This document shows, in pieces, positions 1 through 64,000 of a stretch of DNA of 64,000 nucleotides; the first letter of the stretch is position 1, and the number at the start of each line of letters is the position of its first letter. The notes under the pieces were generated by a model. It worked only from the letters and a program-made list of their open reading frames with translations, was not told where the DNA came from and searched no databases. This stretch comes from Candidatus Micrarchaeota archaeon (lineage in GTDB: Archaea; Micrarchaeota; Micrarchaeia; Norongarragalinales; Norongarragalinaceae). Both the position numbers and the translations under genes were made by a program. Location: NCBI GenBank assembly GCA_016207165.1, contig JACQQD010000012.1:32001-96000 (forward strand). The letters run 5' to 3'.

Positions 1-154
1 GTTTTGGCGCAACGGGGGATGGGGGTCCGTAAACCGAGAAGAGGCGGCAAACCATTTTAAACACGGAAAGGGCCTATGGTAGACAGCGGCCCGCGTTCAA
101 CATGCACATGGGCCCATGCGCCGTTCAAACAGGCGGCGGCTTCAAGGTAACGAA

Positions 155-1900
155 ATGATTATTTTAGGCGTATCCAACACCAAGGACAGCGGGGCGGCGT
201 TGATCAAGAATGGCGAAATCGTGGCCGCCGCCAACGAAGAACGCTTCACGCGAAAGAAATTGATTCGGGCGTTTCCGCTGCACTCCATCCAATACGTGTT
301 GGAGGAAGGCGGCGTGAAGTGGGAAGACGTCGACGCGATCACCACCGGCGCCTGGAAGGGCTTGAACCAGGATGAAATCCTGATGGGTTTGGTTGAGGAC
401 GTGATTTGGAACGCGAAAAATGACCCGGAATCCGGGGCCATCATCATGCAACGGACGAAAGTCGCCGTTCAACGCGACGCCACGTTCAAAAAAGAGCTGG
501 TGGAGGAACTGGGGAAGCGAAACGTCTTGGACAAACTGCACTACGTCGATCACCACCTGGCGCACGCGGCGTCCGCGCATCACTGTTCGCCTTTCAGCGA
601 TTCGCTCACCGTGGTCATGGATGGGCGGGGGGACTTCAAGGCCAACAGCGTCTATTGCGTTCGAAACAACGCGTTGGAACTCGTGGATTGCAGCAGTCAC
701 TTGAATAGCTTGGGATTCGTGTACGCGTTTGTCACCCGCTACCTGGGCTTCACGCCGGACAAACACGAAGGAAAAGTCACGGGGCTGGCGGCGTTTGGCG
801 ATGCGCAAAAAACCGTCGACATTTTCAGGAAAATGGTTTCCATCGATGAAAACGGCCGGATTCGCGCCCACGTGGGGAAGTATTACTCGCCGTTTTTGAC
901 CGCCCAAATTCCAGTCATCGAAGAGGAGCTGGCCAAACACAAAAAGGAAGACGTGGCCGCCGGAGTTCAAGCGTGGTTGGAGGAAACGGTCGTGAAATTC
1001 GTGTCCTTTTTCCTCGAAAAGTACCCCATGCGCCACGTTTGCTTGGCGGGCGGCATTTTCGCCAACGTGCGAGTCAACCAGAAAGTCCGGGAAATTCCGG
1101 GCGTGGACAACGTGTACATTCACCCGCACATGGGCGACGGCGGGCTGAGTTTGGGAAGCGCGTTGGCGTATTGGTACGAGCACGGCGGGCGAACCGAAAA
1201 ACCGCTGGAAACCGCGTTTCTGGGGCCTGAATTTTCCGACGATAAAGTCGAAGAGACGCTCCGGAAAAGCTCGGAGGCGCTCGCGTACGTGAAGGTGCAG
1301 GACAAGGCCAAGGCCGTGGCGAAACTGCTTTCAGAAGACCAAATCGTGGGCTGGTTTCAAGGCAGAATGGAGTACGGTCCCCGCGCCTTGGGTCACCGAA
1401 GCATCCTGGCGGCCGCCACGGACAAGAACATCAACCACAACCTCAACCAGCGCCTGCACCGAACCGAATTCATGCCGTTTGCCCCCATGACGCTGGAAGA
1501 ATACGCGTCGTCAAGTTACATCGACTGGAATAAAGACCACATCAGCAGCCGCTTCATGACGATCTGCTATTACTGCCACCCCATCGTCAAAAAGCAGTCC
1601 CCGGCCATCGTCCACGTGGACAACACGGCGCGGCCCCAGATTGTGGGGCCGAAAGACAACCCCGACATTCATGCCCTCATCACGCAATATCATCGGCTCA
1701 CCGGCATCCCGACCATCGTCAACACCAGCTTCAACAACCACGAGGAACCGATTCTGTGCTCGCCGCAGGACGCCGTCGACAGCTTGCTTCGGGACAACGT
1801 CGACGTTCTGTGCATCGGCAACTTCCTGGTGGTTCCCAAGGGCAAGGAGTTCCGAATCGCGTCGGTATCCGATTCAACGGCCACAGACGGCATAAAATAG
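155..1900 (+). CDS. Carbamoyltransferase, NodU/CmcH/TobZ family
   Basis: Motifs EERFTRKK, HHLAHA, EGKVTGLAA, GRMEYGPRALGHRSILA and NTSFN; start placed at ATG 155 (MIILG). Confidence 0.93.
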   Translation: MIILGVSNTKDSGAALIKNGEIVAAANEERFTRKKLIRAFPLHSIQYVLEEGGVKWEDVDAITTGAWKGLNQDEILMGLVEDVIWNAKNDPESGAIIMQRTKVAVQRDATFKKELVEELGKRNVLDKLHYVDHHLAHAASAHHCSPFSDSLTVVMDGRGDFKANSVYCVRNNALELVDCSSHLNSLGFVYAFVTRYLGFTPDKHEGKVTGLAAFGDAQKTVDIFRKMVSIDENGRIRAHVGKYYSPFLTAQIPVIEEELAKHKKEDVAAGVQAWLEETVVKFVSFFLEKYPMRHVCLAGGIFANVRVNQKVREIPGVDNVYIHPHMGDGGLSLGSALAYWYEHGGRTEKPLETAFLGPEFSDDKVEETLRKSSEALAYVKVQDKAKAVAKLLSEDQIVGWFQGRMEYGPRALGHRSILAAATDKNINHNLNQRLHRTEFMPFAPMTLEEYASSSYIDWNKDHISSRFMTICYYCHPIVKKQSPAIVHVDNTARPQIVGPKDNPDIHALITQYHRLTGIPTIVNTSFNNHEEPILCSPQDAVDSLLRDNVDVLCIGNFLVVPKGKEFRIASVSDSTATDGIK

Positions 1901-1951
1901 GACGCCGACTCACAGAAGGTGCCGGCATGGCGATGCGGTGACCCAGGGAAC

Positions 1952-3178
1952 ATGACATCGAACGAATCCACGTGGGAAAAGGCGGTGGCGCTCTCCAGAA
2001 AGTTTTACCGCATTGCGTTTGCGCACGCCGACTTCCGCCACGGGGAACTGGGTAGAGCCGTTGACTTGATCTTGCAAGGTAAAGCCGTGCAAGGGCCGTA
2101 CATCGCCGAAGCCGAACGCGTTTTTTCGCCGTGGACGCAAAAAGAGGCGGCCGGCACCAGCAGCGGCGAAGCCGCCATTCACGCGGCCATCCAAAGCATT
2201 GGAAGAACCGGCGACGTCATTATTCCGTCGTATTGTTGTGGAAACGTTTACTTTGCCGTCACGAAGGCCGGAGGCCGGCCGCGTTACGTGGACGTAAACG
2301 ATTCCTACAACGTGGACGCCTCAGACTTGGAAGACAAGATTACGTCCAAGACCATCGCGGTGGTGGCGCCCAGCCTCTACGGGTTGCCCGCGGAATTGGA
2401 GAAAATCGAGGCGATCTGCCGCCGGCACGACGTGTTCATGGTGGATGACGCGGCCCAGTGCCTGGGGGCGTTTCGTCGGGGCCTGCCCACCGGAAGTTTT
2501 GGCGATGCGGGAGTATACAGTTTCGCCGGAAAGACGATTACGGCCACCGGAGGCGGCATGCTGGTGGGCAAAAAATCAGTGATGCTGGAAGGCGTCCGAA
2601 GCGCCGCGCCTGAATCGGCGTCCAGCGTCGCAAAGGCGTTTTTGGGCATGCTGGCGCATTACCGGTACCGGAGGCACGCGTTGCCGTTTTTGATCCTGAA
2701 AAATTTGGCCCGGCAGGCCGTTGGACGCACCACGCAGCGACGGTATGGCCGGATCTGCAATTTGGACGCCTTTTTGGCGGTCAGTCAGCATGCCGACGTG
2801 GATTGGGTCAACGCGAAGCGTACCCGGAACGCGTCGCTGCTTTGCGAGGCGTTAAACGGCGTCGTGGAATTGCCGCAGAAATCCCGTGGACACGTGTACA
2901 GCAAGTTCGTCGTGCAACTGCCGTTTCGCGCCAAAGCGGAAAGGACGCGGCCGCCGGAGATGGTGCGGTTCGTGCGAGAGATGGCCAAAAAAGGAATCGA
3001 GTGCGAGTGGTGCTACGTGCCCCTGCATTTGCGGTTTGGCGGAGGCAAGAACTTGGAAAACACGGAGCGCGTGGCGGCCACGGCCATGGCCCTTCCCAAC
3101 CACGTTGGCTTGACGGAAGGCCAAGTGCATCAAATCGCCAACGCCGTCAAGGACACGCTGAAATCCATGAACGCGTAG
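1952..3178 (+). CDS. DegT/DnrJ/EryC1/StrS-family PLP-dependent sugar aminotransferase-like protein
   Basis: VDDAAQCLGA, GSFGDAGVYSFAGKTIT.GGG with the PLP lysine, YVPLH, LPNH; start uncertain. Confidence 0.85.
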   Translation: MTSNESTWEKAVALSRKFYRIAFAHADFRHGELGRAVDLILQGKAVQGPYIAEAERVFSPWTQKEAAGTSSGEAAIHAAIQSIGRTGDVIIPSYCCGNVYFAVTKAGGRPRYVDVNDSYNVDASDLEDKITSKTIAVVAPSLYGLPAELEKIEAICRRHDVFMVDDAAQCLGAFRRGLPTGSFGDAGVYSFAGKTITATGGGMLVGKKSVMLEGVRSAAPESASSVAKAFLGMLAHYRYRRHALPFLILKNLARQAVGRTTQRRYGRICNLDAFLAVSQHADVDWVNAKRTRNASLLCEALNGVVELPQKSRGHVYSKFVVQLPFRAKAERTRPPEMVRFVREMAKKGIECEWCYVPLHLRFGGGKNLENTERVAATAMALPNHVGLTEGQVHQIANAVKDTLKSMNA

Positions 3179-3213
3179 CGTGGAAAAACCAAGTCCCTTG
3201 CGCCAGCCGCAGG

Positions 3214-3370
3214 TTATAGCAAACCGCGAAAGTTTCCCGAAACTTTCGCGCCGTGAAGCAAATTCGCAAAGCGAATTTGCTGCATGCAGCAAGTCGCCCG
3301 ACGACTTGCTTCATTTGCTAGATAGCAATCCCCGACTAGTTCGTCGGGTTACTTTCGGGGATTGCTATAA
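3214..3370. mobile_element. Palindromic MITE-like repeat, compound/nested copy
   Basis: Ends TTATAGCAA...TTGCTATAA, several internal hairpins and a CTAGATAGCAA junction like the copies at 4008 and 42379. Confidence 0.65.
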
Positions 3371-3422
3371 TAAGCGGTCTTTTCTTTGGATGTAAGAAAA
3401 ACGGAGGAGGCGAGATTTTTTT

Positions 3423-4028
3423 TTGGTGGACATCGTCGGGTACTGGAAGCGTCAAAGCCAGACGACCGAGCGTATCGGCGAGTACACGGAAGAAAAAGTC
3501 GTCGGATTGGTGACGCGCTTGCTTGGGCTTAACCCCAAGAAAACGTTGTTGGACGTGGGGTGCGCCACCGGAAAAATGCTCTCCCGACTTAGGGCCAGAC
3601 GAAAAACGGGCGTGGATTACTCGGAAAAGTACGCCAAGAAGGCGCGGAAAAAAAATCCCTCCGCAAAAATCGTGGTGGCGGAAGCGGCAGAGTTGCCTTT
3701 CAAAAACGCGTCGTTTGACGCGGTGTTGTGCCATTCCCTGATGCACTTGATGGATCCCGCGTACGCGGCCCGCGTGGTGGGCGAGTTGGAACGCGTGTGC
3801 AAGAAAGGCGGCCGCATCGTGATTGGCGACGTGCCGGATCCTCGGACGTACCCCGGAGGAAAATGGGTGTACCGGTTGCGCACGGAGGCGCTCAAGGCAG
3901 TCAACAAACCGCATTACACCATGTTTTCCCCGGCGTTTTTCAAAGAGAAGGGGTACGCGATTGTGGCGGGGCCGGTCAACGACCGGTACTACGCGTACAA
4001 GCAAAAGTACAGCAAACCAAGAAAGTAA
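3423..4028 (+). CDS. Class I SAM-dependent methyltransferase
   Basis: LLDVGCATG motif I, LPFKNASFDAV, RVCKKGG. Confidence 0.85.
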   Translation: MVDIVGYWKRQSQTTERIGEYTEEKVVGLVTRLLGLNPKKTLLDVGCATGKMLSRLRARRKTGVDYSEKYAKKARKKNPSAKIVVAEAAELPFKNASFDAVLCHSLMHLMDPAYAARVVGELERVCKKGGRIVIGDVPDPRTYPGGKWVYRLRTEALKAVNKPHYTMFSPAFFKEKGYAIVAGPVNDRYYAYKQKYSKPRK

Positions 4029-4103
4029 CCCGACAAAATAGTCTTGGTTTGCTGTCTAGCAAGACCGGCCTATTCGTCGTGAAATTTGCCGGTCTTGCTA
4101 TAA
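4008..4103. mobile_element. Double-hairpin MITE-like repeat
   Basis: Near-identical reverse complement of 42379-42475 except one loop; TA-flanked. Confidence 0.75.
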
Positions 4104-4128
4104 TGTCAACGCGTTTTTGAACGGGCCG

Positions 4129-4647
4129 CTAACTTTTCTTGAACAGCCAATAGAATTTGGCCAAAATTTTGCTGAACAGTCCGCCGGTGAGGCTGCGTCC
4201 GGCTTTCAGGCTGTTTTGAGCGGGGTGGGGGTTCCACTTGTGCTTCCAAGTGCCTTCGCCGGCCAAGTCCAGGCCGACTTTTCCGCTTTTGAGGCTTAAA
4301 TCCAGGCCGCAGTAAACCAAGTATGAAAACGCGTAGTAAGGACTTTTCTCGTCGATGGAAACGCCTTGTACGACGAGGCGGTCATCCAGGGGGTAAAGCG
4401 CCATGGAGCACAAGTACGTGCCGTCGGGAGTGAACGCGCCGTAGTAGGTGCGCGGGATGTCCAGGTCAAACGGCGGCATCAACAGCCCTTTTCGCTTACG
4501 GTATTGCCGCAAGTGTGTTTCGTGCTCGGAGTCGGGGATGACTCGGACTTGGAGGTTTTCGCGTTGGGCGCGGTTCACTTCGTTGCGGATGTTTTTGGAG
4601 ACGGCACTCAAATCCAAATGGCTTGCGTCCAGCACCAGGGTTTCCAT
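4129..4647 (-). CDS. GNAT/FemAB-like acyltransferase-fold protein
   Basis: SKNIRNEVNRAQRENLQV and C-terminal LDLAGEG..KHKW resemble FemAB-like/Acetyltransf_6 proteins. Confidence 0.55.
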   Translation of the reverse strand: METLVLDASHLDLSAVSKNIRNEVNRAQRENLQVRVIPDSEHETHLRQYRKRKGLLMPPFDLDIPRTYYGAFTPDGTYLCSMALYPLDDRLVVQGVSIDEKSPYYAFSYLVYCGLDLSLKSGKVGLDLAGEGTWKHKWNPHPAQNSLKAGRSLTGGLFSKILAKFYWLFKKS

Positions 4648-4653
4648 GGAAAG

Positions 4654-6087
4654 TCACACGTTGTTGTAGATGTCTTTGGTGCCGTCCAAGACGTCCAAGC
4701 CGCCGACGTCCGTTTTGCGGCCCAAGAGATGGTCGGCGGCCAAAAGCCCGGACTCGACGGCGTGGCCCATGTTGTTGTAGCGGTAGATGGCGGAGCGGCC
4801 GATGGATTGCAGGTTCTTGAATCCGGCGAGGTACTCCGTCACGGTTTGGACGTGGTCTTGGTAGCCGATGAAGTAGACGGGGTACGCGTTTTTCGCCCGA
4901 AGCACCGACGAGCCCACGACGCGTTGGGTTTGAACCAAACCCGATTTCTCAAGTTCATCTTTGGCGAGTTCAATGATTTGAGCGTCGCTTTTCCTCCAGA
5001 AATCGTCGCCGCGGAAGCAGTTGTACTCCACGGAAAGGGGGCACAACGGGCCTCGGCCCATGGCGTCGGAGAGGTTGCGGAAGTTGGTGATGCGGTAGGC
5101 CTGCAAGTCGTCGGAAATGATTTGCAGCCATTGGCCGTCAAACGGGTTGCCGTCCACCACGAAATTGACCATGACGAGGTCACGGAAGTAGAGCTTGGAC
5201 GCGGCGTCAATAACGTCTTGGGGCGGTTTTGGCTTAAGCATTCCGACGAAGTCGTTCAGCGGCAACGTGGAAATAAAGTGTTCACCGGTTACGGCATGGG
5301 TGCCGTCCCGCGTTTGGGTGTCCACGGCGGTGATGCGATCGTGCTGGTGGTGGATGCCGGTTACTTCGGATTGCAGGTGGAATTTCGCGATACCGGTTTT
5401 CTCCGTGATTTCCTTGAGGTGGTCGTACAGGTGTCCGGACCCGTTTTTGTGGTGGAAAAAGACGTGGCCGGCGCCGGTGGGCTCCGCGTCCGCCTTGGCT
5501 TTGGCTTTCTTGGATTGGTTCATCCATGCGTGAATCATCCGCTTCGCCATGGCCAAAAACGAGGGGCGCGAAAGCATGCGGTGCGCCCACTTGCGCTCGA
5601 TGTGTCCGGGGTCGACGCCCCAGAATTTCTTCTGGGGGCCTTCGTGAAATACCGAATACATTTTATCGCCGTAGTCGTTGACCATTTGATCCCGGTAAGA
5701 GGAGGGACGTGGTTTGGGAAGCAGGCTGCGTCGAAGAAAACTGGCGGCAATGGAGGCTTGTTCAGTGACCGGCAGACTCAGGAAAATCTCAGAAAACGAG
5801 CCGAACGCTTTGCCGCGAAAGTACTGCTTCGAGTTTTCGTGCAGGGAAAACATCTGGTTTTCTCCGATGAGCTTCCAGAAGTTGACGATGCGCTCGTTGC
5901 GCCGGATGAAGATGTGGGGGCCCAAGTCAAACTGGCAGCCCAGCAATTCCGTGGTGCGCGAGAGGCCGCCGACCGCCTGGCTTTTCTCGACGACGTCCAC
6001 GGGTTTTCCATGGATGGAAAGTTCATAGGCGGCGGCAAGTCCGGTGGGGCCGGCACCCAAAATCACGGTGTTCAATGGAGAAGTCAT
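4654..6087 (-). CDS. FAD-dependent oxidoreductase (protoporphyrinogen oxidase/UDP-galactopyranose mutase-like)
   Basis: ILGAGPTGLAAA FAD motif, VGGLSRT, FDLGPHIF, IGR..YRYNNMGH. Confidence 0.85.
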   Translation of the reverse strand: MTSPLNTVILGAGPTGLAAAYELSIHGKPVDVVEKSQAVGGLSRTTELLGCQFDLGPHIFIRRNERIVNFWKLIGENQMFSLHENSKQYFRGKAFGSFSEIFLSLPVTEQASIAASFLRRSLLPKPRPSSYRDQMVNDYGDKMYSVFHEGPQKKFWGVDPGHIERKWAHRMLSRPSFLAMAKRMIHAWMNQSKKAKAKADAEPTGAGHVFFHHKNGSGHLYDHLKEITEKTGIAKFHLQSEVTGIHHQHDRITAVDTQTRDGTHAVTGEHFISTLPLNDFVGMLKPKPPQDVIDAASKLYFRDLVMVNFVVDGNPFDGQWLQIISDDLQAYRITNFRNLSDAMGRGPLCPLSVEYNCFRGDDFWRKSDAQIIELAKDELEKSGLVQTQRVVGSSVLRAKNAYPVYFIGYQDHVQTVTEYLAGFKNLQSIGRSAIYRYNNMGHAVESGLLAADHLLGRKTDVGGLDVLDGTKDIYNNV

Positions 6088-6130
6088 GGACAGTGGATTC
6101 AACCTGGAAAAGACAACACCAACAACAAGA

Positions 6131-6171
6131 AAGTAAAACTTTATATACATTTTGTAAAGTAATCTTTACCT
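6131..6171. promoter_or_regulatory. Tandem 20-bp operator half-degenerate sites overlapping a TATA box in a divergent promoter
   Basis: AAGTAAAACTTTATATACAT (6131-6150) and TTGTAAAGTAATCTTTACCT (6152-6171). Confidence 0.7.
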
Positions 6172-6213
6172 ATCGGGCGTAGAGTTTGGAAGGATTTGGG
6201 TTAGTTTCAAGCC

Positions 6214-7632
6214 ATGGCAACGGAGCGAACCACATTTGTCAAGAACACGGCCCTGATTTTGGCGGCCAACGTCTTGGTCTTGGCCATCAGCTTTTTTTTG
6301 CGCCCCCTCATCGCACGATTCATTGGCCCTGACCAGTACGGCGTGTTCGCGTTGATTCTGACCACGTCGATGGTAGTCACTGCGTTCACCGCGTTTTCCA
6401 TGAACAGCGCCGTACTTTACTTCGTATCCAAGCACCACGGCCAGCGACAAAAAGTGGGCCAAACCATGGGCTCGGCTTGTTGGTTCGTCACCGCACTTTT
6501 TGCCGCGTTCTTCGTGCCGCTGTGGCTGCTGATTCCGGCGTTGGTCTCGGAAATCACGTGGTGGCCGTTTGCCACCGCGTACGTCCTTTCGTACGCCAGC
6601 GTCATGCTGTACCTGCTTCAAGCCGGCCAACAGGGCCTCGAAAAATTCAGGGACTACAGCGCCACCCTTTTCCTGTCAACGTTTTTGGCCGGCGTTTTGT
6701 CCGTGGGCGCCGCCTATTTCTTCGGCGACGCATTGGCGGCCGCCGCGCTCCGGGTAGCGGGACTGGCCGCGGTGGTCATCGCCGGATTTTCCATGCTGAA
6801 ACTCGCGTGGGGTTTCAATCGCACACCCCTCAACACGTTACTTCGGTACGCGACGCCCCTGGCCGTCGGCGGGTGGTTTGGATCCTTTTACGCGGTGGTG
6901 GACCGCTACCTCATCGCCCACTTTCACCCGACCGCGGAAGTCGGCTTCTACGACGTGTCGTATGCACTGGTCGTCGCCGTGATCCCGTTTGCGTCCACGT
7001 TTTTCACCGTCATGTCACCCCGCGTCATCAAGAACACGGAATCCTTTCCCACGTATTTCAAGAACATTTCGCGGGCCACGACGTTGGCCGTCACCGGGTT
7101 TGCCTTGGCGGCGTTTTACTTCTCCGACGTCATCGTAACCCTGTTGCTGGGTTCCGAGTACCTGGCGGCGACTCCCATGATCAAAGTATTGGCATTGGCC
7201 GTGCCGTTCATGGCGCTTTACGGATTGAACGCCACGTCGCTTAACGCCTTGGGTAAAACCAAGCTGTCGTCGGGCCTGGCGGTTTTGCTGTTGGCCAGCC
7301 TTCTGGCGCTCAACCTGTTCCTGGTCCAGCCGTTGGGCGGAGTGGGGGCGGCGTGGGCCACCGTGGCCGCGTACGCCCTGGTGACGGGACTGGGAATCGC
7401 GTACGTGCGGGTGAGGCACCGCGTCACCGTGCGGCCGGTGGCGACACAGCTAGCCCTGTTTTACGCGTTCGTGTTGGCGTACGGGTTCCTGGTCGAGCCA
7501 TGGGGTTTCAAAGCCAAGGCCGCGGCTTTCGTGGCGTTTAGTTTGACGACGCTGGCGCTCAACCGCGACCTGATTCAATCCGTGCTCGCCGACGCCCATC
7601 TAAGCCGGTTCATTGAAAAGTGGAAGCGGTAA
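6214..7632 (+). CDS. Oligosaccharide flippase (Wzx/MOP family)
   Basis: Many hydrophobic helices; ARFIGPDQYGVF and DRYLI...VGFYDVS motifs. Confidence 0.88.
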   Translation: MATERTTFVKNTALILAANVLVLAISFFLRPLIARFIGPDQYGVFALILTTSMVVTAFTAFSMNSAVLYFVSKHHGQRQKVGQTMGSACWFVTALFAAFFVPLWLLIPALVSEITWWPFATAYVLSYASVMLYLLQAGQQGLEKFRDYSATLFLSTFLAGVLSVGAAYFFGDALAAAALRVAGLAAVVIAGFSMLKLAWGFNRTPLNTLLRYATPLAVGGWFGSFYAVVDRYLIAHFHPTAEVGFYDVSYALVVAVIPFASTFFTVMSPRVIKNTESFPTYFKNISRATTLAVTGFALAAFYFSDVIVTLLLGSEYLAATPMIKVLALAVPFMALYGLNATSLNALGKTKLSSGLAVLLLASLLALNLFLVQPLGGVGAAWATVAAYALVTGLGIAYVRVRHRVTVRPVATQLALFYAFVLAYGFLVEPWGFKAKAAAFVAFSLTTLALNRDLIQSVLADAHLSRFIEKWKR

Positions 7633-7640
7633 GACCCGTT

Positions 7641-8405
7641 CTATCGTTTTTCGTTCAGCACAACGGAGAGTTCATGGGCGTTGGGAAAATTGATGAGCAC
7701 CGCCCGGTTTCTGCCCATGTATACGGCCATGCTTCCGGCGGCCACCGCCGACGCACCGGCGTCCACGGCTTGCTTGAAATGCATGAGTTCCCAGGCACCG
7801 CCGCAAGCGATGACGGGAATGGAGACGGCGCGGGAAACTTGGCGTATGAGTTCCAAGTCGTAGCCTTGCAGGGTGCCTTCGCGGTCAATGGACGTGAGGA
7901 AAATCTCGCCGGCGCCCCGCTTCTGCACGTTCAACGCATGGGCGGCGGGATCCAGGCCCGTGGGCGTCGTACCGCTGCGAGTAAAGACTTCGTAGCCGGA
8001 ACCGGTTTTTTTGGCGTCGATGGAAACCATTACGGCTTGCGCCCCGAACACCTCGGAGGCCTGCGTGATGAAGGAGGGGTTTTCCACGGCATGGGTGTTG
8101 ACCACGATTTTCTCGACGCCCAAGGCGAAAAGCCGGCGGGCGTCGTCCAAACTCGTTATGCCGCCGCCGTACGTAAGCGGCATGAAGCACTCGTCGGCAA
8201 TCTGCTGGATGGCCTCAAACGCAGGTTTTCGGTTCTCCCGCGTCGCGGAAATGTCTAAAACCACCAACTCGTCCACCTGCTTTTCGTTGTAAATCTTGAT
8301 GGCATTCACCGGGTCGCCGACGTAGTTGGCGTCCTTGAATTGGATGGTCTTGACGAGCCGGTCGTTCTTCAAAAGCAGGCAAGGCATGACGCGGGTTAAC
8401 AACAT
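7641..8405 (-). CDS. HisF-like cyclase (AglZ/HisF2, glycan acetamidino modification)
   Basis: RVMPCLLL..LVKT..F...YVGDP.NA, SIDREGT.QGYD, AVAAGS; lies in the glycan cluster. Confidence 0.9.
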   Translation of the reverse strand: MLLTRVMPCLLLKNDRLVKTIQFKDANYVGDPVNAIKIYNEKQVDELVVLDISATRENRKPAFEAIQQIADECFMPLTYGGGITSLDDARRLFALGVEKIVVNTHAVENPSFITQASEVFGAQAVMVSIDAKKTGSGYEVFTRSGTTPTGLDPAAHALNVQKRGAGEIFLTSIDREGTLQGYDLELIRQVSRAVSIPVIACGGAWELMHFKQAVDAGASAVAAGSMAVYMGRNRAVLINFPNAHELSVVLNEKR

Positions 8406-8409
8406 ACCG

Positions 8410-9036
8410 TCACGCCTTCCTGACGAAGTTTTCCAACAGCTTCATTCCAAACGAGTGGCTTTTTTCGGGGTGGAACTGGACGCCGAAGATGTTGCCTTTG
8501 GCCACCGACGAAGTGAAATCGTAGCCGTAGGGCGTGGTGGCGGCCACGTCCGACGGGTTTTGGCAGACGACGTGGTAGGAGTGCACGAAGTAAAACCGCG
8601 AGTCGTCGGGCATGCCCGAAAACAGGGGGTCTTCTTGCTGGATGGACACGCGGTTCCACCCCATGTGCGGGATTTTCAGTCCCATCTTCGGGTTGAACTT
8701 GAATCGGACGGTCTCTCCTTGAATCCAGCCCAGGCCCGGAAGTTTTCCTTCCTCGCTTTTTTTGCTCAAGAGTTGCATGCCGAGGCAAATGCCCAGCACC
8801 GGGGTCTTGTCTTTGAGGACTTTTTTGTTCAATACCGGGATCAGCCCGCTTTGGTTCAACGCCTGCATGCCGGAGTCAAAAGCGCCCACGCCCGGCAAGA
8901 ATAGTTTTTCCGCGGCCTCGATGACGGCGGGATCCGACGACACGGTGGCCCGGACGCCGATGCGTTTGAGCATGTTCTGAATGGAACCCAAATTGCCGAT
9001 GCCGCAGTCCACGATGACCAGCATGGGCTTACTCAT
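8410..9036 (-). CDS. HisH-like glutamine amidotransferase (AglY-like)
   Basis: LPGVGAF, GICLGMQ, PHMGWN, YFVHSY, QFHPEKS. Confidence 0.92.
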   Translation of the reverse strand: MSKPMLVIVDCGIGNLGSIQNMLKRIGVRATVSSDPAVIEAAEKLFLPGVGAFDSGMQALNQSGLIPVLNKKVLKDKTPVLGICLGMQLLSKKSEEGKLPGLGWIQGETVRFKFNPKMGLKIPHMGWNRVSIQQEDPLFSGMPDDSRFYFVHSYHVVCQNPSDVAATTPYGYDFTSSVAKGNIFGVQFHPEKSHSFGMKLLENFVRKA

Positions 9037-9089
9037 GGCAAGTACCCCATAAAACCGTCGCCATGGAATCGAAATCCGGTGTCTTCACG

Positions 9090-10136
9090 TCAGGTCAGCC
9101 CCTCATACGCTTGAATGAGTTGGCGGGTAATGGGTTGCCACTGGTGGTGCTTGAGCACGAATTTTCGGGCGCGCTCGCCCATTTTTTCCCGGTAGGCCGG
9201 ATCGGCCAAGGCCAACAGTCCGGCCAGGATTTCCTCCTGCGTGTGGGCGTTGGCAATGGGCGGTTTTTCCCCGTAGAAGCGTTCGCCGAGTTTTTCGTCG
9301 ATGTACCGCAGGACCGGTTTTCCGCAAGACATGGCCTCAAGCGCCACCAACCCAAAGGAGCCGATGTTGAACTCGTCAGCCAAGAAATCGGCTTTTCGGT
9401 ACCACGAAAGCATTTCGGCTTGGCTGAGCCAATTTAGAAACGTGACGTTGCGTCCGATGCCCAATTCGGAAACCAGCGCCTTGCTTCTCTCTTTATGGAT
9501 GTCCCAATCCACGGCAAACAACTGCGCATCGGGATGGGTCTTGAGAAATTCGGCGAAGGCCCTGAAGAACTTGTCGTTGCCTTTCGTCACCCAGGAATGC
9601 CGGGTGGGATAGAAAATGGTCAGCCGCGGGTCGGCTCGCGCGACGGAACGCGGCGAATACGTTTCCGTGTCAATGATTTGGAAGACGAATTCCGCATCCA
9701 GGCCCATCTTTTCGAACAACCCCACCTGATCCGGCTGGGAAAAAAGGAGGTGGTCGCACGACGCATACGCGCGCCGCAACAAGAAACCCAGCAAGGTATT
9801 TTCCTGTGCGAACAACCTCAAATCGCTTCCCACGGGTTGCGCGATGAACGGCTTCCCCAAGAGTTGCGCGTAGACGACGCGGCCCCCATGCGCGTGGATC
9901 ACGTCGTATTTCCGCGTGTTTTTCCAGAGCGTGTACAGCGTCTTTGCCGGGTTCTGGGGCCGCCAGTATTTGACCCAAAAATGCCGCTGGTCTTCCGGTG
10001 GCAGTTCCACATCGCTTGGATCGCTGGAGACCATCAACTCGCAGTCTACGCCAGCCTGCCGCAAGTATTTAGCGTAATTGAACGACAGGTTGCAGACGTT
10101 GCCCAGCTGAAGCACTTTCACGACCCATGCACCCAC
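9090..10136 (-). CDS. Glycosyltransferase family 4
   Basis: GSFGLVALEAMSCGKPV motif. Confidence 0.88.
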   Translation of the reverse strand: MGAWVVKVLQLGNVCNLSFNYAKYLRQAGVDCELMVSSDPSDVELPPEDQRHFWVKYWRPQNPAKTLYTLWKNTRKYDVIHAHGGRVVYAQLLGKPFIAQPVGSDLRLFAQENTLLGFLLRRAYASCDHLLFSQPDQVGLFEKMGLDAEFVFQIIDTETYSPRSVARADPRLTIFYPTRHSWVTKGNDKFFRAFAEFLKTHPDAQLFAVDWDIHKERSKALVSELGIGRNVTFLNWLSQAEMLSWYRKADFLADEFNIGSFGLVALEAMSCGKPVLRYIDEKLGERFYGEKPPIANAHTQEEILAGLLALADPAYREKMGERARKFVLKHHQWQPITRQLIQAYEGLT

Positions 10137-10171
10137 GCCGGCGTCTTGCGGCCGACACCACGCTCAGAGAA

Positions 10172-10235
10172 ATGTAAAGTTTGTTTTACATGCCCCTATT
10201 TAACGGTTTTTAGAGATGTAAAGTTTATTTAACAT
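10172..10235. promoter_or_regulatory. Two 20-bp operator sites flanking a TATA-like element in a divergent promoter
   Basis: ATGTAAAGTTTGTTTTACAT (10172-10191) and ATGTAAAGTTTATTTAACAT (10216-10235). Confidence 0.8.
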
Positions 10236-10247
10236 GGCGTCGCCGGT

Positions 10248-11108
10248 ATGCCCATGGAGAAAGTGCTCATCACCGGCGCCAACGGCTATCTGGGAGCGCG
10301 GCTTGCCGAACAACTGCAATCCGGCTACGACGTCATCGGACTGGTCCGAAGCCAAAAAAAAATGCCGTTTGAAAGCGTCGTTCACGACTTAAGCTCGCCG
10401 GACCAGCTGGAAGTGGACTTTGACGCCGCCATCCACGTGGCCGCCATGGAGCCGGACGCATGCCGAAAAGACCCGGTACAAGCGGAGCGCACCAACGTTT
10501 TCGGAACCATCAAACTCCTGGAAGCCGCCAGGAAAAACAAGGCCGAAAAGTTCATCTACGCATCCACCGGATCCGTATACGGCCCAAACGAAAAGCCCGC
10601 CCGCGAAACCATGGCCGTGAATTGCCAGGACGCGTATTGCAGAACCAAATACGGGGGGGAATTGGCCGCGCGACGCTTCAGCCGGTTCTTCCCGGTTTGC
10701 ACGCTGCGTTACTTTTTTCCCTACGGCCCCGGAACACACCCCAGCCGGCTAGTGCAACGAATGGTCAAACACATCCAAACAGGGCAACCCGTTGAACTAA
10801 ACAACGGGAATCGCCCGCAACTCAATCCCCTGTACATCGATGACGTGGTGGCCGCCACCCGCCTTGCGTTGGAACAGGACACCGGCGCGCATGCCGTTCT
10901 GAACGTGGCCGGCGAGGAAAAAACGGACATCCGGGACTTGGCGGAAAAAATCGGCCGCGCCCTCGGCGGGAAGAAACCGGTTTTCAAAAGAACCGGGAAA
11001 ACGTGCTCCAATTACTTGGCGGACATCACCGAGCTAAAAAAAACAGGCTTCCGGCAACGATACTCGCTGGAAGAAGGAATCCTCAAGACGGTTCAAGCCA
11101 CGGCGTAG
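10248..11108 (+). CDS. NAD-dependent epimerase/dehydratase (extended SDR)
   Basis: TGANGYLG and YCRTK (YxxxK). Confidence 0.9.
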   Translation: MPMEKVLITGANGYLGARLAEQLQSGYDVIGLVRSQKKMPFESVVHDLSSPDQLEVDFDAAIHVAAMEPDACRKDPVQAERTNVFGTIKLLEAARKNKAEKFIYASTGSVYGPNEKPARETMAVNCQDAYCRTKYGGELAARRFSRFFPVCTLRYFFPYGPGTHPSRLVQRMVKHIQTGQPVELNNGNRPQLNPLYIDDVVAATRLALEQDTGAHAVLNVAGEEKTDIRDLAEKIGRALGGKKPVFKRTGKTCSNYLADITELKKTGFRQRYSLEEGILKTVQATA

Positions 11109-11112
11109 GCCA

Positions 11113-12282
11113 TCACGTGGCCGGCCGCGTGTACTTGATGTAGAAACTCTTGGGAACCAGTTCCGTTTTGTACATGAGCCAGAAAAGCGGCCGCAGCATG
11201 CGGAACGTGGGGTGATACGTCTCAAAGTCCTTGTGCGTCCGATGCGGCGCACGCAGTATCTCTTCAAACTCCTCGTCGCTTAAGTTCAACCGTTTCTTGA
11301 CTTCCTCCGTGACTTCGTCGTCGTAGGGCACCGGAGTCTTGAGTTCTTCCAGGGCCGCCTCGCGGCTTAACTGCCCGGAGCGGACCATGGCGGCCAATTC
11401 CGTGTAACGCAGGTCCCGGCCGAATTTGCCGGCGAGAATCAAGTTATCCCCAAAAATCGTGTAGCGGTTTTCCATGTGGTGGCCGCCGTACCACTGCCAA
11501 CCAAATTCTTTCGACAGAAACGTCTTGGTTTCCTCCTTCTGGTAGTCCACGTAGTACAAAGGCCGGGCCCGCTTGATGCCTTTCAACAGCCACTTCATCC
11601 ACTTGGACAGCCACAAGTTCGGGTAATGCTTGATTTTCATCGTACCGTAGCGTTTGTGCACGCTTTCCACGTACTTGCCGTCAAAATAGAACCACCCCAA
11701 CGGCGCAAAGCCCTCGGTGCGAAACGAGTGCCCGTCCAGAATGTACTTGACGTGGTGCTTGTCCGCCGCCTCGTACAACGTGGTAATCAAGCCGATGTCG
11801 GTGACGCAATCCGCTTCCGGCACCGAAGCCTTGAGAAAGGCCCGAACCAAGTCATTGAATTCGTCGTTGTCCATGACATACGTGTACAAGTCAATGTCCA
11901 GCTTCCGAAGCACGCGGTGGATGTTCTCCACGGCGATGCGCGAATTCCACGTATTGTCAAAATGAACGGCCAAGGGGCGCAGCCCCAACTTGACTTTCGC
12001 CAGGTACAACAAATACGAGGAATCGCACCCTCCGGAAACGCCGATCACGCAATCATACTTGTTGTTCTTGCCGGAAGCCTTGATACGCTCGGCCAACTCC
12101 ACCAACTTTTTCCAGCCAGCCTCGCCCGTGGGGTACTCGCGATCCATTTGGTCGTGCATGGCGCAGTAATTGCACACGCCCCGATCGTCAAACGTGGTGC
12201 GGGGAATGGTCGTGTCATACACGCACCTCACGCAGGTTTGCCGGGGGCCGGAGCCTCGTTTTTCGTCCATCACAAAAGTCAC
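11113..12282 (-). CDS. N-acetyl sugar amidotransferase (AglX/WbpG/PseA-like)
   Basis: CVRC...GVCNYC, YDCVIGVSGGCDSS PP-loop, WYGGHHME. Confidence 0.9.
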   Translation of the reverse strand: MTFVMDEKRGSGPRQTCVRCVYDTTIPRTTFDDRGVCNYCAMHDQMDREYPTGEAGWKKLVELAERIKASGKNNKYDCVIGVSGGCDSSYLLYLAKVKLGLRPLAVHFDNTWNSRIAVENIHRVLRKLDIDLYTYVMDNDEFNDLVRAFLKASVPEADCVTDIGLITTLYEAADKHHVKYILDGHSFRTEGFAPLGWFYFDGKYVESVHKRYGTMKIKHYPNLWLSKWMKWLLKGIKRARPLYYVDYQKEETKTFLSKEFGWQWYGGHHMENRYTIFGDNLILAGKFGRDLRYTELAAMVRSGQLSREAALEELKTPVPYDDEVTEEVKKRLNLSDEEFEEILRAPHRTHKDFETYHPTFRMLRPLFWLMYKTELVPKSFYIKYTRPAT

Positions 12283-12373
12283 ACTATAGGGTCAAGCCAA
12301 TCCAAACCAAGCGGCGGACCATCGAGTCGAAGCCACGATGCCACCCCGCCTTTTGAAGCAAACCTAGGAACGA

Positions 12374-12393
12374 ATGTATATAAAACTTTACAT
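12374..12393. promoter_or_regulatory. 20-bp operator site overlapping a TATA box
   Basis: ATGTATATAAAACTTTACAT between the divergent amidotransferase and epimerase genes. Confidence 0.75.
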
Positions 12394-12471
12394 CCTCACG
12401 TACCATGGGAAATCGGAAAAAAAGAAAAGCGATCAAAAAGATTCGAACACGAAAAACCGTGGACAAACGAT

Positions 12472-13446
12472 ATGGCGAAAAACCAGGTGTTGGTAACCGG
12501 CGGCGCCGGATTCATTGGCAGCTTCGTGGTCGAACAACTCGTGCGACGAGGCAAAGACGTCGTGGTATTGGACAATTTCCGCTCCGGAAAACGCGGGAAC
12601 CTCTCGGCGGTGGCCAACCAAGTCAAAATCGTGGAAGGCGACATCCGGAGTCTGGACACCTTGGACCGCGTCATGCGGGGAATTCAAACCGTGTACCACA
12701 TGGCCGTCGAGCCCTTGACCATTGGATTGATTGACCCGTTCCTGATGGATTCCGTCAACAGCACCGGAACGCTCAACGTGTTGTACGCCGCCAAAAAACA
12801 CAAAGTCGTGCGCTTCAACTACGTGTCGTCATCCGAAGTATATGGCACGGCGAAGCATGTGCCCATGGACGAAGGCCACCCCTTGGATCCGTACACCACG
12901 TACGCGGCGTCCAAAGCCGCCGGCGAAGCGTACACGCGGGCCTACCACAACTGCTACGGCATGGACTACACCCTGATTCGGCCGTTCAACGCCTTTGGAC
13001 CCAGGCACCGCATGGACAGCTACAGCGCCGTGATCTTCCGGTTTTTGGAGCGCTTTTTGGCCGACAAACCGCCCATCGTCTACGGAACTGGAGAGCAGAC
13101 GCGGGACTTGAGCTTCGTCAAGGACTCCGCGCGCGGCATCGTGTTGGCGGGAGAATCGCCGGCCACCATCAACGACGCCATCAACATCGGCACCGGAACC
13201 GAGGTCAGCGTCAACGAAATCGCGCGCGTCATGGGGAAAGTGATGGGAAAAGACTTCGCGCCCCGGTACGAAAAAGAGCGGCCAGGCGACGTCATGCGCC
13301 ACTTGGCCGACGTGTCCAAAGCCAAGAAAGTCTTGGGCTTCAAGCCGGAACACACCTTTGAACAGGGCATCCGGGAAACGGTGGCTTGGTACAAAAACGC
13401 CCACGAGAACCACAGGCCGATTTCCGTCGGGGAAAAGAAAACGTGA
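12472..13446 (+). CDS. NDP-sugar epimerase/dehydratase (GalE-like SDR)
   Basis: TGGAGFIGS, SSSEVYG, YAASK, GEQTRD, RPGDV; start placed at MAKNQ. Confidence 0.92.
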   Translation: MAKNQVLVTGGAGFIGSFVVEQLVRRGKDVVVLDNFRSGKRGNLSAVANQVKIVEGDIRSLDTLDRVMRGIQTVYHMAVEPLTIGLIDPFLMDSVNSTGTLNVLYAAKKHKVVRFNYVSSSEVYGTAKHVPMDEGHPLDPYTTYAASKAAGEAYTRAYHNCYGMDYTLIRPFNAFGPRHRMDSYSAVIFRFLERFLADKPPIVYGTGEQTRDLSFVKDSARGIVLAGESPATINDAINIGTGTEVSVNEIARVMGKVMGKDFAPRYEKERPGDVMRHLADVSKAKKVLGFKPEHTFEQGIRETVAWYKNAHENHRPISVGEKKT

Positions 13447-13506
13447 GCAAACCAAAGGGTTTTAACTCATTGACGGAAACAGTCCCTTTCAGCGTGTGAC
13501 CATCCA

Positions 13507-16254
13507 ATGCCTGTCGAGTTCTTGCCTTTGTTGTTGGCCTTTACCGTCTTGACGGTGCCCGGCATCGCGATGAGCTTCGCGCTCTTGCGAGGCACGTCAC
13601 TGAACCGGGCGGACAAGGCGCTCTTGGGCGCGGTTTTGGGTTTTGTCGCGGTGCCGCTTCTTTCATTCGTTGAATACTTGTTTCTGGGCATCGGCTTTAG
13701 CGCGCAACTGGTTTTGGCCAATTCGCTTTTGGTGTTGTTGGCGTCGCTTTTCGCCATGCACCTGCAGGGCGCGAAAATAAAAAAGCCCTCCCTGGGCGTG
13801 GATCTTTCAGGGGGTGCCCTGGACGTCCTCAAACGACACAAGAAACCCGCCATCTACCTCGCGCTTCTGGCCATCATGGCCCTGACGTTCTACGTGCGTT
13901 TTGCGCCTGCCTTTGACGCCACGTTTTTCGAGTTTGACCCGTATTACTACGAAAAACTCACGGAGCGGCTCGTCACCGCGGGGCACATCGACGCGTTTAG
14001 CGGCGACGCGTACTACCCGGAAAAGGCGTTCCAAGCCTGGCCGCCTTTGACGCAGTACCTCACCGGATCCTGGTACCTCTTGCACCAGTTCTTCGCCGGC
14101 CAATCCTACGACAAGACCACACTGATTTTGGTTTCCCAACTTTATCCCCCGGTGGTGGCCGCGTTCATGGGCTTTGTCGCGTTTTTGCTGGTGCGCACGG
14201 AATACAACGCGTACTACGGCCTAGTTGCCGCCGGCCTCATGGCGTTCACGCCGCAATTGGTCAAAAAATTCGGGGCCGGCGTGGCCGAGACGCAGCCGTG
14301 GGCGCTTTTTGCCGCCGTGCTTTTGTTTGCGCTGGTGCTTTTGATGCTCAAGGAAAAAAGCTACCGACTCGGCGCCCTGGCCGGCATCGCCGCACTTTCC
14401 AACCTGCTGGGCAGCCAGCAATACATTTGGCCCATCATCGTGCTGGGCGTGTTCATCGGCATCCAAGGCGTCCTGTACTTCTTGTCCAACTCGTTTGACG
14501 CCAAAAAATGGCAGCTCTTGGGCCTGGTGACCGCCGGCGTGCTTTTGGGCAACACGATTTTGGCCCTGTATCAAGGCCAGTACATCATCACGTTTACCGA
14601 CCCCATTCCCATGACGCTGTTGGCGGCCTACGTTTTTGGCACCATCCTTTTTGCCGCCGCCAAGTTCCTGCCATTAAAGACCATGACGCACCGCGTCGGA
14701 GCCCTCGGCGCGATTACCGTTCTTGGAATTGTCGCCTCCAGCTTCACGCCGCTTCTGAACATTTTGGCCAACACCGTGTTAAGCCAGTCCCGCGCCGCGT
14801 TTGCGCGAGGCGCGTTGGGTCAAACCATTGCCGAGGAAGGCCGAACCGTGCCCAGCCTCTTTGAGCCCTCGTTTGGCTCATTGAATCCCCCGCTTTTGCT
14901 GGGATTGGCGGCTCTGGTCACCCTGCTGTTGGCCGTCGTGTGGCTGGCCCGCCGCGACCACGTCAAATCCGCCGGAGTCTTGGCGGTTTTCGGCTTTTCC
15001 TTGATTTTCCTCAACCCCGTGGTGGACTCCGGTCTTTCAGCCCTGGAAAAAGCCATCCAGAACCCCGACGTTTCCGGATTGATCAACCTGTTCATCCAGA
15101 ACGACGTCTTCGGATACCTGCTGATCGCCTTGGTTTCCGTGTCCGCCTTGTACCTGACGTTGCCGGAAAACCAGCGAAGCGAAACCACGCTCTTGATGGC
15201 GCTCATCGTTTTTCCCATCGCGTTTGTGGGCCTGAACAAACTCAAGTTCATCGTGCACTTGTCCGTGGGGTTGACCCTCGCTCTGCCGTACGTCTTGGGC
15301 GAAAGCCAGCGGCTCTTGGAAGCCCTCAACGAATGGTTCAAGGTGTTTGCCAATCCGGCATCGTTCCGCATCGGCGTGCTGGCGTTTTTACTAGCCATCG
15401 GAGCCTTCGGCGTCTTCGCGCAAAGCCAAACCGTGGGGCAGAGCATGACGGAATTGCAGTTCACGCGCATCCCATCGGATTGGGTGCAAGCCTACCAATG
15501 GATGAACGCCAACACCCCCGTGGATTCCCGCATCATGTCGTGGTGGGATTACGGGCACTGGACGAACTTTTTTGGCGACCGGGACTCGGTGCTGGCCCCC
15601 ACGAACTTGTACGGCAAATTCAACCACGGAGTGGCGCGGGCGTTCGTCAACGGCGACGTCGACGAGCTTTACGACCGCATGGATTTTCACCAGGCCACGC
15701 ACGTGCTGGTGGACGCCGACTTGGTCGGCAAATGGGGGGCGCTGGTGTACCTCAGCGGCACCTGCCAGCAATCCGACGTGGCCTTCTGCCCTAAAGCTCC
15801 GGACGTGAACCTCTCCAACAGCCCCGGACAAAGCAAGTACGAAACGGAACACTACTTTGAAACCCTCGCCGTGGTGGGCAACTGCCCGGCATCGCTGACC
15901 GGCGTGCCGGTTCCGGCCATGCAAAGCAGCTTCGGCCTGGTGTACTGCGTAACGCAAAACGAGTTGCTGTTGGTGACCAACGACGGCCAACTCTCCGGCA
16001 CGGCCAGGTCCTACAAACTGGTCGGCCGCGACAACATCACCCAACTCTCCGAAAACGAGTCCTACTTGTTTGCCATCGGCGAAAACCAGTTCATCAACGT
16101 CAACCCCGACCTGGAACCCTTCAACATGAAAAGCAACGTCTTTAACGCGGCATTCACGCGCCTGTACTTCTTCGAATCCCTGCCCGGCTTTGAACTGGCG
16201 TACCGGTCCCCCAACAGCCAAGTCAAAATCTTCAAGTACACCGGCCGGCCTTGA
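13507..16254 (+). CDS. aglB: Oligosaccharyltransferase STT3/AglB
   Basis: EFDPYY, TIAEE and SWWDYGHW motifs; multipass membrane protein. Confidence 0.93.
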   Translation: MPVEFLPLLLAFTVLTVPGIAMSFALLRGTSLNRADKALLGAVLGFVAVPLLSFVEYLFLGIGFSAQLVLANSLLVLLASLFAMHLQGAKIKKPSLGVDLSGGALDVLKRHKKPAIYLALLAIMALTFYVRFAPAFDATFFEFDPYYYEKLTERLVTAGHIDAFSGDAYYPEKAFQAWPPLTQYLTGSWYLLHQFFAGQSYDKTTLILVSQLYPPVVAAFMGFVAFLLVRTEYNAYYGLVAAGLMAFTPQLVKKFGAGVAETQPWALFAAVLLFALVLLMLKEKSYRLGALAGIAALSNLLGSQQYIWPIIVLGVFIGIQGVLYFLSNSFDAKKWQLLGLVTAGVLLGNTILALYQGQYIITFTDPIPMTLLAAYVFGTILFAAAKFLPLKTMTHRVGALGAITVLGIVASSFTPLLNILANTVLSQSRAAFARGALGQTIAEEGRTVPSLFEPSFGSLNPPLLLGLAALVTLLLAVVWLARRDHVKSAGVLAVFGFSLIFLNPVVDSGLSALEKAIQNPDVSGLINLFIQNDVFGYLLIALVSVSALYLTLPENQRSETTLLMALIVFPIAFVGLNKLKFIVHLSVGLTLALPYVLGESQRLLEALNEWFKVFANPASFRIGVLAFLLAIGAFGVFAQSQTVGQSMTELQFTRIPSDWVQAYQWMNANTPVDSRIMSWWDYGHWTNFFGDRDSVLAPTNLYGKFNHGVARAFVNGDVDELYDRMDFHQATHVLVDADLVGKWGALVYLSGTCQQSDVAFCPKAPDVNLSNSPGQSKYETEHYFETLAVVGNCPASLTGVPVPAMQSSFGLVYCVTQNELLLVTNDGQLSGTARSYKLVGRDNITQLSENESYLFAIGENQFINVNPDLEPFNMKSNVFNAAFTRLYFFESLPGFELAYRSPNSQVKIFKYTGRP

Positions 16255-16283
16255 CGGGCGGCAACGGCACCTATAAAAACACA

Positions 16284-16303
16284 ATGTAAAGTATACTTTA
16301 CAT
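16284..16303. promoter_or_regulatory. Perfect 20-bp palindromic operator overlapping a start codon
   Basis: ATGTAAAGTATACTTTACAT is its own reverse complement; TATAAAAA lies just upstream; last 2 nt are the AT of ATG 16302. Confidence 0.85.
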
Positions 16304-17414
16304 GCATTTTTTGGTGTTGGGCTCCAAAGAGTACCCGGTGGGGCAAGGACAAAACGCGGACCCCTTGCCTTCGGGAGGTATGGAACGATACACCCAGGAA
16401 CTAGCCGACGGCCTGAAAAAAGCCGGTCACGACGTGACGGTGGTCACCCGAAGATTCGGACGAAAAAAATACGAGGACCTCCGGGGCATCCGCGTCGAAC
16501 GCGTAGGCTGGATTTCGGGATTTTTCCTGCGCAATCCGTCGTTCAACCTCAACGCCTACCGCCGCGCGCGAAGCCTGGACTACGACGTCTGCATCGCCCA
16601 AGGCGCCCTGGCGACGTTGGCGGCGCTGGCCTTGAAGGCTGAAAAGAAAAAACCCGTCATCGCCCGGCCCGCAGGCGTGGCGTTTCTCCAACCTCAATAC
16701 CCCGCCTGGCTGAAGGCACTGCTTTACCGGTTGGAGCGGTTCGCGTACCGCCACGCCGACGCCGTCGTATTTCCCAACCCGCAAGAGCAAGAAGCGTTCA
16801 AAAAGAAACTCGGCTTCCGCCCGTCCCGCGCCGTGCTCATCCCGACGGGCGTCAACGCAAAGCGGTTCCGTCCCCGCAAAAAGGCCAAGAAACGCCAGCC
16901 CACCGTCGTGTTCGTCGGACGGCTCCAAAAAGTCAAAGGCACGCAATACCTCATTGACGCCATGGCGGGGCTGGACGCGAGACTGGACATCGTGGGAAGC
17001 GGTCCTGAAGAAAAGCACTTGAAGAAACGGGTGGCTGAAAAAGGCCTTGAAAAAAAAATCCGGTTCATGGGAAACCAAACCAATGTTGAACCCCTTCTTT
17101 CCAAAGCCGACGCATTCGTCCTGCCATCGCTGTCCGAAGGCCTGCCCATCGCGCTTCTGGAGGCCTGGGCCGCGAAGGTGCCGGCCGTGGTCACAGACAT
17201 CGGTTTGCCCGCCGAGAATGGAAAAGATGCCTTGGTCGTGAAACCCGGAGACTCCAACGCCCTGCGCCAAGCCATTGGACGCATTCTATCCAATGAGAAA
17301 CTGGCCCGCCGACTTTCAGAGAATGCGTACCGGCGCGTCATGCGGGAATACAACTGGGACCACGCCGTCAAAAAATACGTTGAGGTGGCCAAGCGCCTGT
17401 GTGCGGCATCGTAG
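16302..17414 (+). CDS. Glycosyltransferase family 4
   Basis: GGMERY, FVGRL..KG, EGLPIALLEA. Confidence 0.92.
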   Translation: MHFLVLGSKEYPVGQGQNADPLPSGGMERYTQELADGLKKAGHDVTVVTRRFGRKKYEDLRGIRVERVGWISGFFLRNPSFNLNAYRRARSLDYDVCIAQGALATLAALALKAEKKKPVIARPAGVAFLQPQYPAWLKALLYRLERFAYRHADAVVFPNPQEQEAFKKKLGFRPSRAVLIPTGVNAKRFRPRKKAKKRQPTVVFVGRLQKVKGTQYLIDAMAGLDARLDIVGSGPEEKHLKKRVAEKGLEKKIRFMGNQTNVEPLLSKADAFVLPSLSEGLPIALLEAWAAKVPAVVTDIGLPAENGKDALVVKPGDSNALRQAIGRILSNEKLARRLSENAYRRVMREYNWDHAVKKYVEVAKRLCAAS

Positions 17415-19225
17415 GCGTGCTGGGTCTTTCGGACCGGCGGCTCATTGAACGCATGAAAAAAGCCGTGGCCCACCGGGGGCCGGACCAGCATGGCACGTAC
17501 ATGGGAAAAAGCGTGATGCTGGGCCACCAGCGCCTCAGCATTCTGGACCTCTCCGAGAAAGGACGCCAACCCATGGCAGACCACGAAGGAAACGTCGTGG
17601 TGTTCAACGGAGAAATCTACAACCACAAAGCCCTGCGAGGCGAACTGGAAAAAAAAGGATACCGATTCGTCAGCCAAAGCGACACGGAAGTCCTGGTACA
17701 CGGCTTTTCCGAATGGAAGAATGCCTTGCCCGAAAAGCTGGACGGCGAATACGCGTTTGCCGCCTGGAACGAAGACCGCCGCGAACTCCTGCTGGCCCGC
17801 GATGCCCTCGGCGTCGTGCCTTTGTACGTGGCGAAAACCCGCGACGCATTCTTCTTCGCTTCCGAACCCAAGGCGTTTTTTGAATTCGAAGGCATTCAAC
17901 CCAAACTCAATTCAAGCGCGCTGGATTCGTACCTCACGTACCGCTACCCCGTGGCCCCGGACACCTTGTTTGAAGGCATCCAAAAAGTCCGGCCCGGACA
18001 CGCCCTGACGGTGAACGCCAAAATCCGTCAACGACGGTTCTACGTTCCCCCCACGCAAGAAACCGCGGTAACGGCCACCGAAGCCCAAGCCCGCATCCAA
18101 GCGCTTTTCGCCGCTTCAGTCAAAAAGCGGCTGCAAAGCGACGTTCCGTTGGGTGCGTACCTCTCCGGGGGACTGGACTCAAGCTTCATCGTCGCCCAAA
18201 TGAGCCAATGGACCAAACCCCGCACCTTCTCCGTGGCATTTGGGGCGGAAGACGACGAGACGCCGTTTGTCGAGGAAATCGTCTCCCACTACGACACGAT
18301 CCACACCCCGCTTCATGTCGAGGCGGACCGCTTCGACTTGTTGCCTCAAATCACGTGGCACCTGGACGCGCCGGCCGCGGACATCGCCGCCCTCCCGACG
18401 TACCTCATGGCGCAAGCCACCAAAAAGTACGCCACCGTGGTGTTGACCGGCGACGGCGGCGACGAAGTGTTCGCCGGCTACAACCGGTACCAGCGGCTGT
18501 TGGCCTTGGAGCGCATCCGAAAAATTCCAGCGACTTGGACGCGTGCCGCCGCCCTCTTTCTGCCGAAAACCACGGCCGCCCGCCTAACGGAAGCCATGCA
18601 CGCGAAAAGCCGCGCCGAACTGGTCGTCGCGTACAGCGCCGCGTACTCGGAAAACGAGAAAACCGCGATGGGCGTAAAACCTTCCGGCATGGCGGTCCGC
18701 TTGGCGGAAGAGTTCTTCAAAACCGACCAGACCTTTCTCAACCAAATGCTGGCCATGGACCAAGCCACGTTGCTGCCGGACGACTACCTCTTGAAAGTCA
18801 ACACGCAAAGCATGGCGCACGGCGTCGAGGCGCGCGTGCCCTTCTTGGACACGGCATTGGTCAATTACGCCGCCACCCTTCCCGCGTCGCTCAAGGCCAC
18901 GTGGAAAACCACGCGCATCATCCAACGCCGCGCCATGAAAGCCATGGGCGTGCCGGAGAAAATCCTGAAACGGAAAAAACACGGCTTCAACGTGCCCACC
19001 GCGTCCTGGCTGAAACAAGGACTGATCGGAGTGGCGGAGCAATGCTTTGAAAGCCTGGACCAAAGAAAACTCATGAAACCCGGTGCAGGCCAACGCGTGC
19101 TGAAACAATTTGACGAAAGCCCGGCGTACTTTACGCGCCAGTTCTGGACGCTGTTGGGCCTGGAACTCTGGTGCCGTGTTTACTTGGATTGCGGAAAGCC
19201 CGTCAAACCAAAGTGGAAACTCTGA
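17399..19225 (+). CDS. asnB: Asparagine synthase (glutamine-hydrolysing)-family amidotransferase, probably glycan-modifying
   Basis: MCGI Ntn cysteine, HRGPD, FNGEIYN, LSGGLDSS, EARVPFLD. Confidence 0.92.
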   Translation: MCGIVGVLGLSDRRLIERMKKAVAHRGPDQHGTYMGKSVMLGHQRLSILDLSEKGRQPMADHEGNVVVFNGEIYNHKALRGELEKKGYRFVSQSDTEVLVHGFSEWKNALPEKLDGEYAFAAWNEDRRELLLARDALGVVPLYVAKTRDAFFFASEPKAFFEFEGIQPKLNSSALDSYLTYRYPVAPDTLFEGIQKVRPGHALTVNAKIRQRRFYVPPTQETAVTATEAQARIQALFAASVKKRLQSDVPLGAYLSGGLDSSFIVAQMSQWTKPRTFSVAFGAEDDETPFVEEIVSHYDTIHTPLHVEADRFDLLPQITWHLDAPAADIAALPTYLMAQATKKYATVVLTGDGGDEVFAGYNRYQRLLALERIRKIPATWTRAAALFLPKTTAARLTEAMHAKSRAELVVAYSAAYSENEKTAMGVKPSGMAVRLAEEFFKTDQTFLNQMLAMDQATLLPDDYLLKVNTQSMAHGVEARVPFLDTALVNYAATLPASLKATWKTTRIIQRRAMKAMGVPEKILKRKKHGFNVPTASWLKQGLIGVAEQCFESLDQRKLMKPGAGQRVLKQFDESPAYFTRQFWTLLGLELWCRVYLDCGKPVKPKWKL

Positions 19226-19291
19226 AGGATTAAAAATGCAGGAGACCTACCTGAAGAAAACGCCGCGCGTCCATGAAGTGAAAAAAATCAG

Positions 19292-20290
19292 ATGAACGAG
19301 TCCATCATCCTGACAGGCCTCCTGGTGGCACTGGTCACCACATGGGCACTGACACCCTTGGTCATCAAGGCCGCCACGCGCCGCGGATTTTTGGAACACG
19401 ACGACAACAAGAAGAAAAGGCCCCTGGTTCCGGGAATGGGCGGATTCGCTATTCTCGCCGGAATGATGGCCGGCATCCTCGTCGGCATCCTGTACGGCGC
19501 CTACGCCGAACCAGACCCCTTGCTGCAACGCACGCTTTTGGCCGGGCTTTCCACCGTGGCCATGGTCGCCATCGTCGGCGCCCTGGACGACTTGTTCAAG
19601 ATCCGTTTGTGGTTCAAAACGTTGCTGCCGGTGTTGGGTTCACTTCCCCTGGTGGCCACCAAAGCCGGTCAAAGCGTGATGAACCTGCCGCTTTTAGGTA
19701 CCGTGAGCCTGGGGCCGCTGTACAACTTCGTCTTGGTGCCCTTGGGCGTCACCGGCGCGGCCAATGCCGCCAATCTGACGGCCGGCTACAACGGCTTGGA
19801 AGCCGGCTTTGGCGTGGTGGCGTTCTCCACGTTGTTGATCATCGCCGTGCAAAGCGGCGCATTTCCAGCCGCCGTTTTGTTGGCTGCTGGCCTGGGCGCG
19901 TGCATCGGTTTCCTGAAGTACAACTGGTTTCCAGCCAGAATATTTCCAGGCGACGTCGGCACGCTTTCCATCGGCGCGCTTCTGGCATCCGCGGCCATCG
20001 TGGGAAACATGGAAAAATACGCCGTCATCCTCGTGCTTCCCGTCCTCTATGAGTTGACCGCCACAGTGTACTATTCCCTCAAAGGCGTTTCCCGCCGAAA
20101 AGCCGTGCACAGCCCCGTCATCGCCATGGACGGAACCCTTTCGCCGCCCCGAGGATCAAAGTACTACAACCTGCCGCATTTCATCCTGTCACGAAAACCC
20201 CTCCGCGAACCGCACCTCGTCCGGGTTTACTTGAGCCTGTTTGCGGCATCCGGCCTTTTGGCGCTGGCGACGTTTTGGCTGGGAATCTGA
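19292..20290 (+). CDS. MraY/GPT-family UDP-GlcNAc:polyprenyl-phosphate GlcNAc-1-P transferase (AglH-like)
   Basis: PGMGG, GALDD, NLTAGYNGLEAG, NWFPARIFPGDVG. Confidence 0.88.
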   Translation: MNESIILTGLLVALVTTWALTPLVIKAATRRGFLEHDDNKKKRPLVPGMGGFAILAGMMAGILVGILYGAYAEPDPLLQRTLLAGLSTVAMVAIVGALDDLFKIRLWFKTLLPVLGSLPLVATKAGQSVMNLPLLGTVSLGPLYNFVLVPLGVTGAANAANLTAGYNGLEAGFGVVAFSTLLIIAVQSGAFPAAVLLAAGLGACIGFLKYNWFPARIFPGDVGTLSIGALLASAAIVGNMEKYAVILVLPVLYELTATVYYSLKGVSRRKAVHSPVIAMDGTLSPPRGSKYYNLPHFILSRKPLREPHLVRVYLSLFAASGLLALATFWLGI

Positions 20291-20347
20291 CGGGTTTTTC
20301 AAAACACGAAACCACATCAATGCAACGAATTCTTGCGAGACGTTTCC

Positions 20348-21433
20348 ATGGGCATCACCGAAAAAATCAAGGAAATCGAAGACCAGATGGCCAAGACCCA
20401 GAAGCACAAGGGCACCGAACACCACTTGGGCATGCTGAAAGCGAAACTCGCCAAACTCAAAAAGGAACAACTCGGGGGGTCGGCAGGAGGAGGCGGAGCC
20501 GCCGGCGGGTTTGCCGTCAAGAAATCCGGGAACGCCACCGTCGCCTTCATTGGTCTGCCTTCCGTGGGAAAATCCACGCTCTTGAGCGCCTTGACGGGCG
20601 CGAAAAGCAAGGCCGCCGCCTACGCCTTCACCACGCTGACGTGCATCCCCGGCATGCTGCAATACAACGGCGCCAACATCCAATTACTGGACTTGCCCGG
20701 CATCATCGCCGGCGCCAAAACCGGCCGGGGGCGCGGACGGGAAGTGCTCGCCGTGGCCCGCTCCGCCGACCTGGTTTTGTTGATCGTCGACGTGTTTGAC
20801 CCCCATTACGCGTCCAAGCTCAAGGAAGAACTTTACGGCATCGGCATCCGGGTGGACGAGAACCCTCCGGACATCGTCGTCGAGACGGCCGTCCGCGGCG
20901 GATTGAACGTCGAGTTCACGAAAAAGCAGTCGGAACTCGACGAAAAAACCGTGACGGGCGTCGTCAACGAGTACGGCATCTTCAACGGCTCCGTCATCAT
21001 CCGTCAAAACGCCACCGTCGACGAACTCATCGACGTCTTGACCGCGAACCGGCGCTACATTCCCTCTTTGACCGTGGTTAACAAAGTGGATTTGGCCAAG
21101 GCATCCGATCTAAAGAAATGGGATAAAGGCTTCGTCGGCGTCTCGGCGCAGAACCGCGAGAACATCGAGCAACTCAAGGAAGCCATCTTCCAAAAACTGC
21201 AGTTAATCCGCGTCTACACCAAGACCCGCTTCAAAGGCCCCGATAAAGACGAGCCCATGATGCTCAAACGGGGCGCCACCATCGCGGATTTTTGCGACCA
21301 AGTGCACCGCGACATGCGTTCCCTCTTGAAGTACGCCCAAGTTTGGGGGGCGTCCGCCAAGCACCCCGGCCAAAAAGTCGGCTTAAGCCACGTCATTGCC
21401 GACGGCGACGTCGTGCAACTACACAAACGCTAG
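20348..21433 (+). CDS. DRG/Rbg-family GTPase with TGS domain
   Basis: GLPSVGKST, YAFTT, DLPG, NKVD, C-terminal TGS (GQKVGLSH). Confidence 0.93.
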   Translation: MGITEKIKEIEDQMAKTQKHKGTEHHLGMLKAKLAKLKKEQLGGSAGGGGAAGGFAVKKSGNATVAFIGLPSVGKSTLLSALTGAKSKAAAYAFTTLTCIPGMLQYNGANIQLLDLPGIIAGAKTGRGRGREVLAVARSADLVLLIVDVFDPHYASKLKEELYGIGIRVDENPPDIVVETAVRGGLNVEFTKKQSELDEKTVTGVVNEYGIFNGSVIIRQNATVDELIDVLTANRRYIPSLTVVNKVDLAKASDLKKWDKGFVGVSAQNRENIEQLKEAIFQKLQLIRVYTKTRFKGPDKDEPMMLKRGATIADFCDQVHRDMRSLLKYAQVWGASAKHPGQKVGLSHVIADGDVVQLHKR

Positions 21434-21775
21434 TCGTTTTTGCCATGACCCACGGCGTCAACAAAAAAGTCAGTTCCCCCCCCCACAAGAAGGATTTCCG
21501 TTGAGGCTTAAGATCGGTCCTTTTTCGACAAATAATACCATAACGCCAATGCGTGTGCCAGCATTTCCTCCCCCCACCTTCTCTGCCGTTTGGCTGCCAA
21601 CAGAACCGTATTAAGTGTTAAAACAATTATCAGCAAAATGATTTCAAAAAAGGAGAGTTCAGGCAAAAATACTTTAAAAAAAATACAAAAAACAGCATGG
21701 TATTTATATTAATGGAAGTGGGGGGTGGGACAAGCAAAGTCCTATTACCCGGCTTGATGAAGGTATTCCAACGGC

Positions 21776-22513
21776 ATGAAGCTGAAGTTCTCCAGCATTT
21801 TAAGCGAAGTCCGGGACGAGTTCTCGCCTTACTCCGCCGACGTGCTGTACTTGGGCGGCTGCCCCCTTCGGTGTCCGTACTGCTTCGTGCCGGACTTGTT
21901 GGACACGAAAACCTGTGAAGAAAAAGACGTCGAAGAACTGGCCGCCTATTTTTTGAAGAAGAACACGCGGGCGCTCTCCGTCAAAGGAGGCGAACCCTTC
22001 ACGCAAGGCAACGCCCTGCTGCAACTGCTTCGCATGCTGAAAGGACACGGCGTCAAGACCAAAACGGAAACCGCCGGCTACTTCCCCGAAAGCCTGCGGG
22101 CCGCACTGGAGTGGCTGGACCACGCCGCCGTCGACGTCAAGACGCGCTTGGAGCCAAAAGCCTACCATGAAATGACGGGCGTCAAAGGCGACTTGGCGTT
22201 GATGAACCTCCTCAAAACGCTCGCGTTTTTGGAGTCCACGCCCTTTCCGGTTTTCCGGGAAATCCGCTTTACGGTGGTGCCGGGAAAAAACGATGACCCC
22301 AAAACCGTTCAGGACGTGGCGTCCTACGTGCGGAACTACTGCGATTTGTTCGTCCTCCAGCAATTCGACCCAAAACCCCGTTTAGTAGATGAACGCTACC
22401 GCGCCATGGCGGCAACCCCCATCCAAAGCCTAACGGACCTAGCCATGCTGGCGCGCAACCTGGTTCCCAACGTCGCCATTAAAACGGCAAACGGCGTGCA
22501 ATACCTGAAATGA
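21776..22513 (+). CDS. Radical SAM protein, glycyl-radical activase (NrdG/PflA)-like
   Basis: GCPLRCPYC (CxxxCxxC), GGEP. Confidence 0.82.
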   Translation: MKLKFSSILSEVRDEFSPYSADVLYLGGCPLRCPYCFVPDLLDTKTCEEKDVEELAAYFLKKNTRALSVKGGEPFTQGNALLQLLRMLKGHGVKTKTETAGYFPESLRAALEWLDHAAVDVKTRLEPKAYHEMTGVKGDLALMNLLKTLAFLESTPFPVFREIRFTVVPGKNDDPKTVQDVASYVRNYCDLFVLQQFDPKPRLVDERYRAMAATPIQSLTDLAMLARNLVPNVAIKTANGVQYLK

Positions 22514-23256
22514 TGCGGAAAATCAAGGAGTGGGGATACCAAGTCTACCACGGCAAGTTCCCGCCCGGCGCGATCCGCTTCCAATACAACGTGTCACTGG
22601 GACAAGAACTCACTGAAGAAAACCGCCGAGAAATCCAGGGAATCAAAGAACGCTTCGACTTGACGGACGTCTACGTCGGCCACGGCACCACCATCCAACG
22701 CAACGGGTCCGCCCACGCAATCTTGGGTCCGCCCGGCATCGGAAAAACCCGGCTATTGAAAAACCTGGAAAAAACCGGTGCCCTCACCGGCTTGGATGAC
22801 GGCCTCATCGTCCTGGGAAAAATGCGGGACGGCCGCATGGTCACCATCACCACCGGAACGCTTCGAACCAACCTGCGCAAAGCGTTCGTCGAACAAAAAC
22901 TCCGCGGCATGGCCGACTACAAAAGCCCGTACTTGGGGGAACCAAGCGGCAGAGAACTCACGACGCGCCTGAAAAAAGACGCCATCATTGCACGCATCGC
23001 CCAACTGGCCAGCTTGTTTCTATGGAAAGACCGAAAACCGTTCGAACCGCAAGCCATTGAACTGGGAAACGGCGTGTACGTCCAACACCCCAAAAACCCC
23101 TTCGCCTTCCGCCACGTCAACGAGTCCGGCCAAACCCGGAAACTAAACCAAGAGGAAATCGAAGAAGTCTTCGGCACCCACCTCCAATCCATCCCAAGCC
23201 AGCCCGGCTGGCACCATGAAGCCGCCGGGAGAATCAATGCGACGCCGGTGACTTGA
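22510..23256 (+). CDS. Hypothetical protein with P-loop
   Basis: HG...AILGPPGIGKT...LDDGL, reminiscent of HPr-kinase-like P-loop proteins. Confidence 0.5.
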   Translation: MMRKIKEWGYQVYHGKFPPGAIRFQYNVSLGQELTEENRREIQGIKERFDLTDVYVGHGTTIQRNGSAHAILGPPGIGKTRLLKNLEKTGALTGLDDGLIVLGKMRDGRMVTITTGTLRTNLRKAFVEQKLRGMADYKSPYLGEPSGRELTTRLKKDAIIARIAQLASLFLWKDRKPFEPQAIELGNGVYVQHPKNPFAFRHVNESGQTRKLNQEEIEEVFGTHLQSIPSQPGWHHEAAGRINATPVT

Positions 23257-23259
23257 ACC

Positions 23260-23958
23260 ATGCGGAAGCCCGCGGCCGAGACAGCCCAAATCCTGGCTGA
23301 ACTCAAACGCCAAACCAACTTGAAAAACGTCGCCGGCATGAAGCGCTTCGGCATTTCCGGATCAAAAATGCTCGGCATCTCCATGCCCGTCTTGCGCCAA
23401 ATCGCCAAAAAAACCGGGAAAAACCACGCCTTGGCGCTAATGCTTTGGGAGTCCGGCTACCACGAAGCCCGGATTTTGGCCTCCATCGTGGACGAACCCG
23501 GCAAAGTGACCCCCCGACAGATGAACCAATGGATGGAAGAACTTGACTCGTGGGACGTGTGCGACCAAACGTGCGGAAACCTGTTCGATAAAACCCCGTT
23601 TGCGTGGAAAAAGGCCGCCGAGTGGGCCAAACGAGAAAAAGAATTCCAGCGCCGAGCCGGTTTTGCGTTGATGGCGACTTTGGCATGGCACGACAAGCAA
23701 AGCCCGGACAAGCAGTTCGAGGCCTTCTTACCACTCATCGCAAAGTACGCCACGGACGAACGCCGCTTCGTTCGGAAAGCCGTGAATTGGGCCTTGCGGC
23801 AAATCGGCAAACGAAACGAACGGCTTCGAAAAAAAGCCATACAAAACGCGAACCAAATCCTGAAAGTGCATCCGGATTCCACATCCGCAAAATGGATTGC
23901 CAAAGACGCCCTCCGGGAACTTGAAAATCCGGCCACCATCCAACGATTAAAATCCTAG
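23260..23958 (+). CDS. DNA alkylation repair protein (AlkD-like HEAT glycosylase)
   Basis: LWESGYHEARILA, DSWDVCD, FVRKAVNWALRQIGK. Confidence 0.88.
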   Translation: MRKPAAETAQILAELKRQTNLKNVAGMKRFGISGSKMLGISMPVLRQIAKKTGKNHALALMLWESGYHEARILASIVDEPGKVTPRQMNQWMEELDSWDVCDQTCGNLFDKTPFAWKKAAEWAKREKEFQRRAGFALMATLAWHDKQSPDKQFEAFLPLIAKYATDERRFVRKAVNWALRQIGKRNERLRKKAIQNANQILKVHPDSTSAKWIAKDALRELENPATIQRLKS

Positions 23959-23974
23959 CAACCAAAGCCATATC

Positions 23975-24730
23975 ATGCAATTGGAGGAAGGCCAACGCGT
24001 CATCCAGCAGGCGCTTTTGCGCGGAAGGCTGTGCGTGGTGGTTGGGCACTGTCATGTCAAGTACCACGGTCGCGCCGCGTCCAAACTCTCGCAAGGCGAC
24101 CGGCTTTTGGTTGTAAAACCCGACGGCACGTTCTTGGTGCACCAAGGCAAGAAAATGGCGGCGATTAACTACCAGGGCCCCGGCGCCATCGTGTCCGCCG
24201 AATTGAAGGAAGGCGCGCTCTTGGTGAAAGCCGAGCGGTCCAAACCCATGAACGAAGTCATCGAAGTCTCGTTTGATTCCCTGCAGGCCGCGCACAGTTT
24301 TACGTTGAAAGACGACGAGAACCTCCGGCTTTTCGGCTCGGAACGCCAGTTGGCCGATCTTTTGGAACAGGACCTCGCCTTGATTGAACCTGGGCTGAAA
24401 CCCTTGAAAAAGGAGGCGTTCATGCGGAAAGGCCGCATCGACTTGATGGCCCAAGACAAAAAAGGCGCCCTGGTCGCCATCGAACTGAAGCGCCGAAACG
24501 CGGGCTTGGATGCCGTGACGCAATTGAAGCGCTACGTTGACGAACTCTCCAAGCGCCAGAAATTCGAAGTCCGGGGAATTTTGTGCGCCCCCGAAATCAC
24601 GGCAAACGCCTTGAAAATGCTGGAACGCGAGGGACTCGAGTTTTTCAAGTTGGATTACGAGGTATCCAACCCTTCCGCAAAAATTAAAGGGCTGGAAAAG
24701 AAACAGAAGATGCTCAACGAATTCAGGTGA
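23975..24730 (+). CDS. nucS: Mismatch-specific endonuclease NucS/EndoMS
   Basis: YHGRAASKL..GDRLLVVKPDG.FLVH, GRIDL...IELKR, QLKRY. Confidence 0.93.
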   Translation: MQLEEGQRVIQQALLRGRLCVVVGHCHVKYHGRAASKLSQGDRLLVVKPDGTFLVHQGKKMAAINYQGPGAIVSAELKEGALLVKAERSKPMNEVIEVSFDSLQAAHSFTLKDDENLRLFGSERQLADLLEQDLALIEPGLKPLKKEAFMRKGRIDLMAQDKKGALVAIELKRRNAGLDAVTQLKRYVDELSKRQKFEVRGILCAPEITANALKMLEREGLEFFKLDYEVSNPSAKIKGLEKKQKMLNEFR

Positions 24731-24734
24731 AAAA

Positions 24735-25202
24735 ATGCCGAACGTGCACTTCACGAAAAAAGACGGAAAATACGCCATCGCGTTGTCGTATTCCCCAAAC
24801 GAAATCAAGGACTTGGCGGAGAAAGGCCTGTTTTTGGAAGCATTTGGCAGGCTGGATAAAATGATGGACCAAGCCTGCTTCGGGTTGATGCACCAGCACT
24901 TCAACGACGAGAAACTCGTTTCCGCATTGGTCGACGACGAATTGTCAGGGTTGGAAGCGTGCAAAGTCCTCTACCGAACCGGCGTCTTGGACAAGAAAAC
25001 CTTTCAGGACATCAAAAACTTCAAGAACGACCGCAACACCGTCACGCACGACATCTACGGCCACTACGCCCTGGCTTTGCGCCAAGCCGGCGAAATCCGA
25101 GACGAAGCGGATTTGAGGAAAAAAGCCGACGCGAAAGCCCAAAGCGCACTGCAAAAAGGGCTGGACGCATTCCATTTCCTCATGGCGTCGCTGAAGCGCT
25201 AA
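24735..25202 (+). CDS. Hypothetical protein, possible HEPN-like helical domain
   Basis: ORF in operon-like position; RNTVTH fits RxxxxH. Confidence 0.5.
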   Translation: MPNVHFTKKDGKYAIALSYSPNEIKDLAEKGLFLEAFGRLDKMMDQACFGLMHQHFNDEKLVSALVDDELSGLEACKVLYRTGVLDKKTFQDIKNFKNDRNTVTHDIYGHYALALRQAGEIRDEADLRKKADAKAQSALQKGLDAFHFLMASLKR

Positions 25203-25584
25203 GCGCCTCGCAGTACGCACCCAATTGGGGCGCGCCGTCCGGAAAATCCGTGCTCCCCGTAAACGGAAACGCCAGGCAATCAATGAAGCGGTCCTCCAAC
25301 AAATTCGCCAAATCCCGGCACGAGGCTTGCCGGTCCTCGGGATACCACACGCAAATTTGGGGGTCCACGTTCTTGAGGCGCTGGCGGTAGGCACTGCAAA
25401 ACTCTTTCGTGGTTACAGCCCCATACGTGTACGAGCCATTGACATTCTCGCAGAACAAGTCGGTGAGCACCGGCGACGCGGCCTGCCTAAGGCCGGGAGT
25501 CAACAACCACACCCCAACCACCGACGCGCCGACGATGACCAGCGTGGCGGCCAACAAAACCGTTCGTACCGACGACTCATCCAT
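25180..25584 (-). CDS. Hypothetical membrane-anchored Cys-containing protein
   Basis: N-terminal hydrophobic helix, six cysteines. Confidence 0.55.
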   Translation of the reverse strand: MDESSVRTVLLAATLVIVGASVVGVWLLTPGLRQAASPVLTDLFCENVNGSYTYGAVTTKEFCSAYRQRLKNVDPQICVWYPEDRQASCRDLANLLEDRFIDCLAFPFTGSTDFPDGAPQLGAYCEALSASATP

Positions 25585-25619
25585 ACCCTTTAAAGGGCTT
25601 CACGCCGTTTTAATGCGTT

Positions 25620-26588
25620 ATGGCTTTCGGAGACGTCATCAAGGCCCCGCTTCGGTGGCTCAAAGAAGACCCCGTCCTGTTTTTGCCGGCGATTCTCACC
25701 TGGATTCCCTTGATTTTGGCCGCCGCCTTGGCGCTGGCCATGTTCGGCCCCTTCATCTCCGGACTGCTATCCAGCGGGGACGCCTCGCAATACTTCCTGA
25801 ACAACGCAGGCCAAATCCTGGGCCTCGTCGTGCAACTCTTCATCCTGATTTTGGTGGTCGGCGTCGCTTCCTTCTTCATCGGCGTCTTTGTCAACCTGGC
25901 CTACGCGTACGCCGCCAAACAAAAACACGACGGACAAAAATTGTCTCTCTCCGATGCCTTCCGCGAAGCGAAAACCAAACTGGCGCACGGAATTTGGAGC
26001 CAGTTCTTGGGGGGCGTCGTCTACGGCGCGGCGTTTTTGGTCTTAATCATTCTGGTGGTGGCCGCCATTTTCTCGGCTTCCATCCCCGCTGTCGGAATCC
26101 TCATTGCCGTCTTGTTGGGGCTGGTGGCCGCCATCGGATTGCTGGCCCTGATTTTCCTGGGCTCCGCGACGTTCTACTACCTCATGCCGCAAATCGCCTT
26201 TTCCGACATGAAAGGCTTTTCCGCGTTCAAGACGTCCTGGAACCTCGTCTGGAAGTACAAACTGCAAAGCGTGGCCCTCGTTTTATTGTTGAGCATCGTC
26301 AGCAACATCTTGTCTCAAATTGCCACGGCCGCGCTTTCCACCATCTGGTTGTTCGTCATCTTGTTCGCCATCGTCTCGCTTTTCATCACGGCGTGGGTGG
26401 CGCTGACGGCCGCGGAATTCTGGCTGGTTTACTCCGGCGGTTCCCTGCCGAAAAGTGCACCCACCCCAAAACAGTCTACCCCCGCTGAAGCCAAGAAACC
26501 CGACTATACCAAAACATCCACGCAAAAACCGGTGCCGAAGCCCGCGGGCCGTACCGTGAAAGTCAAAGTCGTGCCCAAGAAAAAGTAG
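25620..26588 (+). CDS. Multipass membrane protein with Lys/Pro-rich tail
   Basis: About 6 hydrophobic helices; low-complexity basic C-terminus. Confidence 0.7.
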   Translation: MAFGDVIKAPLRWLKEDPVLFLPAILTWIPLILAAALALAMFGPFISGLLSSGDASQYFLNNAGQILGLVVQLFILILVVGVASFFIGVFVNLAYAYAAKQKHDGQKLSLSDAFREAKTKLAHGIWSQFLGGVVYGAAFLVLIILVVAAIFSASIPAVGILIAVLLGLVAAIGLLALIFLGSATFYYLMPQIAFSDMKGFSAFKTSWNLVWKYKLQSVALVLLLSIVSNILSQIATAALSTIWLFVILFAIVSLFITAWVALTAAEFWLVYSGGSLPKSAPTPKQSTPAEAKKPDYTKTSTQKPVPKPAGRTVKVKVVPKKK

Positions 26589-26618
26589 AATTCCAAAGAA
26601 GGCACTTGGAAAAAACAA

Positions 26619-26754
26619 TGGAGGGGGAGGGATTTGAACCCTCGAACCCACAAAGGGAACAGATTCCCCAACCCGGCCGAAAAGCCGGAACGTTCATGGG
26701 AGTTGGCCTGGGATCTTGAGTCTGTCGCGTTTGACCAGGCTTTGCTACCCCTCC
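26619..26754 (-). tRNA. tRNA-Leu(CAA) with ~50-nt intron at the canonical 37/38 position
   Basis: Minus strand: GGAGGGG acceptor pairs with CCCCTCC-A; ACAGA-CTCAAG-[intron]-ATCTGT anticodon arm; long variable arm; GAGGG-TTCAAAT-CCCTC T arm; CCA not encoded. Confidence 0.93.
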
Positions 26755-26761
26755 ATTTGAG

Positions 26762-26836
26762 CGAAGCGATTGGTCTACCTGACCAATCGCGGGCTCCGAT
26801 TAAACGAAGCGATTGAACCCATTTGGCTCAATCGCG
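26762..26836. repeat. Two tandem REP-like hairpins upstream of the tRNA
   Basis: CGAAGCGATTG-N-CAATCGCG occurs twice with different loops. Confidence 0.6.
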
Positions 26837-26918
26837 ATCTACACGGAACCGTAGGCGCGACTGGAAACGCTTATGCCGCACCCAGTTATTAAAGCCTTTT
26901 TACCTCGTTTTAAACGAA

Positions 26919-27908
26919 ATGAAAAAAACAAGGAGCGTGTTTGTCACCGGTGCCACGGGAAGGCTGGGCCGAGTGTTTGTGCGTTGGGCCCAGAAAAAGG
27001 GCTGGAAAGTAACGGCGTTGGTGCGCAACCCCGCCAAAGCCAGAAAGGTGTTGCCCCAAGGAGTTCACATCGTGAAAGGCGACTTGGATTCCATGCCGTT
27101 TCTGGAATTGTGCCGGGCGCTTCGGGGCAAAAGCGTGGTGCACATGGCCGGAGTCGTGGATTTCCGCGCGAACGCCGAACGGTTTTTCCGCATCAACGCC
27201 GCGGGAACACTCAAAATGGTGCAGGCCGCGGAACGCGAGCGAACGCCGCGGTTCGTGCACACGTCCAGCACGTCCATCTACCACTACGTCAACCGGCTTC
27301 CCATCACGGAACAGTTTGACCCGTCGCCGGCCAACGCGTACGGCAAAAGCAAGCTGGAAGCGGAAGCCGTCGTGCGCCGAAGCCAACTTAACTACGCCAT
27401 CATCCGGCCCTGCGCCATCTACGGCCCGGGGTTTGACGAGGGATTCAGTCAGGTGATGCAATGGGTAAAGAAAGGCAAAATGCCGATTCTGGGTTCCGGG
27501 AAAAACCACATCCCATTGATTCACGTTGAGGACGCCGCGCAGGCGTTGTGGCTGGCGTTGGAGAACGACGCCTACCAAGAGGACTTTATTGTCAGTAGCG
27601 GCGAACAATTCACGCAGGAAGAAGCGCTTTGCATGCTGGCAGACGCCCTCAAGGCGCCAAGGCCCACGCGTCACGTGATGAGGCCCCTGGCGTACGCGCT
27701 GGCGGGATTGGATGCCTTGAACGGCTTGTTCACCGGAAAAAGAAAGCTGTTGCGCACGCACGTGGACTTTTTGATGGAGGACCGCGTGTTTGACATTTCC
27801 AAAGCCCGGCGAATCCTGGGCTTCAGACCCAAAATCACGTTACAGCAAGGCATCCGGGAACTGGTCCGCGACACGTCACGCCGAACACCGCGTCAGCATG
27901 GGTCTTAA
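26919..27908 (+). CDS. NAD-dependent epimerase/dehydratase family protein
   Basis: TGATGRLG and YGKSK. Confidence 0.88.
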   Translation: MKKTRSVFVTGATGRLGRVFVRWAQKKGWKVTALVRNPAKARKVLPQGVHIVKGDLDSMPFLELCRALRGKSVVHMAGVVDFRANAERFFRINAAGTLKMVQAAERERTPRFVHTSSTSIYHYVNRLPITEQFDPSPANAYGKSKLEAEAVVRRSQLNYAIIRPCAIYGPGFDEGFSQVMQWVKKGKMPILGSGKNHIPLIHVEDAAQALWLALENDAYQEDFIVSSGEQFTQEEALCMLADALKAPRPTRHVMRPLAYALAGLDALNGLFTGKRKLLRTHVDFLMEDRVFDISKARRILGFRPKITLQQGIRELVRDTSRRTPRQHGS

Positions 27909-27968
27909 AAAAACCGCCTGCACTAATGCATGAAATGAATAAAGCAAGTCGCACGAGGAGAGCCAATC

Positions 27969-29075
27969 ATGGTTGACGTGTTGGGCGCCGTGTTGCCGGA
28001 TTGGGCGGCGGCCCTTGGAATCTTCATCGGATCCATCGTCTTGGCCGAGGGCGTCATCGTCGTCATCGACAAGCTCATCCGGCCGCTTTTGTCCAAGACC
28101 AAGACCGTCTTGGACGACTACCTCTTTGAAAACCTCCGGGGGCCCCTGAAACTCTTGTTCTCGGTGTTCGGAGCCTACTACGGCATCAAACTGCTGTACA
28201 GCGATTTCCAAGTTTGGGGATACGGACTGGACGCGTTGCTGGGCTTTGCCCTCATTGTTTCCGTGGGGCACGCCGTCGCGCGCGCGCTTTCCGCCGTCCT
28301 GAAGTGGTACGTCCAAGAAATCGGCATCCAGCAAAAAAGCCGGGTCGGCGACGTGTTCCCCATCCTCTCCAAAATCCTCAAGGCCGCCGTCTACTTCGGC
28401 ACCCTCATCGTTCTGTTGAGTGAATTGGGCGTGGAGATTGGGCCCCTCATTGCAGGACTTGGCGTCGCGGGGTTGGCCGTGGCCTTGGCCCTGCAAGATT
28501 CGCTGAAAAACTTTTTCGCCGGCGTGTACCTGTTGGCCGACAAACCCATTCGGCAAGGCGACATCATCGCCTTGGATAGCGATAAATCGGAAATCAAGGG
28601 AACCGTCGAGGAAATCGGTTGGCGGGCCACCCGCATCCGGGGGGTTGCCAACGCCATCCACATCATTCCCAACGAAAAACTCGCGCAAAGCGTGATCGTC
28701 AACTACAGCAAAGGACGAGATACGCGGACGCTCATGGTGAAAGTCGGCGTGCCATACGGCGAAGACCCCCAGAAAGCCCTGGACGCCCTGAAGAAAGCGG
28801 CGGAAGAGGCTATTGCGTCCTCGCCGGCTACCGACCAAAGCGTCCCCGCCGAAGTGCGAATCAACGAGTTCCTGGATTCCTCCGTGGAACTGGCGGCGTT
28901 GGTACGCGTCAAAGACTACGGCGAACGCTTCAAAGTGGCCACGGAACTTCGAAAAAACATCTTGCGCATCTTCAAAAAGCAACGCATCGAGATACCGTTT
29001 CCCATCCGGACCATTCATTTGAACGACGGGCGCGCCACCCCAAAGCAAAAGCACACGGCCAAAAAAACCCAGTAA
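27969..29075 (+). CDS. mscS: Small-conductance mechanosensitive channel
   Basis: AGLGVAGLAVALALQD.LKNFFAG, GTVEEIGWRAT, IPN, IEIPFP. Confidence 0.92.
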   Translation: MVDVLGAVLPDWAAALGIFIGSIVLAEGVIVVIDKLIRPLLSKTKTVLDDYLFENLRGPLKLLFSVFGAYYGIKLLYSDFQVWGYGLDALLGFALIVSVGHAVARALSAVLKWYVQEIGIQQKSRVGDVFPILSKILKAAVYFGTLIVLLSELGVEIGPLIAGLGVAGLAVALALQDSLKNFFAGVYLLADKPIRQGDIIALDSDKSEIKGTVEEIGWRATRIRGVANAIHIIPNEKLAQSVIVNYSKGRDTRTLMVKVGVPYGEDPQKALDALKKAAEEAIASSPATDQSVPAEVRINEFLDSSVELAALVRVKDYGERFKVATELRKNILRIFKKQRIEIPFPIRTIHLNDGRATPKQKHTAKKTQ

Positions 29076-29177
29076 CGCGGCACCAAAACCCCAAGACAGA
29101 CCACAGAACCCCCGCATCAAAAGGACGCGGCAAAGCATAACGCCGTTATTTTTATTGTCGAAGACATAACGCTTATA

Positions 29178-29224
29178 TACCTACATATGGTATCTGATCA
29201 TACAAAAAACACAAGATATTGTGT
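29178..29224. promoter_or_regulatory. Tandem NrdR-box-like sites
   Basis: TACCTACATATGGTAT (29178-29193) and ACACAAGATATTGTGT (29209-29224), 31 bp apart, upstream of nrdD. Confidence 0.72.
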
Positions 29225-29240
29225 TTTCGGGGGAGTGGGC

Positions 29241-31295
29241 ATGGTCATCCGGAAAATCAGGAAACGCGACGGCCGGTTGGAGGACTTTGACCACAAGCGC
29301 ATTTCCACCGCGATTTTCAAGGCCGCCAAATCCGTGGGGGGCCAGGACTGGTCGCTGGCGGAAAAACTGACGGACGACGTGGTCCGGCAACTGGAAGCCC
29401 AATTCGCGGGCCAGACGCCGACCGTAGAGCAAGTCCAGGACCTCGTGGAAAAGACGCTCATTGAATCCGGGCACGCCAAGACCGCGAAAACCTACATTTT
29501 GTACCGCAAACAGCGCGCCGACATCCGCGACGTGCGGAAACTCATGGACTCCGACGAACTGGTGGACGGGTACCTGGGGGAAATGGATTGGCGCGTCAAG
29601 GAAAACGCGAACATGAGCTACAGCCTTCAGGGTCTTAACTTCCACATCTCTTCGGCCGTGATTTCCAGGTACTGGCTGAACAAGTTGTACCCGGAAAAAA
29701 TCGCTTCCGCCCATTCGTCCGGGGACTTCCACATCCACGACCTCGGCATTCTGGGGCCGTACTGCGTGGGCTGGGACCTCAAGGACCTTTTGTTGAACGG
29801 GTTTGGCCACGTGTCCGGAAAAATTTCAAGCAAGCCCGCCAGGCACTTCCGCACGGCTCTGGGCCAAGTCGTCAATTTCTTCTATACCTTGCAAGGCGAG
29901 GCCGCCGGAGCGCAGGCGTTTTCCAGCTTCGACTCGTATTTGGCGCCGTTCATCCGCTACGACGGACTGGACGAAAAGCAAGTCAAACAAGCCCTCCAGG
30001 AATTTGTTTTCAACATCAACGTGCCCACCCGCGTGGGCTTCCAGACGCCGTTTACCAACATCACCATGGACTTAAACGTGCCGAACATGATGAAAGGCGA
30101 GCCCGTCATTGCGGGCGGAACATTCCAGAACGAGGTATACGGCGACTTTCAGCCGGAACTGGACGTCTTGAATCAGGCGTTTGCCGAAGTCATGATGGAA
30201 GGCGACGCGCAAGAAAGGGTGTTCACGTTTCCCATTCCCACGTACAACATCACGAAAAACTTCAATTGGGACGCGCCGGTCGTGAAAAACGTGTTCGAAA
30301 TGACGGCCAAGTACGGCGTGCCATACTTTTCCAACTTTGTCAACTCCGACATGTCGCCGGAAGACGCCAGGAGTATGTGTTGTCGATTGAGGCTCGACAA
30401 CCGGGAACTGCGCAAACGCGGCGGAGGACTCTTTGGAGCCAATCCGCTTACCGGAAGCGTGGGGGTCGTCACCATCAACTTACCCCGCATTGGCTTTACG
30501 TGCAAGACCGAAGACGCGTACTTTGAAAAACTCGACGCCTTAATGGACTTGGCCAAAGAAAGCCTGGAAACCAAGCGCCACGTATTGGAAGGCTTCACGG
30601 AAAAAGGGCTGTACCCGTATTCACGGTACTACCTGCGCGACATCAAAAGCCAGTTCGGCCAATACTGGAAAAACCACTTCGCCACCATCGGCCTCATTGG
30701 AATGAACGAGTCCGTCCAGAACTTTTTGGGCGTGTCCATCGCCGACATCCAAGGCAAAGCCTTTGCACTCAAAATCCTCACCCACATGCGCAACCGCTTG
30801 GGCCAGTACCAGGAGGAAACCGGAAACATCTATAACCTGGAGGCCACTCCCGGCGAAGGCACGTCGCACCGCTTGGCGCGGCTGGACGCCGCCATGCACC
30901 CCGGCATCCGCGTGGCCAACCAAAACGCCGTCAACGTCCGCCAGGCCGCGGCATACTACACGAATTCCTCGCACCTACCCGTAGGCCACACGACGGACGT
31001 TTTCGAAGCCTTGGAACACCAAGACGAACTCCAAACCCAGTACACCGGCGGAACGGTGCTCCACGGATTTTTGGGAGAACAAGTCTCGGACTGGCGGACT
31101 GCCCGGGACTTGGTGCGCAAAATCGCGGAAAACTTCCACCTCCCGTACTTCACGTTGACACCCACGTTTTCCGTCTGCCCCAACCACGGGTACCTTGCGG
31201 GCGAGCATTTCTATTGCCCCACGTGCGACGAAGAAATCGGGTACGTTCAAGAAAAGGAGGAGAAAACCCATGGAAGCGCAATGCACCCCACATGA
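29241..31295 (+). CDS. nrdD: Anaerobic (class III) ribonucleoside-triphosphate reductase, large part lacking the glycyl-radical loop
   Basis: ATP cone (KRDG), HIHDL, SMCCRL finger loop, Zn site CPNHG...CPTC; stops before the RxxGY motif. Confidence 0.93.
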   Translation: MVIRKIRKRDGRLEDFDHKRISTAIFKAAKSVGGQDWSLAEKLTDDVVRQLEAQFAGQTPTVEQVQDLVEKTLIESGHAKTAKTYILYRKQRADIRDVRKLMDSDELVDGYLGEMDWRVKENANMSYSLQGLNFHISSAVISRYWLNKLYPEKIASAHSSGDFHIHDLGILGPYCVGWDLKDLLLNGFGHVSGKISSKPARHFRTALGQVVNFFYTLQGEAAGAQAFSSFDSYLAPFIRYDGLDEKQVKQALQEFVFNINVPTRVGFQTPFTNITMDLNVPNMMKGEPVIAGGTFQNEVYGDFQPELDVLNQAFAEVMMEGDAQERVFTFPIPTYNITKNFNWDAPVVKNVFEMTAKYGVPYFSNFVNSDMSPEDARSMCCRLRLDNRELRKRGGGLFGANPLTGSVGVVTINLPRIGFTCKTEDAYFEKLDALMDLAKESLETKRHVLEGFTEKGLYPYSRYYLRDIKSQFGQYWKNHFATIGLIGMNESVQNFLGVSIADIQGKAFALKILTHMRNRLGQYQEETGNIYNLEATPGEGTSHRLARLDAAMHPGIRVANQNAVNVRQAAAYYTNSSHLPVGHTTDVFEALEHQDELQTQYTGGTVLHGFLGEQVSDWRTARDLVRKIAENFHLPYFTLTPTFSVCPNHGYLAGEHFYCPTCDEEIGYVQEKEEKTHGSAMHPT

Positions 31296-31437
31296 AAACC
31301 TGGAAAACAAGCGAACGAAATGCGAAGTCTACAGGCCGCGGAACCGCGGGGGACACCTCCGCTTCGCTCCGGTTTCCCCCTCAGTTCTACGTTCCTCCGG
31401 ATCCCCCTTCCCACGAAAAGAGGACCAAGAGGTGTAA
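31270..31437 (+). pseudogene. Interrupted duplicate of the NrdD glycyl-radical peptide N-terminus
   Basis: MEAQCTPHENLENKRTKCEVY then unrelated sequence; AAGGAGG upstream. Confidence 0.55.
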
Positions 31438-31486
31438 GCATGCAGGAAAACCTGGAAAACAAGCGAACGAAATGCGAAGTCTACAG
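31294..31486 (+). repeat. 41-bp perfect direct repeat (31294-31334 and 31446-31486) around a 111-bp hairpin-rich spacer
   Basis: GAAAACCTGGAAAACAAGCGAACGAAATGCGAAGTCTACAG occurs twice. Confidence 0.92.
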
Positions 31487-31580
31487 CCGAGTCGTCGGAT
31501 ACCTTCGACCCGTAGACCAATGGAATGAAGGCAAGCAAGCCGAGTTCTCGGAACGCAAAACATACCGGGTCCAACCATGA
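31440..31580 (+). CDS. Stand-alone NrdD glycyl-radical domain (46 aa)
   Basis: CEVYSRVVGYLRPV..WN.GK..EF..RK; GAGGTG upstream. Confidence 0.88.
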   Translation: MQENLENKRTKCEVYSRVVGYLRPVDQWNEGKQAEFSERKTYRVQP

Positions 31581-32266
31581 GAATCGGCGGCTTCCAAAAG
31601 ACGACGCTGGTGGACTATCCCGGAAAAATCGCCTCGATCGTCTTTTTGTCGGGGTGCAACATGCGGTGCGGGTACTGCTACAATGCGCCGTTGGCCACAG
31701 GAAAACTGCCGGATTTAGGCGAGGAAAACGTTTTCCGCGAGATCTCTCAGAGAAAAAAGTACGTGGACGCCGTGGTCATCACCGGAGGCGAGCCCACGAT
31801 TTGGCCCGACCTGCCCCAACGCCTCCAACAACTCAAAAAAGAAGGGTTCCTGGTGAAGTTGGACACCAACGGCTTGAACCCCGAGAAACTCCGGCAAATC
31901 CTTGAATCCGGCGACGTGGACTTTGTCGCCATGGACGTCAAGGCGCCTTGGGCCAAGTACCAAGGCGTGTGCGGGGCCAGGCTTGACGAACGCCGCATCC
32001 ACGAAAGCATTGCCTTGCTTAAGCAAACCGGAGTGGACTACGAATTCCGAACCACCGTGGCACCCGGATTAACGCAGAACGATTTGCGCCGCATCGGCCA
32101 CATGCTTCTGCCGGCCAAGCGGTGGTTCCTGCAAGTGTTTCAGAAAACGGATTCCCTCATGGACCAAGGCGTCCTCACGCTTGCGGTCCTGACGCGGCAC
32201 CAAATCCATGACGTCGTCTTGGAATTCCAGGGAAGCTTCCAAGAATGCGCGCTTCGGGGCCCGTGA
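31577..32266 (+). CDS. nrdG: Anaerobic ribonucleotide reductase activating enzyme
   Basis: DYPGK, GCNMRCGYCYN, TGGEPT, KLDTNG, YEFRTT; overlaps the preceding stop. Confidence 0.92.
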   Translation: MRIGGFQKTTLVDYPGKIASIVFLSGCNMRCGYCYNAPLATGKLPDLGEENVFREISQRKKYVDAVVITGGEPTIWPDLPQRLQQLKKEGFLVKLDTNGLNPEKLRQILESGDVDFVAMDVKAPWAKYQGVCGARLDERRIHESIALLKQTGVDYEFRTTVAPGLTQNDLRRIGHMLLPAKRWFLQVFQKTDSLMDQGVLTLAVLTRHQIHDVVLEFQGSFQECALRGP

Positions 32267-32302
32267 ACGCTTTTTAAGATGGAATGCGTCATTGGACTGA
32301 CG

Positions 32303-33310
32303 ATGGCCAAACCCCACATTGCTTTCTTTGAACTGGAGCCATGGGAGAAAGGCTACTTCCAGAAAGCATTGACTGGATTCAACCTCCAATTCATTGACGG
32401 GCCTCTGAAACCCCAGGACATTTCCAAAGTCAAGGACGCCGACGCCATCGCCGCGTTCGTTTTCTCGAAATTCGACGCGGCCACCCTCAAAAAGCTCTCC
32501 AAACTCAAACTACTTTGCACCATGTCCACGGGCTTTGACCACGTGGACTTGAAAACCGCGAAAAAGCAAGGCGTCACCGTCTGCAACGTGCCGGAATACG
32601 GCTCGAACACCGTGGCCGAACACACGTTTGCCTTGCTGCTATCCATTTCCCGGAAAGTCCCGCAATCGCTTTCACGCATTCGGTTAAGCGATTTTTCGCG
32701 GGAAGGACTGCGGGGATTTGACTTGGCCGGAAAAACCATGGGCATCATCGGCATGGGCAAAATCGGCCGCCACGTGGCCCGCATCGCCCGCGGATTTGAA
32801 ATGAACGTGTTGGCCTGCGACCCGTTTCTGACGCAAAAAGAAGCCGAAATTTTATGCGTGGGCTGCGTGCCCCTCAAGAAACTGTTGTCCGAAAGCGACG
32901 TGATCACCCTCCACGCGCCCCTGACGGACAAGACACGCCACCTGATCAACACGCGAAACCTCAAACACGTCAAAAAAGGAGCCGTGCTCGTCAACACGTC
33001 GCGCGGCGCACTGGTTGAAACCCGCGCGCTTTTGGAAGGCCTCAAAAACGGCACTTTTTCGGCCTTGGGCTTGGATGTGTTGGAGGACGAAGGCGTCATC
33101 CAGGAAGAGAAAGCCTTGCTTCACCGCGCCTTTGCCGACAAAGTCAACTTGCGCCGCGTCCTAGAAGAACACGTGTTACTGGACTTGGAAAATGTGGTGG
33201 TCACGCCCCACAATGCCTTCAACAGCCAAGAGGCGCTGGAACGCATCCTGGACACCACGGCGGACAACATCAAGGCGTACTTCAAGAAAAAGCCCCGGAA
33301 CACCGTTTAA
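32303..33310 (+). CDS. D-isomer-specific 2-hydroxyacid (D-lactate) dehydrogenase
   Basis: STGFDHVD, GIIGMGKIG, NTSRG, TPHNAF. Confidence 0.9.
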   Translation: MAKPHIAFFELEPWEKGYFQKALTGFNLQFIDGPLKPQDISKVKDADAIAAFVFSKFDAATLKKLSKLKLLCTMSTGFDHVDLKTAKKQGVTVCNVPEYGSNTVAEHTFALLLSISRKVPQSLSRIRLSDFSREGLRGFDLAGKTMGIIGMGKIGRHVARIARGFEMNVLACDPFLTQKEAEILCVGCVPLKKLLSESDVITLHAPLTDKTRHLINTRNLKHVKKGAVLVNTSRGALVETRALLEGLKNGTFSALGLDVLEDEGVIQEEKALLHRAFADKVNLRRVLEEHVLLDLENVVVTPHNAFNSQEALERILDTTADNIKAYFKKKPRNTV

Positions 33311-33349
33311 ACGCAAACGCTTTAATCAGTCAACACCCGAAACAAGTCC

Positions 33350-33751
33350 ATGCACCTCGCCGTGTACGCCGGTAAAGAACCTGGAACATTAACCGCCCAC
33401 ATTCGGCCGCTCCAGAAAGTGCGGGCCCTGGAACGAGAAGTCAGCAAAAGCCGGGGAGAACTTAAGTTGGGCAACGAACTGAACAAGGTAAACATCACCG
33501 CAGCAAAGAAAAACGAGGAAGCAACCCGCGTCTTGCACTGGATACTGCAGCTAGTTGAAAACCACTTCGCCACGCAGGGACCCAACGCGGAAATCGGAGT
33601 CTTTTACGGTGGATTGGATTCGCACGAAAGCGAGCTTATTACCAGCATGATTCGAAACGCGAAATCCGCCGCCCAACTGGAAGAACAATTAAAGCGCGAG
33701 ACCACCAAGCCTACTGGAAAAGCGCAGGGCGGCTTTCGACTAATCAAATAA
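33350..33751 (+). CDS. Hypothetical protein
   Basis: 133-aa ORF filling the gap, TATA-like TTTAA upstream. Confidence 0.5.
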   Translation: MHLAVYAGKEPGTLTAHIRPLQKVRALEREVSKSRGELKLGNELNKVNITAAKKNEEATRVLHWILQLVENHFATQGPNAEIGVFYGGLDSHESELITSMIRNAKSAAQLEEQLKRETTKPTGKAQGGFRLIK

Positions 33752-34576
33752 TCAGACAACAAAAACGACGTTGTCAACCAACCGCGTTTTTCCAAGAAAA
33801 GCCGCCGCGGCCACCAGAACGCGGCCTTCCGGTTTTGAAACCGGTTCAAGCGTTTCCGCCGACGCCACACGAAAGTATTGGACGCGGAAACCGTTTTCCT
33901 CCAAAAAAAGTTTAGCCTCGTTTTCCACGTGGCGGGGTTTTTTTCCTTGGACGAGTTTTTTTTCCGCTTCCCTGAGAGCCGAATAAAGCAAGGGCGCTTT
34001 TTTTCTTTCTTGGTTGGAAAAATACACGTTTCGGCTGGACTTGGCCAACCCATCGATTTCCCGGATGGTGGGACAAACCACTACGTTCACGCCCAACTTC
34101 ATGGACTGAACCATTTCCTGGATGACCAAGAATTGTTGGAAGTCTTTCTGGCCAAAGTACGCCGTTTCCGGCTGAACGACATCGAATAGCTTCTTGACAA
34201 CGGTGCACACGCCGTCAAAATGCCCCGGTCGGAACTGGCCCTCCAAAGGAAGGGAAAGCGGGCCGGCGCGCACCGTGATTTCCGGCCCGTTTGGGTAGAG
34301 TTCCTGAACTGAAGGGGTGAACACCGCGTCCACGCCTTCCTTTTCCAGCATGTTCAAGTCACGGTCCAAATCGTGGGGGTACGCGTCGAAGTCTTCAGCT
34401 GGGCCAAACTGCGCAGGGTTGACGAAGATGCTTGCCACGGCAACGTCGTTTTCGTTTTTGGCGCGGCGGACGAGGCTTAAGTGGCCTTCGTGGAGAAAGC
34501 CCATGGTGGGAACGAACCCCGAGTTCTTGCCGTGCGCCCAGGCGCTCATTTGATTGGATTGCTTGAAAACCCACAT
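33752..34576 (-). CDS. panC: Pantoate-beta-alanine ligase, bacterial type
   Basis: VPTMGFLHEGH, SIFVNPAQF, RPGHFDGV, FGQKDFQQ, GLAKSSRN, RLVDN. Confidence 0.95.
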   Translation of the reverse strand: MWVFKQSNQMSAWAHGKNSGFVPTMGFLHEGHLSLVRRAKNENDVAVASIFVNPAQFGPAEDFDAYPHDLDRDLNMLEKEGVDAVFTPSVQELYPNGPEITVRAGPLSLPLEGQFRPGHFDGVCTVVKKLFDVVQPETAYFGQKDFQQFLVIQEMVQSMKLGVNVVVCPTIREIDGLAKSSRNVYFSNQERKKAPLLYSALREAEKKLVQGKKPRHVENEAKLFLEENGFRVQYFRVASAETLEPVSKPEGRVLVAAAAFLGKTRLVDNVVFVV

Positions 34577-34582
34577 GAAAAC

Positions 34583-34987
34583 TCATTTCAAAAGTTGCGC
34601 CAATTCGGCGATGGTAATCACCCTGATGGCCTGCTGGCGTTTTAGCTTTTTCTCTTGGCTGACAATGGGGCAACCCAGGGACATCGCCAAGGCGAAAAAG
34701 TCGACGTCGGCGGGGTCGGGACAAACGTCAAACGCCTTGGCGGTGCAGTGGGCATACGAGGATTTTGAAACGACGGAAACAGTTTCAGAAAGAGCCATGA
34801 CGCCCTGGAGAAGAGCATATCGTGAAACACCCATTCGCTCCGCGAATTCAGAAGCGTACTTGAAGAGTTCTTCAAAAAAGTAGTCGGGCACGTACAACTC
34901 AAGACGCGGATCCGTCAAAAGTCTTCGTGTCGAGCTGTCGCGAAGCAAAGCGGAAAAAAATACGTTGGAGTCAAGGACGAATTTCAT
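34583..34987 (-). CDS. PIN-domain toxin (VapC-like)
   Basis: VLDSNVFFSAL, DPADVDFFALA. Confidence 0.85.
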   Translation of the reverse strand: MKFVLDSNVFFSALLRDSSTRRLLTDPRLELYVPDYFFEELFKYASEFAERMGVSRYALLQGVMALSETVSVVSKSSYAHCTAKAFDVCPDPADVDFFALAMSLGCPIVSQEKKLKRQQAIRVITIAELAQLLK

Positions 34988-35211
34988 GGTGACGACCTAT
35001 GCCGCTTTGCAATCGCGGCATTGAGTCGCCTTCCTAACTCAATGGCATCTTTCTGGGTAAACTTAGATTTGGACGCCACTTCTTCCAAAAACTCCAGCTT
35101 GTCAATCTCGCTGGCAATGGCGTTTCGAAGCAGTCCACTCCAATTGACTTCCTCACGGGAATCCATCTTCTTTTTGAGGTCATCCGGGACGAAGACGCTG
35201 ACCGTAGCCAT
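34984..35211 (-). CDS. Putative RHH-type antitoxin
   Basis: MATVSVFVPDDLKKKM...EVNWS...R.AI; overlaps the PIN start (ATGA). Confidence 0.8.
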   Translation of the reverse strand: MATVSVFVPDDLKKKMDSREEVNWSGLLRNAIASEIDKLEFLEEVASKSKFTQKDAIELGRRLNAAIAKRHRSSP

Positions 35212-35313
35212 GACACACATGGGTAAAAAGACATTTATAACATTTTCGCTACAAACGGAGTACCTGGACGACATGGAATGGAAGAAAGATATAAAAACGG
35301 CGAATGATCCCAC

Positions 35314-35730
35314 TTGACCATGCACATACTGGTTCGCGAAGGACGCGCAGGCGGGTTGAAACTGGAGGTACGGAAAGCAGCCGCGGTAAGGGAAGCAATC
35401 CGTCCCGGAAAGAAAGAGCAGCTGAACGCGGAGGAAACGCAATCGCTTCGGGGCGTAGGAATAATAAAAACGGTGCAGCTGGACAATCCCGGAAACCTGA
35501 AACTTACTCTGACCAAGCTCACCATCGCACACTTCAGGACAAATGGACCCCGCGCCGGAATAACGTTGGATGTCGCGCATCCGCACGCGATTTCCGCGGG
35601 AAACCTGAGAACGCAACTGCGGGAAGCCCGCGAGCTCGTCGTCAAAGGAAAACTGCACACGAAAGCCAAAATCCAAGGAGGCCTGGACAAATACATTGAA
35701 CGGGCGGCATCAAAACAAACAAATAGGTAG
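35314..35730 (+). CDS. Hypothetical basic protein
   Basis: ORF opposite to the pan genes, TATAAAAA upstream. Confidence 0.5.
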   Translation: MTMHILVREGRAGGLKLEVRKAAAVREAIRPGKKEQLNAEETQSLRGVGIIKTVQLDNPGNLKLTLTKLTIAHFRTNGPRAGITLDVAHPHAISAGNLRTQLREARELVVKGKLHTKAKIQGGLDKYIERAASKQTNR

Positions 35731-36480
35731 TCAACGGAATCCGTGTTTTTCCTCGGGAAACTTTTTCTTCCGAACGTCCCGGACAAAGGATTCCACCGCG
35801 CTGCGGCTTTGGCCCTTGAGGTCGGCAAAGCGCTTGACGAATTTCGCGTCCAAGTCCGTGTAAAGCCCCAGCAAGTCCGGCAACACCAGCACCTGCCCGG
35901 AGCAATGCGGGCCCGCTCCAATGCCAATGGTCGGAATTTCAAGGGATTCCGTGATTTTCTTGGCCAACCCCGTCGGAATGCACTCCAACACGATCCAATC
36001 GCAGCCCGCTTTTTCCAGCGCCCGCGCGTCCTTGAGGATGGACTCGGCGGCTTGCGGGTCGCGGCCCTGGACTTCGTATTTTTCCAGCCATTGAGGCGTG
36101 AGGCCGACGTGGCCCATGACGGGCATGGTCCGCCAAACCTTGGAAACCGCCTTCAGGGTGGCGGGAGTCGCCCCTTCCATCTTGACGGCGTACGCCCCGA
36201 CGTCCTTGAATTTCTTGGCGTTTTGTTCCGCCTCCTCGACGGAGTCGTAGGAGTGAATCGGCATGTCGGCGATGACCGGCGTAATCTTTGCGCCCCGGCA
36301 CACGGCCTGGGTGTGCAACAGCATGGTCTCCAAGGACACGTGCTTGGTGTCCAAATCACCGTAGACCACCATGCCTACCGAGTCGCCGACCAGAAAATAG
36401 TCCGGCACGCCGTCAAGCGCCTTGGCAAAGGCGTAGTCGTAGCACGTTACCAACGCCAAGGGTTCGGACACAATAATCAC
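35731..36480 (-). CDS. panB: 3-methyl-2-oxobutanoate hydroxymethyltransferase
   Basis: TCYDY, LVGDS.GMV, ADMP, VKMEG, GHVGLTPQ, IGIGAG.CSGQVLV. Confidence 0.93.
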   Translation of the reverse strand: MIIVSEPLALVTCYDYAFAKALDGVPDYFLVGDSVGMVVYGDLDTKHVSLETMLLHTQAVCRGAKITPVIADMPIHSYDSVEEAEQNAKKFKDVGAYAVKMEGATPATLKAVSKVWRTMPVMGHVGLTPQWLEKYEVQGRDPQAAESILKDARALEKAGCDWIVLECIPTGLAKKITESLEIPTIGIGAGPHCSGQVLVLPDLLGLYTDLDAKFVKRFADLKGQSRSAVESFVRDVRKKKFPEEKHGFR

Positions 36481-37448
36481 AACTTGAATTGCTTGCGCAC
36501 CCGGGCACCGGTGCGGTTAACGTCTTTCTCTTTTTCTTCTTCCAATAGGCGCTTGGTCTCTGGAAAATCGTTCTTGGACTCGTTGGAAAACGCGTTCATG
36601 AACGCGCCGGATTCCACGTCGTCCAAGACTTTTTCCAGGCGTTTTTTGGTTTCCGGGCCAACGGCCTCTTTTCCTTGCATCAAACCGCCGTATCCGGCGG
36701 CCGAAGAAACGTTTTCCAGCATGCCATCCAACCCTTTTTCCACGTACATTTGCGTCAAGGCGCGCAGTTCGTAAAGCGTTCCCAAGTACGCCATTTCCTT
36801 GGAGTAACCCCGTTTGACGAGCACATCGTAGGATTGACGGATGAGTTCAGGCACGCCGCCGCATAAGATGGCTTGTTCGCCGAACAAATCACAGACGGCT
36901 TCATCCCGAAACGAGGATTCAAAGACTCCGGCATACGTGAAGCCCTGCGCATGCGCGTAAGACAAAACGGTTTGGCGGGCGGAACCGGAAACGTCCTGGT
37001 GGACGGCGAAAGTGGCCACCACCCCGGTTTCATCCAAGAAACCCGAACGCACTTTCTTTCCAGGACCGCTTGGGGCCACCAAAACCACGTCGCAATTGTT
37101 CTCGGGTTTAACCCAACCGAAGTGGATGGGCGAGCCGTGGGCAAAGACCAAGGTTTTTCCCGCTGCATGCGGCTTGATTTGCTCGAACACACCGCTTTGA
37201 ACGATGTCAGGAACGAGCATGGAAAGAACATGGGCTTTTTTCGCGGCGTCCTGGAAGGAGGCGGTTTGAAACCCGTCTTTTCGGGCTTGCTCCAAGCTTT
37301 TGCCGGGCCGTCCGCCCACCACGACGTCAAAGCCGCCGTCCTTGAAGTTGGCCGCCTGCGCTCGGCCTTGGATGCCGTAGCCTAGAATCGCAATGGTTTT
37401 GCCGGTCAAGGCGTCCAGCGCCACGTCGTTTTCTCGGTAGACCTTCAA
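36477..37448 (-). CDS. ilvC: Ketol-acid reductoisomerase (may serve as ketopantoate reductase)
   Basis: ILGYGIQG, APSGPG, DLFGEQAILCGG; TTG start inferred. Confidence 0.88.
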   Translation of the reverse strand: MKVYRENDVALDALTGKTIAILGYGIQGRAQAANFKDGGFDVVVGGRPGKSLEQARKDGFQTASFQDAAKKAHVLSMLVPDIVQSGVFEQIKPHAAGKTLVFAHGSPIHFGWVKPENNCDVVLVAPSGPGKKVRSGFLDETGVVATFAVHQDVSGSARQTVLSYAHAQGFTYAGVFESSFRDEAVCDLFGEQAILCGGVPELIRQSYDVLVKRGYSKEMAYLGTLYELRALTQMYVEKGLDGMLENVSSAAGYGGLMQGKEAVGPETKKRLEKVLDDVESGAFMNAFSNESKNDFPETKRLLEEEKEKDVNRTGARVRKQFKL

Positions 37449-37545
37449 CGCATACCCACCAAGGTATCCGATGGACGGCCGGGCATAAATAGAAAAGTTT
37501 TTAACTCGTGATTTCAATTGTATTACAAAGTAAAGCGTGTTGGAT

Positions 37546-37860
37546 ATGGAATTGGTGACGATTTCAGCGCGAATCCCAAAAACGCTCAACGACGAGTTGG
37601 AGGCGTATGCCGAGCAGAACGGGTATGCCACCAAGACCGAAGTCTTGCGGGACTGGATTCGAAAGGAGTTGGCGATGCAAAGCGTGCGGGCCATGGCCGG
37701 GGCGTTAAAAGGAAAGGTCAAGAATCCGCCGAAATCGTTCTCCGCGTGGCGCAAGAAGCGGTGGGATGACGCGCTTGCAAAAGCAGGCGGGGACGAACAC
37801 CGAGCCGTCCAAATCCTGAGGCGGGAAGAAAAAGAAGCGTCAAAGGGTTTTCGATTCTAG
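37546..37860 (+). CDS. Ribbon-helix-helix (CopG-like) protein, putative antitoxin
   Basis: TISARIPK.L..ELE......GY.TKTEVLR. Confidence 0.75.
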   Translation: MELVTISARIPKTLNDELEAYAEQNGYATKTEVLRDWIRKELAMQSVRAMAGALKGKVKNPPKSFSAWRKKRWDDALAKAGGDEHRAVQILRREEKEASKGFRF

Positions 37861-38282
37861 AGCCGGTCTAGGAATTCATTGAGCGACAACGATTTGCAAA
37901 AGGGCTTGGCCAACAACAAAAGCCGCCGGTCATTGCTTACCAGAACATCCAAGTGCTGACGGGCCAAGCAAACGTGCAGCCAATCATTCAAGCCCAGTTC
38001 ACCGGAAAACTGTTTGTTCAAGCGAATCGCCCAATCCAAGTCTGAACGCGTTTCTCGGAGCACAGACAATTTTCCTGCGCTCCGGAAGGAATCAAGGTGG
38101 TGCTGGAGCAGGAGCTTGGATTGCTCACCGCAGGCCAGTTGAATTTCTCTGAAACATATTTGAGAGGCGACAACCGAAAAACGACACGCAAGGCTCAATG
38201 CAAAGAATTGGTCAACCTGTTGCTCGTTTCGTTCTCCCAACAAATAGGCTACGTAAATGTTGGCATCTGGGTAAACCTTCAT
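37857..38282 (-). CDS. PIN-domain protein (VapC-like)
   Basis: VYPDANIYV, LNDWLH, LVSND. Confidence 0.8.
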   Translation of the reverse strand: MKVYPDANIYVAYLLGERNEQQVDQFFALSLACRFSVVASQICFREIQLACGEQSKLLLQHHLDSFRSAGKLSVLRETRSDLDWAIRLNKQFSGELGLNDWLHVCLARQHLDVLVSNDRRLLLLAKPFCKSLSLNEFLDRL

Positions 38283-38361
38283 TGATGTTCCATGCGCGGC
38301 GTCCCAAACGGAAAACTAGGATGAGGCATAAAAACCCAAGGACGGGTCCTGGCCGGTGAAG

Positions 38362-38766
38362 CTACAAAATGAAGGCGTGCACTTGCTTGACGCCCTTGGC
38401 TTTCTTGACTTCGTGGTACAAGGCTTTCAAGCGAGAGGCGTTTCCTTCCGCCATGAGCACCTGGATGCAGGCGTTCTGGCTTTGCTGGTGCACGCTGGTG
38501 GACACTTCATCCTCAAAATCGTGCAACACATGATCCACGTCGTGCTCGTGGTGCTTGTCGTGGGATACCACGAAAACCACTTTGTGAAACCCATCCAGTT
38601 CGTCGACGAGCTTGTATTCGTTCAAAAGAGCTTCCAAGCCGGCGCGCAACAATTTGGACCGGTTGGAAAAACCCAGTTTTTTCTGCATGGCGGAAAGCGC
38701 GGTGAGCTGGCCAGCTGGCAGGGAAATGCTGAGCACCTCGGAATTGGGTTTGTTAAGTTGGGCCAC
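38362..38766 (-). CDS. NikR-like metal-responsive regulator (RHH plus ACT-like domain)
   Basis: SISLP...GFSNRSKLLR, His-rich C domain with H...C. Confidence 0.78.
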   Translation of the reverse strand: MAQLNKPNSEVLSISLPAGQLTALSAMQKKLGFSNRSKLLRAGLEALLNEYKLVDELDGFHKVVFVVSHDKHHEHDVDHVLHDFEDEVSTSVHQQSQNACIQVLMAEGNASRLKALYHEVKKAKGVKQVHAFIL

Positions 38767-38832
38767 AAAAAACCACCATAATTAATAATTTTATAACCAA
38801 TATTTATTAACCCCGCCTTGAATGGAATTGCC

Positions 38833-39600
38833 ATGGTTCTGGAGTACATCTTGGCTGGCACCGTGGCTGTGGGTCTGGTGTCGTTGCTCGGCACGCTGGC
38901 GTTCAAAATAGGGGAAAAGCACTTGGAGCGGCTATTGTTTGTTTCCGTGAGTTTTGCCACCGGCGCGCTCTTGGGCGCCGCGTTTTTGGATCTGTTGCCG
39001 GAAGCCCTGGAGCAAGTTCCTGTCGCAAGCGGGCTGCTCTTGGTGCTGGGCGGCGTCTTGGCTTTTTTCACGTTCGAGAAGTTTATGTGGCACCACCACC
39101 ATGCCAGCCACCACCCGGAAAAAGGCAAGGCCAAAGCCGCCAAGGAAAAACCGTTGGGCTACCTGACGCTGGCTGGCAGCCTGACGCACAATTTTTTCGA
39201 CGGCGTGGCCATTGCCGCCGCATTCTTGGTGGACGTCCCGTTGGGCATCGCCACCACGTTGGCCATTGCCCTGCACGAAATCCCGCACGAGTTGGGCGAC
39301 GTGGGCCTGTTATTGTACAGCGGGTTCTCGCTTCAAAGAGCCACGTTGTTCAACCTGGCTACCGGGTTGACATCGGTGGCCGGCGGCGTGGCCTTCTTTT
39401 TGTTCGCTCCACACGTAAGCCAACTGGAAGCATACGCGCTGGCGTTCACGGGCGGCACGTTCATTTACATTGCCGCGGCGGACTTGGTTCCGGAACTGCA
39501 CAAGGAACACCACGGCCTTCGTTCCGTTGCGCAATTGGCCTTCATTCTGTTGGGCGTCGGCGTGATCTGGACAGTCGGCGTGCTGTTGGGGCACAGCTGA
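38833..39600 (+). CDS. ZIP-family metal transporter
   Basis: HHHHASHH loop, HNFFDG, HEIPHELGD. Confidence 0.92.
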   Translation: MVLEYILAGTVAVGLVSLLGTLAFKIGEKHLERLLFVSVSFATGALLGAAFLDLLPEALEQVPVASGLLLVLGGVLAFFTFEKFMWHHHHASHHPEKGKAKAAKEKPLGYLTLAGSLTHNFFDGVAIAAAFLVDVPLGIATTLAIALHEIPHELGDVGLLLYSGFSLQRATLFNLATGLTSVAGGVAFFLFAPHVSQLEAYALAFTGGTFIYIAAADLVPELHKEHHGLRSVAQLAFILLGVGVIWTVGVLLGHS

Positions 39601-39660
39601 AACCCGCCGGCAGAAGAACACCAAAACGCATTAGAACAACAAGATTCGCCAAGCAAGAAC

Positions 39661-40257
39661 ATGAAACCCTTGAACGACGAGTTGTTGTGGAAAGGCGCGC
39701 CTTTCCTGGTCTTCGCCGCCTTCCTGGCGTTCTACGCTCTGACGCAGCCGTCGATTTCCTCCACCCGCATCTTCAGCAAGGCGTTTGCCGCCTCGGCGGT
39801 GATCGTGTTGAGCGCCAGCATCGGAATGACGGGGGTTGCCAAGGTTTGGCCGAAACACCGAAAAGGACTGGAACACCGAAAAAGCTGGGGAGTGGTCGGA
39901 TTTGTTTTTGCTTTTTCGCACGCCGCATTGGCGTTTTCCGACCCGCTCCTGTTTTTGCCGGAACTGGCGTCGTCACGGCAGAACGTGCGCATCGGGTTGA
40001 TGGCGTTGGTGATTTTTGCGGCGTTGGCCGTGACTTCCACGCGCTTCGCGGAAAAGGCGCTGGGAAAAAACTGGAAGAGAATCCAGCGCGCCGGATACGT
40101 GGCCTTGGCGCTCGTGTTAGCGGATGTGTTGGTGCTTGGAGACGGCACATTCGTGAAAACGCCGATCGGATTGGTGCTGGCGTTTGCGGCGTTGGGCGGC
40201 CTGGTGCTGGGCGTGCGCGGCTGGTTCGAAAGGGACCGTGGTTTTCGCGAGCTTTAA
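39661..40257 (+). CDS. Ferric reductase-like (MsrQ-like) membrane protein
   Basis: HRKSWG...H, LAVTS...LGKNWKRIQR..Y. Confidence 0.72.
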   Translation: MKPLNDELLWKGAPFLVFAAFLAFYALTQPSISSTRIFSKAFAASAVIVLSASIGMTGVAKVWPKHRKGLEHRKSWGVVGFVFAFSHAALAFSDPLLFLPELASSRQNVRIGLMALVIFAALAVTSTRFAEKALGKNWKRIQRAGYVALALVLADVLVLGDGTFVKTPIGLVLAFAALGGLVLGVRGWFERDRGFREL

Positions 40258-40282
40258 ATGCCGGGAACGCATCCAGTGTATT

Positions 40283-40975
40283 ATGCCGCAAACCCAGTAC
40301 GTCGAGAAAACCAAGTGGTGGGGGGCTCTTGGAATCGCGATTGCCACGTTCTTGGCGTTGTACTTGTACTTTGACGCGGGCTTGGACCCCAAATTGTTGA
40401 ACAAGGTCTACGCGCTTCACGCCGCAACACTCTTGACCCTGACGTTTCTGATCGGTTCCCTCTCGCGTTTCTGGCCGAAAATATTCAACCGCTATAAGTC
40501 GTACCGGAAAGCCTTGGGCCTGTACGGTTTTCTGATGGCCGCCGGCCACGTGTACACCGTTCTGGTACCCTTGGGCAAAAGCCCCAGCGGCTACCAGGCG
40601 TTGGCGGGGTGGGCCGCGTTCGCCGTGTTTTTGGTCATGGCAATCACGTCGAATGCGAAGACCGCCAAGCGATTGGGGTACGGGTTGTGGAAACGCATCC
40701 AATTGGTTGGCTACGCCGCCTTGTTGCTGGTGGGCGTCCACTTTTTTCTCGTGGAAACAAGAACCGGTGTTTTGAACCTCAACAGCATGCAAATCGTGGT
40801 GCTGGCCTTGGTTTTGTTGGCCGTGGTTTTGCGCATCGCCGCGTTCATAGCCGGCCCGCGTCAAAAGTTCACTTCGTACTACGACCACTTCAACGGCGAG
40901 GACGGAGAAGCACCCAACGTCAAGCCCACCGCTGGAAAAACAGCGAAAAAGAAAACCAGAAAAAAGAAGCCCTAA
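40283..40975 (+). CDS. Ferric reductase-like (MsrQ-like) heme-binding membrane protein
   Basis: YRKALGLYGF....H, AITSN...LG..WKRIQL.GY......H. Confidence 0.78.
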   Translation: MPQTQYVEKTKWWGALGIAIATFLALYLYFDAGLDPKLLNKVYALHAATLLTLTFLIGSLSRFWPKIFNRYKSYRKALGLYGFLMAAGHVYTVLVPLGKSPSGYQALAGWAAFAVFLVMAITSNAKTAKRLGYGLWKRIQLVGYAALLLVGVHFFLVETRTGVLNLNSMQIVVLALVLLAVVLRIAAFIAGPRQKFTSYYDHFNGEDGEAPNVKPTAGKTAKKKTRKKKP

Positions 40976-41340
40976 CTATTCGCAGCGACTTTGGCGCCGT
41001 TGCGGTCAAAATACGCCTTGAGTTCCGCTTTTTGGGTCAAGCCCTCCAAGCGTTCGCCTTGGCCGTTGTCGGCGACGAACGTCGGCGTGCCCGTAATGCC
41101 GTACTGTTGCCACAACGCGGGCTGGGCGTTTAAATCCACGAGCTTGACGCGGTAGCCTTCCAACGCCAAGTCCTCCAAAATGGGTTTCTGCTGCTGGCAG
41201 AAGTGGCAGTCGTCGCGATAAAAGTACCACACCGGCGACTGGTCGGAGGCAAACTTGGACGCGCCGCCCGCCACACTCAAGGCGATGCCGGCCACGACGA
41301 TGACGGCGATGACGCCGAGCAAAATTATTTTTCCGTTCAT
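40972..41340 (-). CDS. Membrane-anchored thioredoxin-family protein
   Basis: N-terminal TM, CHFC, YGITGTPTF. Confidence 0.85.
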   Translation of the reverse strand: MNGKIILLGVIAVIVVAGIALSVAGGASKFASDQSPVWYFYRDDCHFCQQQKPILEDLALEGYRVKLVDLNAQPALWQQYGITGTPTFVADNGQGERLEGLTQKAELKAYFDRNGAKVAANS

Positions 41341-41380
41341 AAGGTTTTCTTTCCTCCAAGACATGCTTTAAGGATTTCGA

Positions 41381-42313
41381 TTAACTCAAAACGCCTTCCG
41401 GTGGAGGGCACGCACCGCCCGTGGCGCCGTTTTCCGGGGTTTTGCCGGCCAGCGCGTCTTGAAACGCGGCCACACTTTGGGGGCCCACCAGCGTCACGTT
41501 GCCAAAGAAAAACGTGGGCGTGCCGTAAATGCCTGCCGCTTTTCCGGCGGAAACGTCGGCATCCAGACGTTGCTGTACGCGTGGGGAATCCAGGCACGCG
41601 TTAAAGGCGGAAACGTCCAATCCCAATCCATCCGCCAAGGCCACCAGGTTCTCGCGGTCGTGGTTGGGTTGCGCGTCAAACAAGGCATCGTGCATGGGCC
41701 AGAACGCGTTTTGCTCGTCGGCGCAGAAAGCGGCTTTCGCCGCCCAGTCGCTGTTTTCATGCGAAGGAATGGGAAGCACGCGGAACTCAAGTCGGACTTC
41801 CGGATGTGAAGCCAAGAATTCCTTGAGCGCGGGCTGGGTTTTCTTGGTGTACGGACACGAAAAACATCCTACTTCAAGCAACGCCGCCGAGCCGTTGCCC
41901 AGAGTCGGCCCCACGCCGGGGGCGATGGGTTTGAGTTGCGACGCGTCGGCATTGGCGCCCAACACCGCGTCAAACACGCAGAACGCCGAAGAGTCGGGTC
42001 CGTTGCAGTTGCCAAACGCCACGTAGTTGTACACCGAAAACGCGGAATACGCCAAACTGGCGAAAAACAGGAGTGTGAAGGCCACGGAAAGCAGTTGAAA
42101 GTTTTTGTTCAAAACCCGCGCCAAACCCGGGGAGACTTTCAGGACGCCCACCACGACTTGACCTTTCAGGCGCGTGTCAAAGCCCGTCTGGCAGGGACGA
42201 AGCGTGGCGGTTCGCGCCACGCAGTCCAAGGCTTCCTTGGCCAAAACGCGGTACTTGGCCGAGAAAATCCCCAGAACCCCGAAAACGATGAGGGCGACAA
42301 AGCAGAGAACCAT
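41381..42313 (-). CDS. DsbA-family thioredoxin-fold protein with membrane N-domain
   Basis: AAKAAFCA.EQ..FW.MHD.LF, GIYGTPTFF. Confidence 0.83.
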   Translation of the reverse strand: MVLCFVALIVFGVLGIFSAKYRVLAKEALDCVARTATLRPCQTGFDTRLKGQVVVGVLKVSPGLARVLNKNFQLLSVAFTLLFFASLAYSAFSVYNYVAFGNCNGPDSSAFCVFDAVLGANADASQLKPIAPGVGPTLGNGSAALLEVGCFSCPYTKKTQPALKEFLASHPEVRLEFRVLPIPSHENSDWAAKAAFCADEQNAFWPMHDALFDAQPNHDRENLVALADGLGLDVSAFNACLDSPRVQQRLDADVSAGKAAGIYGTPTFFFGNVTLVGPQSVAAFQDALAGKTPENGATGGACPPPEGVLS

Positions 42314-42378
42314 TCAGTAAACCCTGGAACAACAAGAAATGGAGGAAACCGCCTTTTATCCGTAACGGCGTTACGGCG

Positions 42379-42475
42379 TTATAGCAAGACCGGCAAATTT
42401 CACGACGAATAGGCTGGTCTTGCTAGACAGCAAACCAAGACTATCGGCTTGGGAAACTTTCTTGGTTTGCTGTAA
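42379..42475. mobile_element. Double-hairpin MITE-like repeat
   Basis: TTATAGCAAGACCGGC...GGTCTTGCTAGACAGCAAACCAAGA...TCTTGGTTTGCTGTAA; matches 4008-4103 inverted. Confidence 0.75.
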
Positions 42476-42555
42476 CCCACGCCCAAACCGCGTTACCCAA
42501 ACAAGGCGAACGTTAAAAACCGTCCAGCGCCCTAAACGTATTCAGGTAAACATTC

Positions 42556-42996
42556 ATGCTGTTTTTGGCAAGCGACCACGCAGGCTTTGCCTTGAAAGAA
42601 CGCCTCACCGCCCATTTACGCAAAAAAGGCGTCGCCTTCAAGGACTTGGGCACCCACTCGGAGGATTCCGTCGACTACCCGGATTTTGCGTTTGCGTTGG
42701 GCCAACACGTCGCCAAGTCCCCGGAAAACCGGGGCATCGGAATATGCGGAACCGGCATAGGCATCTGCATGGCGGCCAACAAGATACCCGGCATCCGGGC
42801 CGCCATGGTGTACAGCCTGGAGACGGCCAAACTGGCGCGCCAACACAACGACGCCAACGTGGCCTGTTTCGGTGGCCGCACCCAAAAACCCGCGGACGTA
42901 GTCAAGTGGATGGACGCGTTTCTTTCCACGCCACCCGATTCCGCAAAACGCCACCACCGCCGCGCCGAAAAAGTCACGCGCGCCCAACCAAGGTAA
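42556..42996 (+). CDS. rpiB: Ribose-5-phosphate isomerase B
   Basis: SDHAG..LK, VDYPD, CGTGIG...AANK, HNDANV. Confidence 0.95.
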   Translation: MLFLASDHAGFALKERLTAHLRKKGVAFKDLGTHSEDSVDYPDFAFALGQHVAKSPENRGIGICGTGIGICMAANKIPGIRAAMVYSLETAKLARQHNDANVACFGGRTQKPADVVKWMDAFLSTPPDSAKRHHRRAEKVTRAQPR

Positions 42997-43646
42997 TGTT
43001 CATGAAGACCTGGATTTGCCCGTCCCTGTTGGGAACCGACGAAAAAAACACGTTGCCGTGGGTGGAAAAACTGGATGGAAAAGTCGACGCGTTCCACGTG
43101 GACGTCATGGACAACCAGTTCGTGCCCAATTACACGCTGGACCGCTTTGCGCCACCGTTCATTTCGCAACTTCGAACCGTTTCCGAAAAACACGTGCACC
43201 TCATGACGGAAATCCCGTCCAAGTACTACAACGCGTACTTTGAAGCCGGTGCCACGTTGTTGGTCTTCCACCACGAAGCCGTGAAAAACCCGATCATTGA
43301 AATCAACGCCGTCCACAACTTTGGCCTGAAAGCCGGCGTGGCGTTAAAGCCAAAGACGCCCACCGACGTTCTGGAAGACTACATCCACAACGTGGACTGC
43401 GTGCTGGTCATGACCGTCGAGCCCGGCTTTGGAGGCCAGGCCTTCATGCCGGACATGCTGGACAAAATCCGTGAACTTCGCGAGAAACACGCTTCCCTGG
43501 ACATCATGGTGGACGGCGGCATCAACCTGGAAACCGGCAAAACGTGTTTGGAGGCCGGAGCCAACATGCTGGTCGCCGGCAACGGCATTTTTAATTCGAA
43601 AAACGTCATGCATACTGTGGAACAATTCAACGCGTTAAAGGAGTGA
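42996..43646 (+). CDS. rpe: Ribulose-phosphate 3-epimerase
   Basis: [28 protein letters not shown]. Confidence 0.93.
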
Positions 43647-43651
43647 TTTCC

Positions 43652-44296
43652 GTGAAATTCTTTTTGGACACCGCCATGGTTGACGAAATCAAGACGGCCA
43701 ACGATTGGGGCATCCTGGATGGCGTGACGACCAACCCGTCGCTCGTCTACAAGTCCGCCCGGCCGTTTAAAGAAGTGGTCAAGGAGATCGCATCGATTGT
43801 CAACGGGCCCGTGTCCGCTGAAGTGACGACGCTTACGGCGCCGGAAATGGTCAAGCAAGGATTGGAACTGTCGAAAATCGCGGACAACATCTTCGTCAAG
43901 CTGCCTACAACGACCGAGGGCGTGAAAGCCTGCAAGGCGTTGTCAGCCAAAAAAATCCCCATCAACGCCACCCTCATTTTTTCCGCCTCCCAGGCCTTGA
44001 TCATGGCGAAAGCCGGTGCATCGTTTGTTTCGCCGTTCATCGGGCGGTTGGACGACGTTTCCGAAGACGGCATGCAATTGATCCGCGACATCCGCCAAAT
44101 TTACGACAACTACGACATTCAAACCGAAATCCTTACCGCCTCGGTGCGCCACCCCATGCACGTGGTTGAAGCCGCCAAGATTGGGTCGGACATCGCCACC
44201 ATGCCGTTTAAAGTCATGGAACAACTCTTCCACCACCCCTTGACGGACATCGGCTTGGACAAGTTCATGGCGGATTTCAAAAAGAGCAAGGCGTGA
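43652..44296 (+). CDS. tal: Transaldolase / fructose-6-phosphate aldolase family
   Basis: [33 protein letters not shown]; GTG start inferred. Confidence 0.92.
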
Positions 44297-44302
44297 ATTG
44301 AA

Positions 44303-44881
44303 TTGGAAAGTGTTCCACTGCTTTCGCGAAAGGCGTTGGCGCACTGCGAAAAAACGGCGGAGGCATTGGGCAAACATTTGCAATCGGGCCAAACGGTTCA
44401 GCACACCAATTATCCCAACCCCGAACAAAGCGATTTTGATTCTCCCAACGTAGTGAACATGCATTTTCCTGAATCACAAAACCGGGAAGAATTCGGAGAA
44501 ATAAAGTCGGGCGTAAGAAAAGTCCTGGAACGACACGGCTTTGAATTCGTCTTGGACGAAAGGATGCCGTCAATCATGGACGCCATGATTCAAGCGCTTG
44601 GAATCAAAGACATCCAAGAAGCCGTGCAAGGCCGCCCCGGCGGAGAATTGTTCGCGCGGTTCATGTCGGGTCCAGAAGAGCGAAGGATCCTATTTCTGCA
44701 CCGGGAACACCCCGTTGGCGTCCAGATTGAAACGCACAAGGCGTTTTACGGGCCAAGCCCGATCCTGCGAATCACGTTCATCCATGGACAAAAAGTCCAA
44801 GAAGAACAAGGCACAACGTGGCAACCCATCAACTTCGTCCCGAAAGCCATCCGAAAACTGCGGCAAACTATTCTTGGCTGA
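44303..44881 (+). CDS. Hypothetical protein
   Basis: 192-aa ORF with no recognisable motif. Confidence 0.5.
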   Translation: MESVPLLSRKALAHCEKTAEALGKHLQSGQTVQHTNYPNPEQSDFDSPNVVNMHFPESQNREEFGEIKSGVRKVLERHGFEFVLDERMPSIMDAMIQALGIKDIQEAVQGRPGGELFARFMSGPEERRILFLHREHPVGVQIETHKAFYGPSPILRITFIHGQKVQEEQGTTWQPINFVPKAIRKLRQTILG

Positions 44882-44989
44882 AGAAAATCAAACAAACGGA
44901 TTGACGGCCAAAATTCCAGGAATCTTGGCGAAGTCATCCGCGTTTTCCGTGTAGATGGTGTCGACTCCGTTTTCCATCATGGCGGCGGC

Positions 44990-45217
44990 TTAACCTTTCT
45001 CGGAACTCCGAAGGGCAAGCTGTTTTTCAAAATTCCGTTTTATTCGCTCAGTACGCCGGGCCTCACGTTTTTCTTTCTCCAAGTAATCGATGTACCAAAG
45101 CATTATTTCGCTGGCGGTCTTGACCATGAACCCTTTGCTTCTGCCGTAGCGGCGTTTCGCCTCTTTTTCAAGAAGGCGACGGGTTCTGGAGTTCAGCTTT
45201 AAGTAGACTCGGGGCAT
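44990..45217 (-). CDS. Small basic protein, possibly RHH-type DNA-binding
   Basis: MPRVYLKL...LL...AKRRYG.KG...ASE. Confidence 0.5.
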   Translation of the reverse strand: MPRVYLKLNSRTRRLLEKEAKRRYGRSKGFMVKTASEIMLWYIDYLEKEKREARRTERIKRNFEKQLALRSSEKG

Positions 45218-45288
45218 GCAAAACCAAAAGCAAAACAAGTATTAATAATCGCGGTTCAATACGGCTAGCTCCAACTAGACTGAATGCC

Positions 45289-46143
45289 ATGGACAAGAAA
45301 AAAATCCACGAACTAAAGCTTAAGGCCAACACGCTGCGCCAAGACGTGATCACCACCTTGTTGGCGGCCGGAGCCGGCCACACCGGAGGCCCGTTGGGAA
45401 TGGCCGACGTGTTTTCCGCGTTGTATTTCCACTTTGTCAAGCACGACCCCAAGAAACCGCATTGGGACGGACGCGACCGGGTGGTTTTGTCCAATGGCCA
45501 CATCTGCGCCATCTTGTATTGCGCCTTGGCGGAATCCGGTTACTTGCCAAAAGAAGAACTCAAGACGTTTCGGAAAATCAATTCACGGCTTCAAGGCCAC
45601 CCCAACCGAAGCGACTTGCCGGGAGTGGAGACTTCGGCGGGAAGCTTGGGCCAAGGCATTTGTGTCGCAGTTGGAATGGCGTTGGCCGGGAAGCTGGACA
45701 AGAAGCCGCACACCGTGTACGCGCTCATGGGCGACGGGGAACTCAACGAAGGCGCGTGCTGGGAAGCATTCCTGAATGCGCACAAGTTCAAACTCGACAA
45801 TTTGCTGGTCATGGTGGACCGAAACGACATTCAAATCGACGGCTTTGGCCACGACGTATTGCCGTTGGACCCGTTGCCAGACAAGTTCAAAGCCTTCGGG
45901 TTTGACGTTTTTGAAGGAAACGGCAACGACATGGAGCAAGTGGTGAAAACAACGGAGAAGGCGCTGAAAACCAAGAACGGCAAACCCCGCGTCATTTTGT
46001 GGAGAACAACGATGGGAAAAGGCGTGGACTTCATGGAGAATTTGCCCAAATGGCACGGCATTCCGCCGACCCAAGAGCAAGCCGACGAAGCCCTCAAGCA
46101 ACTGCGAGCGCAACGAACAAAACTGGAGGCGGAAAAGCCGTGA
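45289..46143 (+). CDS. Transketolase, N-terminal subunit
   Basis: GHTGG, DRVVLSNGH, GSLGQG, GDGELNEG TPP motif, WHG. Confidence 0.94.
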   Translation: MDKKKIHELKLKANTLRQDVITTLLAAGAGHTGGPLGMADVFSALYFHFVKHDPKKPHWDGRDRVVLSNGHICAILYCALAESGYLPKEELKTFRKINSRLQGHPNRSDLPGVETSAGSLGQGICVAVGMALAGKLDKKPHTVYALMGDGELNEGACWEAFLNAHKFKLDNLLVMVDRNDIQIDGFGHDVLPLDPLPDKFKAFGFDVFEGNGNDMEQVVKTTEKALKTKNGKPRVILWRTTMGKGVDFMENLPKWHGIPPTQEQADEALKQLRAQRTKLEAEKP

Positions 46144-47123
46144 ACGCCTCCAAGACCCTGCACCCGGCGTTGTTTGACAAACCGGAAAAGAAAGCCACGC
46201 GCGACGCCTTCGGCGAAGCGCTTTTGGAGTTGGGGAAACAAAATCCAAACGTCGTGGCGCTCACCGCGGATTTGGGCGAGTCGGTGCGCACAGCGGCCTT
46301 TGAGAAAGCCTTTCCGGAACGGTTCTTCGAGGTCGGCATCTGCGAGCAATTCATGATGGCCGCCGCCGCGGGATTGGCGTTGGAAGGAAAGATTCCGTTT
46401 GCCACCACGTTTGCCAACTTCGGTTCCGGGCGCGTGTACGACCACGTGCGGCAAAGCGTGTGCTACAACCGCGCCAACGTCAAGATCGCCGTCACCCACG
46501 CCGGATTGACTCTGGGGGAGGACGGCGCCACGCACCAAATGTTGGAAGACTTGGGCATGATGCGAACGCTTCCGCACATGACGGTGGTCAACCCCTGCGA
46601 CTTTATCGAGACAAGGAAAGCCACGTTCGCAGTTGCAACTTGGAAAGGGCCATGCTATTTGCGCATGGGCCGAAGCGGCGTGCCCATGATCACTACCGAG
46701 CAAACGCCTTTTGAAATCGGGAAATCCAACGTGCTTCTGGAAGGCTCCGACGCGTCCATTGCCGCGTGCGGCGTGATGGTCTATCCCGCGTTGGTGGCCG
46801 CCAAGGAACTGGAGGAAAAACACAAGATATCCGTGGAGGTCGTCAACCACCACACCTTGAAGCCGTTTGACGCCAAACAATTGGTCAAATCCGCGAAAAA
46901 GTGCGGGGCACTGGTGACCGCGGAAGAACACCAGCGCACTTCAGGTTTGCGCGCCGCGTGCGCGGAAGTCTTGTCCGAAAGCCTTCCGACGCCCATCCAG
47001 TACGTGGCCGTGGAGGATTCGTTTGGCGAGTCCGGCAAGCCCGACCAGCTTTTAGAAAAGTACGGCTTGACTACCGCCAGCATCGTCAAAAAGGCGCTGG
47101 CCGCCGTGAAGATGAAAAAATAG
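46140..47123 (+). CDS. Transketolase, C-terminal subunit
   Basis: VGICEQ, GEDGATHQ, TAEEH, FGESG. Confidence 0.94.
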   Translation: MNASKTLHPALFDKPEKKATRDAFGEALLELGKQNPNVVALTADLGESVRTAAFEKAFPERFFEVGICEQFMMAAAAGLALEGKIPFATTFANFGSGRVYDHVRQSVCYNRANVKIAVTHAGLTLGEDGATHQMLEDLGMMRTLPHMTVVNPCDFIETRKATFAVATWKGPCYLRMGRSGVPMITTEQTPFEIGKSNVLLEGSDASIAACGVMVYPALVAAKELEEKHKISVEVVNHHTLKPFDAKQLVKSAKKCGALVTAEEHQRTSGLRAACAEVLSESLPTPIQYVAVEDSFGESGKPDQLLEKYGLTTASIVKKALAAVKMKK

Positions 47124-47169
47124 CTGCACCGGGCAACAAGCATATAACGGCGGAATACGACGTTTTTCC

Positions 47170-47766
47170 ATGCACTCGTGGGTCGCAAAAGCACGGGAAA
47201 ACCTATTTGGCCTAAGGATGCTGGGAGAAAAAGTTGACGCGGAAAGCCGGCGGGTAGCCCGAGAATTGACCTTGCAGTCCGGCCGACCGTTGGGCGAGGC
47301 GGTGCGTTGGTGGCTGCGTCTGCAAGGAGTACAGAAAATCGGGGAGCTGCCTTTCCACGGGCTCCCGAAAGAGATCAGGGAAATTGTTGAATCCGCCGTA
47401 TTCGAGCGCGTGAGACGGAACAAAATGGCGCTGGTCGGCGGAGCTGGAATCGCGGCGGGAAAGGCGTTGACCGCAATGGAGCCGACGGGGCCATATCTTG
47501 AACTGGGGGCATTAAGCGGCGCATTGGCGGCCGTGGAATCCCCGGAAGCGCACCGACGGTACCAGGCCCGCGTAAGGGAACTTGGCGATACACTGCGAAA
47601 GCATGAGCAGGAACTAGAACGGCATGGAATCGTGCTCGGCGATTACACGCATGTTGCCATCGGCGGGTATGGCGACGTGTACCTTCTGCGGGAAAACCCC
47701 AAAACTCCGGTGCAGCGCGCGTTTCGAAGCCAACCACTGCGCACGTACGTGGCACGGATTAAATAA
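47170..47766 (+). CDS. Hypothetical protein
   Basis: 198-aa Arg-rich ORF, no motif. Confidence 0.45.
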   Translation: MHSWVAKARENLFGLRMLGEKVDAESRRVARELTLQSGRPLGEAVRWWLRLQGVQKIGELPFHGLPKEIREIVESAVFERVRRNKMALVGGAGIAAGKALTAMEPTGPYLELGALSGALAAVESPEAHRRYQARVRELGDTLRKHEQELERHGIVLGDYTHVAIGGYGDVYLLRENPKTPVQRAFRSQPLRTYVARIK

Positions 47767-47789
47767 GCCTTGATTCTTCCAAAGCATGC

Positions 47790-48782
47790 ATGGAAAGAAA
47801 GACGGCGCTGTACATCGGTTCGTGCACCGTGGACGTGAACGCCACGTCCTGCTTCATCCAGCCGCGCATGCGGACGCACCACCGGCACACCGAAAAATTC
47901 GTGGAATTGTCTTTCGCGTCCAAGACTTCGTTGGACGACGTTTCCGTGACTACCGGGGGCTCGGCCGCCAATTCGGCGTACACCACGAAAGTATTGGGCT
48001 CCAACGTGGACCTGGTTTGCGCGGTGGGCGATGACTTGTTCGGAGACTTGGTGTTGGACGACTTCAAAAAGTCGTATATTCCGACGCGTCACATCCAGCG
48101 ATTCAAAGGAAAAAAGACGGCGGTGGGCATCAATTTGCTGTGCGAATCCGGTGAAAAAACCAATTTGGTGTTCAAGGGGGCGACGGACGCGTTGGAGGCG
48201 ACGGCCTTGCCGGAATCCAGCGTCAAGGCGGCGGACATCGTGGTGTGCACGTCGCTTTCAAGCCCCGCGAATTTTCGGCTGTTCGAAAAAGCCTTGCATT
48301 TCGCGCGGTGGCACCAAAAACCTTTCGTGTTCGCGCCGTCCATTACCATGCTGCGCGCCCGGAAAACGGACCTCGACTCCATGCACGGCCATTTCGACGT
48401 CGTGGTCATGAACCACGAGGAAGCAGGCTACTACACCGGTTCTAAAAAGCCATTGGAGGCGTTGCACGAATTGCCTGGAAAACTCAACGTCATGACGTGG
48501 GACGCCAACGGAACGTTCGTGGAATACGGCGGACTGCGACTGCACGTTCCCACCTTGAAAGTCGGCGTCAAGGACACGACGGGCGCGGGGGATTCGTTCA
48601 CCGGCGCGCTGGTGCATGGCTTGTTGTCGCATGGCAACATCGTGAAAGCCGTCCAGTTGGCAACCGCCGTGGCGTGCCTGAACATCACGCAAGTCGGCGC
48701 CAAAGTGCAGGGTTCCAAAGCCGATATCCACGCGTTTTTTGGAAAAAGCCTCTCCAAACTCAAACCCAAAAAAGTTCGGTAA
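47790..48782 (+). CDS. PfkB-family carbohydrate kinase
   Basis: GGSAAN, VGDD.FG, N..EA, DTTGAGDSF. Confidence 0.92.
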   Translation: MERKTALYIGSCTVDVNATSCFIQPRMRTHHRHTEKFVELSFASKTSLDDVSVTTGGSAANSAYTTKVLGSNVDLVCAVGDDLFGDLVLDDFKKSYIPTRHIQRFKGKKTAVGINLLCESGEKTNLVFKGATDALEATALPESSVKAADIVVCTSLSSPANFRLFEKALHFARWHQKPFVFAPSITMLRARKTDLDSMHGHFDVVVMNHEEAGYYTGSKKPLEALHELPGKLNVMTWDANGTFVEYGGLRLHVPTLKVGVKDTTGAGDSFTGALVHGLLSHGNIVKAVQLATAVACLNITQVGAKVQGSKADIHAFFGKSLSKLKPKKVR

Positions 48783-48794
48783 CCGGTTGTAAAC

Positions 48795-49655
48795 ATGGCG
48801 TGGTTCTTGTTCGCCTTGGTTTCGGCGGCCGCGCACGCGGGATACAATTTGTCCAGCAAGCAACTGGTGTCTAAAGTGGACCCCTACGTCGTGGCGGCGT
48901 TGGTGGCAAGCGTTGCCGCGTTTTTTTCGTGGGCCGTCGTCTTGGCTACAGGCATTCCGGCCTTGGGAGAAAAGTTCTGGATGGCGCTGGGAATTGAAGT
49001 CGTCATTGAATCCTTGGCACTGGGTTTTTACTTGAAGGCGCTGGAAAAAACGGATGTGTCGCTGGCCGTACCGCTCTTGGCGCTCACGCCGGCACTTCTT
49101 TTGGTGACCAGTCCCGTGATTACAGGCGAATCCATTTCAAGCCAAGGCGTGCTGGGAGTGGGTTTGGCGGTGGTCGGCACGTACGTGTTGGCCATGGATC
49201 CAAAGCACAAAGGACTGCTATCCCCGTTTTCCCGCTTGGCGTCGGACAGCGGCATGCGGTGGATGCTCTTGACGGCGATGATGTACAGCCTCACCGCCAA
49301 TTACTACAAACTCGTCGTGGTCAACTCCAATGCCGTGCTTACTTCCGCGGTGCTTGAATCCAGCGCCGCCCTGGTTTTTTCAGCCGTGGCATTGATTGAA
49401 GCCAAACGCTGGAAGCCCGCCAAAAAAATGATTCGCACCGTGGCCGCCAGCGGCTTTTTGGCAAGCCTGGGCGGCATCGCGTTGGCAACTGCGTTGACCA
49501 CCGGCTTGACGCCCTTGGTCATCTCGATTCGGCGGTTGAGCATTCCGGCCACCGTGCTCTTGGGTCACCGCGTTCTAAGCGAAGGACAATTCAGGCAACG
49601 CATGCTGGCGTCCCTGATTCTGGTGGCCGGAGCCGTCCTGATTCTGACGGCCTGA
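48795..49655 (+). CDS. EamA/DMT-family transporter
   Basis: About 10 TM helices, duplicated EamA pattern. Confidence 0.85.
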   Translation: MAWFLFALVSAAAHAGYNLSSKQLVSKVDPYVVAALVASVAAFFSWAVVLATGIPALGEKFWMALGIEVVIESLALGFYLKALEKTDVSLAVPLLALTPALLLVTSPVITGESISSQGVLGVGLAVVGTYVLAMDPKHKGLLSPFSRLASDSGMRWMLLTAMMYSLTANYYKLVVVNSNAVLTSAVLESSAALVFSAVALIEAKRWKPAKKMIRTVAASGFLASLGGIALATALTTGLTPLVISIRRLSIPATVLLGHRVLSEGQFRQRMLASLILVAGAVLILTA

Positions 49656-49735
49656 AATCGTTCGACGGGTACGCAGGTCTTGAAATGCAAAGAAGTAAAA
49701 AACGGCATGCCAATCCGTTTGCTTGCTGAAGCACA

Positions 49736-50824
49736 ATGACACGGTCGGGACCCAGACTCAGCGTTGAACACCAACAGCGGATGCGGGAAGTGTTCGCTGG
49801 CCTGTCGGATGACGCCCGCCGCGACTGGGTGGACAGTCGCAACCCCATCCTGTATCCGACGCATCTTAAATTGGACGCTCCCCTGCTAACTCGGCGGCTC
49901 CAGCTGGCGTACGATTTATCCAGACGACACGGCGTCCCGCTTGAAGTCAGCGACGTTCGGCCCCATCTCCTCTTGAATGACGAAGCATTCCAACAAGCCA
50001 TTCGGGGGACGATTGGCTTGGCCAATTCAGCCAGGTATAAGCCCGTAAGCCGGCATCCTACACTTTCACGAATTCGACAACGAACGGAAGAAGGATATGA
50101 GCCCAAGAAAACCAGGACCCAAGTCGTCATGCCCGACGCTTCATTGGCATACAACGAATTGCTTGAATACGCCGAATTGGACGACAAACAGCGGTTGGCT
50201 GCCGAGTGCATCGTGCGAGGATTCAAGCCGGAGTACATTCACGGCTTGTTGACGGAACGGATGAACCGGGAACCGTTTGACTTGAATTATTTTAAGCGGG
50301 TCCTAATTCCGGGGGTCGGAGAAAAACTGCGGGCCCGCGTGGTCCTGCTCATGGCCAAAAAGGGGTACCGTTGGATGGACGCCATCCGAGTGGCGCGAGG
50401 ACAAAAAAAGGCTAAGCGTTATTCGGGAAGCCTGCCGTTGGCGTGGGCGCTCATGAAAGGAAAAACCCGGCACGTCGAAGCCCTGTTTCATGCCGCGAGT
50501 CTAAGTCCCATGGAGGAATACACGGCCTGGCTTCGAATCGTTGGCGCAACTCAAGAAGAAATCATCAAGCATTTCAAGGAGGATTTGGGCCGAAGGGCTT
50601 CACGAAGCTCCATATCACAGAATATCCGCCGTGCCAACGACAAAATCATTGACTTGCTTTACCAGCACGATATCTACGTCACAAGTCAAGTGGACGAAAA
50701 CACGGAAGGATTCAAAATTCCACGATTGGTGAACTTGGCATGCCATCTTCTTCGGGAAAAATATGGCGACACGCCGTTCCGGGTCTTACCAGGCTTAGGG
50801 CGACAAGCCAATCACGCGGAATAG
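49736..50824 (+). CDS. Hypothetical Arg-rich protein with possible sigma-70 region 4-like HTH segments
   Basis: LSPMEEYTAWLRIVGATQEEII...SRSSISQNIRRANDKI and an earlier LDDKQRL...GFKPEYI segment. Confidence 0.5.
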   Translation: MTRSGPRLSVEHQQRMREVFAGLSDDARRDWVDSRNPILYPTHLKLDAPLLTRRLQLAYDLSRRHGVPLEVSDVRPHLLLNDEAFQQAIRGTIGLANSARYKPVSRHPTLSRIRQRTEEGYEPKKTRTQVVMPDASLAYNELLEYAELDDKQRLAAECIVRGFKPEYIHGLLTERMNREPFDLNYFKRVLIPGVGEKLRARVVLLMAKKGYRWMDAIRVARGQKKAKRYSGSLPLAWALMKGKTRHVEALFHAASLSPMEEYTAWLRIVGATQEEIIKHFKEDLGRRASRSSISQNIRRANDKIIDLLYQHDIYVTSQVDENTEGFKIPRLVNLACHLLREKYGDTPFRVLPGLGRQANHAE

Positions 50825-51514
50825 GAGTAGCAACCCGACCAAAACGGGTTGGTGGACGAGGTATACGGCCAAGGCGTTTTTCCCAAGGAAATCAAGCGCG
50901 TCGAACAAGGCGTGGGCGGGCCGGGGTGAAGGAATCCGCGTAAAGGGGTTCATGGTTTGCGCCATGAAAATGCCAAGCAGAACGATGCCAAACCAAGGAA
51001 TCAAGGGGTAATAGTCCAACGTATAGAATCCGGCGGGCGGCAAGCCCAGCCACAAGAAAAGCGGCGTGTCTGGGCGGGCAAGGCCAGAAAGCCAGAACCC
51101 CAGTGCCACCACCAATGCGGCCAGCCCTAAATTCAGCCATGCGGGAAGTTCCGTGAAGAAATAGCCGATCAAAACGGCGACGGCAATGAAGTGGATGATT
51201 CCAAAAACAATGGCGCCTTTTCCCGGATAAATCGAAGTGGCCAGGGTGATGAGCAAAGCGATTCCGGCCAAAGCCAGCACGCGTTGGAGGTTCTTGGAAA
51301 GCGGGACCCCCCGGATTTTGGAGAGGAGCAAAGACACGCCCACCAGGCTCAAAAACATGAAGGCGATGACGCGTTGGAAGACGAGAAAAAAGCCCGTCGA
51401 AAAATCGATTTGGATAAAACCCAAGTAGTTCAAATCGAAGAAGAAATGGTAGGCGATCATGAGCGCCACCGCCAATCCGCGGGTGACGTCGACTTCCCAG
51501 AATCGCTTTTTCAT
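50795..51514 (-). CDS. DUF1624 / heparan-alpha-glucosaminide N-acetyltransferase-like membrane protein
   Basis: RFWEVDVTRGLA...M..YH, DYYPLIPW, YLVHQP. Confidence 0.87.
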   Translation of the reverse strand: MKKRFWEVDVTRGLAVALMIAYHFFFDLNYLGFIQIDFSTGFFLVFQRVIAFMFLSLVGVSLLLSKIRGVPLSKNLQRVLALAGIALLITLATSIYPGKGAIVFGIIHFIAVAVLIGYFFTELPAWLNLGLAALVVALGFWLSGLARPDTPLFLWLGLPPAGFYTLDYYPLIPWFGIVLLGIFMAQTMNPFTRIPSPRPAHALFDALDFLGKNALAVYLVHQPVLVGLLLLFRVIGLSP

Positions 51515-51572
51515 ATGCGACAGGTCAGGGAGCGCAACGCATTAAATGCGCCGGGTTTACACCATAAAATCC

Positions 51573-51992
51573 ATGCAGTACCGAAAAGACGAAAACGGGT
51601 TCGTGGTGGTCTTGGAGAAAGGCGAAAAGGTGGTGGAGAGCCTGAACGCCTTCTTCAAGAAGGAGGGCATCCGCGGAGGGCTCGTTTCCGGCATTGGGGC
51701 GTTGGACCAAGCGGAACTGATGAGCTACGATGTTGAGGCCAAAAGGTACGTTTCGAAAATCTTTCAAGGCGAGTTCGAGTTGTGCGCGTTGGCGGGCAAC
51801 GTGACGGAAAAAGGCTTGCACGCGCACGTGACTCTGGCGGGCGTCATGGGGAAGAATGAAACGTGTTTCGGCGGCCACTTAAAAGAAGGCCGCGTCCTGG
51901 TGACCGGAGAGTTCTTCGTGATCCCATTTGCATCCATCCGGAAAGAGTACCGCCCCGCCATGGGCTTAGACGTGATGGACCTGAATGGCTAG
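51573..51992 (+). CDS. PPC/DUF296 domain protein
   Basis: GIGAL, GNV...LHAHV, GGHL. Confidence 0.88.
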   Translation: MQYRKDENGFVVVLEKGEKVVESLNAFFKKEGIRGGLVSGIGALDQAELMSYDVEAKRYVSKIFQGEFELCALAGNVTEKGLHAHVTLAGVMGKNETCFGGHLKEGRVLVTGEFFVIPFASIRKEYRPAMGLDVMDLNG

Positions 51993-52363
51993 TTCATGTT
52001 TTTGAGGTATTCCAGCGTCACGCTGTAGACGAACGCGAGGATGCCCACCATGATGGCCAGCACTCCGTTGGCGCTGGTGGGTCGGTTGGTGACCGTCAGA
52101 AAACCCAGGATCAAGATGACCACGGCAAAGGCGGCCACCAGCGTGATGCGGGCGGCTTTGCCAGCCAAAAGCTCGGTGCGCTCATCGCTTTTGATGACGT
52201 CCTTGGACATGACTTCCCGCCAGACGTAAAGGCCTCCGGCAATCAGCAAGCCGAACAAGAGAACGGAGAACGCCAACGGGTCCAGGTCGTAGCGGGACAC
52301 GTAGACTTGGTACAGGACCAAGGTGAAGACCGCGGAGATGAGGATGTTTCGGATTCGCACCAT
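51989..52363 (-). CDS. DUF2178-like membrane protein
   Basis: 4 TM helices, DER...AGKAARIT motif; directly downstream of the XRE HTH gene. Confidence 0.72.
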   Translation of the reverse strand: MVRIRNILISAVFTLVLYQVYVSRYDLDPLAFSVLLFGLLIAGGLYVWREVMSKDVIKSDERTELLAGKAARITLVAAFAVVILILGFLTVTNRPTSANGVLAIMVGILAFVYSVTLEYLKNMN

Positions 52364-52365
52364 TG

Positions 52366-52554
52366 TTACGCCTCAAATATCTTTTCAATGGGCTCCTTAA
52401 AAATGTGCGATAACTTGAAGGCCAACTCCAAAGACGGGTTGTACTTGCCGTTTTCTATAGCCAGAATGGTTTGGCGCGTCACGCCGGCTTTGCGCGCCAA
52501 GTCGTCCTGCGTCATTTTCTCGCGGGCACGCAATTCGCGCAAGTGGTTCTGCAT
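52366..52554 (-). CDS. Small XRE/Cro-family HTH transcriptional regulator
   Basis: LRELRA...TQDDLA...GVTRQTILAIENGKYNPSLELAFKL. Confidence 0.93.
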   Translation of the reverse strand: MQNHLRELRAREKMTQDDLARKAGVTRQTILAIENGKYNPSLELAFKLSHIFKEPIEKIFEA

Positions 52555-52572
52555 GTAAAACATTATTTACAT
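52553..52572. promoter_or_regulatory. 20-bp operator overlapping the XRE gene start codon (probable autoregulation)
   Basis: ATGTAAAACATTATTTACAT; TATA-like TTAAATA just upstream on the minus strand. Confidence 0.8.
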
Positions 52573-52600
52573 GGACTATTTAAGGCGTTGCAATTTCTGG

Positions 52601-52694
52601 AAAAAATGAAGTCGGGGTCCGCCAACCGGCGGCCCCGAAGTTCGTCGAGGGGTTCTTTCGTATCAGGGAGGGCCCGTGAAAACCCAACCCCGAT
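52601..52694 (-). ncRNA. Candidate structured small RNA or leader
   Basis: TATA box TTTATATA about 25 nt upstream; GC-rich stems; 3' hairpin UCGGGG-CCGCC/GGCGG-A-CCCCGA followed by a U6 tract. Confidence 0.45.
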
Positions 52695-52733
52695 GTAAAG
52701 TATATTTTACATTATGTATATAAAGCTTTACAT
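52693..52733. promoter_or_regulatory. Tandem 20-bp operators overlapping a TATA box
   Basis: ATGTAAAGTATATTTTACAT (52693-52712) and ATGTATATAAAGCTTTACAT (52714-52733). Confidence 0.82.
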
Positions 52734-52935
52734 TTGCGGCCGGGGCCATTGAACCCGCATAGAGCCTCAATTCCACAAAAAAGAAGAAAAACACGCCGAC
52801 TCGTACAAGTCAGTTAGAGGGTGGGAGCCTATGGAAAAAAGACCTTACCAACACGCTGAAGAGTTGGGCTTGGGCGAGTAAAGCGCCACGCTAGAGTCCC
52901 GGGCACACGGATTCGTGGGCAACGGACAAGAAAAT

Positions 52936-54822
52936 TCAACGCAACCGAATGGAATCCAGGTTCATGGGTGCGCGGGTTTCGATGCGCATCATTCGGTTGA
53001 CGGTGCGGGCGAACTCGTCGGTTTTGGCTTCGTCGCCGTGCATGGTGAACACGCGTTGCGGCCGGGGACGAAGGTTCCGCAGGAACGCCAGCAATTGGCT
53101 TCGATCGGAATGCCCGGAGTAGCCGTCGATGGTGTGCACTTGCATGTTGACTTTAAGTGCGTCGAGTTTCTGGCGCTCGTTTAAGATCGGCACTTCCCGT
53201 TCGCCGGACTGGATGCGGCGTCCCAGGGTCATGGCGCCTTGGTAGCCGACGAACAAAAGCGCGTTTTTGGGGTCGTGCGCCATCATCTTGAGGTACTCCA
53301 CGGAAGAACCGCCGGACAACATGCCGGAAGGAGCCAAAATCACGCAGGGTTCCTCGCTTTCGACAATGGCTTTGCGTTCTTTGGACGTGGCGTGCTTGAA
53401 CATGGGATTGTCAAACGGCGAATTGTTTTGCAGAATCCGGCGCTGGACGTTGCGTCGCAGGTATTCGGGGTAAACGGTGTGGATGGCCGAGGCCTCTTTG
53501 GACATGCCGTCGATGAACACGGGAATGTTTTCCTGTTGCAAGCGGTTTTCCAGCGACACCATGAGTTCTTGGGCTCGGCCGACGGCGAACACGGGAATCA
53601 ATACTTTGCCGCGGTTGGCGGTGACTTCCCGCACCGTCTGCGCAATGCGTTCCTCGCATTCGTCGTACCTTGGCAGAAGGTCGTTCTTGCCGCCGTACGT
53701 GGACTCAATCAAGAGCGTTTCGATGCGGGGAAAGCGCGTCTCCGCAGGATCAAGCAGGCTTGTTCGGCCGTATTTGATGTCGGCGGTAAAGACCAAATTG
53801 TGCAGGCCTTCGCCGATGTGCAAGTGCACTTGCGCGGAGCCCAGGATGTGGCCGGCGTTGTGGAACGTGAAGCGGACTTCGGGAGTCACGTCGGTGACTT
53901 CGCCGTAATCGCGCACGATCATGTGGTTGAGTTGTTTCTTGATGTCTTTTTCGCCGTACGGACAGCCTTTTCCTTCGGCGTTCATGACTTTGAGGCAGTC
54001 TTGTTGAAGCAGGATGGACAAGTCGCGGGTGGGCGGCGTGCAATAGACGGGTCCGTCGTAGCCATACGCATACAGGTACGGCAAGAACCCGGAGTGGTCT
54101 AGGTGGGCGTGGCTCAAGATGACGGCGTCCAATTGCTCCAACGCCAGGTTCATGGCGTTGAGGTACGGGTACGCGCGGGTGGCGTCCGACGTGTCCGTGT
54201 TCATGCCGCAATCCACCAACACGTTGCTTTTGGGGGTCTGCAACAGCATGCAGGTGCGCCCCACTTCCTTGAAGCCGCCCAGCATCGTGATTTTGATCCA
54301 GTCGCAGGACCCCGACGGCAGCACCATTTTTTTTCCTAACGTGTTGAGGAACTTCTTGCGCTGGTCCGACGAGGACAGCAAGGCGCTTCGGATGGCGCGC
54401 TCCGTTTCGCTGGGAGACGTCGGCGCGCGCAGGACGCGGGGCGACCAACCCGTGTTCAAGACGATTTGCTTCAACACGAGGCCGCCTTTGCCGATGACCA
54501 AACCCGGTTTGAGGGCTTCAATGACGACTTCGTTGAAAACGGGGTCAAACCGCAATTCCTGCACGCCGGCATCGACGGGAACGATTTCCTTGATTTTGGC
54601 CTCCGCCGAGCTTGGGGCCATGAGTTCCGAGGAGTCCACGCGCAAGAGCACTTTCTTTCGTACTTTCGAGGCAATCTTGGTGATGAGGTGCTCGTCGGAG
54701 TAAAACGACTTGATGTTCTTGACGTAGATGACGACTTGGGGGCCTTCAAACTCGAGTTTAGTCAACTCGCAGTCCGGTGGCAGGACGCTTTGGACGGCGG
54801 CTTGCATTTCCTTGAGATCCAT
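52936..54822 (-). CDS. fttA: aCPSF1/FttA KH-domain beta-CASP ribonuclease (transcription termination factor)
   Basis: N-terminal KH domains (KPGLVIGKGG), HAHLDH, AGHILGS, ESTYG, SGHSD. Confidence 0.94.
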   Translation of the reverse strand: MDLKEMQAAVQSVLPPDCELTKLEFEGPQVVIYVKNIKSFYSDEHLITKIASKVRKKVLLRVDSSELMAPSSAEAKIKEIVPVDAGVQELRFDPVFNEVVIEALKPGLVIGKGGLVLKQIVLNTGWSPRVLRAPTSPSETERAIRSALLSSSDQRKKFLNTLGKKMVLPSGSCDWIKITMLGGFKEVGRTCMLLQTPKSNVLVDCGMNTDTSDATRAYPYLNAMNLALEQLDAVILSHAHLDHSGFLPYLYAYGYDGPVYCTPPTRDLSILLQQDCLKVMNAEGKGCPYGEKDIKKQLNHMIVRDYGEVTDVTPEVRFTFHNAGHILGSAQVHLHIGEGLHNLVFTADIKYGRTSLLDPAETRFPRIETLLIESTYGGKNDLLPRYDECEERIAQTVREVTANRGKVLIPVFAVGRAQELMVSLENRLQQENIPVFIDGMSKEASAIHTVYPEYLRRNVQRRILQNNSPFDNPMFKHATSKERKAIVESEEPCVILAPSGMLSGGSSVEYLKMMAHDPKNALLFVGYQGAMTLGRRIQSGEREVPILNERQKLDALKVNMQVHTIDGYSGHSDRSQLLAFLRNLRPRPQRVFTMHGDEAKTDEFARTVNRMMRIETRAPMNLDSIRLR

Positions 54823-54939
54823 GAAAAAATACCTTGAAAAAATAATCGCGATTCAAAACGGTTAACGGCCAAACGTTCTTTCCGAGCGCGGGAAAAAAAT
54901 CAAATCGCGCAACGCTTCGCACACAAACACAGTCAACGC

Positions 54940-55566
54940 TTACGAGGACAATAGACCCGAAGCGGCCTGCATGGGCAGGCGCTTGACGCCTTCCGCTGTA
55001 ATGACCACGGCGTCGATGCCCTCGCCCGTGGCGGCATCCCGCTTCATGGCGGCGTGCACGGCCTTGGTGGCAATTTTGACGGCGTCCGCCTCGGACAGGT
55101 TTTCCTTGTAGTTGGCGTCCAAATACCCGTATGCCGTCACGGAGCCGGAACCAGTGGAAACGTAGTTTTCCTGGATGAGGCCGCCGAGGGGATCCAAGTC
55201 AAACAATTGCGGCTGTTCGTCGTACCCCGCCACGATGAGTTGGACGAAGTAGGGAAAATACTTGTTGCCTTGCAGGATGTTGGACAAAAGCGTGGCCGCG
55301 CCTTTCACGGAAAGGGGCGCCCCCTTGTTGTGGTGGTACAATTGGAGTTCCGCGCGCATGACGCGCACCAGGGTTTGGGCGTCGCCGACGCTGCCTGCCA
55401 ACGTCAACGCCATGCGATCGGAAATGGGGTGGATCTTGTCCACGCCTTTTCCGGCAATGAAAAAGCCCATGGAGGCGCGTTTGTCAGCGGCCAAAATCAC
55501 GCCGTCCTTGAAGACCAAACCCACAGTGGTGGTGCCTTTCAAGGGTTCCTTGTAAAAATCGGTCAT
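54940..55566 (-). CDS. psmB: Proteasome subunit beta
   Basis: Short propeptide then G-TTTVG, AADKRAS, GSGS, RDAATG. Confidence 0.95.
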   Translation of the reverse strand: MTDFYKEPLKGTTTVGLVFKDGVILAADKRASMGFFIAGKGVDKIHPISDRMALTLAGSVGDAQTLVRVMRAELQLYHHNKGAPLSVKGAATLLSNILQGNKYFPYFVQLIVAGYDEQPQLFDLDPLGGLIQENYVSTGSGSVTAYGYLDANYKENLSEADAVKIATKAVHAAMKRDAATGEGIDAVVITAEGVKRLPMQAASGLLSS

Positions 55567-55652
55567 TGATGCGTTTACCTTTCAGGTAGCGGGTTAAGCT
55601 ACAGGATTGCTAACAGCAGTATGCTTCGGCAAAATATTTAAACGTATGTCTT

Positions 55653-56351
55653 TTAGCGCACGGGCTGGTAGTCTGAAAAGCTCTTGCGCCACAGCGTGTA
55701 TTGAACCCAGTTCTGGAAGTGGAAACCGACGAACCGCGTGTAGCCCCATTCGCGGATTCGGCGGGGCGAAATGTAGGCCACGGCGTCTTTCACGAAGACG
55801 TTTTTCCCGTGGCGAAGCGCGCGCTTCTGCAAGTCGACGTCCTCGGCCGTTACCAAGTCGGTGTTGAAGCCGCCGATTTGGTGGAAGACGTCGGCGCGGA
55901 TGGCCAAATTGGATCCGGCACCGGTGGGGTGCCCCAAACGCAAGGCGACTTGAAAGACTTTGGGCATGACGCGGTCGGCCATAAAGTGTTCCACGCGCGT
56001 GGATTCGGACAACAAAATCTTGCCGTGGGTGCAGGCCACCCCCGGGTCGGCAAAGGGGCGGAGCAAGTCCAACAGCCAGTCTTTGGGGTAGCGGGCGTCC
56101 GCGTCGGCAAACACCAGCCATTGGCCTTCCGCGGCCAGGGCCCCTGCTTGGCGGCCAGCCGCAATGGTGCGCTTTTTCTCTACGATGACTTTGTCGGCCA
56201 ACGCATGCGCCAATTCCTGGGTGCCGTCCTGGCTTTGGCCGTCGGCGACGATGATTTCGTCGGCGGCAAAGGACTGGTTTCGAAGGGAAGCCATGCAACG
56301 GGAAAGCGATTTTTCCTCGTTGTACGTGGGCACGATGACGGAAACGTTCAT
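55653..56351 (-). CDS. Glycosyltransferase family 2
   Basis: VIVPTYNE, DGQSQDGT, FADAD, AEDVDL. Confidence 0.9.
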   Translation of the reverse strand: MNVSVIVPTYNEEKSLSRCMASLRNQSFAADEIIVADGQSQDGTQELAHALADKVIVEKKRTIAAGRQAGALAAEGQWLVFADADARYPKDWLLDLLRPFADPGVACTHGKILLSESTRVEHFMADRVMPKVFQVALRLGHPTGAGSNLAIRADVFHQIGGFNTDLVTAEDVDLQKRALRHGKNVFVKDAVAYISPRRIREWGYTRFVGFHFQNWVQYTLWRKSFSDYQPVR

Positions 56352-56450
56352 GAATGGTTTGGGAAGGAGGGCACTAAAAAAGGTACCCCGCCTGGGCCCG
56401 CCGCCGAGTATTTATACGCGGAATGCGTACCCCAATGCGACCCACAACCC

Positions 56451-57128
56451 ATGGATTTGGTTAGCTTCGTCGTGCAACCGACTTGGAAGGAAATGCTCCT
56501 GGAACTGGTTAGCACCGAGCAGATGGACCCGTGGGACGTGGACGTCGGCCTCATCGCCGAGAAATACCTGGAAAACGTCAAGGCGTTCCAAGCCTTGGAC
56601 CTGCGCACTCCCGCCAACGTGATTCTGGCCGCGTCGCTTTTGTTGCGCTTCAAGTCCGAGAACCTCATGGTTGAAGAAGAAGGCGACGTGGACACGTTCG
56701 AGGAAAGCCGGTTGCAGGACGAGGCGTTGCCGGAACTGGTCTTCCGCATCAACCGGCCCCGCCGCCGGCGCGTGACGTTGGACGAATTGATGAAGTCCAT
56801 GGAGGCCGTCATGCGGAAGGGCCGCAAAACGCCTCCGCCGCGAAAAGCGTTTCTGCCGGCGATGCTGGTGCACGTGGGCGAAGAGGACATGGACCAGAAA
56901 ATGAACGCGGCGTTTGAAAAAGTGTTGTCCAAAAAGGACGGCGAAGGCGTGGTCTTGTTCTCGGATTTGTTGGAAGAAAAGACGCCGGAGCACGTCGCCA
57001 AACAACTCTTGCCGGTGCTGCACTTGGTGCAGGAACAGAAAGTCAACGCGTGGCAGGACGAGTTCTTCGGGGAAATATTCATTCAAGTCATTGAACAAAA
57101 AGCCGTTGCGGACGCGGAGAACAATTAA
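56451..57128 (+). CDS. scpA: Segregation and condensation protein A (kleisin)
   Basis: MDPWDVD, AASLLLRFKS, VTLDEL, LHL......QDEFFGEI. Confidence 0.85.
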   Translation: MDLVSFVVQPTWKEMLLELVSTEQMDPWDVDVGLIAEKYLENVKAFQALDLRTPANVILAASLLLRFKSENLMVEEEGDVDTFEESRLQDEALPELVFRINRPRRRRVTLDELMKSMEAVMRKGRKTPPPRKAFLPAMLVHVGEEDMDQKMNAAFEKVLSKKDGEGVVLFSDLLEEKTPEHVAKQLLPVLHLVQEQKVNAWQDEFFGEIFIQVIEQKAVADAENN

Positions 57129-57132
57129 ACCT

Positions 57133-57906
57133 ATGGGAGTGCAACGGAGAATCGCGTTGGCGTTTTTGGTGGGACTGGTATCCCTGTCCACGTTCGCATT
57201 TTGTGTCTCGTATTCGGTGCAAAGCGTGGGGTTGGATGAAAAGGTGTGGCTCAACGCCATTGAAGAATCGGGGGCGGTAGACCAGTTGCTGGCCCACAGC
57301 GGCTTGGGCGGGCAGGTTTCCCCGGAGCTGGTCAAGCGCATCCTGTCCAAAGAATGGATTGACGGCCAGACCAAAAACCTGGTGCACAACGTGTTGTCTT
57401 ACGTCAAAGGCGAAAGCGCGAACTTGGAACTCATCGTGGACTTGACGGAGCCTAAAGAACGGTTGCAAGCACTGGGGTTGGGCCAGTTGGATGCGGTCAA
57501 GGACGTGCCGGATCGCATTGACTTGGCGCAACGGCCCGGAGCCAAAGAAGGCGTTGACCAGTTCCGCCAATACGTGCAGGCCCTGCAAACGGCGGTTATG
57601 GCCAGCATCGTCATGGCGCTTCTTTCCATCGCCGCGCTGGTGCTTTGGGCGAAAGACGCCAAGTCCAAGGTGCGGCTGCCGTCCACGGGGCTCATGCTTG
57701 GCGGCTTGAACGCGTTGCTGCTGGCCTTCGTGTTGGGTGAAGTCATCCAGAAGAATTTGCCGTCGGAATTTCAGGTTGCGGCACAGGCCATCATCGCGCC
57801 GTTGTTGGGTTCGGTCAACACGTGGGCCGCCGCGTTCGTGGTCATTGGGGTTTTGGGGTTGGCGGCAAGCCACTGGTTCGTGAAAAACGACTCAAAAGCG
57901 GCCTAA
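57133..57906 (+). CDS. Hypothetical membrane protein
   Basis: N-terminal TM, soluble domain, then 3 TM helices. Confidence 0.65.
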   Translation: MGVQRRIALAFLVGLVSLSTFAFCVSYSVQSVGLDEKVWLNAIEESGAVDQLLAHSGLGGQVSPELVKRILSKEWIDGQTKNLVHNVLSYVKGESANLELIVDLTEPKERLQALGLGQLDAVKDVPDRIDLAQRPGAKEGVDQFRQYVQALQTAVMASIVMALLSIAALVLWAKDAKSKVRLPSTGLMLGGLNALLLAFVLGEVIQKNLPSEFQVAAQAIIAPLLGSVNTWAAAFVVIGVLGLAASHWFVKNDSKAA

Positions 57907-59284
57907 ACGTAACGCGTTTCTTGGCTTGGTGCGCCTGCGAGACGATGACTTGGCTTTCCAGAACGTCCAACTCCAACGTGGCCTCAGCGAAAAAGTCGGC
58001 CTCGTGTTCGCAGGACACAGCCAACGCTACGCTTGGGGACACGGCGTGCTGAACGCGGCTGGATAGGGCGGAGGCGGGCGCATCAAACACGGCCAGAACC
58101 GCGCCAGGATACGGCGGACTCTCAAGCGTCCGAAGCAGGGACAAGGCGAAAAGTTCCGCCACCGCCGGAGAGAGGCCCTGCAAGTCGACGTAATGCGCTT
58201 GGCCGAAGCCGGAAGACCACGGTTGCCTGAATTCATTGACGGGATTGGCGCCAAACGTGGAGGGAAACGCTTTCTGGATGACGCGCAAGGCGCGGAGGGT
58301 TTTTTGGATGGCGTACTGGGGCGTGTCGCGCGAGTCAGACATTTTCTCGATGCGTCCGACGAGGTCCTCCAAAGACGAGGCGTCCGCGTACACGCGGTCC
58401 AAAACCGGACGGACTTGGGCGTCGTTGACGCCCAACATGGTCGCAAACCAGTCTAAGTCCACGGCGCGCAAGTCGATGGACAAGCCCTTGCCGGGCACGT
58501 AGGCCTTGAAGGGAAACGGATGGGTTTGGGTTAAACCGAATTTCTCAAGGTCTTTAGGAGACGGATCGGTTTGCTGGAGTCCCGAGAAAACGCCGGAGCC
58601 ATCGAAAACTAGGACGGGAACTCCGGCGGACAGAACGCCTTCGGCCAAGGCTTGCAGGATCGGAAGCCGGTCGGCGTGCGTTTTCCCCAGCACTTTGGTG
58701 CGCAACAAGGCGGACACCGGCAAAAACACGCCCTGGTTGTCGGCGTCCAGACCCAAAAGCATGCGGCCAGCCTTGGAAGTCGCGGCAGGAGTGTGGTCTT
58801 TGGGGACGCCGGATAGGGCGAACAACGTCAGGGGGTCGCCAAAAAGAACATCCATTTCCGGGTCGCTGGCATGGGGTTCCCGTACCTGGAAGTCAAAGGT
58901 GGCCGCGGCGTCCATGACGATTTTCGTGGAGCCCTCCAGTTCCTGGTGCTGGCGCTGCAACGCCGAGACCAATTCGCTTTGGTTGTAGGGCACGTAGTAC
59001 GGCGTGGCCTCCAAAAGCAAAAACTTGGTTCGCTTGCCGGAAGCGATTTTCTCGATGAAGGTAATCTCTTTCTGCTGGGAAGTCGCAAACGCGTCGGTGC
59101 GGCCGTCCACCAAGAGCGGGCGCTTGAGTAAAACCAGGATGCCGTTGACTTTCTCGTCCGTCTTGTCAAAAACGGTGAGCATCACGAGGTTTTCCGCGTT
59201 GGTGTACACACTCACGGGGTGACCGGACCACTGGGCGGAGGCGATGCGGGACCAAGGCCCAAAAGGCAGGCTCACGTCAGACAT
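57842..59284 (-). CDS. HerA/DUF853-like ATPase-fold protein with degenerate Walker A
   Basis: VLGKTHADRL...QALAEGVLSAGVPVLVFDGSGVFSGL resembles the HerA-family segment that normally carries GxxGxGKS. Confidence 0.55.
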   Translation of the reverse strand: MSDVSLPFGPWSRIASAQWSGHPVSVYTNAENLVMLTVFDKTDEKVNGILVLLKRPLLVDGRTDAFATSQQKEITFIEKIASGKRTKFLLLEATPYYVPYNQSELVSALQRQHQELEGSTKIVMDAAATFDFQVREPHASDPEMDVLFGDPLTLFALSGVPKDHTPAATSKAGRMLLGLDADNQGVFLPVSALLRTKVLGKTHADRLPILQALAEGVLSAGVPVLVFDGSGVFSGLQQTDPSPKDLEKFGLTQTHPFPFKAYVPGKGLSIDLRAVDLDWFATMLGVNDAQVRPVLDRVYADASSLEDLVGRIEKMSDSRDTPQYAIQKTLRALRVIQKAFPSTFGANPVNEFRQPWSSGFGQAHYVDLQGLSPAVAELFALSLLRTLESPPYPGAVLAVFDAPASALSSRVQHAVSPSVALAVSCEHEADFFAEATLELDVLESQVIVSQAHQAKKRVTFRPLLSRFSRTSGLPPTPKPQ

Positions 59285-59340
59285 ACAGTCAAACAGCAAG
59301 GCGGGGAAATTAATAAACGCTTCAACGATGCAAGCAATAC

Positions 59341-59658
59341 GTGGACAAATACGCCAAGTTGCTGGCCAGCCTCGCCATTGACGCGCTGGGCTTCGTGGCC
59401 TTTGGGGCAACGGAGTTCGGCGACCTTTTATGGGCCCCCGTCTCCGCGCTTTGCATCGCGCTTTTGTACCACCGCGATTTTTACACGTTTTTGGGCTTTA
59501 CCGAAGAGATTCTACCCGGAGCCGACGTCGTGCCTACCGCCACCATCGCGTGGCTGGACGAGAACGGGTTCCTGAATATTTTCCACAAAAAGCAAACCTC
59601 CCATCGCCGAGAAGGGCCGCTTCACGGAAAAAACCGGACTATCACCCTGGCTGACTAA
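59341..59658 (+). CDS. Small membrane protein
   Basis: DLLWAPVS...EEILPGADVVPTATIAW; hydrophobic. Confidence 0.6.
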   Translation: MDKYAKLLASLAIDALGFVAFGATEFGDLLWAPVSALCIALLYHRDFYTFLGFTEEILPGADVVPTATIAWLDENGFLNIFHKKQTSHRREGPLHGKNRTITLAD

Positions 59659-59731
59659 AGAATAATTTTTATAAAAAATATTCCTATAAGAATATAGGGG
59701 CCTTTTTCTTTGCAAACCGCCACAGAACCAT

Positions 59732-59880
59732 CGGGGCGATGAGGACACTAATCCGGTCGCCCCAGGGGAACCCAGGTTCCCCTTGGCACGCCCTGCGCCT
59801 CGACCCCTCCTGACGCACGATTTCACAAGATACGTTCTTTAAGCACGAGCCAAAAATCAATACGGGGCGATGAGGACACT
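59732..59880 (+). repeat. 18-bp direct repeat CGGGGCGATGAGGACACT (59732-59749 and 59863-59880)
   Basis: Exact duplication in an intergenic region; the first copy is followed by hairpins. Confidence 0.8.
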
Positions 59881-59921
59881 GTCCCAGACCGAGTCAACAC
59901 TGTGACGACCAAGGTAGCTGC

Positions 59922-60599
59922 CTAGCCCCTTTTTTTCATTTCCGGAAGCCGAAGCGCATGGCCCAAAAGGGCTTGAACAATCTGGTTGCGCGCCAACTCA
60001 TCCAGCGGGTGGCCGTCGGGGTGCAACACAAGCGCGCTGCGGTCACTGAAACGGGACACGAAATCCAAAAACGCATGCCACGCGTTTACGGGCGTCGGAC
60101 CCGCGGCCAAGTCGGACTGGTAGTGGACGGGTAAGTGATGCGTGGCCATACGCCATTCGGACTCCGACCCATCGTAGGCGTTGGTTCGCTTCAGTGCTAC
60201 GACGACTTGGGCCACGTCGTTGTGGGGGTCAAACCCGCGTGCCTGGGGACTCCGTCGGGGGTGCCGGTATGCCAGCGTCAATTCGTAATCATCCAGTGAA
60301 GCCAATTTACCTTTGAACGTCCAGGCGCGAACGGAGTCGCCTTTTACGACGTTGGGAAACCAGTGGTAAATGGATTGAAAGCGGCTGTGGTGTAGGCGGG
60401 GCGGATCCCTCGGCCAGGTGCGGCGCAGGTTGTCCAAAAGGTCACCCAAATCGTAAAATCCGTCCATTTCCAGGGTCGCGGAAACGCGCGCGCGGGCATC
60501 GCGGTTAAGTCCATCCAGACGCGAAAGCCGACGGGCGCCGTCTGACAACCGCCCTTGATGAGATGCCGGCCTTGCTGCGGGACGCTCTTGGAAATCCAT
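59922..60599 (-). CDS. Hypothetical protein
   Basis: 225-aa Arg-rich ORF, no motif. Confidence 0.45.
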   Translation of the reverse strand: MDFQERPAARPASHQGRLSDGARRLSRLDGLNRDARARVSATLEMDGFYDLGDLLDNLRRTWPRDPPRLHHSRFQSIYHWFPNVVKGDSVRAWTFKGKLASLDDYELTLAYRHPRRSPQARGFDPHNDVAQVVVALKRTNAYDGSESEWRMATHHLPVHYQSDLAAGPTPVNAWHAFLDFVSRFSDRSALVLHPDGHPLDELARNQIVQALLGHALRLPEMKKRG

Positions 60600-60617
60600 A
60601 AACGAGTATACGGAAAC

Positions 60618-61307
60618 TTAGCGTTCGCGTTTTTTGTTCTTTCGCTTTTCGTCTTCGACGCACACCAGGCCCTGGACAATCAGGTTGCCCAAGGCGGTGG
60701 GCCGAACGGAAAGGCGTCCCTTGTGGCGTGCGACGTCCACCAAGCCCAAGGTGACCAAGCCCGGTTTTTGGTTGGAGCCGTGCACGTGGTACGTGACCAG
60801 CGGCAGACTCATGCTCAACGCCTTGGACATGGACTCCAGGGAATCCACGCCGCCGCGGCTGACCAGAAAGCGAAGCATCTCGGACTTGCGCTCCGACAAC
60901 GCATGATAATAGGAGAACTTCATGATGGGGTACGCGATGATGGCACCGTCAGACAGTCCAATGGCCTGCACCCCGTTGACAAACGCGGCGCTAAGCATGA
61001 TGCAGGAGCTTTGGTGGTCCGCGTCGACGTTCAAGATCAGCCGGTCGCCGCCGGCACCCTCGGAAAGACGCGCCACGGATTCGAAAACCGTTTCAAACGT
61101 CAGGCAATCCAGTCCAACCAAATCCGCCCGCACGTTGGATTGGGACAACGCCACTTGCAGTGACTCGGCTTTGCGTTGGTGGCGGGGTTCAAACAGCAAG
61201 ACGATTTTCCGGGAGGGAAAACGCTGCAACCCCAATTCCAGGACGTCCTTGACATCGGAATCCGGTCCCACCACTGCCACCATCACGTTGGCCATGTTTT
61301 GACCCAA
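60618..61307 (-). CDS. HFX_2341/DUF6293-like regulator (CARF-like N domain plus winged HTH)
   Basis: Rossmann-like N-terminus (VAVVG...KIVLL...LILNV), C-terminal wHTH (SLESMSKAL.MSLPLVTYHV...L..LGLV). Confidence 0.62.
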   Translation of the reverse strand: MGQNMANVMVAVVGPDSDVKDVLELGLQRFPSRKIVLLFEPRHQRKAESLQVALSQSNVRADLVGLDCLTFETVFESVARLSEGAGGDRLILNVDADHQSSCIMLSAAFVNGVQAIGLSDGAIIAYPIMKFSYYHALSERKSEMLRFLVSRGGVDSLESMSKALSMSLPLVTYHVHGSNQKPGLVTLGLVDVARHKGRLSVRPTALGNLIVQGLVCVEDEKRKNKKRER

Positions 61308-61397
61308 CGCAAAGCGACTATTAAAGTTTGGGTTTAACTTCAGGGATTGGCCTGAACTAGCAAACCGGCTTTAAGCAAGAAGATCCAAAACGGTTGT

Positions 61398-61961
61398 ATG
61401 GCCGTGGAATTGGACGCCAACGCCTTCAAAGCGTTGTCTTCCGAAAGGCGAGTGGAAATCCTCAAAGCGCTCTCCAAAAAACCCAGGAGTCTCACGTCCC
61501 TGGCGCACGAACTGAAGTTGAGCGTGCAGGCCACCGACGAGCACCTTCGCAAACTGGAGTCCGCGGGACTGGTGCAAAAAAGCAAGCACGCCAAGTGGAC
61601 GTATTACGCGCTTGACGCGAAAGGCGCCGCGCTTTTGGCCCCCAACCGCCAACCCGTGTACGTGCTGTTGAGCATTTCGATTCTGCTGTTGGCCGCCGCG
61701 GGCTTGACGTGGCTGGATGGCGACCGCCTCGTCGCATACGCGGCACAAACGGGTGTCGCGGAAAGCAAGGCCGTCGCCCAGGACGCCGAGCCGCTGGCCG
61801 CCGCGGCGCCGGCGGAAGCATCCGACGCACGCACGGCGGAAATCCAAGCCGAAAGCGCGCCGACGCCATCCGGTTTTCCGTGGGCGTACGCGCTGGGTTT
61901 TTCGGGCTTCGCGTTTTTGTTGGCGGCCGTCATCGCGTGGCACCGGCAGAACCAGAACTGA
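61398..61961 (+). CDS. ArsR-type winged HTH protein with two TM helices
   Basis: FKALSSERRVEILK, EHLRKLESAGLV, then two hydrophobic helices separated by an Ala-rich loop. Confidence 0.82.
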   Translation: MAVELDANAFKALSSERRVEILKALSKKPRSLTSLAHELKLSVQATDEHLRKLESAGLVQKSKHAKWTYYALDAKGAALLAPNRQPVYVLLSISILLLAAAGLTWLDGDRLVAYAAQTGVAESKAVAQDAEPLAAAAPAEASDARTAEIQAESAPTPSGFPWAYALGFSGFAFLLAAVIAWHRQNQN

Positions 61962-62028
61962 ACGCTTGGATTGAACCGTGGAAATGCCCTGGCCTTGGAT
62001 TTAAAAGTTCGGGTTACTAAGTCAAGGC

Positions 62029-63282
62029 ATGGTTGAAGTTGGCATATTCCTGATTGGGGCCATCATTTTCATCGGATTCGTCGGGACGTACTTGTTTGAA
62101 CGCACCAAGATTCCCGACGTGCTTTTGCTGATGGTCATCGGCATCCTGTTGGGGCCGGTGTTTCGCATCGTCGACGTGAACTTTTTGTTTCCGTTGGCGC
62201 CGTTTTTCGGGGCCGTGGCCCTCATCGTCATCTTGTTTGACGGCGGCCTGAACATGAACTTGTTCAAAGTCATCGGCGAATTGGCGCCGGCAACCGTGTT
62301 CACGGTCTTATGTTTTCTGGGTTGCGTGGCGGCTACGGGAGCCATTTTGACGTGGGGATTCGGGTGGAACGTGTGGCACGCGCTTTTGCTGGGAGTCATT
62401 TTGGGCGGAACCGCCAGCAACGTCGTCATTCCCATCGTATCGAAATTGACGGTTTCCGATGAAACCAAGACCATCCTGAGCTTGGAGTCGGCTTTGAACG
62501 ACACGCTGACCATCGTGGGCGCCATCGCGTTGGTGGAAGTCATCGCCACGAACTCCGTGGACGTGCAAAGCGTGTCAAACGCCATTTTGGGCGCGTTTTC
62601 CATTGCCGCGGTGGCCGGCGTGGTGGCCGGCCTTGCGTGGCTTAAATTTTTGGAGTACTTCCACGAGAAAAGCTTCGGCTACATGCTGACGTTGGCGGCG
62701 TTGTTCGTCCTTTACGCCGCGGTGGAGTCCGTGAAGGCCAACGGAGCCATTGCCGTGCTGGTGTTTGGGTTGATTTTGGGCAGCTCCAACCAGTTGATGC
62801 GCTTCATCGACGGCAAGAAAAAGCCGTTGGAAATGGAGGGACCCCTCAAGCGGTTCCACACCGAAATCTCGTTTTTCATCCGCACGTTCTTCTTCGTGTA
62901 CACCGGCATCCTGCTTGACTTGACGGCCATTACGGGGCCGGTGGCCGTGGTTTCCCTGGCGGTGCTGGTCGGCCTTTTCGCGTCCCGCCGGCTCGTCGTG
63001 GAACTGTTTTCCCGGTTTTCCAGAAGAATTGAACCTTACAAGATGCTCATGACCGTCATGATGCCCAGGGGTTTGGCCATGGCGGTGTTGATTTCCATTC
63101 CCAGTTCGCGGGGAATCCAGGTGCCGGGCTTTGAAGCCATCGGCCTCTTGATTCTGCTTTTGACCAACCTCTTGGCGACCGTGGGAATTTTTGCGTACGA
63201 ACGCGGCAAAGGACTGGCGCGGCCCGCGCTTTTCTCGGGCGCATCGCGTCCCCGCGTGCTGAGCCAACGGGTGAAGCGATAA
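62029..63282 (+). CDS. Cation:proton antiporter (CPA1, NhaP-like)
   Basis: LFDGG, LESALND, PRGLA. Confidence 0.88.
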   Translation: MVEVGIFLIGAIIFIGFVGTYLFERTKIPDVLLLMVIGILLGPVFRIVDVNFLFPLAPFFGAVALIVILFDGGLNMNLFKVIGELAPATVFTVLCFLGCVAATGAILTWGFGWNVWHALLLGVILGGTASNVVIPIVSKLTVSDETKTILSLESALNDTLTIVGAIALVEVIATNSVDVQSVSNAILGAFSIAAVAGVVAGLAWLKFLEYFHEKSFGYMLTLAALFVLYAAVESVKANGAIAVLVFGLILGSSNQLMRFIDGKKKPLEMEGPLKRFHTEISFFIRTFFFVYTGILLDLTAITGPVAVVSLAVLVGLFASRRLVVELFSRFSRRIEPYKMLMTVMMPRGLAMAVLISIPSSRGIQVPGFEAIGLLILLLTNLLATVGIFAYERGKGLARPALFSGASRPRVLSQRVKR

Positions 63283-64000
63283 ATGGCATCCCCTGGAGTT
63301 GACGTGTTATCCACCATCGAATTCCAGATCAGTTTGTTCTTGTTCGTGGCTTTGCTGGGGTACTTTATTTCCACGCGCATCGGACAAAGCGTGGTCATCG
63401 GCGAAATTTTCGTCGGCATCGTCGTGGGCCCAAGCATTTTAGGGTTGATCACGTACACGGACTTCATCCAGAATTTAGCGACGATGGGCGCCATCTTTTT
63501 GTTGTTCGTCGTCGGACTTCAAACCAAGTTCAAGGAAATCTACAACCTGCGCGCCATCGTGATTGCGTTAGTAGGAGTGGTGGTGCCGTGGATTGGCGGC
63601 TACGCCGTGGCGCAACTGTTCGGCTTTCCGGTGGGCCAAGCCATCTTCGTCGGAACCGCCATGACGGCCACATCCATCGCCATCACCGCGCAAGTGCTCA
63701 AAGAAATGGGTAAACTGGACACCCCGGCTGCCAACGCCATCATCGGCGCGGCCGTGATCGATGACGTGCTGGCGCTTTTGGCGCTGTCCCTCACCCGCGA
63801 GTTTTTGACCCACAGCATCGACGTGAACAGCATCGTAATCAGCATCGCCATCGCGTTTCTGTTCCTGTTTTTCGGAGTATTGCTTGGGACGCGCGTCATC
63901 AACCCGTATTTGGAGCGGTTTGACAAGTGGGCCAACAAGCACGGCGTGGAAAAAGCCACGTTTTTGGCCGCCATCGCCTTTGCCTTTGCGTATGCCTTGG
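63283..64000 (+). CDS. Cation:proton antiporter (CPA2, NapA/Kef-like), truncated by the window end
   Basis: GEIFVGIVVGPS, LFVVGL, ATSIAIT, AAVIDD; absent from the ORF track because it runs off the end. Confidence 0.85.
   Translation, partial: MASPGVDVLSTIEFQISLFLFVALLGYFISTRIGQSVVIGEIFVGIVVGPSILGLITYTDFIQNLATMGAIFLLFVVGLQTKFKEIYNLRAIVIALVGVVVPWIGGYAVAQLFGFPVGQAIFVGTAMTATSIAITAQVLKEMGKLDTPAANAIIGAAVIDDVLALLALSLTREFLTHSIDVNSIVISIAIAFLFLFFGVLLGTRVINPYLERFDKWANKHGVEKATFLAAIAFAFAYAL

Follow-up and report, generated by a model that had tools for sequence, protein, structure and literature searches.

A 20-bp palindrome marks a predicted XRE-family regulon of glycan and surface-protein genes in a Micrarchaeota genome

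The window, the whole 64,000-nt stretch of DNA that was analysed, carries a cluster of glycan-modification genes and, further along, a gene pair coding for a small XRE-type protein and a membrane protein. The features and their coordinates are collected in Table 1. The gene identities given in the original prediction were confirmed by Pfam and NCBIfam; the 7641-8405 gene, in particular, passed the NCBIfam model AglZ_HisF2_fam with 345.9 bits (cut-off 310). A Glycos_transf_4 (AglH/MraY-type) gene is probably co-transcribed with GT4 and asnB, extending that operon to 20290.

Table 1. Genes, proposed operators and associated elements of the window, with matrix scores of the operators.
Feature	Coordinates	Strand	Description	Evidence or score
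FAD amine oxidoreductase-like	4654..6087	-	start 44 bp from operator 6131	Pfam Amino_oxidase, E 1e-21
Operator	6131..6150		carries TATA box TTTATATA; 21-bp-phased pair, oxidoreductase/flippase divergent promoter	27.3 bits
Operator	6152..6171		between TATA box and flippase start 6214; 2 mismatches	26.6 bits
Polysacc_synt-type flippase	6214..7632	+		Pfam
GT4-HisH-AglZ/HisF2 operon	7641..10136	-	acetamidino modification (predicted)	Pfam
AglZ/HisF2-like	7641..8405	-		Pfam
HisH-like	8410..9036	-		Pfam
GT4	9090..10136	-		Pfam
Operator	10172..10191		GT4-hisH-hisF side of divergent promoter; 1 mismatch	30.5 bits
Operator	10216..10235		13 bp ahead of epimerase ATG 10248; 2 mismatches	25.6 bits
NAD-dependent epimerase/dehydratase	10248..11108	+		Pfam Epimerase, E 1.8e-37
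WbuX-type N-acetyl sugar amidotransferase	11113..12282	-		NCBIfam TIGR03573, 249.7 bits (cut-off 203.2)
Operator	12374..12393		single, TATA box inside; WbuX amidotransferase (-)/epimerase-aglB (+) spacer; 2 mismatches	29.7 bits
Epimerase/dehydratase-AglB operon	12472..16254	+	epimerase 12472-13446; STT3/AglB oligosaccharyltransferase 13507-16254	Pfam
Operator	16284..16303		perfect palindrome right after TATA box CCTATAAAAA; last AT starts GT4-asnB ATG	34.5 bits
GT4-asnB operon	16302..20290	+	GT4 16302-17414; asparagine synthase-like amidotransferase 17399-19225	Pfam
Membrane partner (putative)	51989..52363	-	124 aa, four hydrophobic stretches; 2 bp downstream of XRE gene	
Proposed regulator	52366..52554	-	62-aa single-domain XRE/Cro-type HTH	Pfam HTH_3, 62.5 bits (cut-off 23)
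Operator	52553..52572		proximal, autoregulatory (proposed); after TATA-like TTAAATAG on minus strand; overlaps XRE start codon	
Leader or small-RNA-like element	52596..52692	-	~95 nt, between distal operator pair and proximal promoter	
Operator	52693..52712		distal pair, downstream member read towards XRE gene; 1 mismatch	34.0 bits
Operator	52714..52733		distal, TATA box TTTATATA on minus strand, 21 bp from 52693; 2 mismatches	30.2 bits

Among the five HTH_3 matches that the genome holds above the cut-off, the proposed regulator alone is a small single-domain gene. In an alignment of 28 homologues, the recognition-helix stretch VTRQTI was highly conserved, with R26, Q27 and T28 invariant and V24, T25 and I29 invariant or nearly so. 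The product of the neighbouring gene scored 22.2 bits against Pfam DUF2178, just under the cut-off of 22.8, and 16 of 18 aligned partner proteins matched this family at E values up to 0.01; an invariant D-E pair was found in the loop behind the second hydrophobic stretch. By analogy, this DUF2178-like membrane protein is a possible signal-sensing partner of the XRE protein. The leader or small-RNA-like element combines two hairpins, one 5' and one GC-rich and 3', with a conserved CCCCTCGA and a T run (alignment of four genomes and single-sequence folds), with a terminator-like match at 52627-52610; no start codon was seen inside it when the sequence was inspected.

The palindrome, ATGTAAAG-N4-CTTTACAT, is present in eight copies in the window at 0-3 mismatches, when 0.07 would be expected, and none of 100 dinucleotide shuffles of the window reached this number. 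The original prediction had counted nine copies, and this count held once the copy at 6131, AAGTAAAACTTTATATACAT, was admitted by its matrix score; with four mismatches it lies above the three-mismatch limit, exactly 21 bp from the copy at 6152, the same phasing as that of 52693 and 52714. The overlap of three copies with a TATA box was borne out as well (6131, 12374 and 52714 contain TATATA(A)), as was the geometry shared by 16284 and 52553, where the palindrome runs into the adjacent open reading frame and its terminal AT supplies the first two letters of the ATG, a putatively leaderless start in both cases.

Across the 1.27-Mb genome, 15 palindromes were found at up to three mismatches. The genome scan with a weight matrix, which had been proposed together with the nine-copy motif, returned 17 sites above 21 bits, the next score being only 17.8 bits, and none in the reversed control; the matrix was trained on the 15 sites of the same genome, so that this count is circular here, though not in other genomes. 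The 17 sites were spread over ten promoter regions on five contigs and included promoters of glycan genes and of the XRE gene itself. Shuffled intergenic DNA (129,617 bases, 200 shuffles) gave a mean of 0.03 sites of at least 20 bits. Hence, the abundance of the motif is not explained by AT-rich spacers. The information is held by the half-sites, whose centres are 11 bp apart (1.0-1.8 bits per position, against 0.4-0.8 in the spacer and about 0.1 in the flanks).

The set of predicted target genes was larger than originally seen, with the addition of glmS and two probable surface glycoproteins. Genome-wide, it comprised glmS, a GFO/IDH/MocA dehydrogenase, an epimerase with a hexapeptide acetyltransferase and DegT, and a UDP-GlcNAc 2-epimerase with a UDP-ManNAc-dehydrogenase-like gene and GT4, together with WbuX, HisH, AglZ, the flippase and AglB. 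Two further targets had no Pfam match, and their N-X-S/T sequons reached a density of 50.6 and 56 per 1000 aa (genome median, 2.4); these secreted proteins are probable surface glycoproteins. No other regulator gene was found beside any of the 17 sites.

Furthermore, the palindrome was conserved in relatives. It overlapped the start codon, or lay within 20 bp of it, in all eight relatives' XRE orthologues of at least 70% identity (G001, G002, G009, G007, G015, G019, G022 and G024, from three genera), and was absent from this position in the three homologues of 54-57% identity. When the co-occurrence of motif and orthologue was tested among 41 relatives, the 18-mer of the motif at up to one mismatch was found in eight of the nine genomes with an orthologue of at least 70% identity (the eight relatives and G000, the window's own genome) against one of 32 others, the control pattern giving 0-1 per genome; these regulon counts are not independent, because the supporting genomes all come from a single family, in which they represent three related genera. 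Sites were also kept at orthologous target promoters: those of glmS and of the giant sequon-rich protein in G001 and G002, that of GT4-asnB in G009, G015 and G024, that of the GFO/IDH/MocA gene in G009, and that of the Glycos_transf_4/epimerase pair in G001 and G002, where the Glycos_transf_4 orthologue has a site of its own. Flippase orthologues adjoin a site in G022 (L030), the 44-45-bp pair of 10172 and 10216 recurs in G001 (L124) and G002 (L131), and the distal operator 52693..52712 is kept in G001, G002 and G009. In G007 and in a metagenome locus (L153), the XRE gene itself lies within a glycan cluster, divergent from an epimerase.

The analysis of more distant homologues gave the same type of site. 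At 80 loci of XRE homologues from genome contigs, 105 sites of at least 20 bits were detected, against two in the reversed control; 69 of the loci were positive, and all but nine of the 105 sites (96) fell within 700 bp upstream. Another 80 loci from metagenomes yielded 95 sites against none, with 56 loci carrying one, and palindromes of the same type were present upstream of the haloarchaeal megaplasmid homologues. The palindrome recurs ahead of XRE/membrane-protein operons across many bacterial and archaeal phyla. A large regulon is not general to the XRE family, since in five bacterial genomes bearing a homologue the motif was not enriched beyond the regulator's locus (motif/control counts of 36/29, 11/15, 37/32, 23/17 and 25/17).

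Among the closest known systems is that of CylR2, from the cytolysin operon of Enterococcus faecalis, a 66-aa single-domain HTH protein that aligned with residues 3-61 of the window protein (E 2.4e-12) and whose gene is likewise paired with that of a small multi-pass membrane protein. According to the available text of PMC3709268, CylR2 represses by binding its promoter, and the membrane protein, CylR1, is required for induction and thought to relay an outside signal. Whereas CylR2 governs one toxin operon, about ten promoters, of genes for glycan synthesis, are predicted to be involved here, and the operators overlap archaeal TATA boxes, unlike the bacterial promoter elements of CylR2; CylR1 is predicted to have three membrane helices, and the Micrarchaeota partner contains four hydrophobic stretches. 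YoaS-YozG-type operons of Bacillota and other phyla also join a small Cro/C1-like HTH gene to a small membrane-protein gene, and upstream inverted repeats, rich in AT, are put forward as autoregulatory operators, as the accessible part of a 2026 preprint reports (10.64898/2026.09.15.751765). That part names the partner DUF2975, whereas 16 of the 18 partners tested here matched DUF2178, with DUF2975 absent from the families listed; a figure or supplement of the preprint may already show the palindrome consensus. The best solved relative was PDB 9k3w (65 aa; residues 2-61 aligned, E 7.6e-15), the function of which is given by the depositors' molecule name, 'Transcriptional regulator, PbsX family'; a literature search by entry code found no paper on it.

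On the side of the enzymes, the window shares a WbuX-type amidotransferase, a HisH-like gene and an AglZ/HisF2 gene with AglX/AglY/AglZ, the acetamidino pathway of Methanococcus maripaludis (the name AglZ comes from the NCBIfam model); this comparison concerns the enzymes only. We know of no regulator of that pathway, and the literature search brought no contradiction. The search also agreed with the earlier statement that no regulator dedicated to an agl cluster had been described: in the literature, as far as its text was available, only TrmB surfaced, the loss of which affects S-layer N-glycosylation in Halobacterium salinarum and Haloferax volcanii indirectly, via the gluconeogenic supply of sugar precursors (PMC11023807). 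TrmB is an archaeal transcription factor too, but of another protein family than the XRE protein, and the available part of the same paper describes no operator for it at agl genes.

Taken together, these results point, with a probability of about 0.75, to a 62-aa XRE protein that would bind the palindrome, most likely as a dimer, regulate its own gene through one operator over the start codon and an operator pair 140-160 bp upstream, and control some nine further glycan and surface promoter regions. The original prediction that this protein controls itself and the glycan genes was strengthened at the sequence level by the start-codon operator in three genera, the co-occurrence, the family-wide palindrome and the orthologous glycan promoters of relatives. 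The controlled enzymes would make a nucleotide sugar of the 2,3-diacetamido/acetamidino uronic-acid type, and glmS, glycosyltransferases, the flippase, the epimerase-aglB operon and the two sequon-packed secreted proteins would be under the same control. DUF2178-like membrane proteins accompany this regulator family in a conserved manner, and the one co-transcribed here may inform the repressor of a signal from the membrane or envelope, in the way that has been proposed for CylR1/CylR2.

Archaeal repressors usually sit on the TATA box or between it and the start codon. Most of the operators occupy such a position, with a site so placed at eight of the ten promoter regions, and several pairs are spaced by exactly two helical turns (21 bp); a protein bound in this way should exclude TBP/TFB or RNA polymerase, which makes repression the most likely mode. 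It is unlikely, against this placement, that the XRE protein represses only itself and is an activator or dual regulator at some or all of the glycan and surface promoters. Nevertheless, at two surface-protein promoters the sites precede the best TATA-like box (contig 9, 8009/8030, about 40 bp upstream of TTTATAAAG; contig 10, 765/786, just upstream of TTATAAAG) and fit activation as well as repression. Moreover, a bacteriocin operon is under positive control by a homologous regulator of the Cro/C1 type that nonetheless binds a promoter inverted repeat, according to the available portion of a preprint (10.64898/2026.09.04.749385).

Another transcription factor might bind the palindrome, with the XRE gene simply among its targets; four further HTH_3 matches of the genome exceed the cut-off. 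This reading is quite improbable: unrelated organisms would have to share that factor, the palindrome being upstream of XRE/membrane operons in many phyla; among relatives, the motif is confined to those with a close XRE orthologue, and no site adjoins another regulator gene. It is scarcely credible that the palindromes are duplicates of a promoter cassette, small repeat elements or a core-promoter variant with no dedicated regulator, as the near identity of the 41-bp pair 52693-52733 to the contig 8 pair 163671-163711 and the TATA box in several copies might suggest, since the half-sites alone are conserved while spacers and flanks vary, orthologous promoters in other genera keep them amid diverged surroundings, and the motif also occurs in bacteria, whose core promoters differ.

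The proposed regulator is of a known kind, CylR2/YozG-like, and the predicted regulon is new. A tiny groundwater archaeon appears, on this prediction, to control the genes for building and attaching its surface sugar coat with one small DNA-binding protein.

Eight copies of the inverted repeat ATGTAAAG-N4-CTTTACAT were found in the window at 0–3 mismatches (all of the window sites in the table except that at 6131), against 0.07 expected, and none of 100 dinucleotide shuffles reached 8. With four mismatches, the copy at 6131 fell outside this set; its distance to that at 6152 is exactly 21 bp, the same phasing as in the 52693/52714 pair. The nine copies of the original prediction were thereby recovered. 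Since the G+C content of the window is 52–60%, such AT-rich palindromes are conspicuous in it. The window corresponds to positions 32001-96000 of contig 12. The assembly comprises 1.27 Mb in 12 contigs (56.5% G+C), and the named assemblies closest to it are those of groundwater “Candidatus Micrarchaeota”. A search of sequencing runs returned four groundwater DNA runs of one study, with no RNA run among the matches.

In the whole genome, 15 matches to the consensus were obtained at up to 3 mismatches, and the symmetrised weight matrix built from them gave 17 sites above 21 bits; the best score after these was 17.8 bits, with noise below it. The half-sites, rather than the spacer or flanks, held the information content of the matrix. 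As the matrix is circular in the genome from which it was built, the independent tests there are the window count and the genome-wide consensus count. No site of at least 20 bits was found in the reversed genome used as a control, and 200 shuffles of the intergenic DNA (129,617 bases) yielded a mean of 0.03 sites, so that the motif is not a general feature of AT-rich intergenic DNA, in line with what had been predicted. Across the window, the genome and the reversed and shuffled controls, the motif was over-represented and confined to promoters. When the relatives were scanned with the matrix, sites were also found at their glycan and XRE promoters, as the original prediction anticipated.

The 17 sites were assigned to 10 promoter regions, 6 in the window and four listed outside it; a greedy ORF caller had put 6 of the 17 within long wrong-strand ORFs that were spurious, and these sites were reassigned by eye and with Pfam. 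The gene identities previously called by eye proved correct with Pfam and NCBIfam.

Positions of the palindromic sites, with the genes that adjoin them, and of further features described in the text
Feature	Location	Position (strand)	Relation of site to TATA box	Genes or remarks
Palindromes	Window	6131, 6152	6131 including it; 6152 directly after it, over presumed start	FAD oxidoreductase and flippase
Palindromes	Window	10172, 10216	both directly after it, over presumed start	GT4, HisH and AglZ/HisF2 facing epimerase
Palindrome	Window	12374	including it	WbuX amidotransferase facing epimerase, then STT3/AglB
Palindrome (perfect)	Window	16284	directly after it, over presumed start	GT4, then asparagine synthase-like gene
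Palindrome	Window	52553	directly after it, over presumed start	62-aa HTH_3 protein (XRE protein), then DUF2178-like membrane protein
Palindrome pair	Window	52693, 52714	52714 including it	distal pair of the same operon
Palindrome	Contig 1	104968	directly after it, over presumed start	order TATA box, palindrome, glmS 17 bp on
Palindrome pair	Contig 8	163671, 163692	163692 including it	upstream of GFO/IDH/MocA dehydrogenase
Palindrome pair	Contig 12	24212, 24233	24233 including it	divergent promoter
Palindrome pairs	Contig 9; contig 10	8009, 8030; 765, 786		upstream of two Pfam-less proteins
Non-coding element, ~95 nt	Window; loci L002, L003, L004	52596-52692 (-); 1338-1440, 1940-2046 (-), 729-830		
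Sequon-rich proteins without site	Contig 10; contig 2; contig 8	11913-22650; 35794-40347; 57737-59518		
FttA-type gene	Window	52936-54822 (-)		KH / beta-CASP / metallo-beta-lactamase protein
Rfam tRNA match	Window	26619-26754 (-)		136 nt, 40.2 bits
tRNA-like sequence	Contig 8 (L140)	~163780-163880 (~5780-5880)		seen by eye, with insertion
HTH_20/S_layer_C protein	G009 contig 116 (L135)	3040-4013		290 aa

The glycan-building enzymes found were GT4, Polysacc_synt, WbuX, AglZ/HisF2, Glycos_transf_4, epimerases and glmS. The sugar pathway is probably of the “diacetamido/acetamidino uronic-acid type”, a name drawn from the family names. The STT3 domain of AglB, whose gene follows the epimerase with the 12374 site in its promoter, scored 64.2 bits against a cut-off of 24.5. 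The dehydrogenase of contig 8 resembles archaeal UDP-GlcNAc 3-dehydrogenase. The divergent promoter of contig 12 faces, on the first side, an epimerase, a hexapeptide acetyltransferase and a DegT aminotransferase and, on the other, a UDP-GlcNAc 2-epimerase, an epimerase, a UDP-ManNAc-dehydrogenase-like gene and a GT4. The Pfam-less proteins of contigs 9 and 10 have hydrophobic N-termini and carry 50.6 and 56 N-X-S/T sequons per 1000 residues, above the 99.6th percentile of the genome (median 2.4), and are likely surface glycoproteins. Five more large proteins with 44–66 sequons per 1000 residues had no site, which indicated that the predicted control would cover only some of the probable surface glycoproteins. 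As read from these genes, the predicted regulon would span the route from the first committed amino-sugar step (glmS) through the sugar pathway, the glycosyltransferases, the flippase and AglB to the likely glycoprotein substrates.

The original prediction had proposed the XRE protein as the controller of the glycan genes through this palindrome, and the comparative evidence supports the proposal. The protein is encoded by the sole small single-domain HTH_3 gene of the genome (62.5 bits against a Pfam cut-off of 23, residues 5–58). In the relatives with orthologues of at least 70% identity, a site overlapped the start codon or lay within 20 bp of it in 8 of 8 cases, belonging to three genera, and in one genus the XRE start reads as a palindrome with the TATA box, 1 bp, and a second palindrome ending in ATG. 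Three homologues of 54–57% identity had no site at the start-codon position. The 18-mer core, with up to 1 mismatch, was present in 8 of the 9 genomes that have an orthologue of at least 70% identity (8 relatives and the genome under study) versus 1 of the 32 others, the control pattern occurring 0 or 1 times per genome. The counts in those 8 genomes were 7, 5, 5, 6, 1, 1, 2 and 1; as the genomes are related and not independent, this co-occurrence should be read as a pattern rather than as a statistical test.

The strongest of the three lines linking the XRE protein to the palindrome is the presence of sites at homologue loci across the family. Homologues of 55–68% identity were found in Bacillota, Chloroflexota, Planctomycetota, Patescibacteria, Nitrososphaeria, Methanosarcinales and haloarchaea. 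In 80 genome-contig loci, five of them Micrarchaeota relatives counted among the orthologues too, 105 sites of at least 20 bits were detected, versus 2 in the reversed control. At least one site was present in 69 of these loci, and 96 of the 105 sites lay up to 700 bp upstream of the regulator gene, most of them preceding a gene for a membrane protein of ~148 aa that is itself ahead of the regulator gene. The 80 metagenome loci, many of them short and two of them one and the same contig, gave 95 sites versus 0 in the control (56 of 80 loci with a site). Arrays of two or three sites at 21-bp intervals recur across the homologue loci, and similar palindromes lie upstream of the operon in Haloferax volcanii pHV4 and Halogeometricum pHBOR02. 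In 28 aligned homologues, R26, Q27 and T28 of the recognition-helix stretch VTRQTI were invariant, and V24, T25 and I29 invariant or nearly so. Since the same palindrome stands at the family's own promoter across two domains, the family is the simplest candidate for its binder, and the three comparative lines point to the XRE protein as the predicted ligand of the palindrome.

In five bacterial genomes with a homologue, the motif was not enriched over the control, which suggests that the large regulon is peculiar to this archaeal lineage. Reading the bacterial half-site variants as sigma-70 -35/-10 boxes was abandoned, the spacing derived by hand being unsuitable. The plasmid search with the XRE protein matched 899 records, and no Enterococcus was among the 60 of them that were listed. 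On the haloarchaeal megaplasmids L144 (pHV4, HVO_RS03255 to HVO_RS03265), L145 and L146, a membrane-protein gene precedes the regulator, with a similar palindrome upstream. In Halobacterium, the ORF ahead of the regulator carries the annotation ISH7A transposase, and an ISH7A element adjoins the pair, a setting that hints at mobility of the module. Two identical regulator loci in opposite orientation (L147 and L148) were observed on one 34-kb metagenome contig; either an inverted duplication or an assembly artefact of palindromic type may account for them.

Half-sites are spaced 11 bp from centre to centre and paired sites 21 bp from each other, so that all bound dimers would share one helix face. 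This half-site spacing and the presence of the palindrome at homologue promoters lend indirect support to binding as a homodimer, as expected of CylR2-like small repressors. The site takes in the TATA box, or directly follows it over the presumed start, in 8 of the 10 promoter regions, and the overlap predicted for three copies in the window was confirmed. An XRE dimer on the palindrome would exclude TBP/TFB or RNA polymerase and thus repress transcription, and repression is favoured by the placement in these 8 regions. In each of the two surface-protein promoters, the best TATA-like box is downstream of the site pair, which makes activation possible there. It was the spacing of ~25 bp between TATA box and ATG, and this alone, that suggested leaderless transcription at 16284 and 52553.

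The gene of the DUF2178-like partner (124 aa) starts 2 bp past the XRE stop codon, a pairing kept in the relatives. The partner scored 22.2 bits for DUF2178 (Pfam cut-off 22.8), its aligned homologues reached up to 59.6 bits, and 16 of 18 matched at E up to 0.01; “DUF2178” was not named in the literature searched. The protein has four hydrophobic stretches, and the basic loop after the second, with an invariant D-E pair (K-x-DER-x(3)-AGKAAR), would lie in the cytoplasm by the positive-inside rule. The closest studied system is CylR2/CylR1, the cytolysin regulators of Enterococcus faecalis. Like CylR2, a 66-aa HTH protein, the XRE protein is small (62 aa) and single-domain (phmmer E 2.4e-12, residues 3–61), and its gene likewise adjoins that of a small multi-pass membrane protein. 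Relief of CylR2 repression requires the membrane protein CylR1, according to an excerpt of the source (PMC3709268). The small HTH/membrane-protein operons YoaS-YozG differ in that their partner is given as DUF2975 in excerpts of a 2026 preprint (10.64898/2026.09.15.751765), whereas the partner described here and 16 of its 18 homologues match DUF2178, and DUF2975 was absent from the 13 families listed. Both share inverted repeats upstream of the operon (here 52553 and 52693/52714, and 69 of 80 homologue loci), which the same excerpts describe for YoaS-YozG as putative autoregulatory operators; a figure or supplement of the preprint may display a similar consensus.

As judged from upstream sites, the regulon is conserved within the family. 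Sites precede glmS, the giant sequon-rich protein, GT4 genes and a Glycos_transf_4/epimerase pair in the relatives G001 and G002, the GT4 of G002 facing a polysaccharide deacetylase. In G009 they precede the secreted protein of contig 10, the GFO/IDH/MocA gene and a nucleotide-sugar dehydrogenase/epimerase pair; GT4-asnB has a site in G009, G015 and G024, and a flippase/DegT pair in G022. The regulator pair itself lies within a glycan cluster in G007 and in the metagenome locus L153, divergent from an epimerase and with two sites between. A 23.6-bit site of G001 (L128) is flanked by two genes with no Pfam match. Also in G009, a 30.6-bit site was observed ahead of a protein with an odd pairing of HTH_20 and S_layer_C (“S-layer like family, outer domain”), which may be a second regulator inside the regulon. 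Four candidates were left out of the regulon as weak or isolated: contig 2 at 16209 (17.8 bits), the lone 1-mismatch 18-mer match of G026, a site of G009 (L133, 17.8 bits) beside carbamoyl-phosphate synthase and a GTPase, and one of G035 (L040, 29.6 bits) beside a 420-aa ORF.

Between the proximal XRE promoter and the distal site pair, a non-coding element of ~95 nt was observed in four genomes. It combines a 5' hairpin and a conserved CCCCTCGA with a GC-rich 3' hairpin, whose sequence varies between genomes and which is followed by a T run in 3 of the 4. The consensus fold of the four was almost nil (-1.9 kcal/mol) because the 3' hairpins fail to align. The hairpins were present in single-sequence folds, of which only that of G009 clearly beat shuffles (z -6.5; the other three, z -1.3 to -2.6). 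It may act as a small RNA or an attenuator, controlled by the same operators. The neighbouring gene, which ends just past the distal sites, encodes a protein of the FttA (aCPSF1) transcription-termination type. Elsewhere in the window, an Rfam tRNA match in which ARAGORN finds none probably represents an intron-containing tRNA gene, and the tRNA-like sequence of contig 8 lies ~70 bp from the site pair, on the side opposite the dehydrogenase gene.

To our knowledge, the transcriptional control of archaeal N-glycosylation genes is largely unknown and gene regulation in DPANN archaea almost unstudied. The portions of the literature seen in the search described no dedicated regulator of archaeal agl genes, in agreement with the original prediction. 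The effect of TrmB on archaeal N-glycosylation is indirect, via sugar supply, in the excerpt available (PMC11023807). The type of regulator is already known; what appears to be new is the regulon, the defined putative operator and the DPANN setting, and the finding offers a candidate regulator, a defined operator and about ten target promoters. With a probability of roughly 0.3, the XRE/DUF2178 pair acts as a switch from membrane to DNA that works without phosphorelay and toggles the whole surface coat of this episymbiotic archaeon (precursor supply, N-glycan pathway, oligosaccharyltransferase and heavily glycosylated surface proteins) on an envelope or host-contact signal. If so, archaeal N-glycosylation would have its first dedicated transcriptional regulator, whose operator would be the key to the many small-XRE/membrane-protein modules of bacteria and archaea that are uncharacterised. 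As homologous XRE/membrane-protein operons of many phyla carry the palindrome, including one on pHV4 in Haloferax volcanii, a species amenable to genetics, a gene pair that is widespread but of unknown function becomes experimentally accessible. Self-regulation only in the five bacterial genomes, against a predicted regulon of ten promoters here, would fit a small mobile regulatory module recruited for a cell-surface programme.
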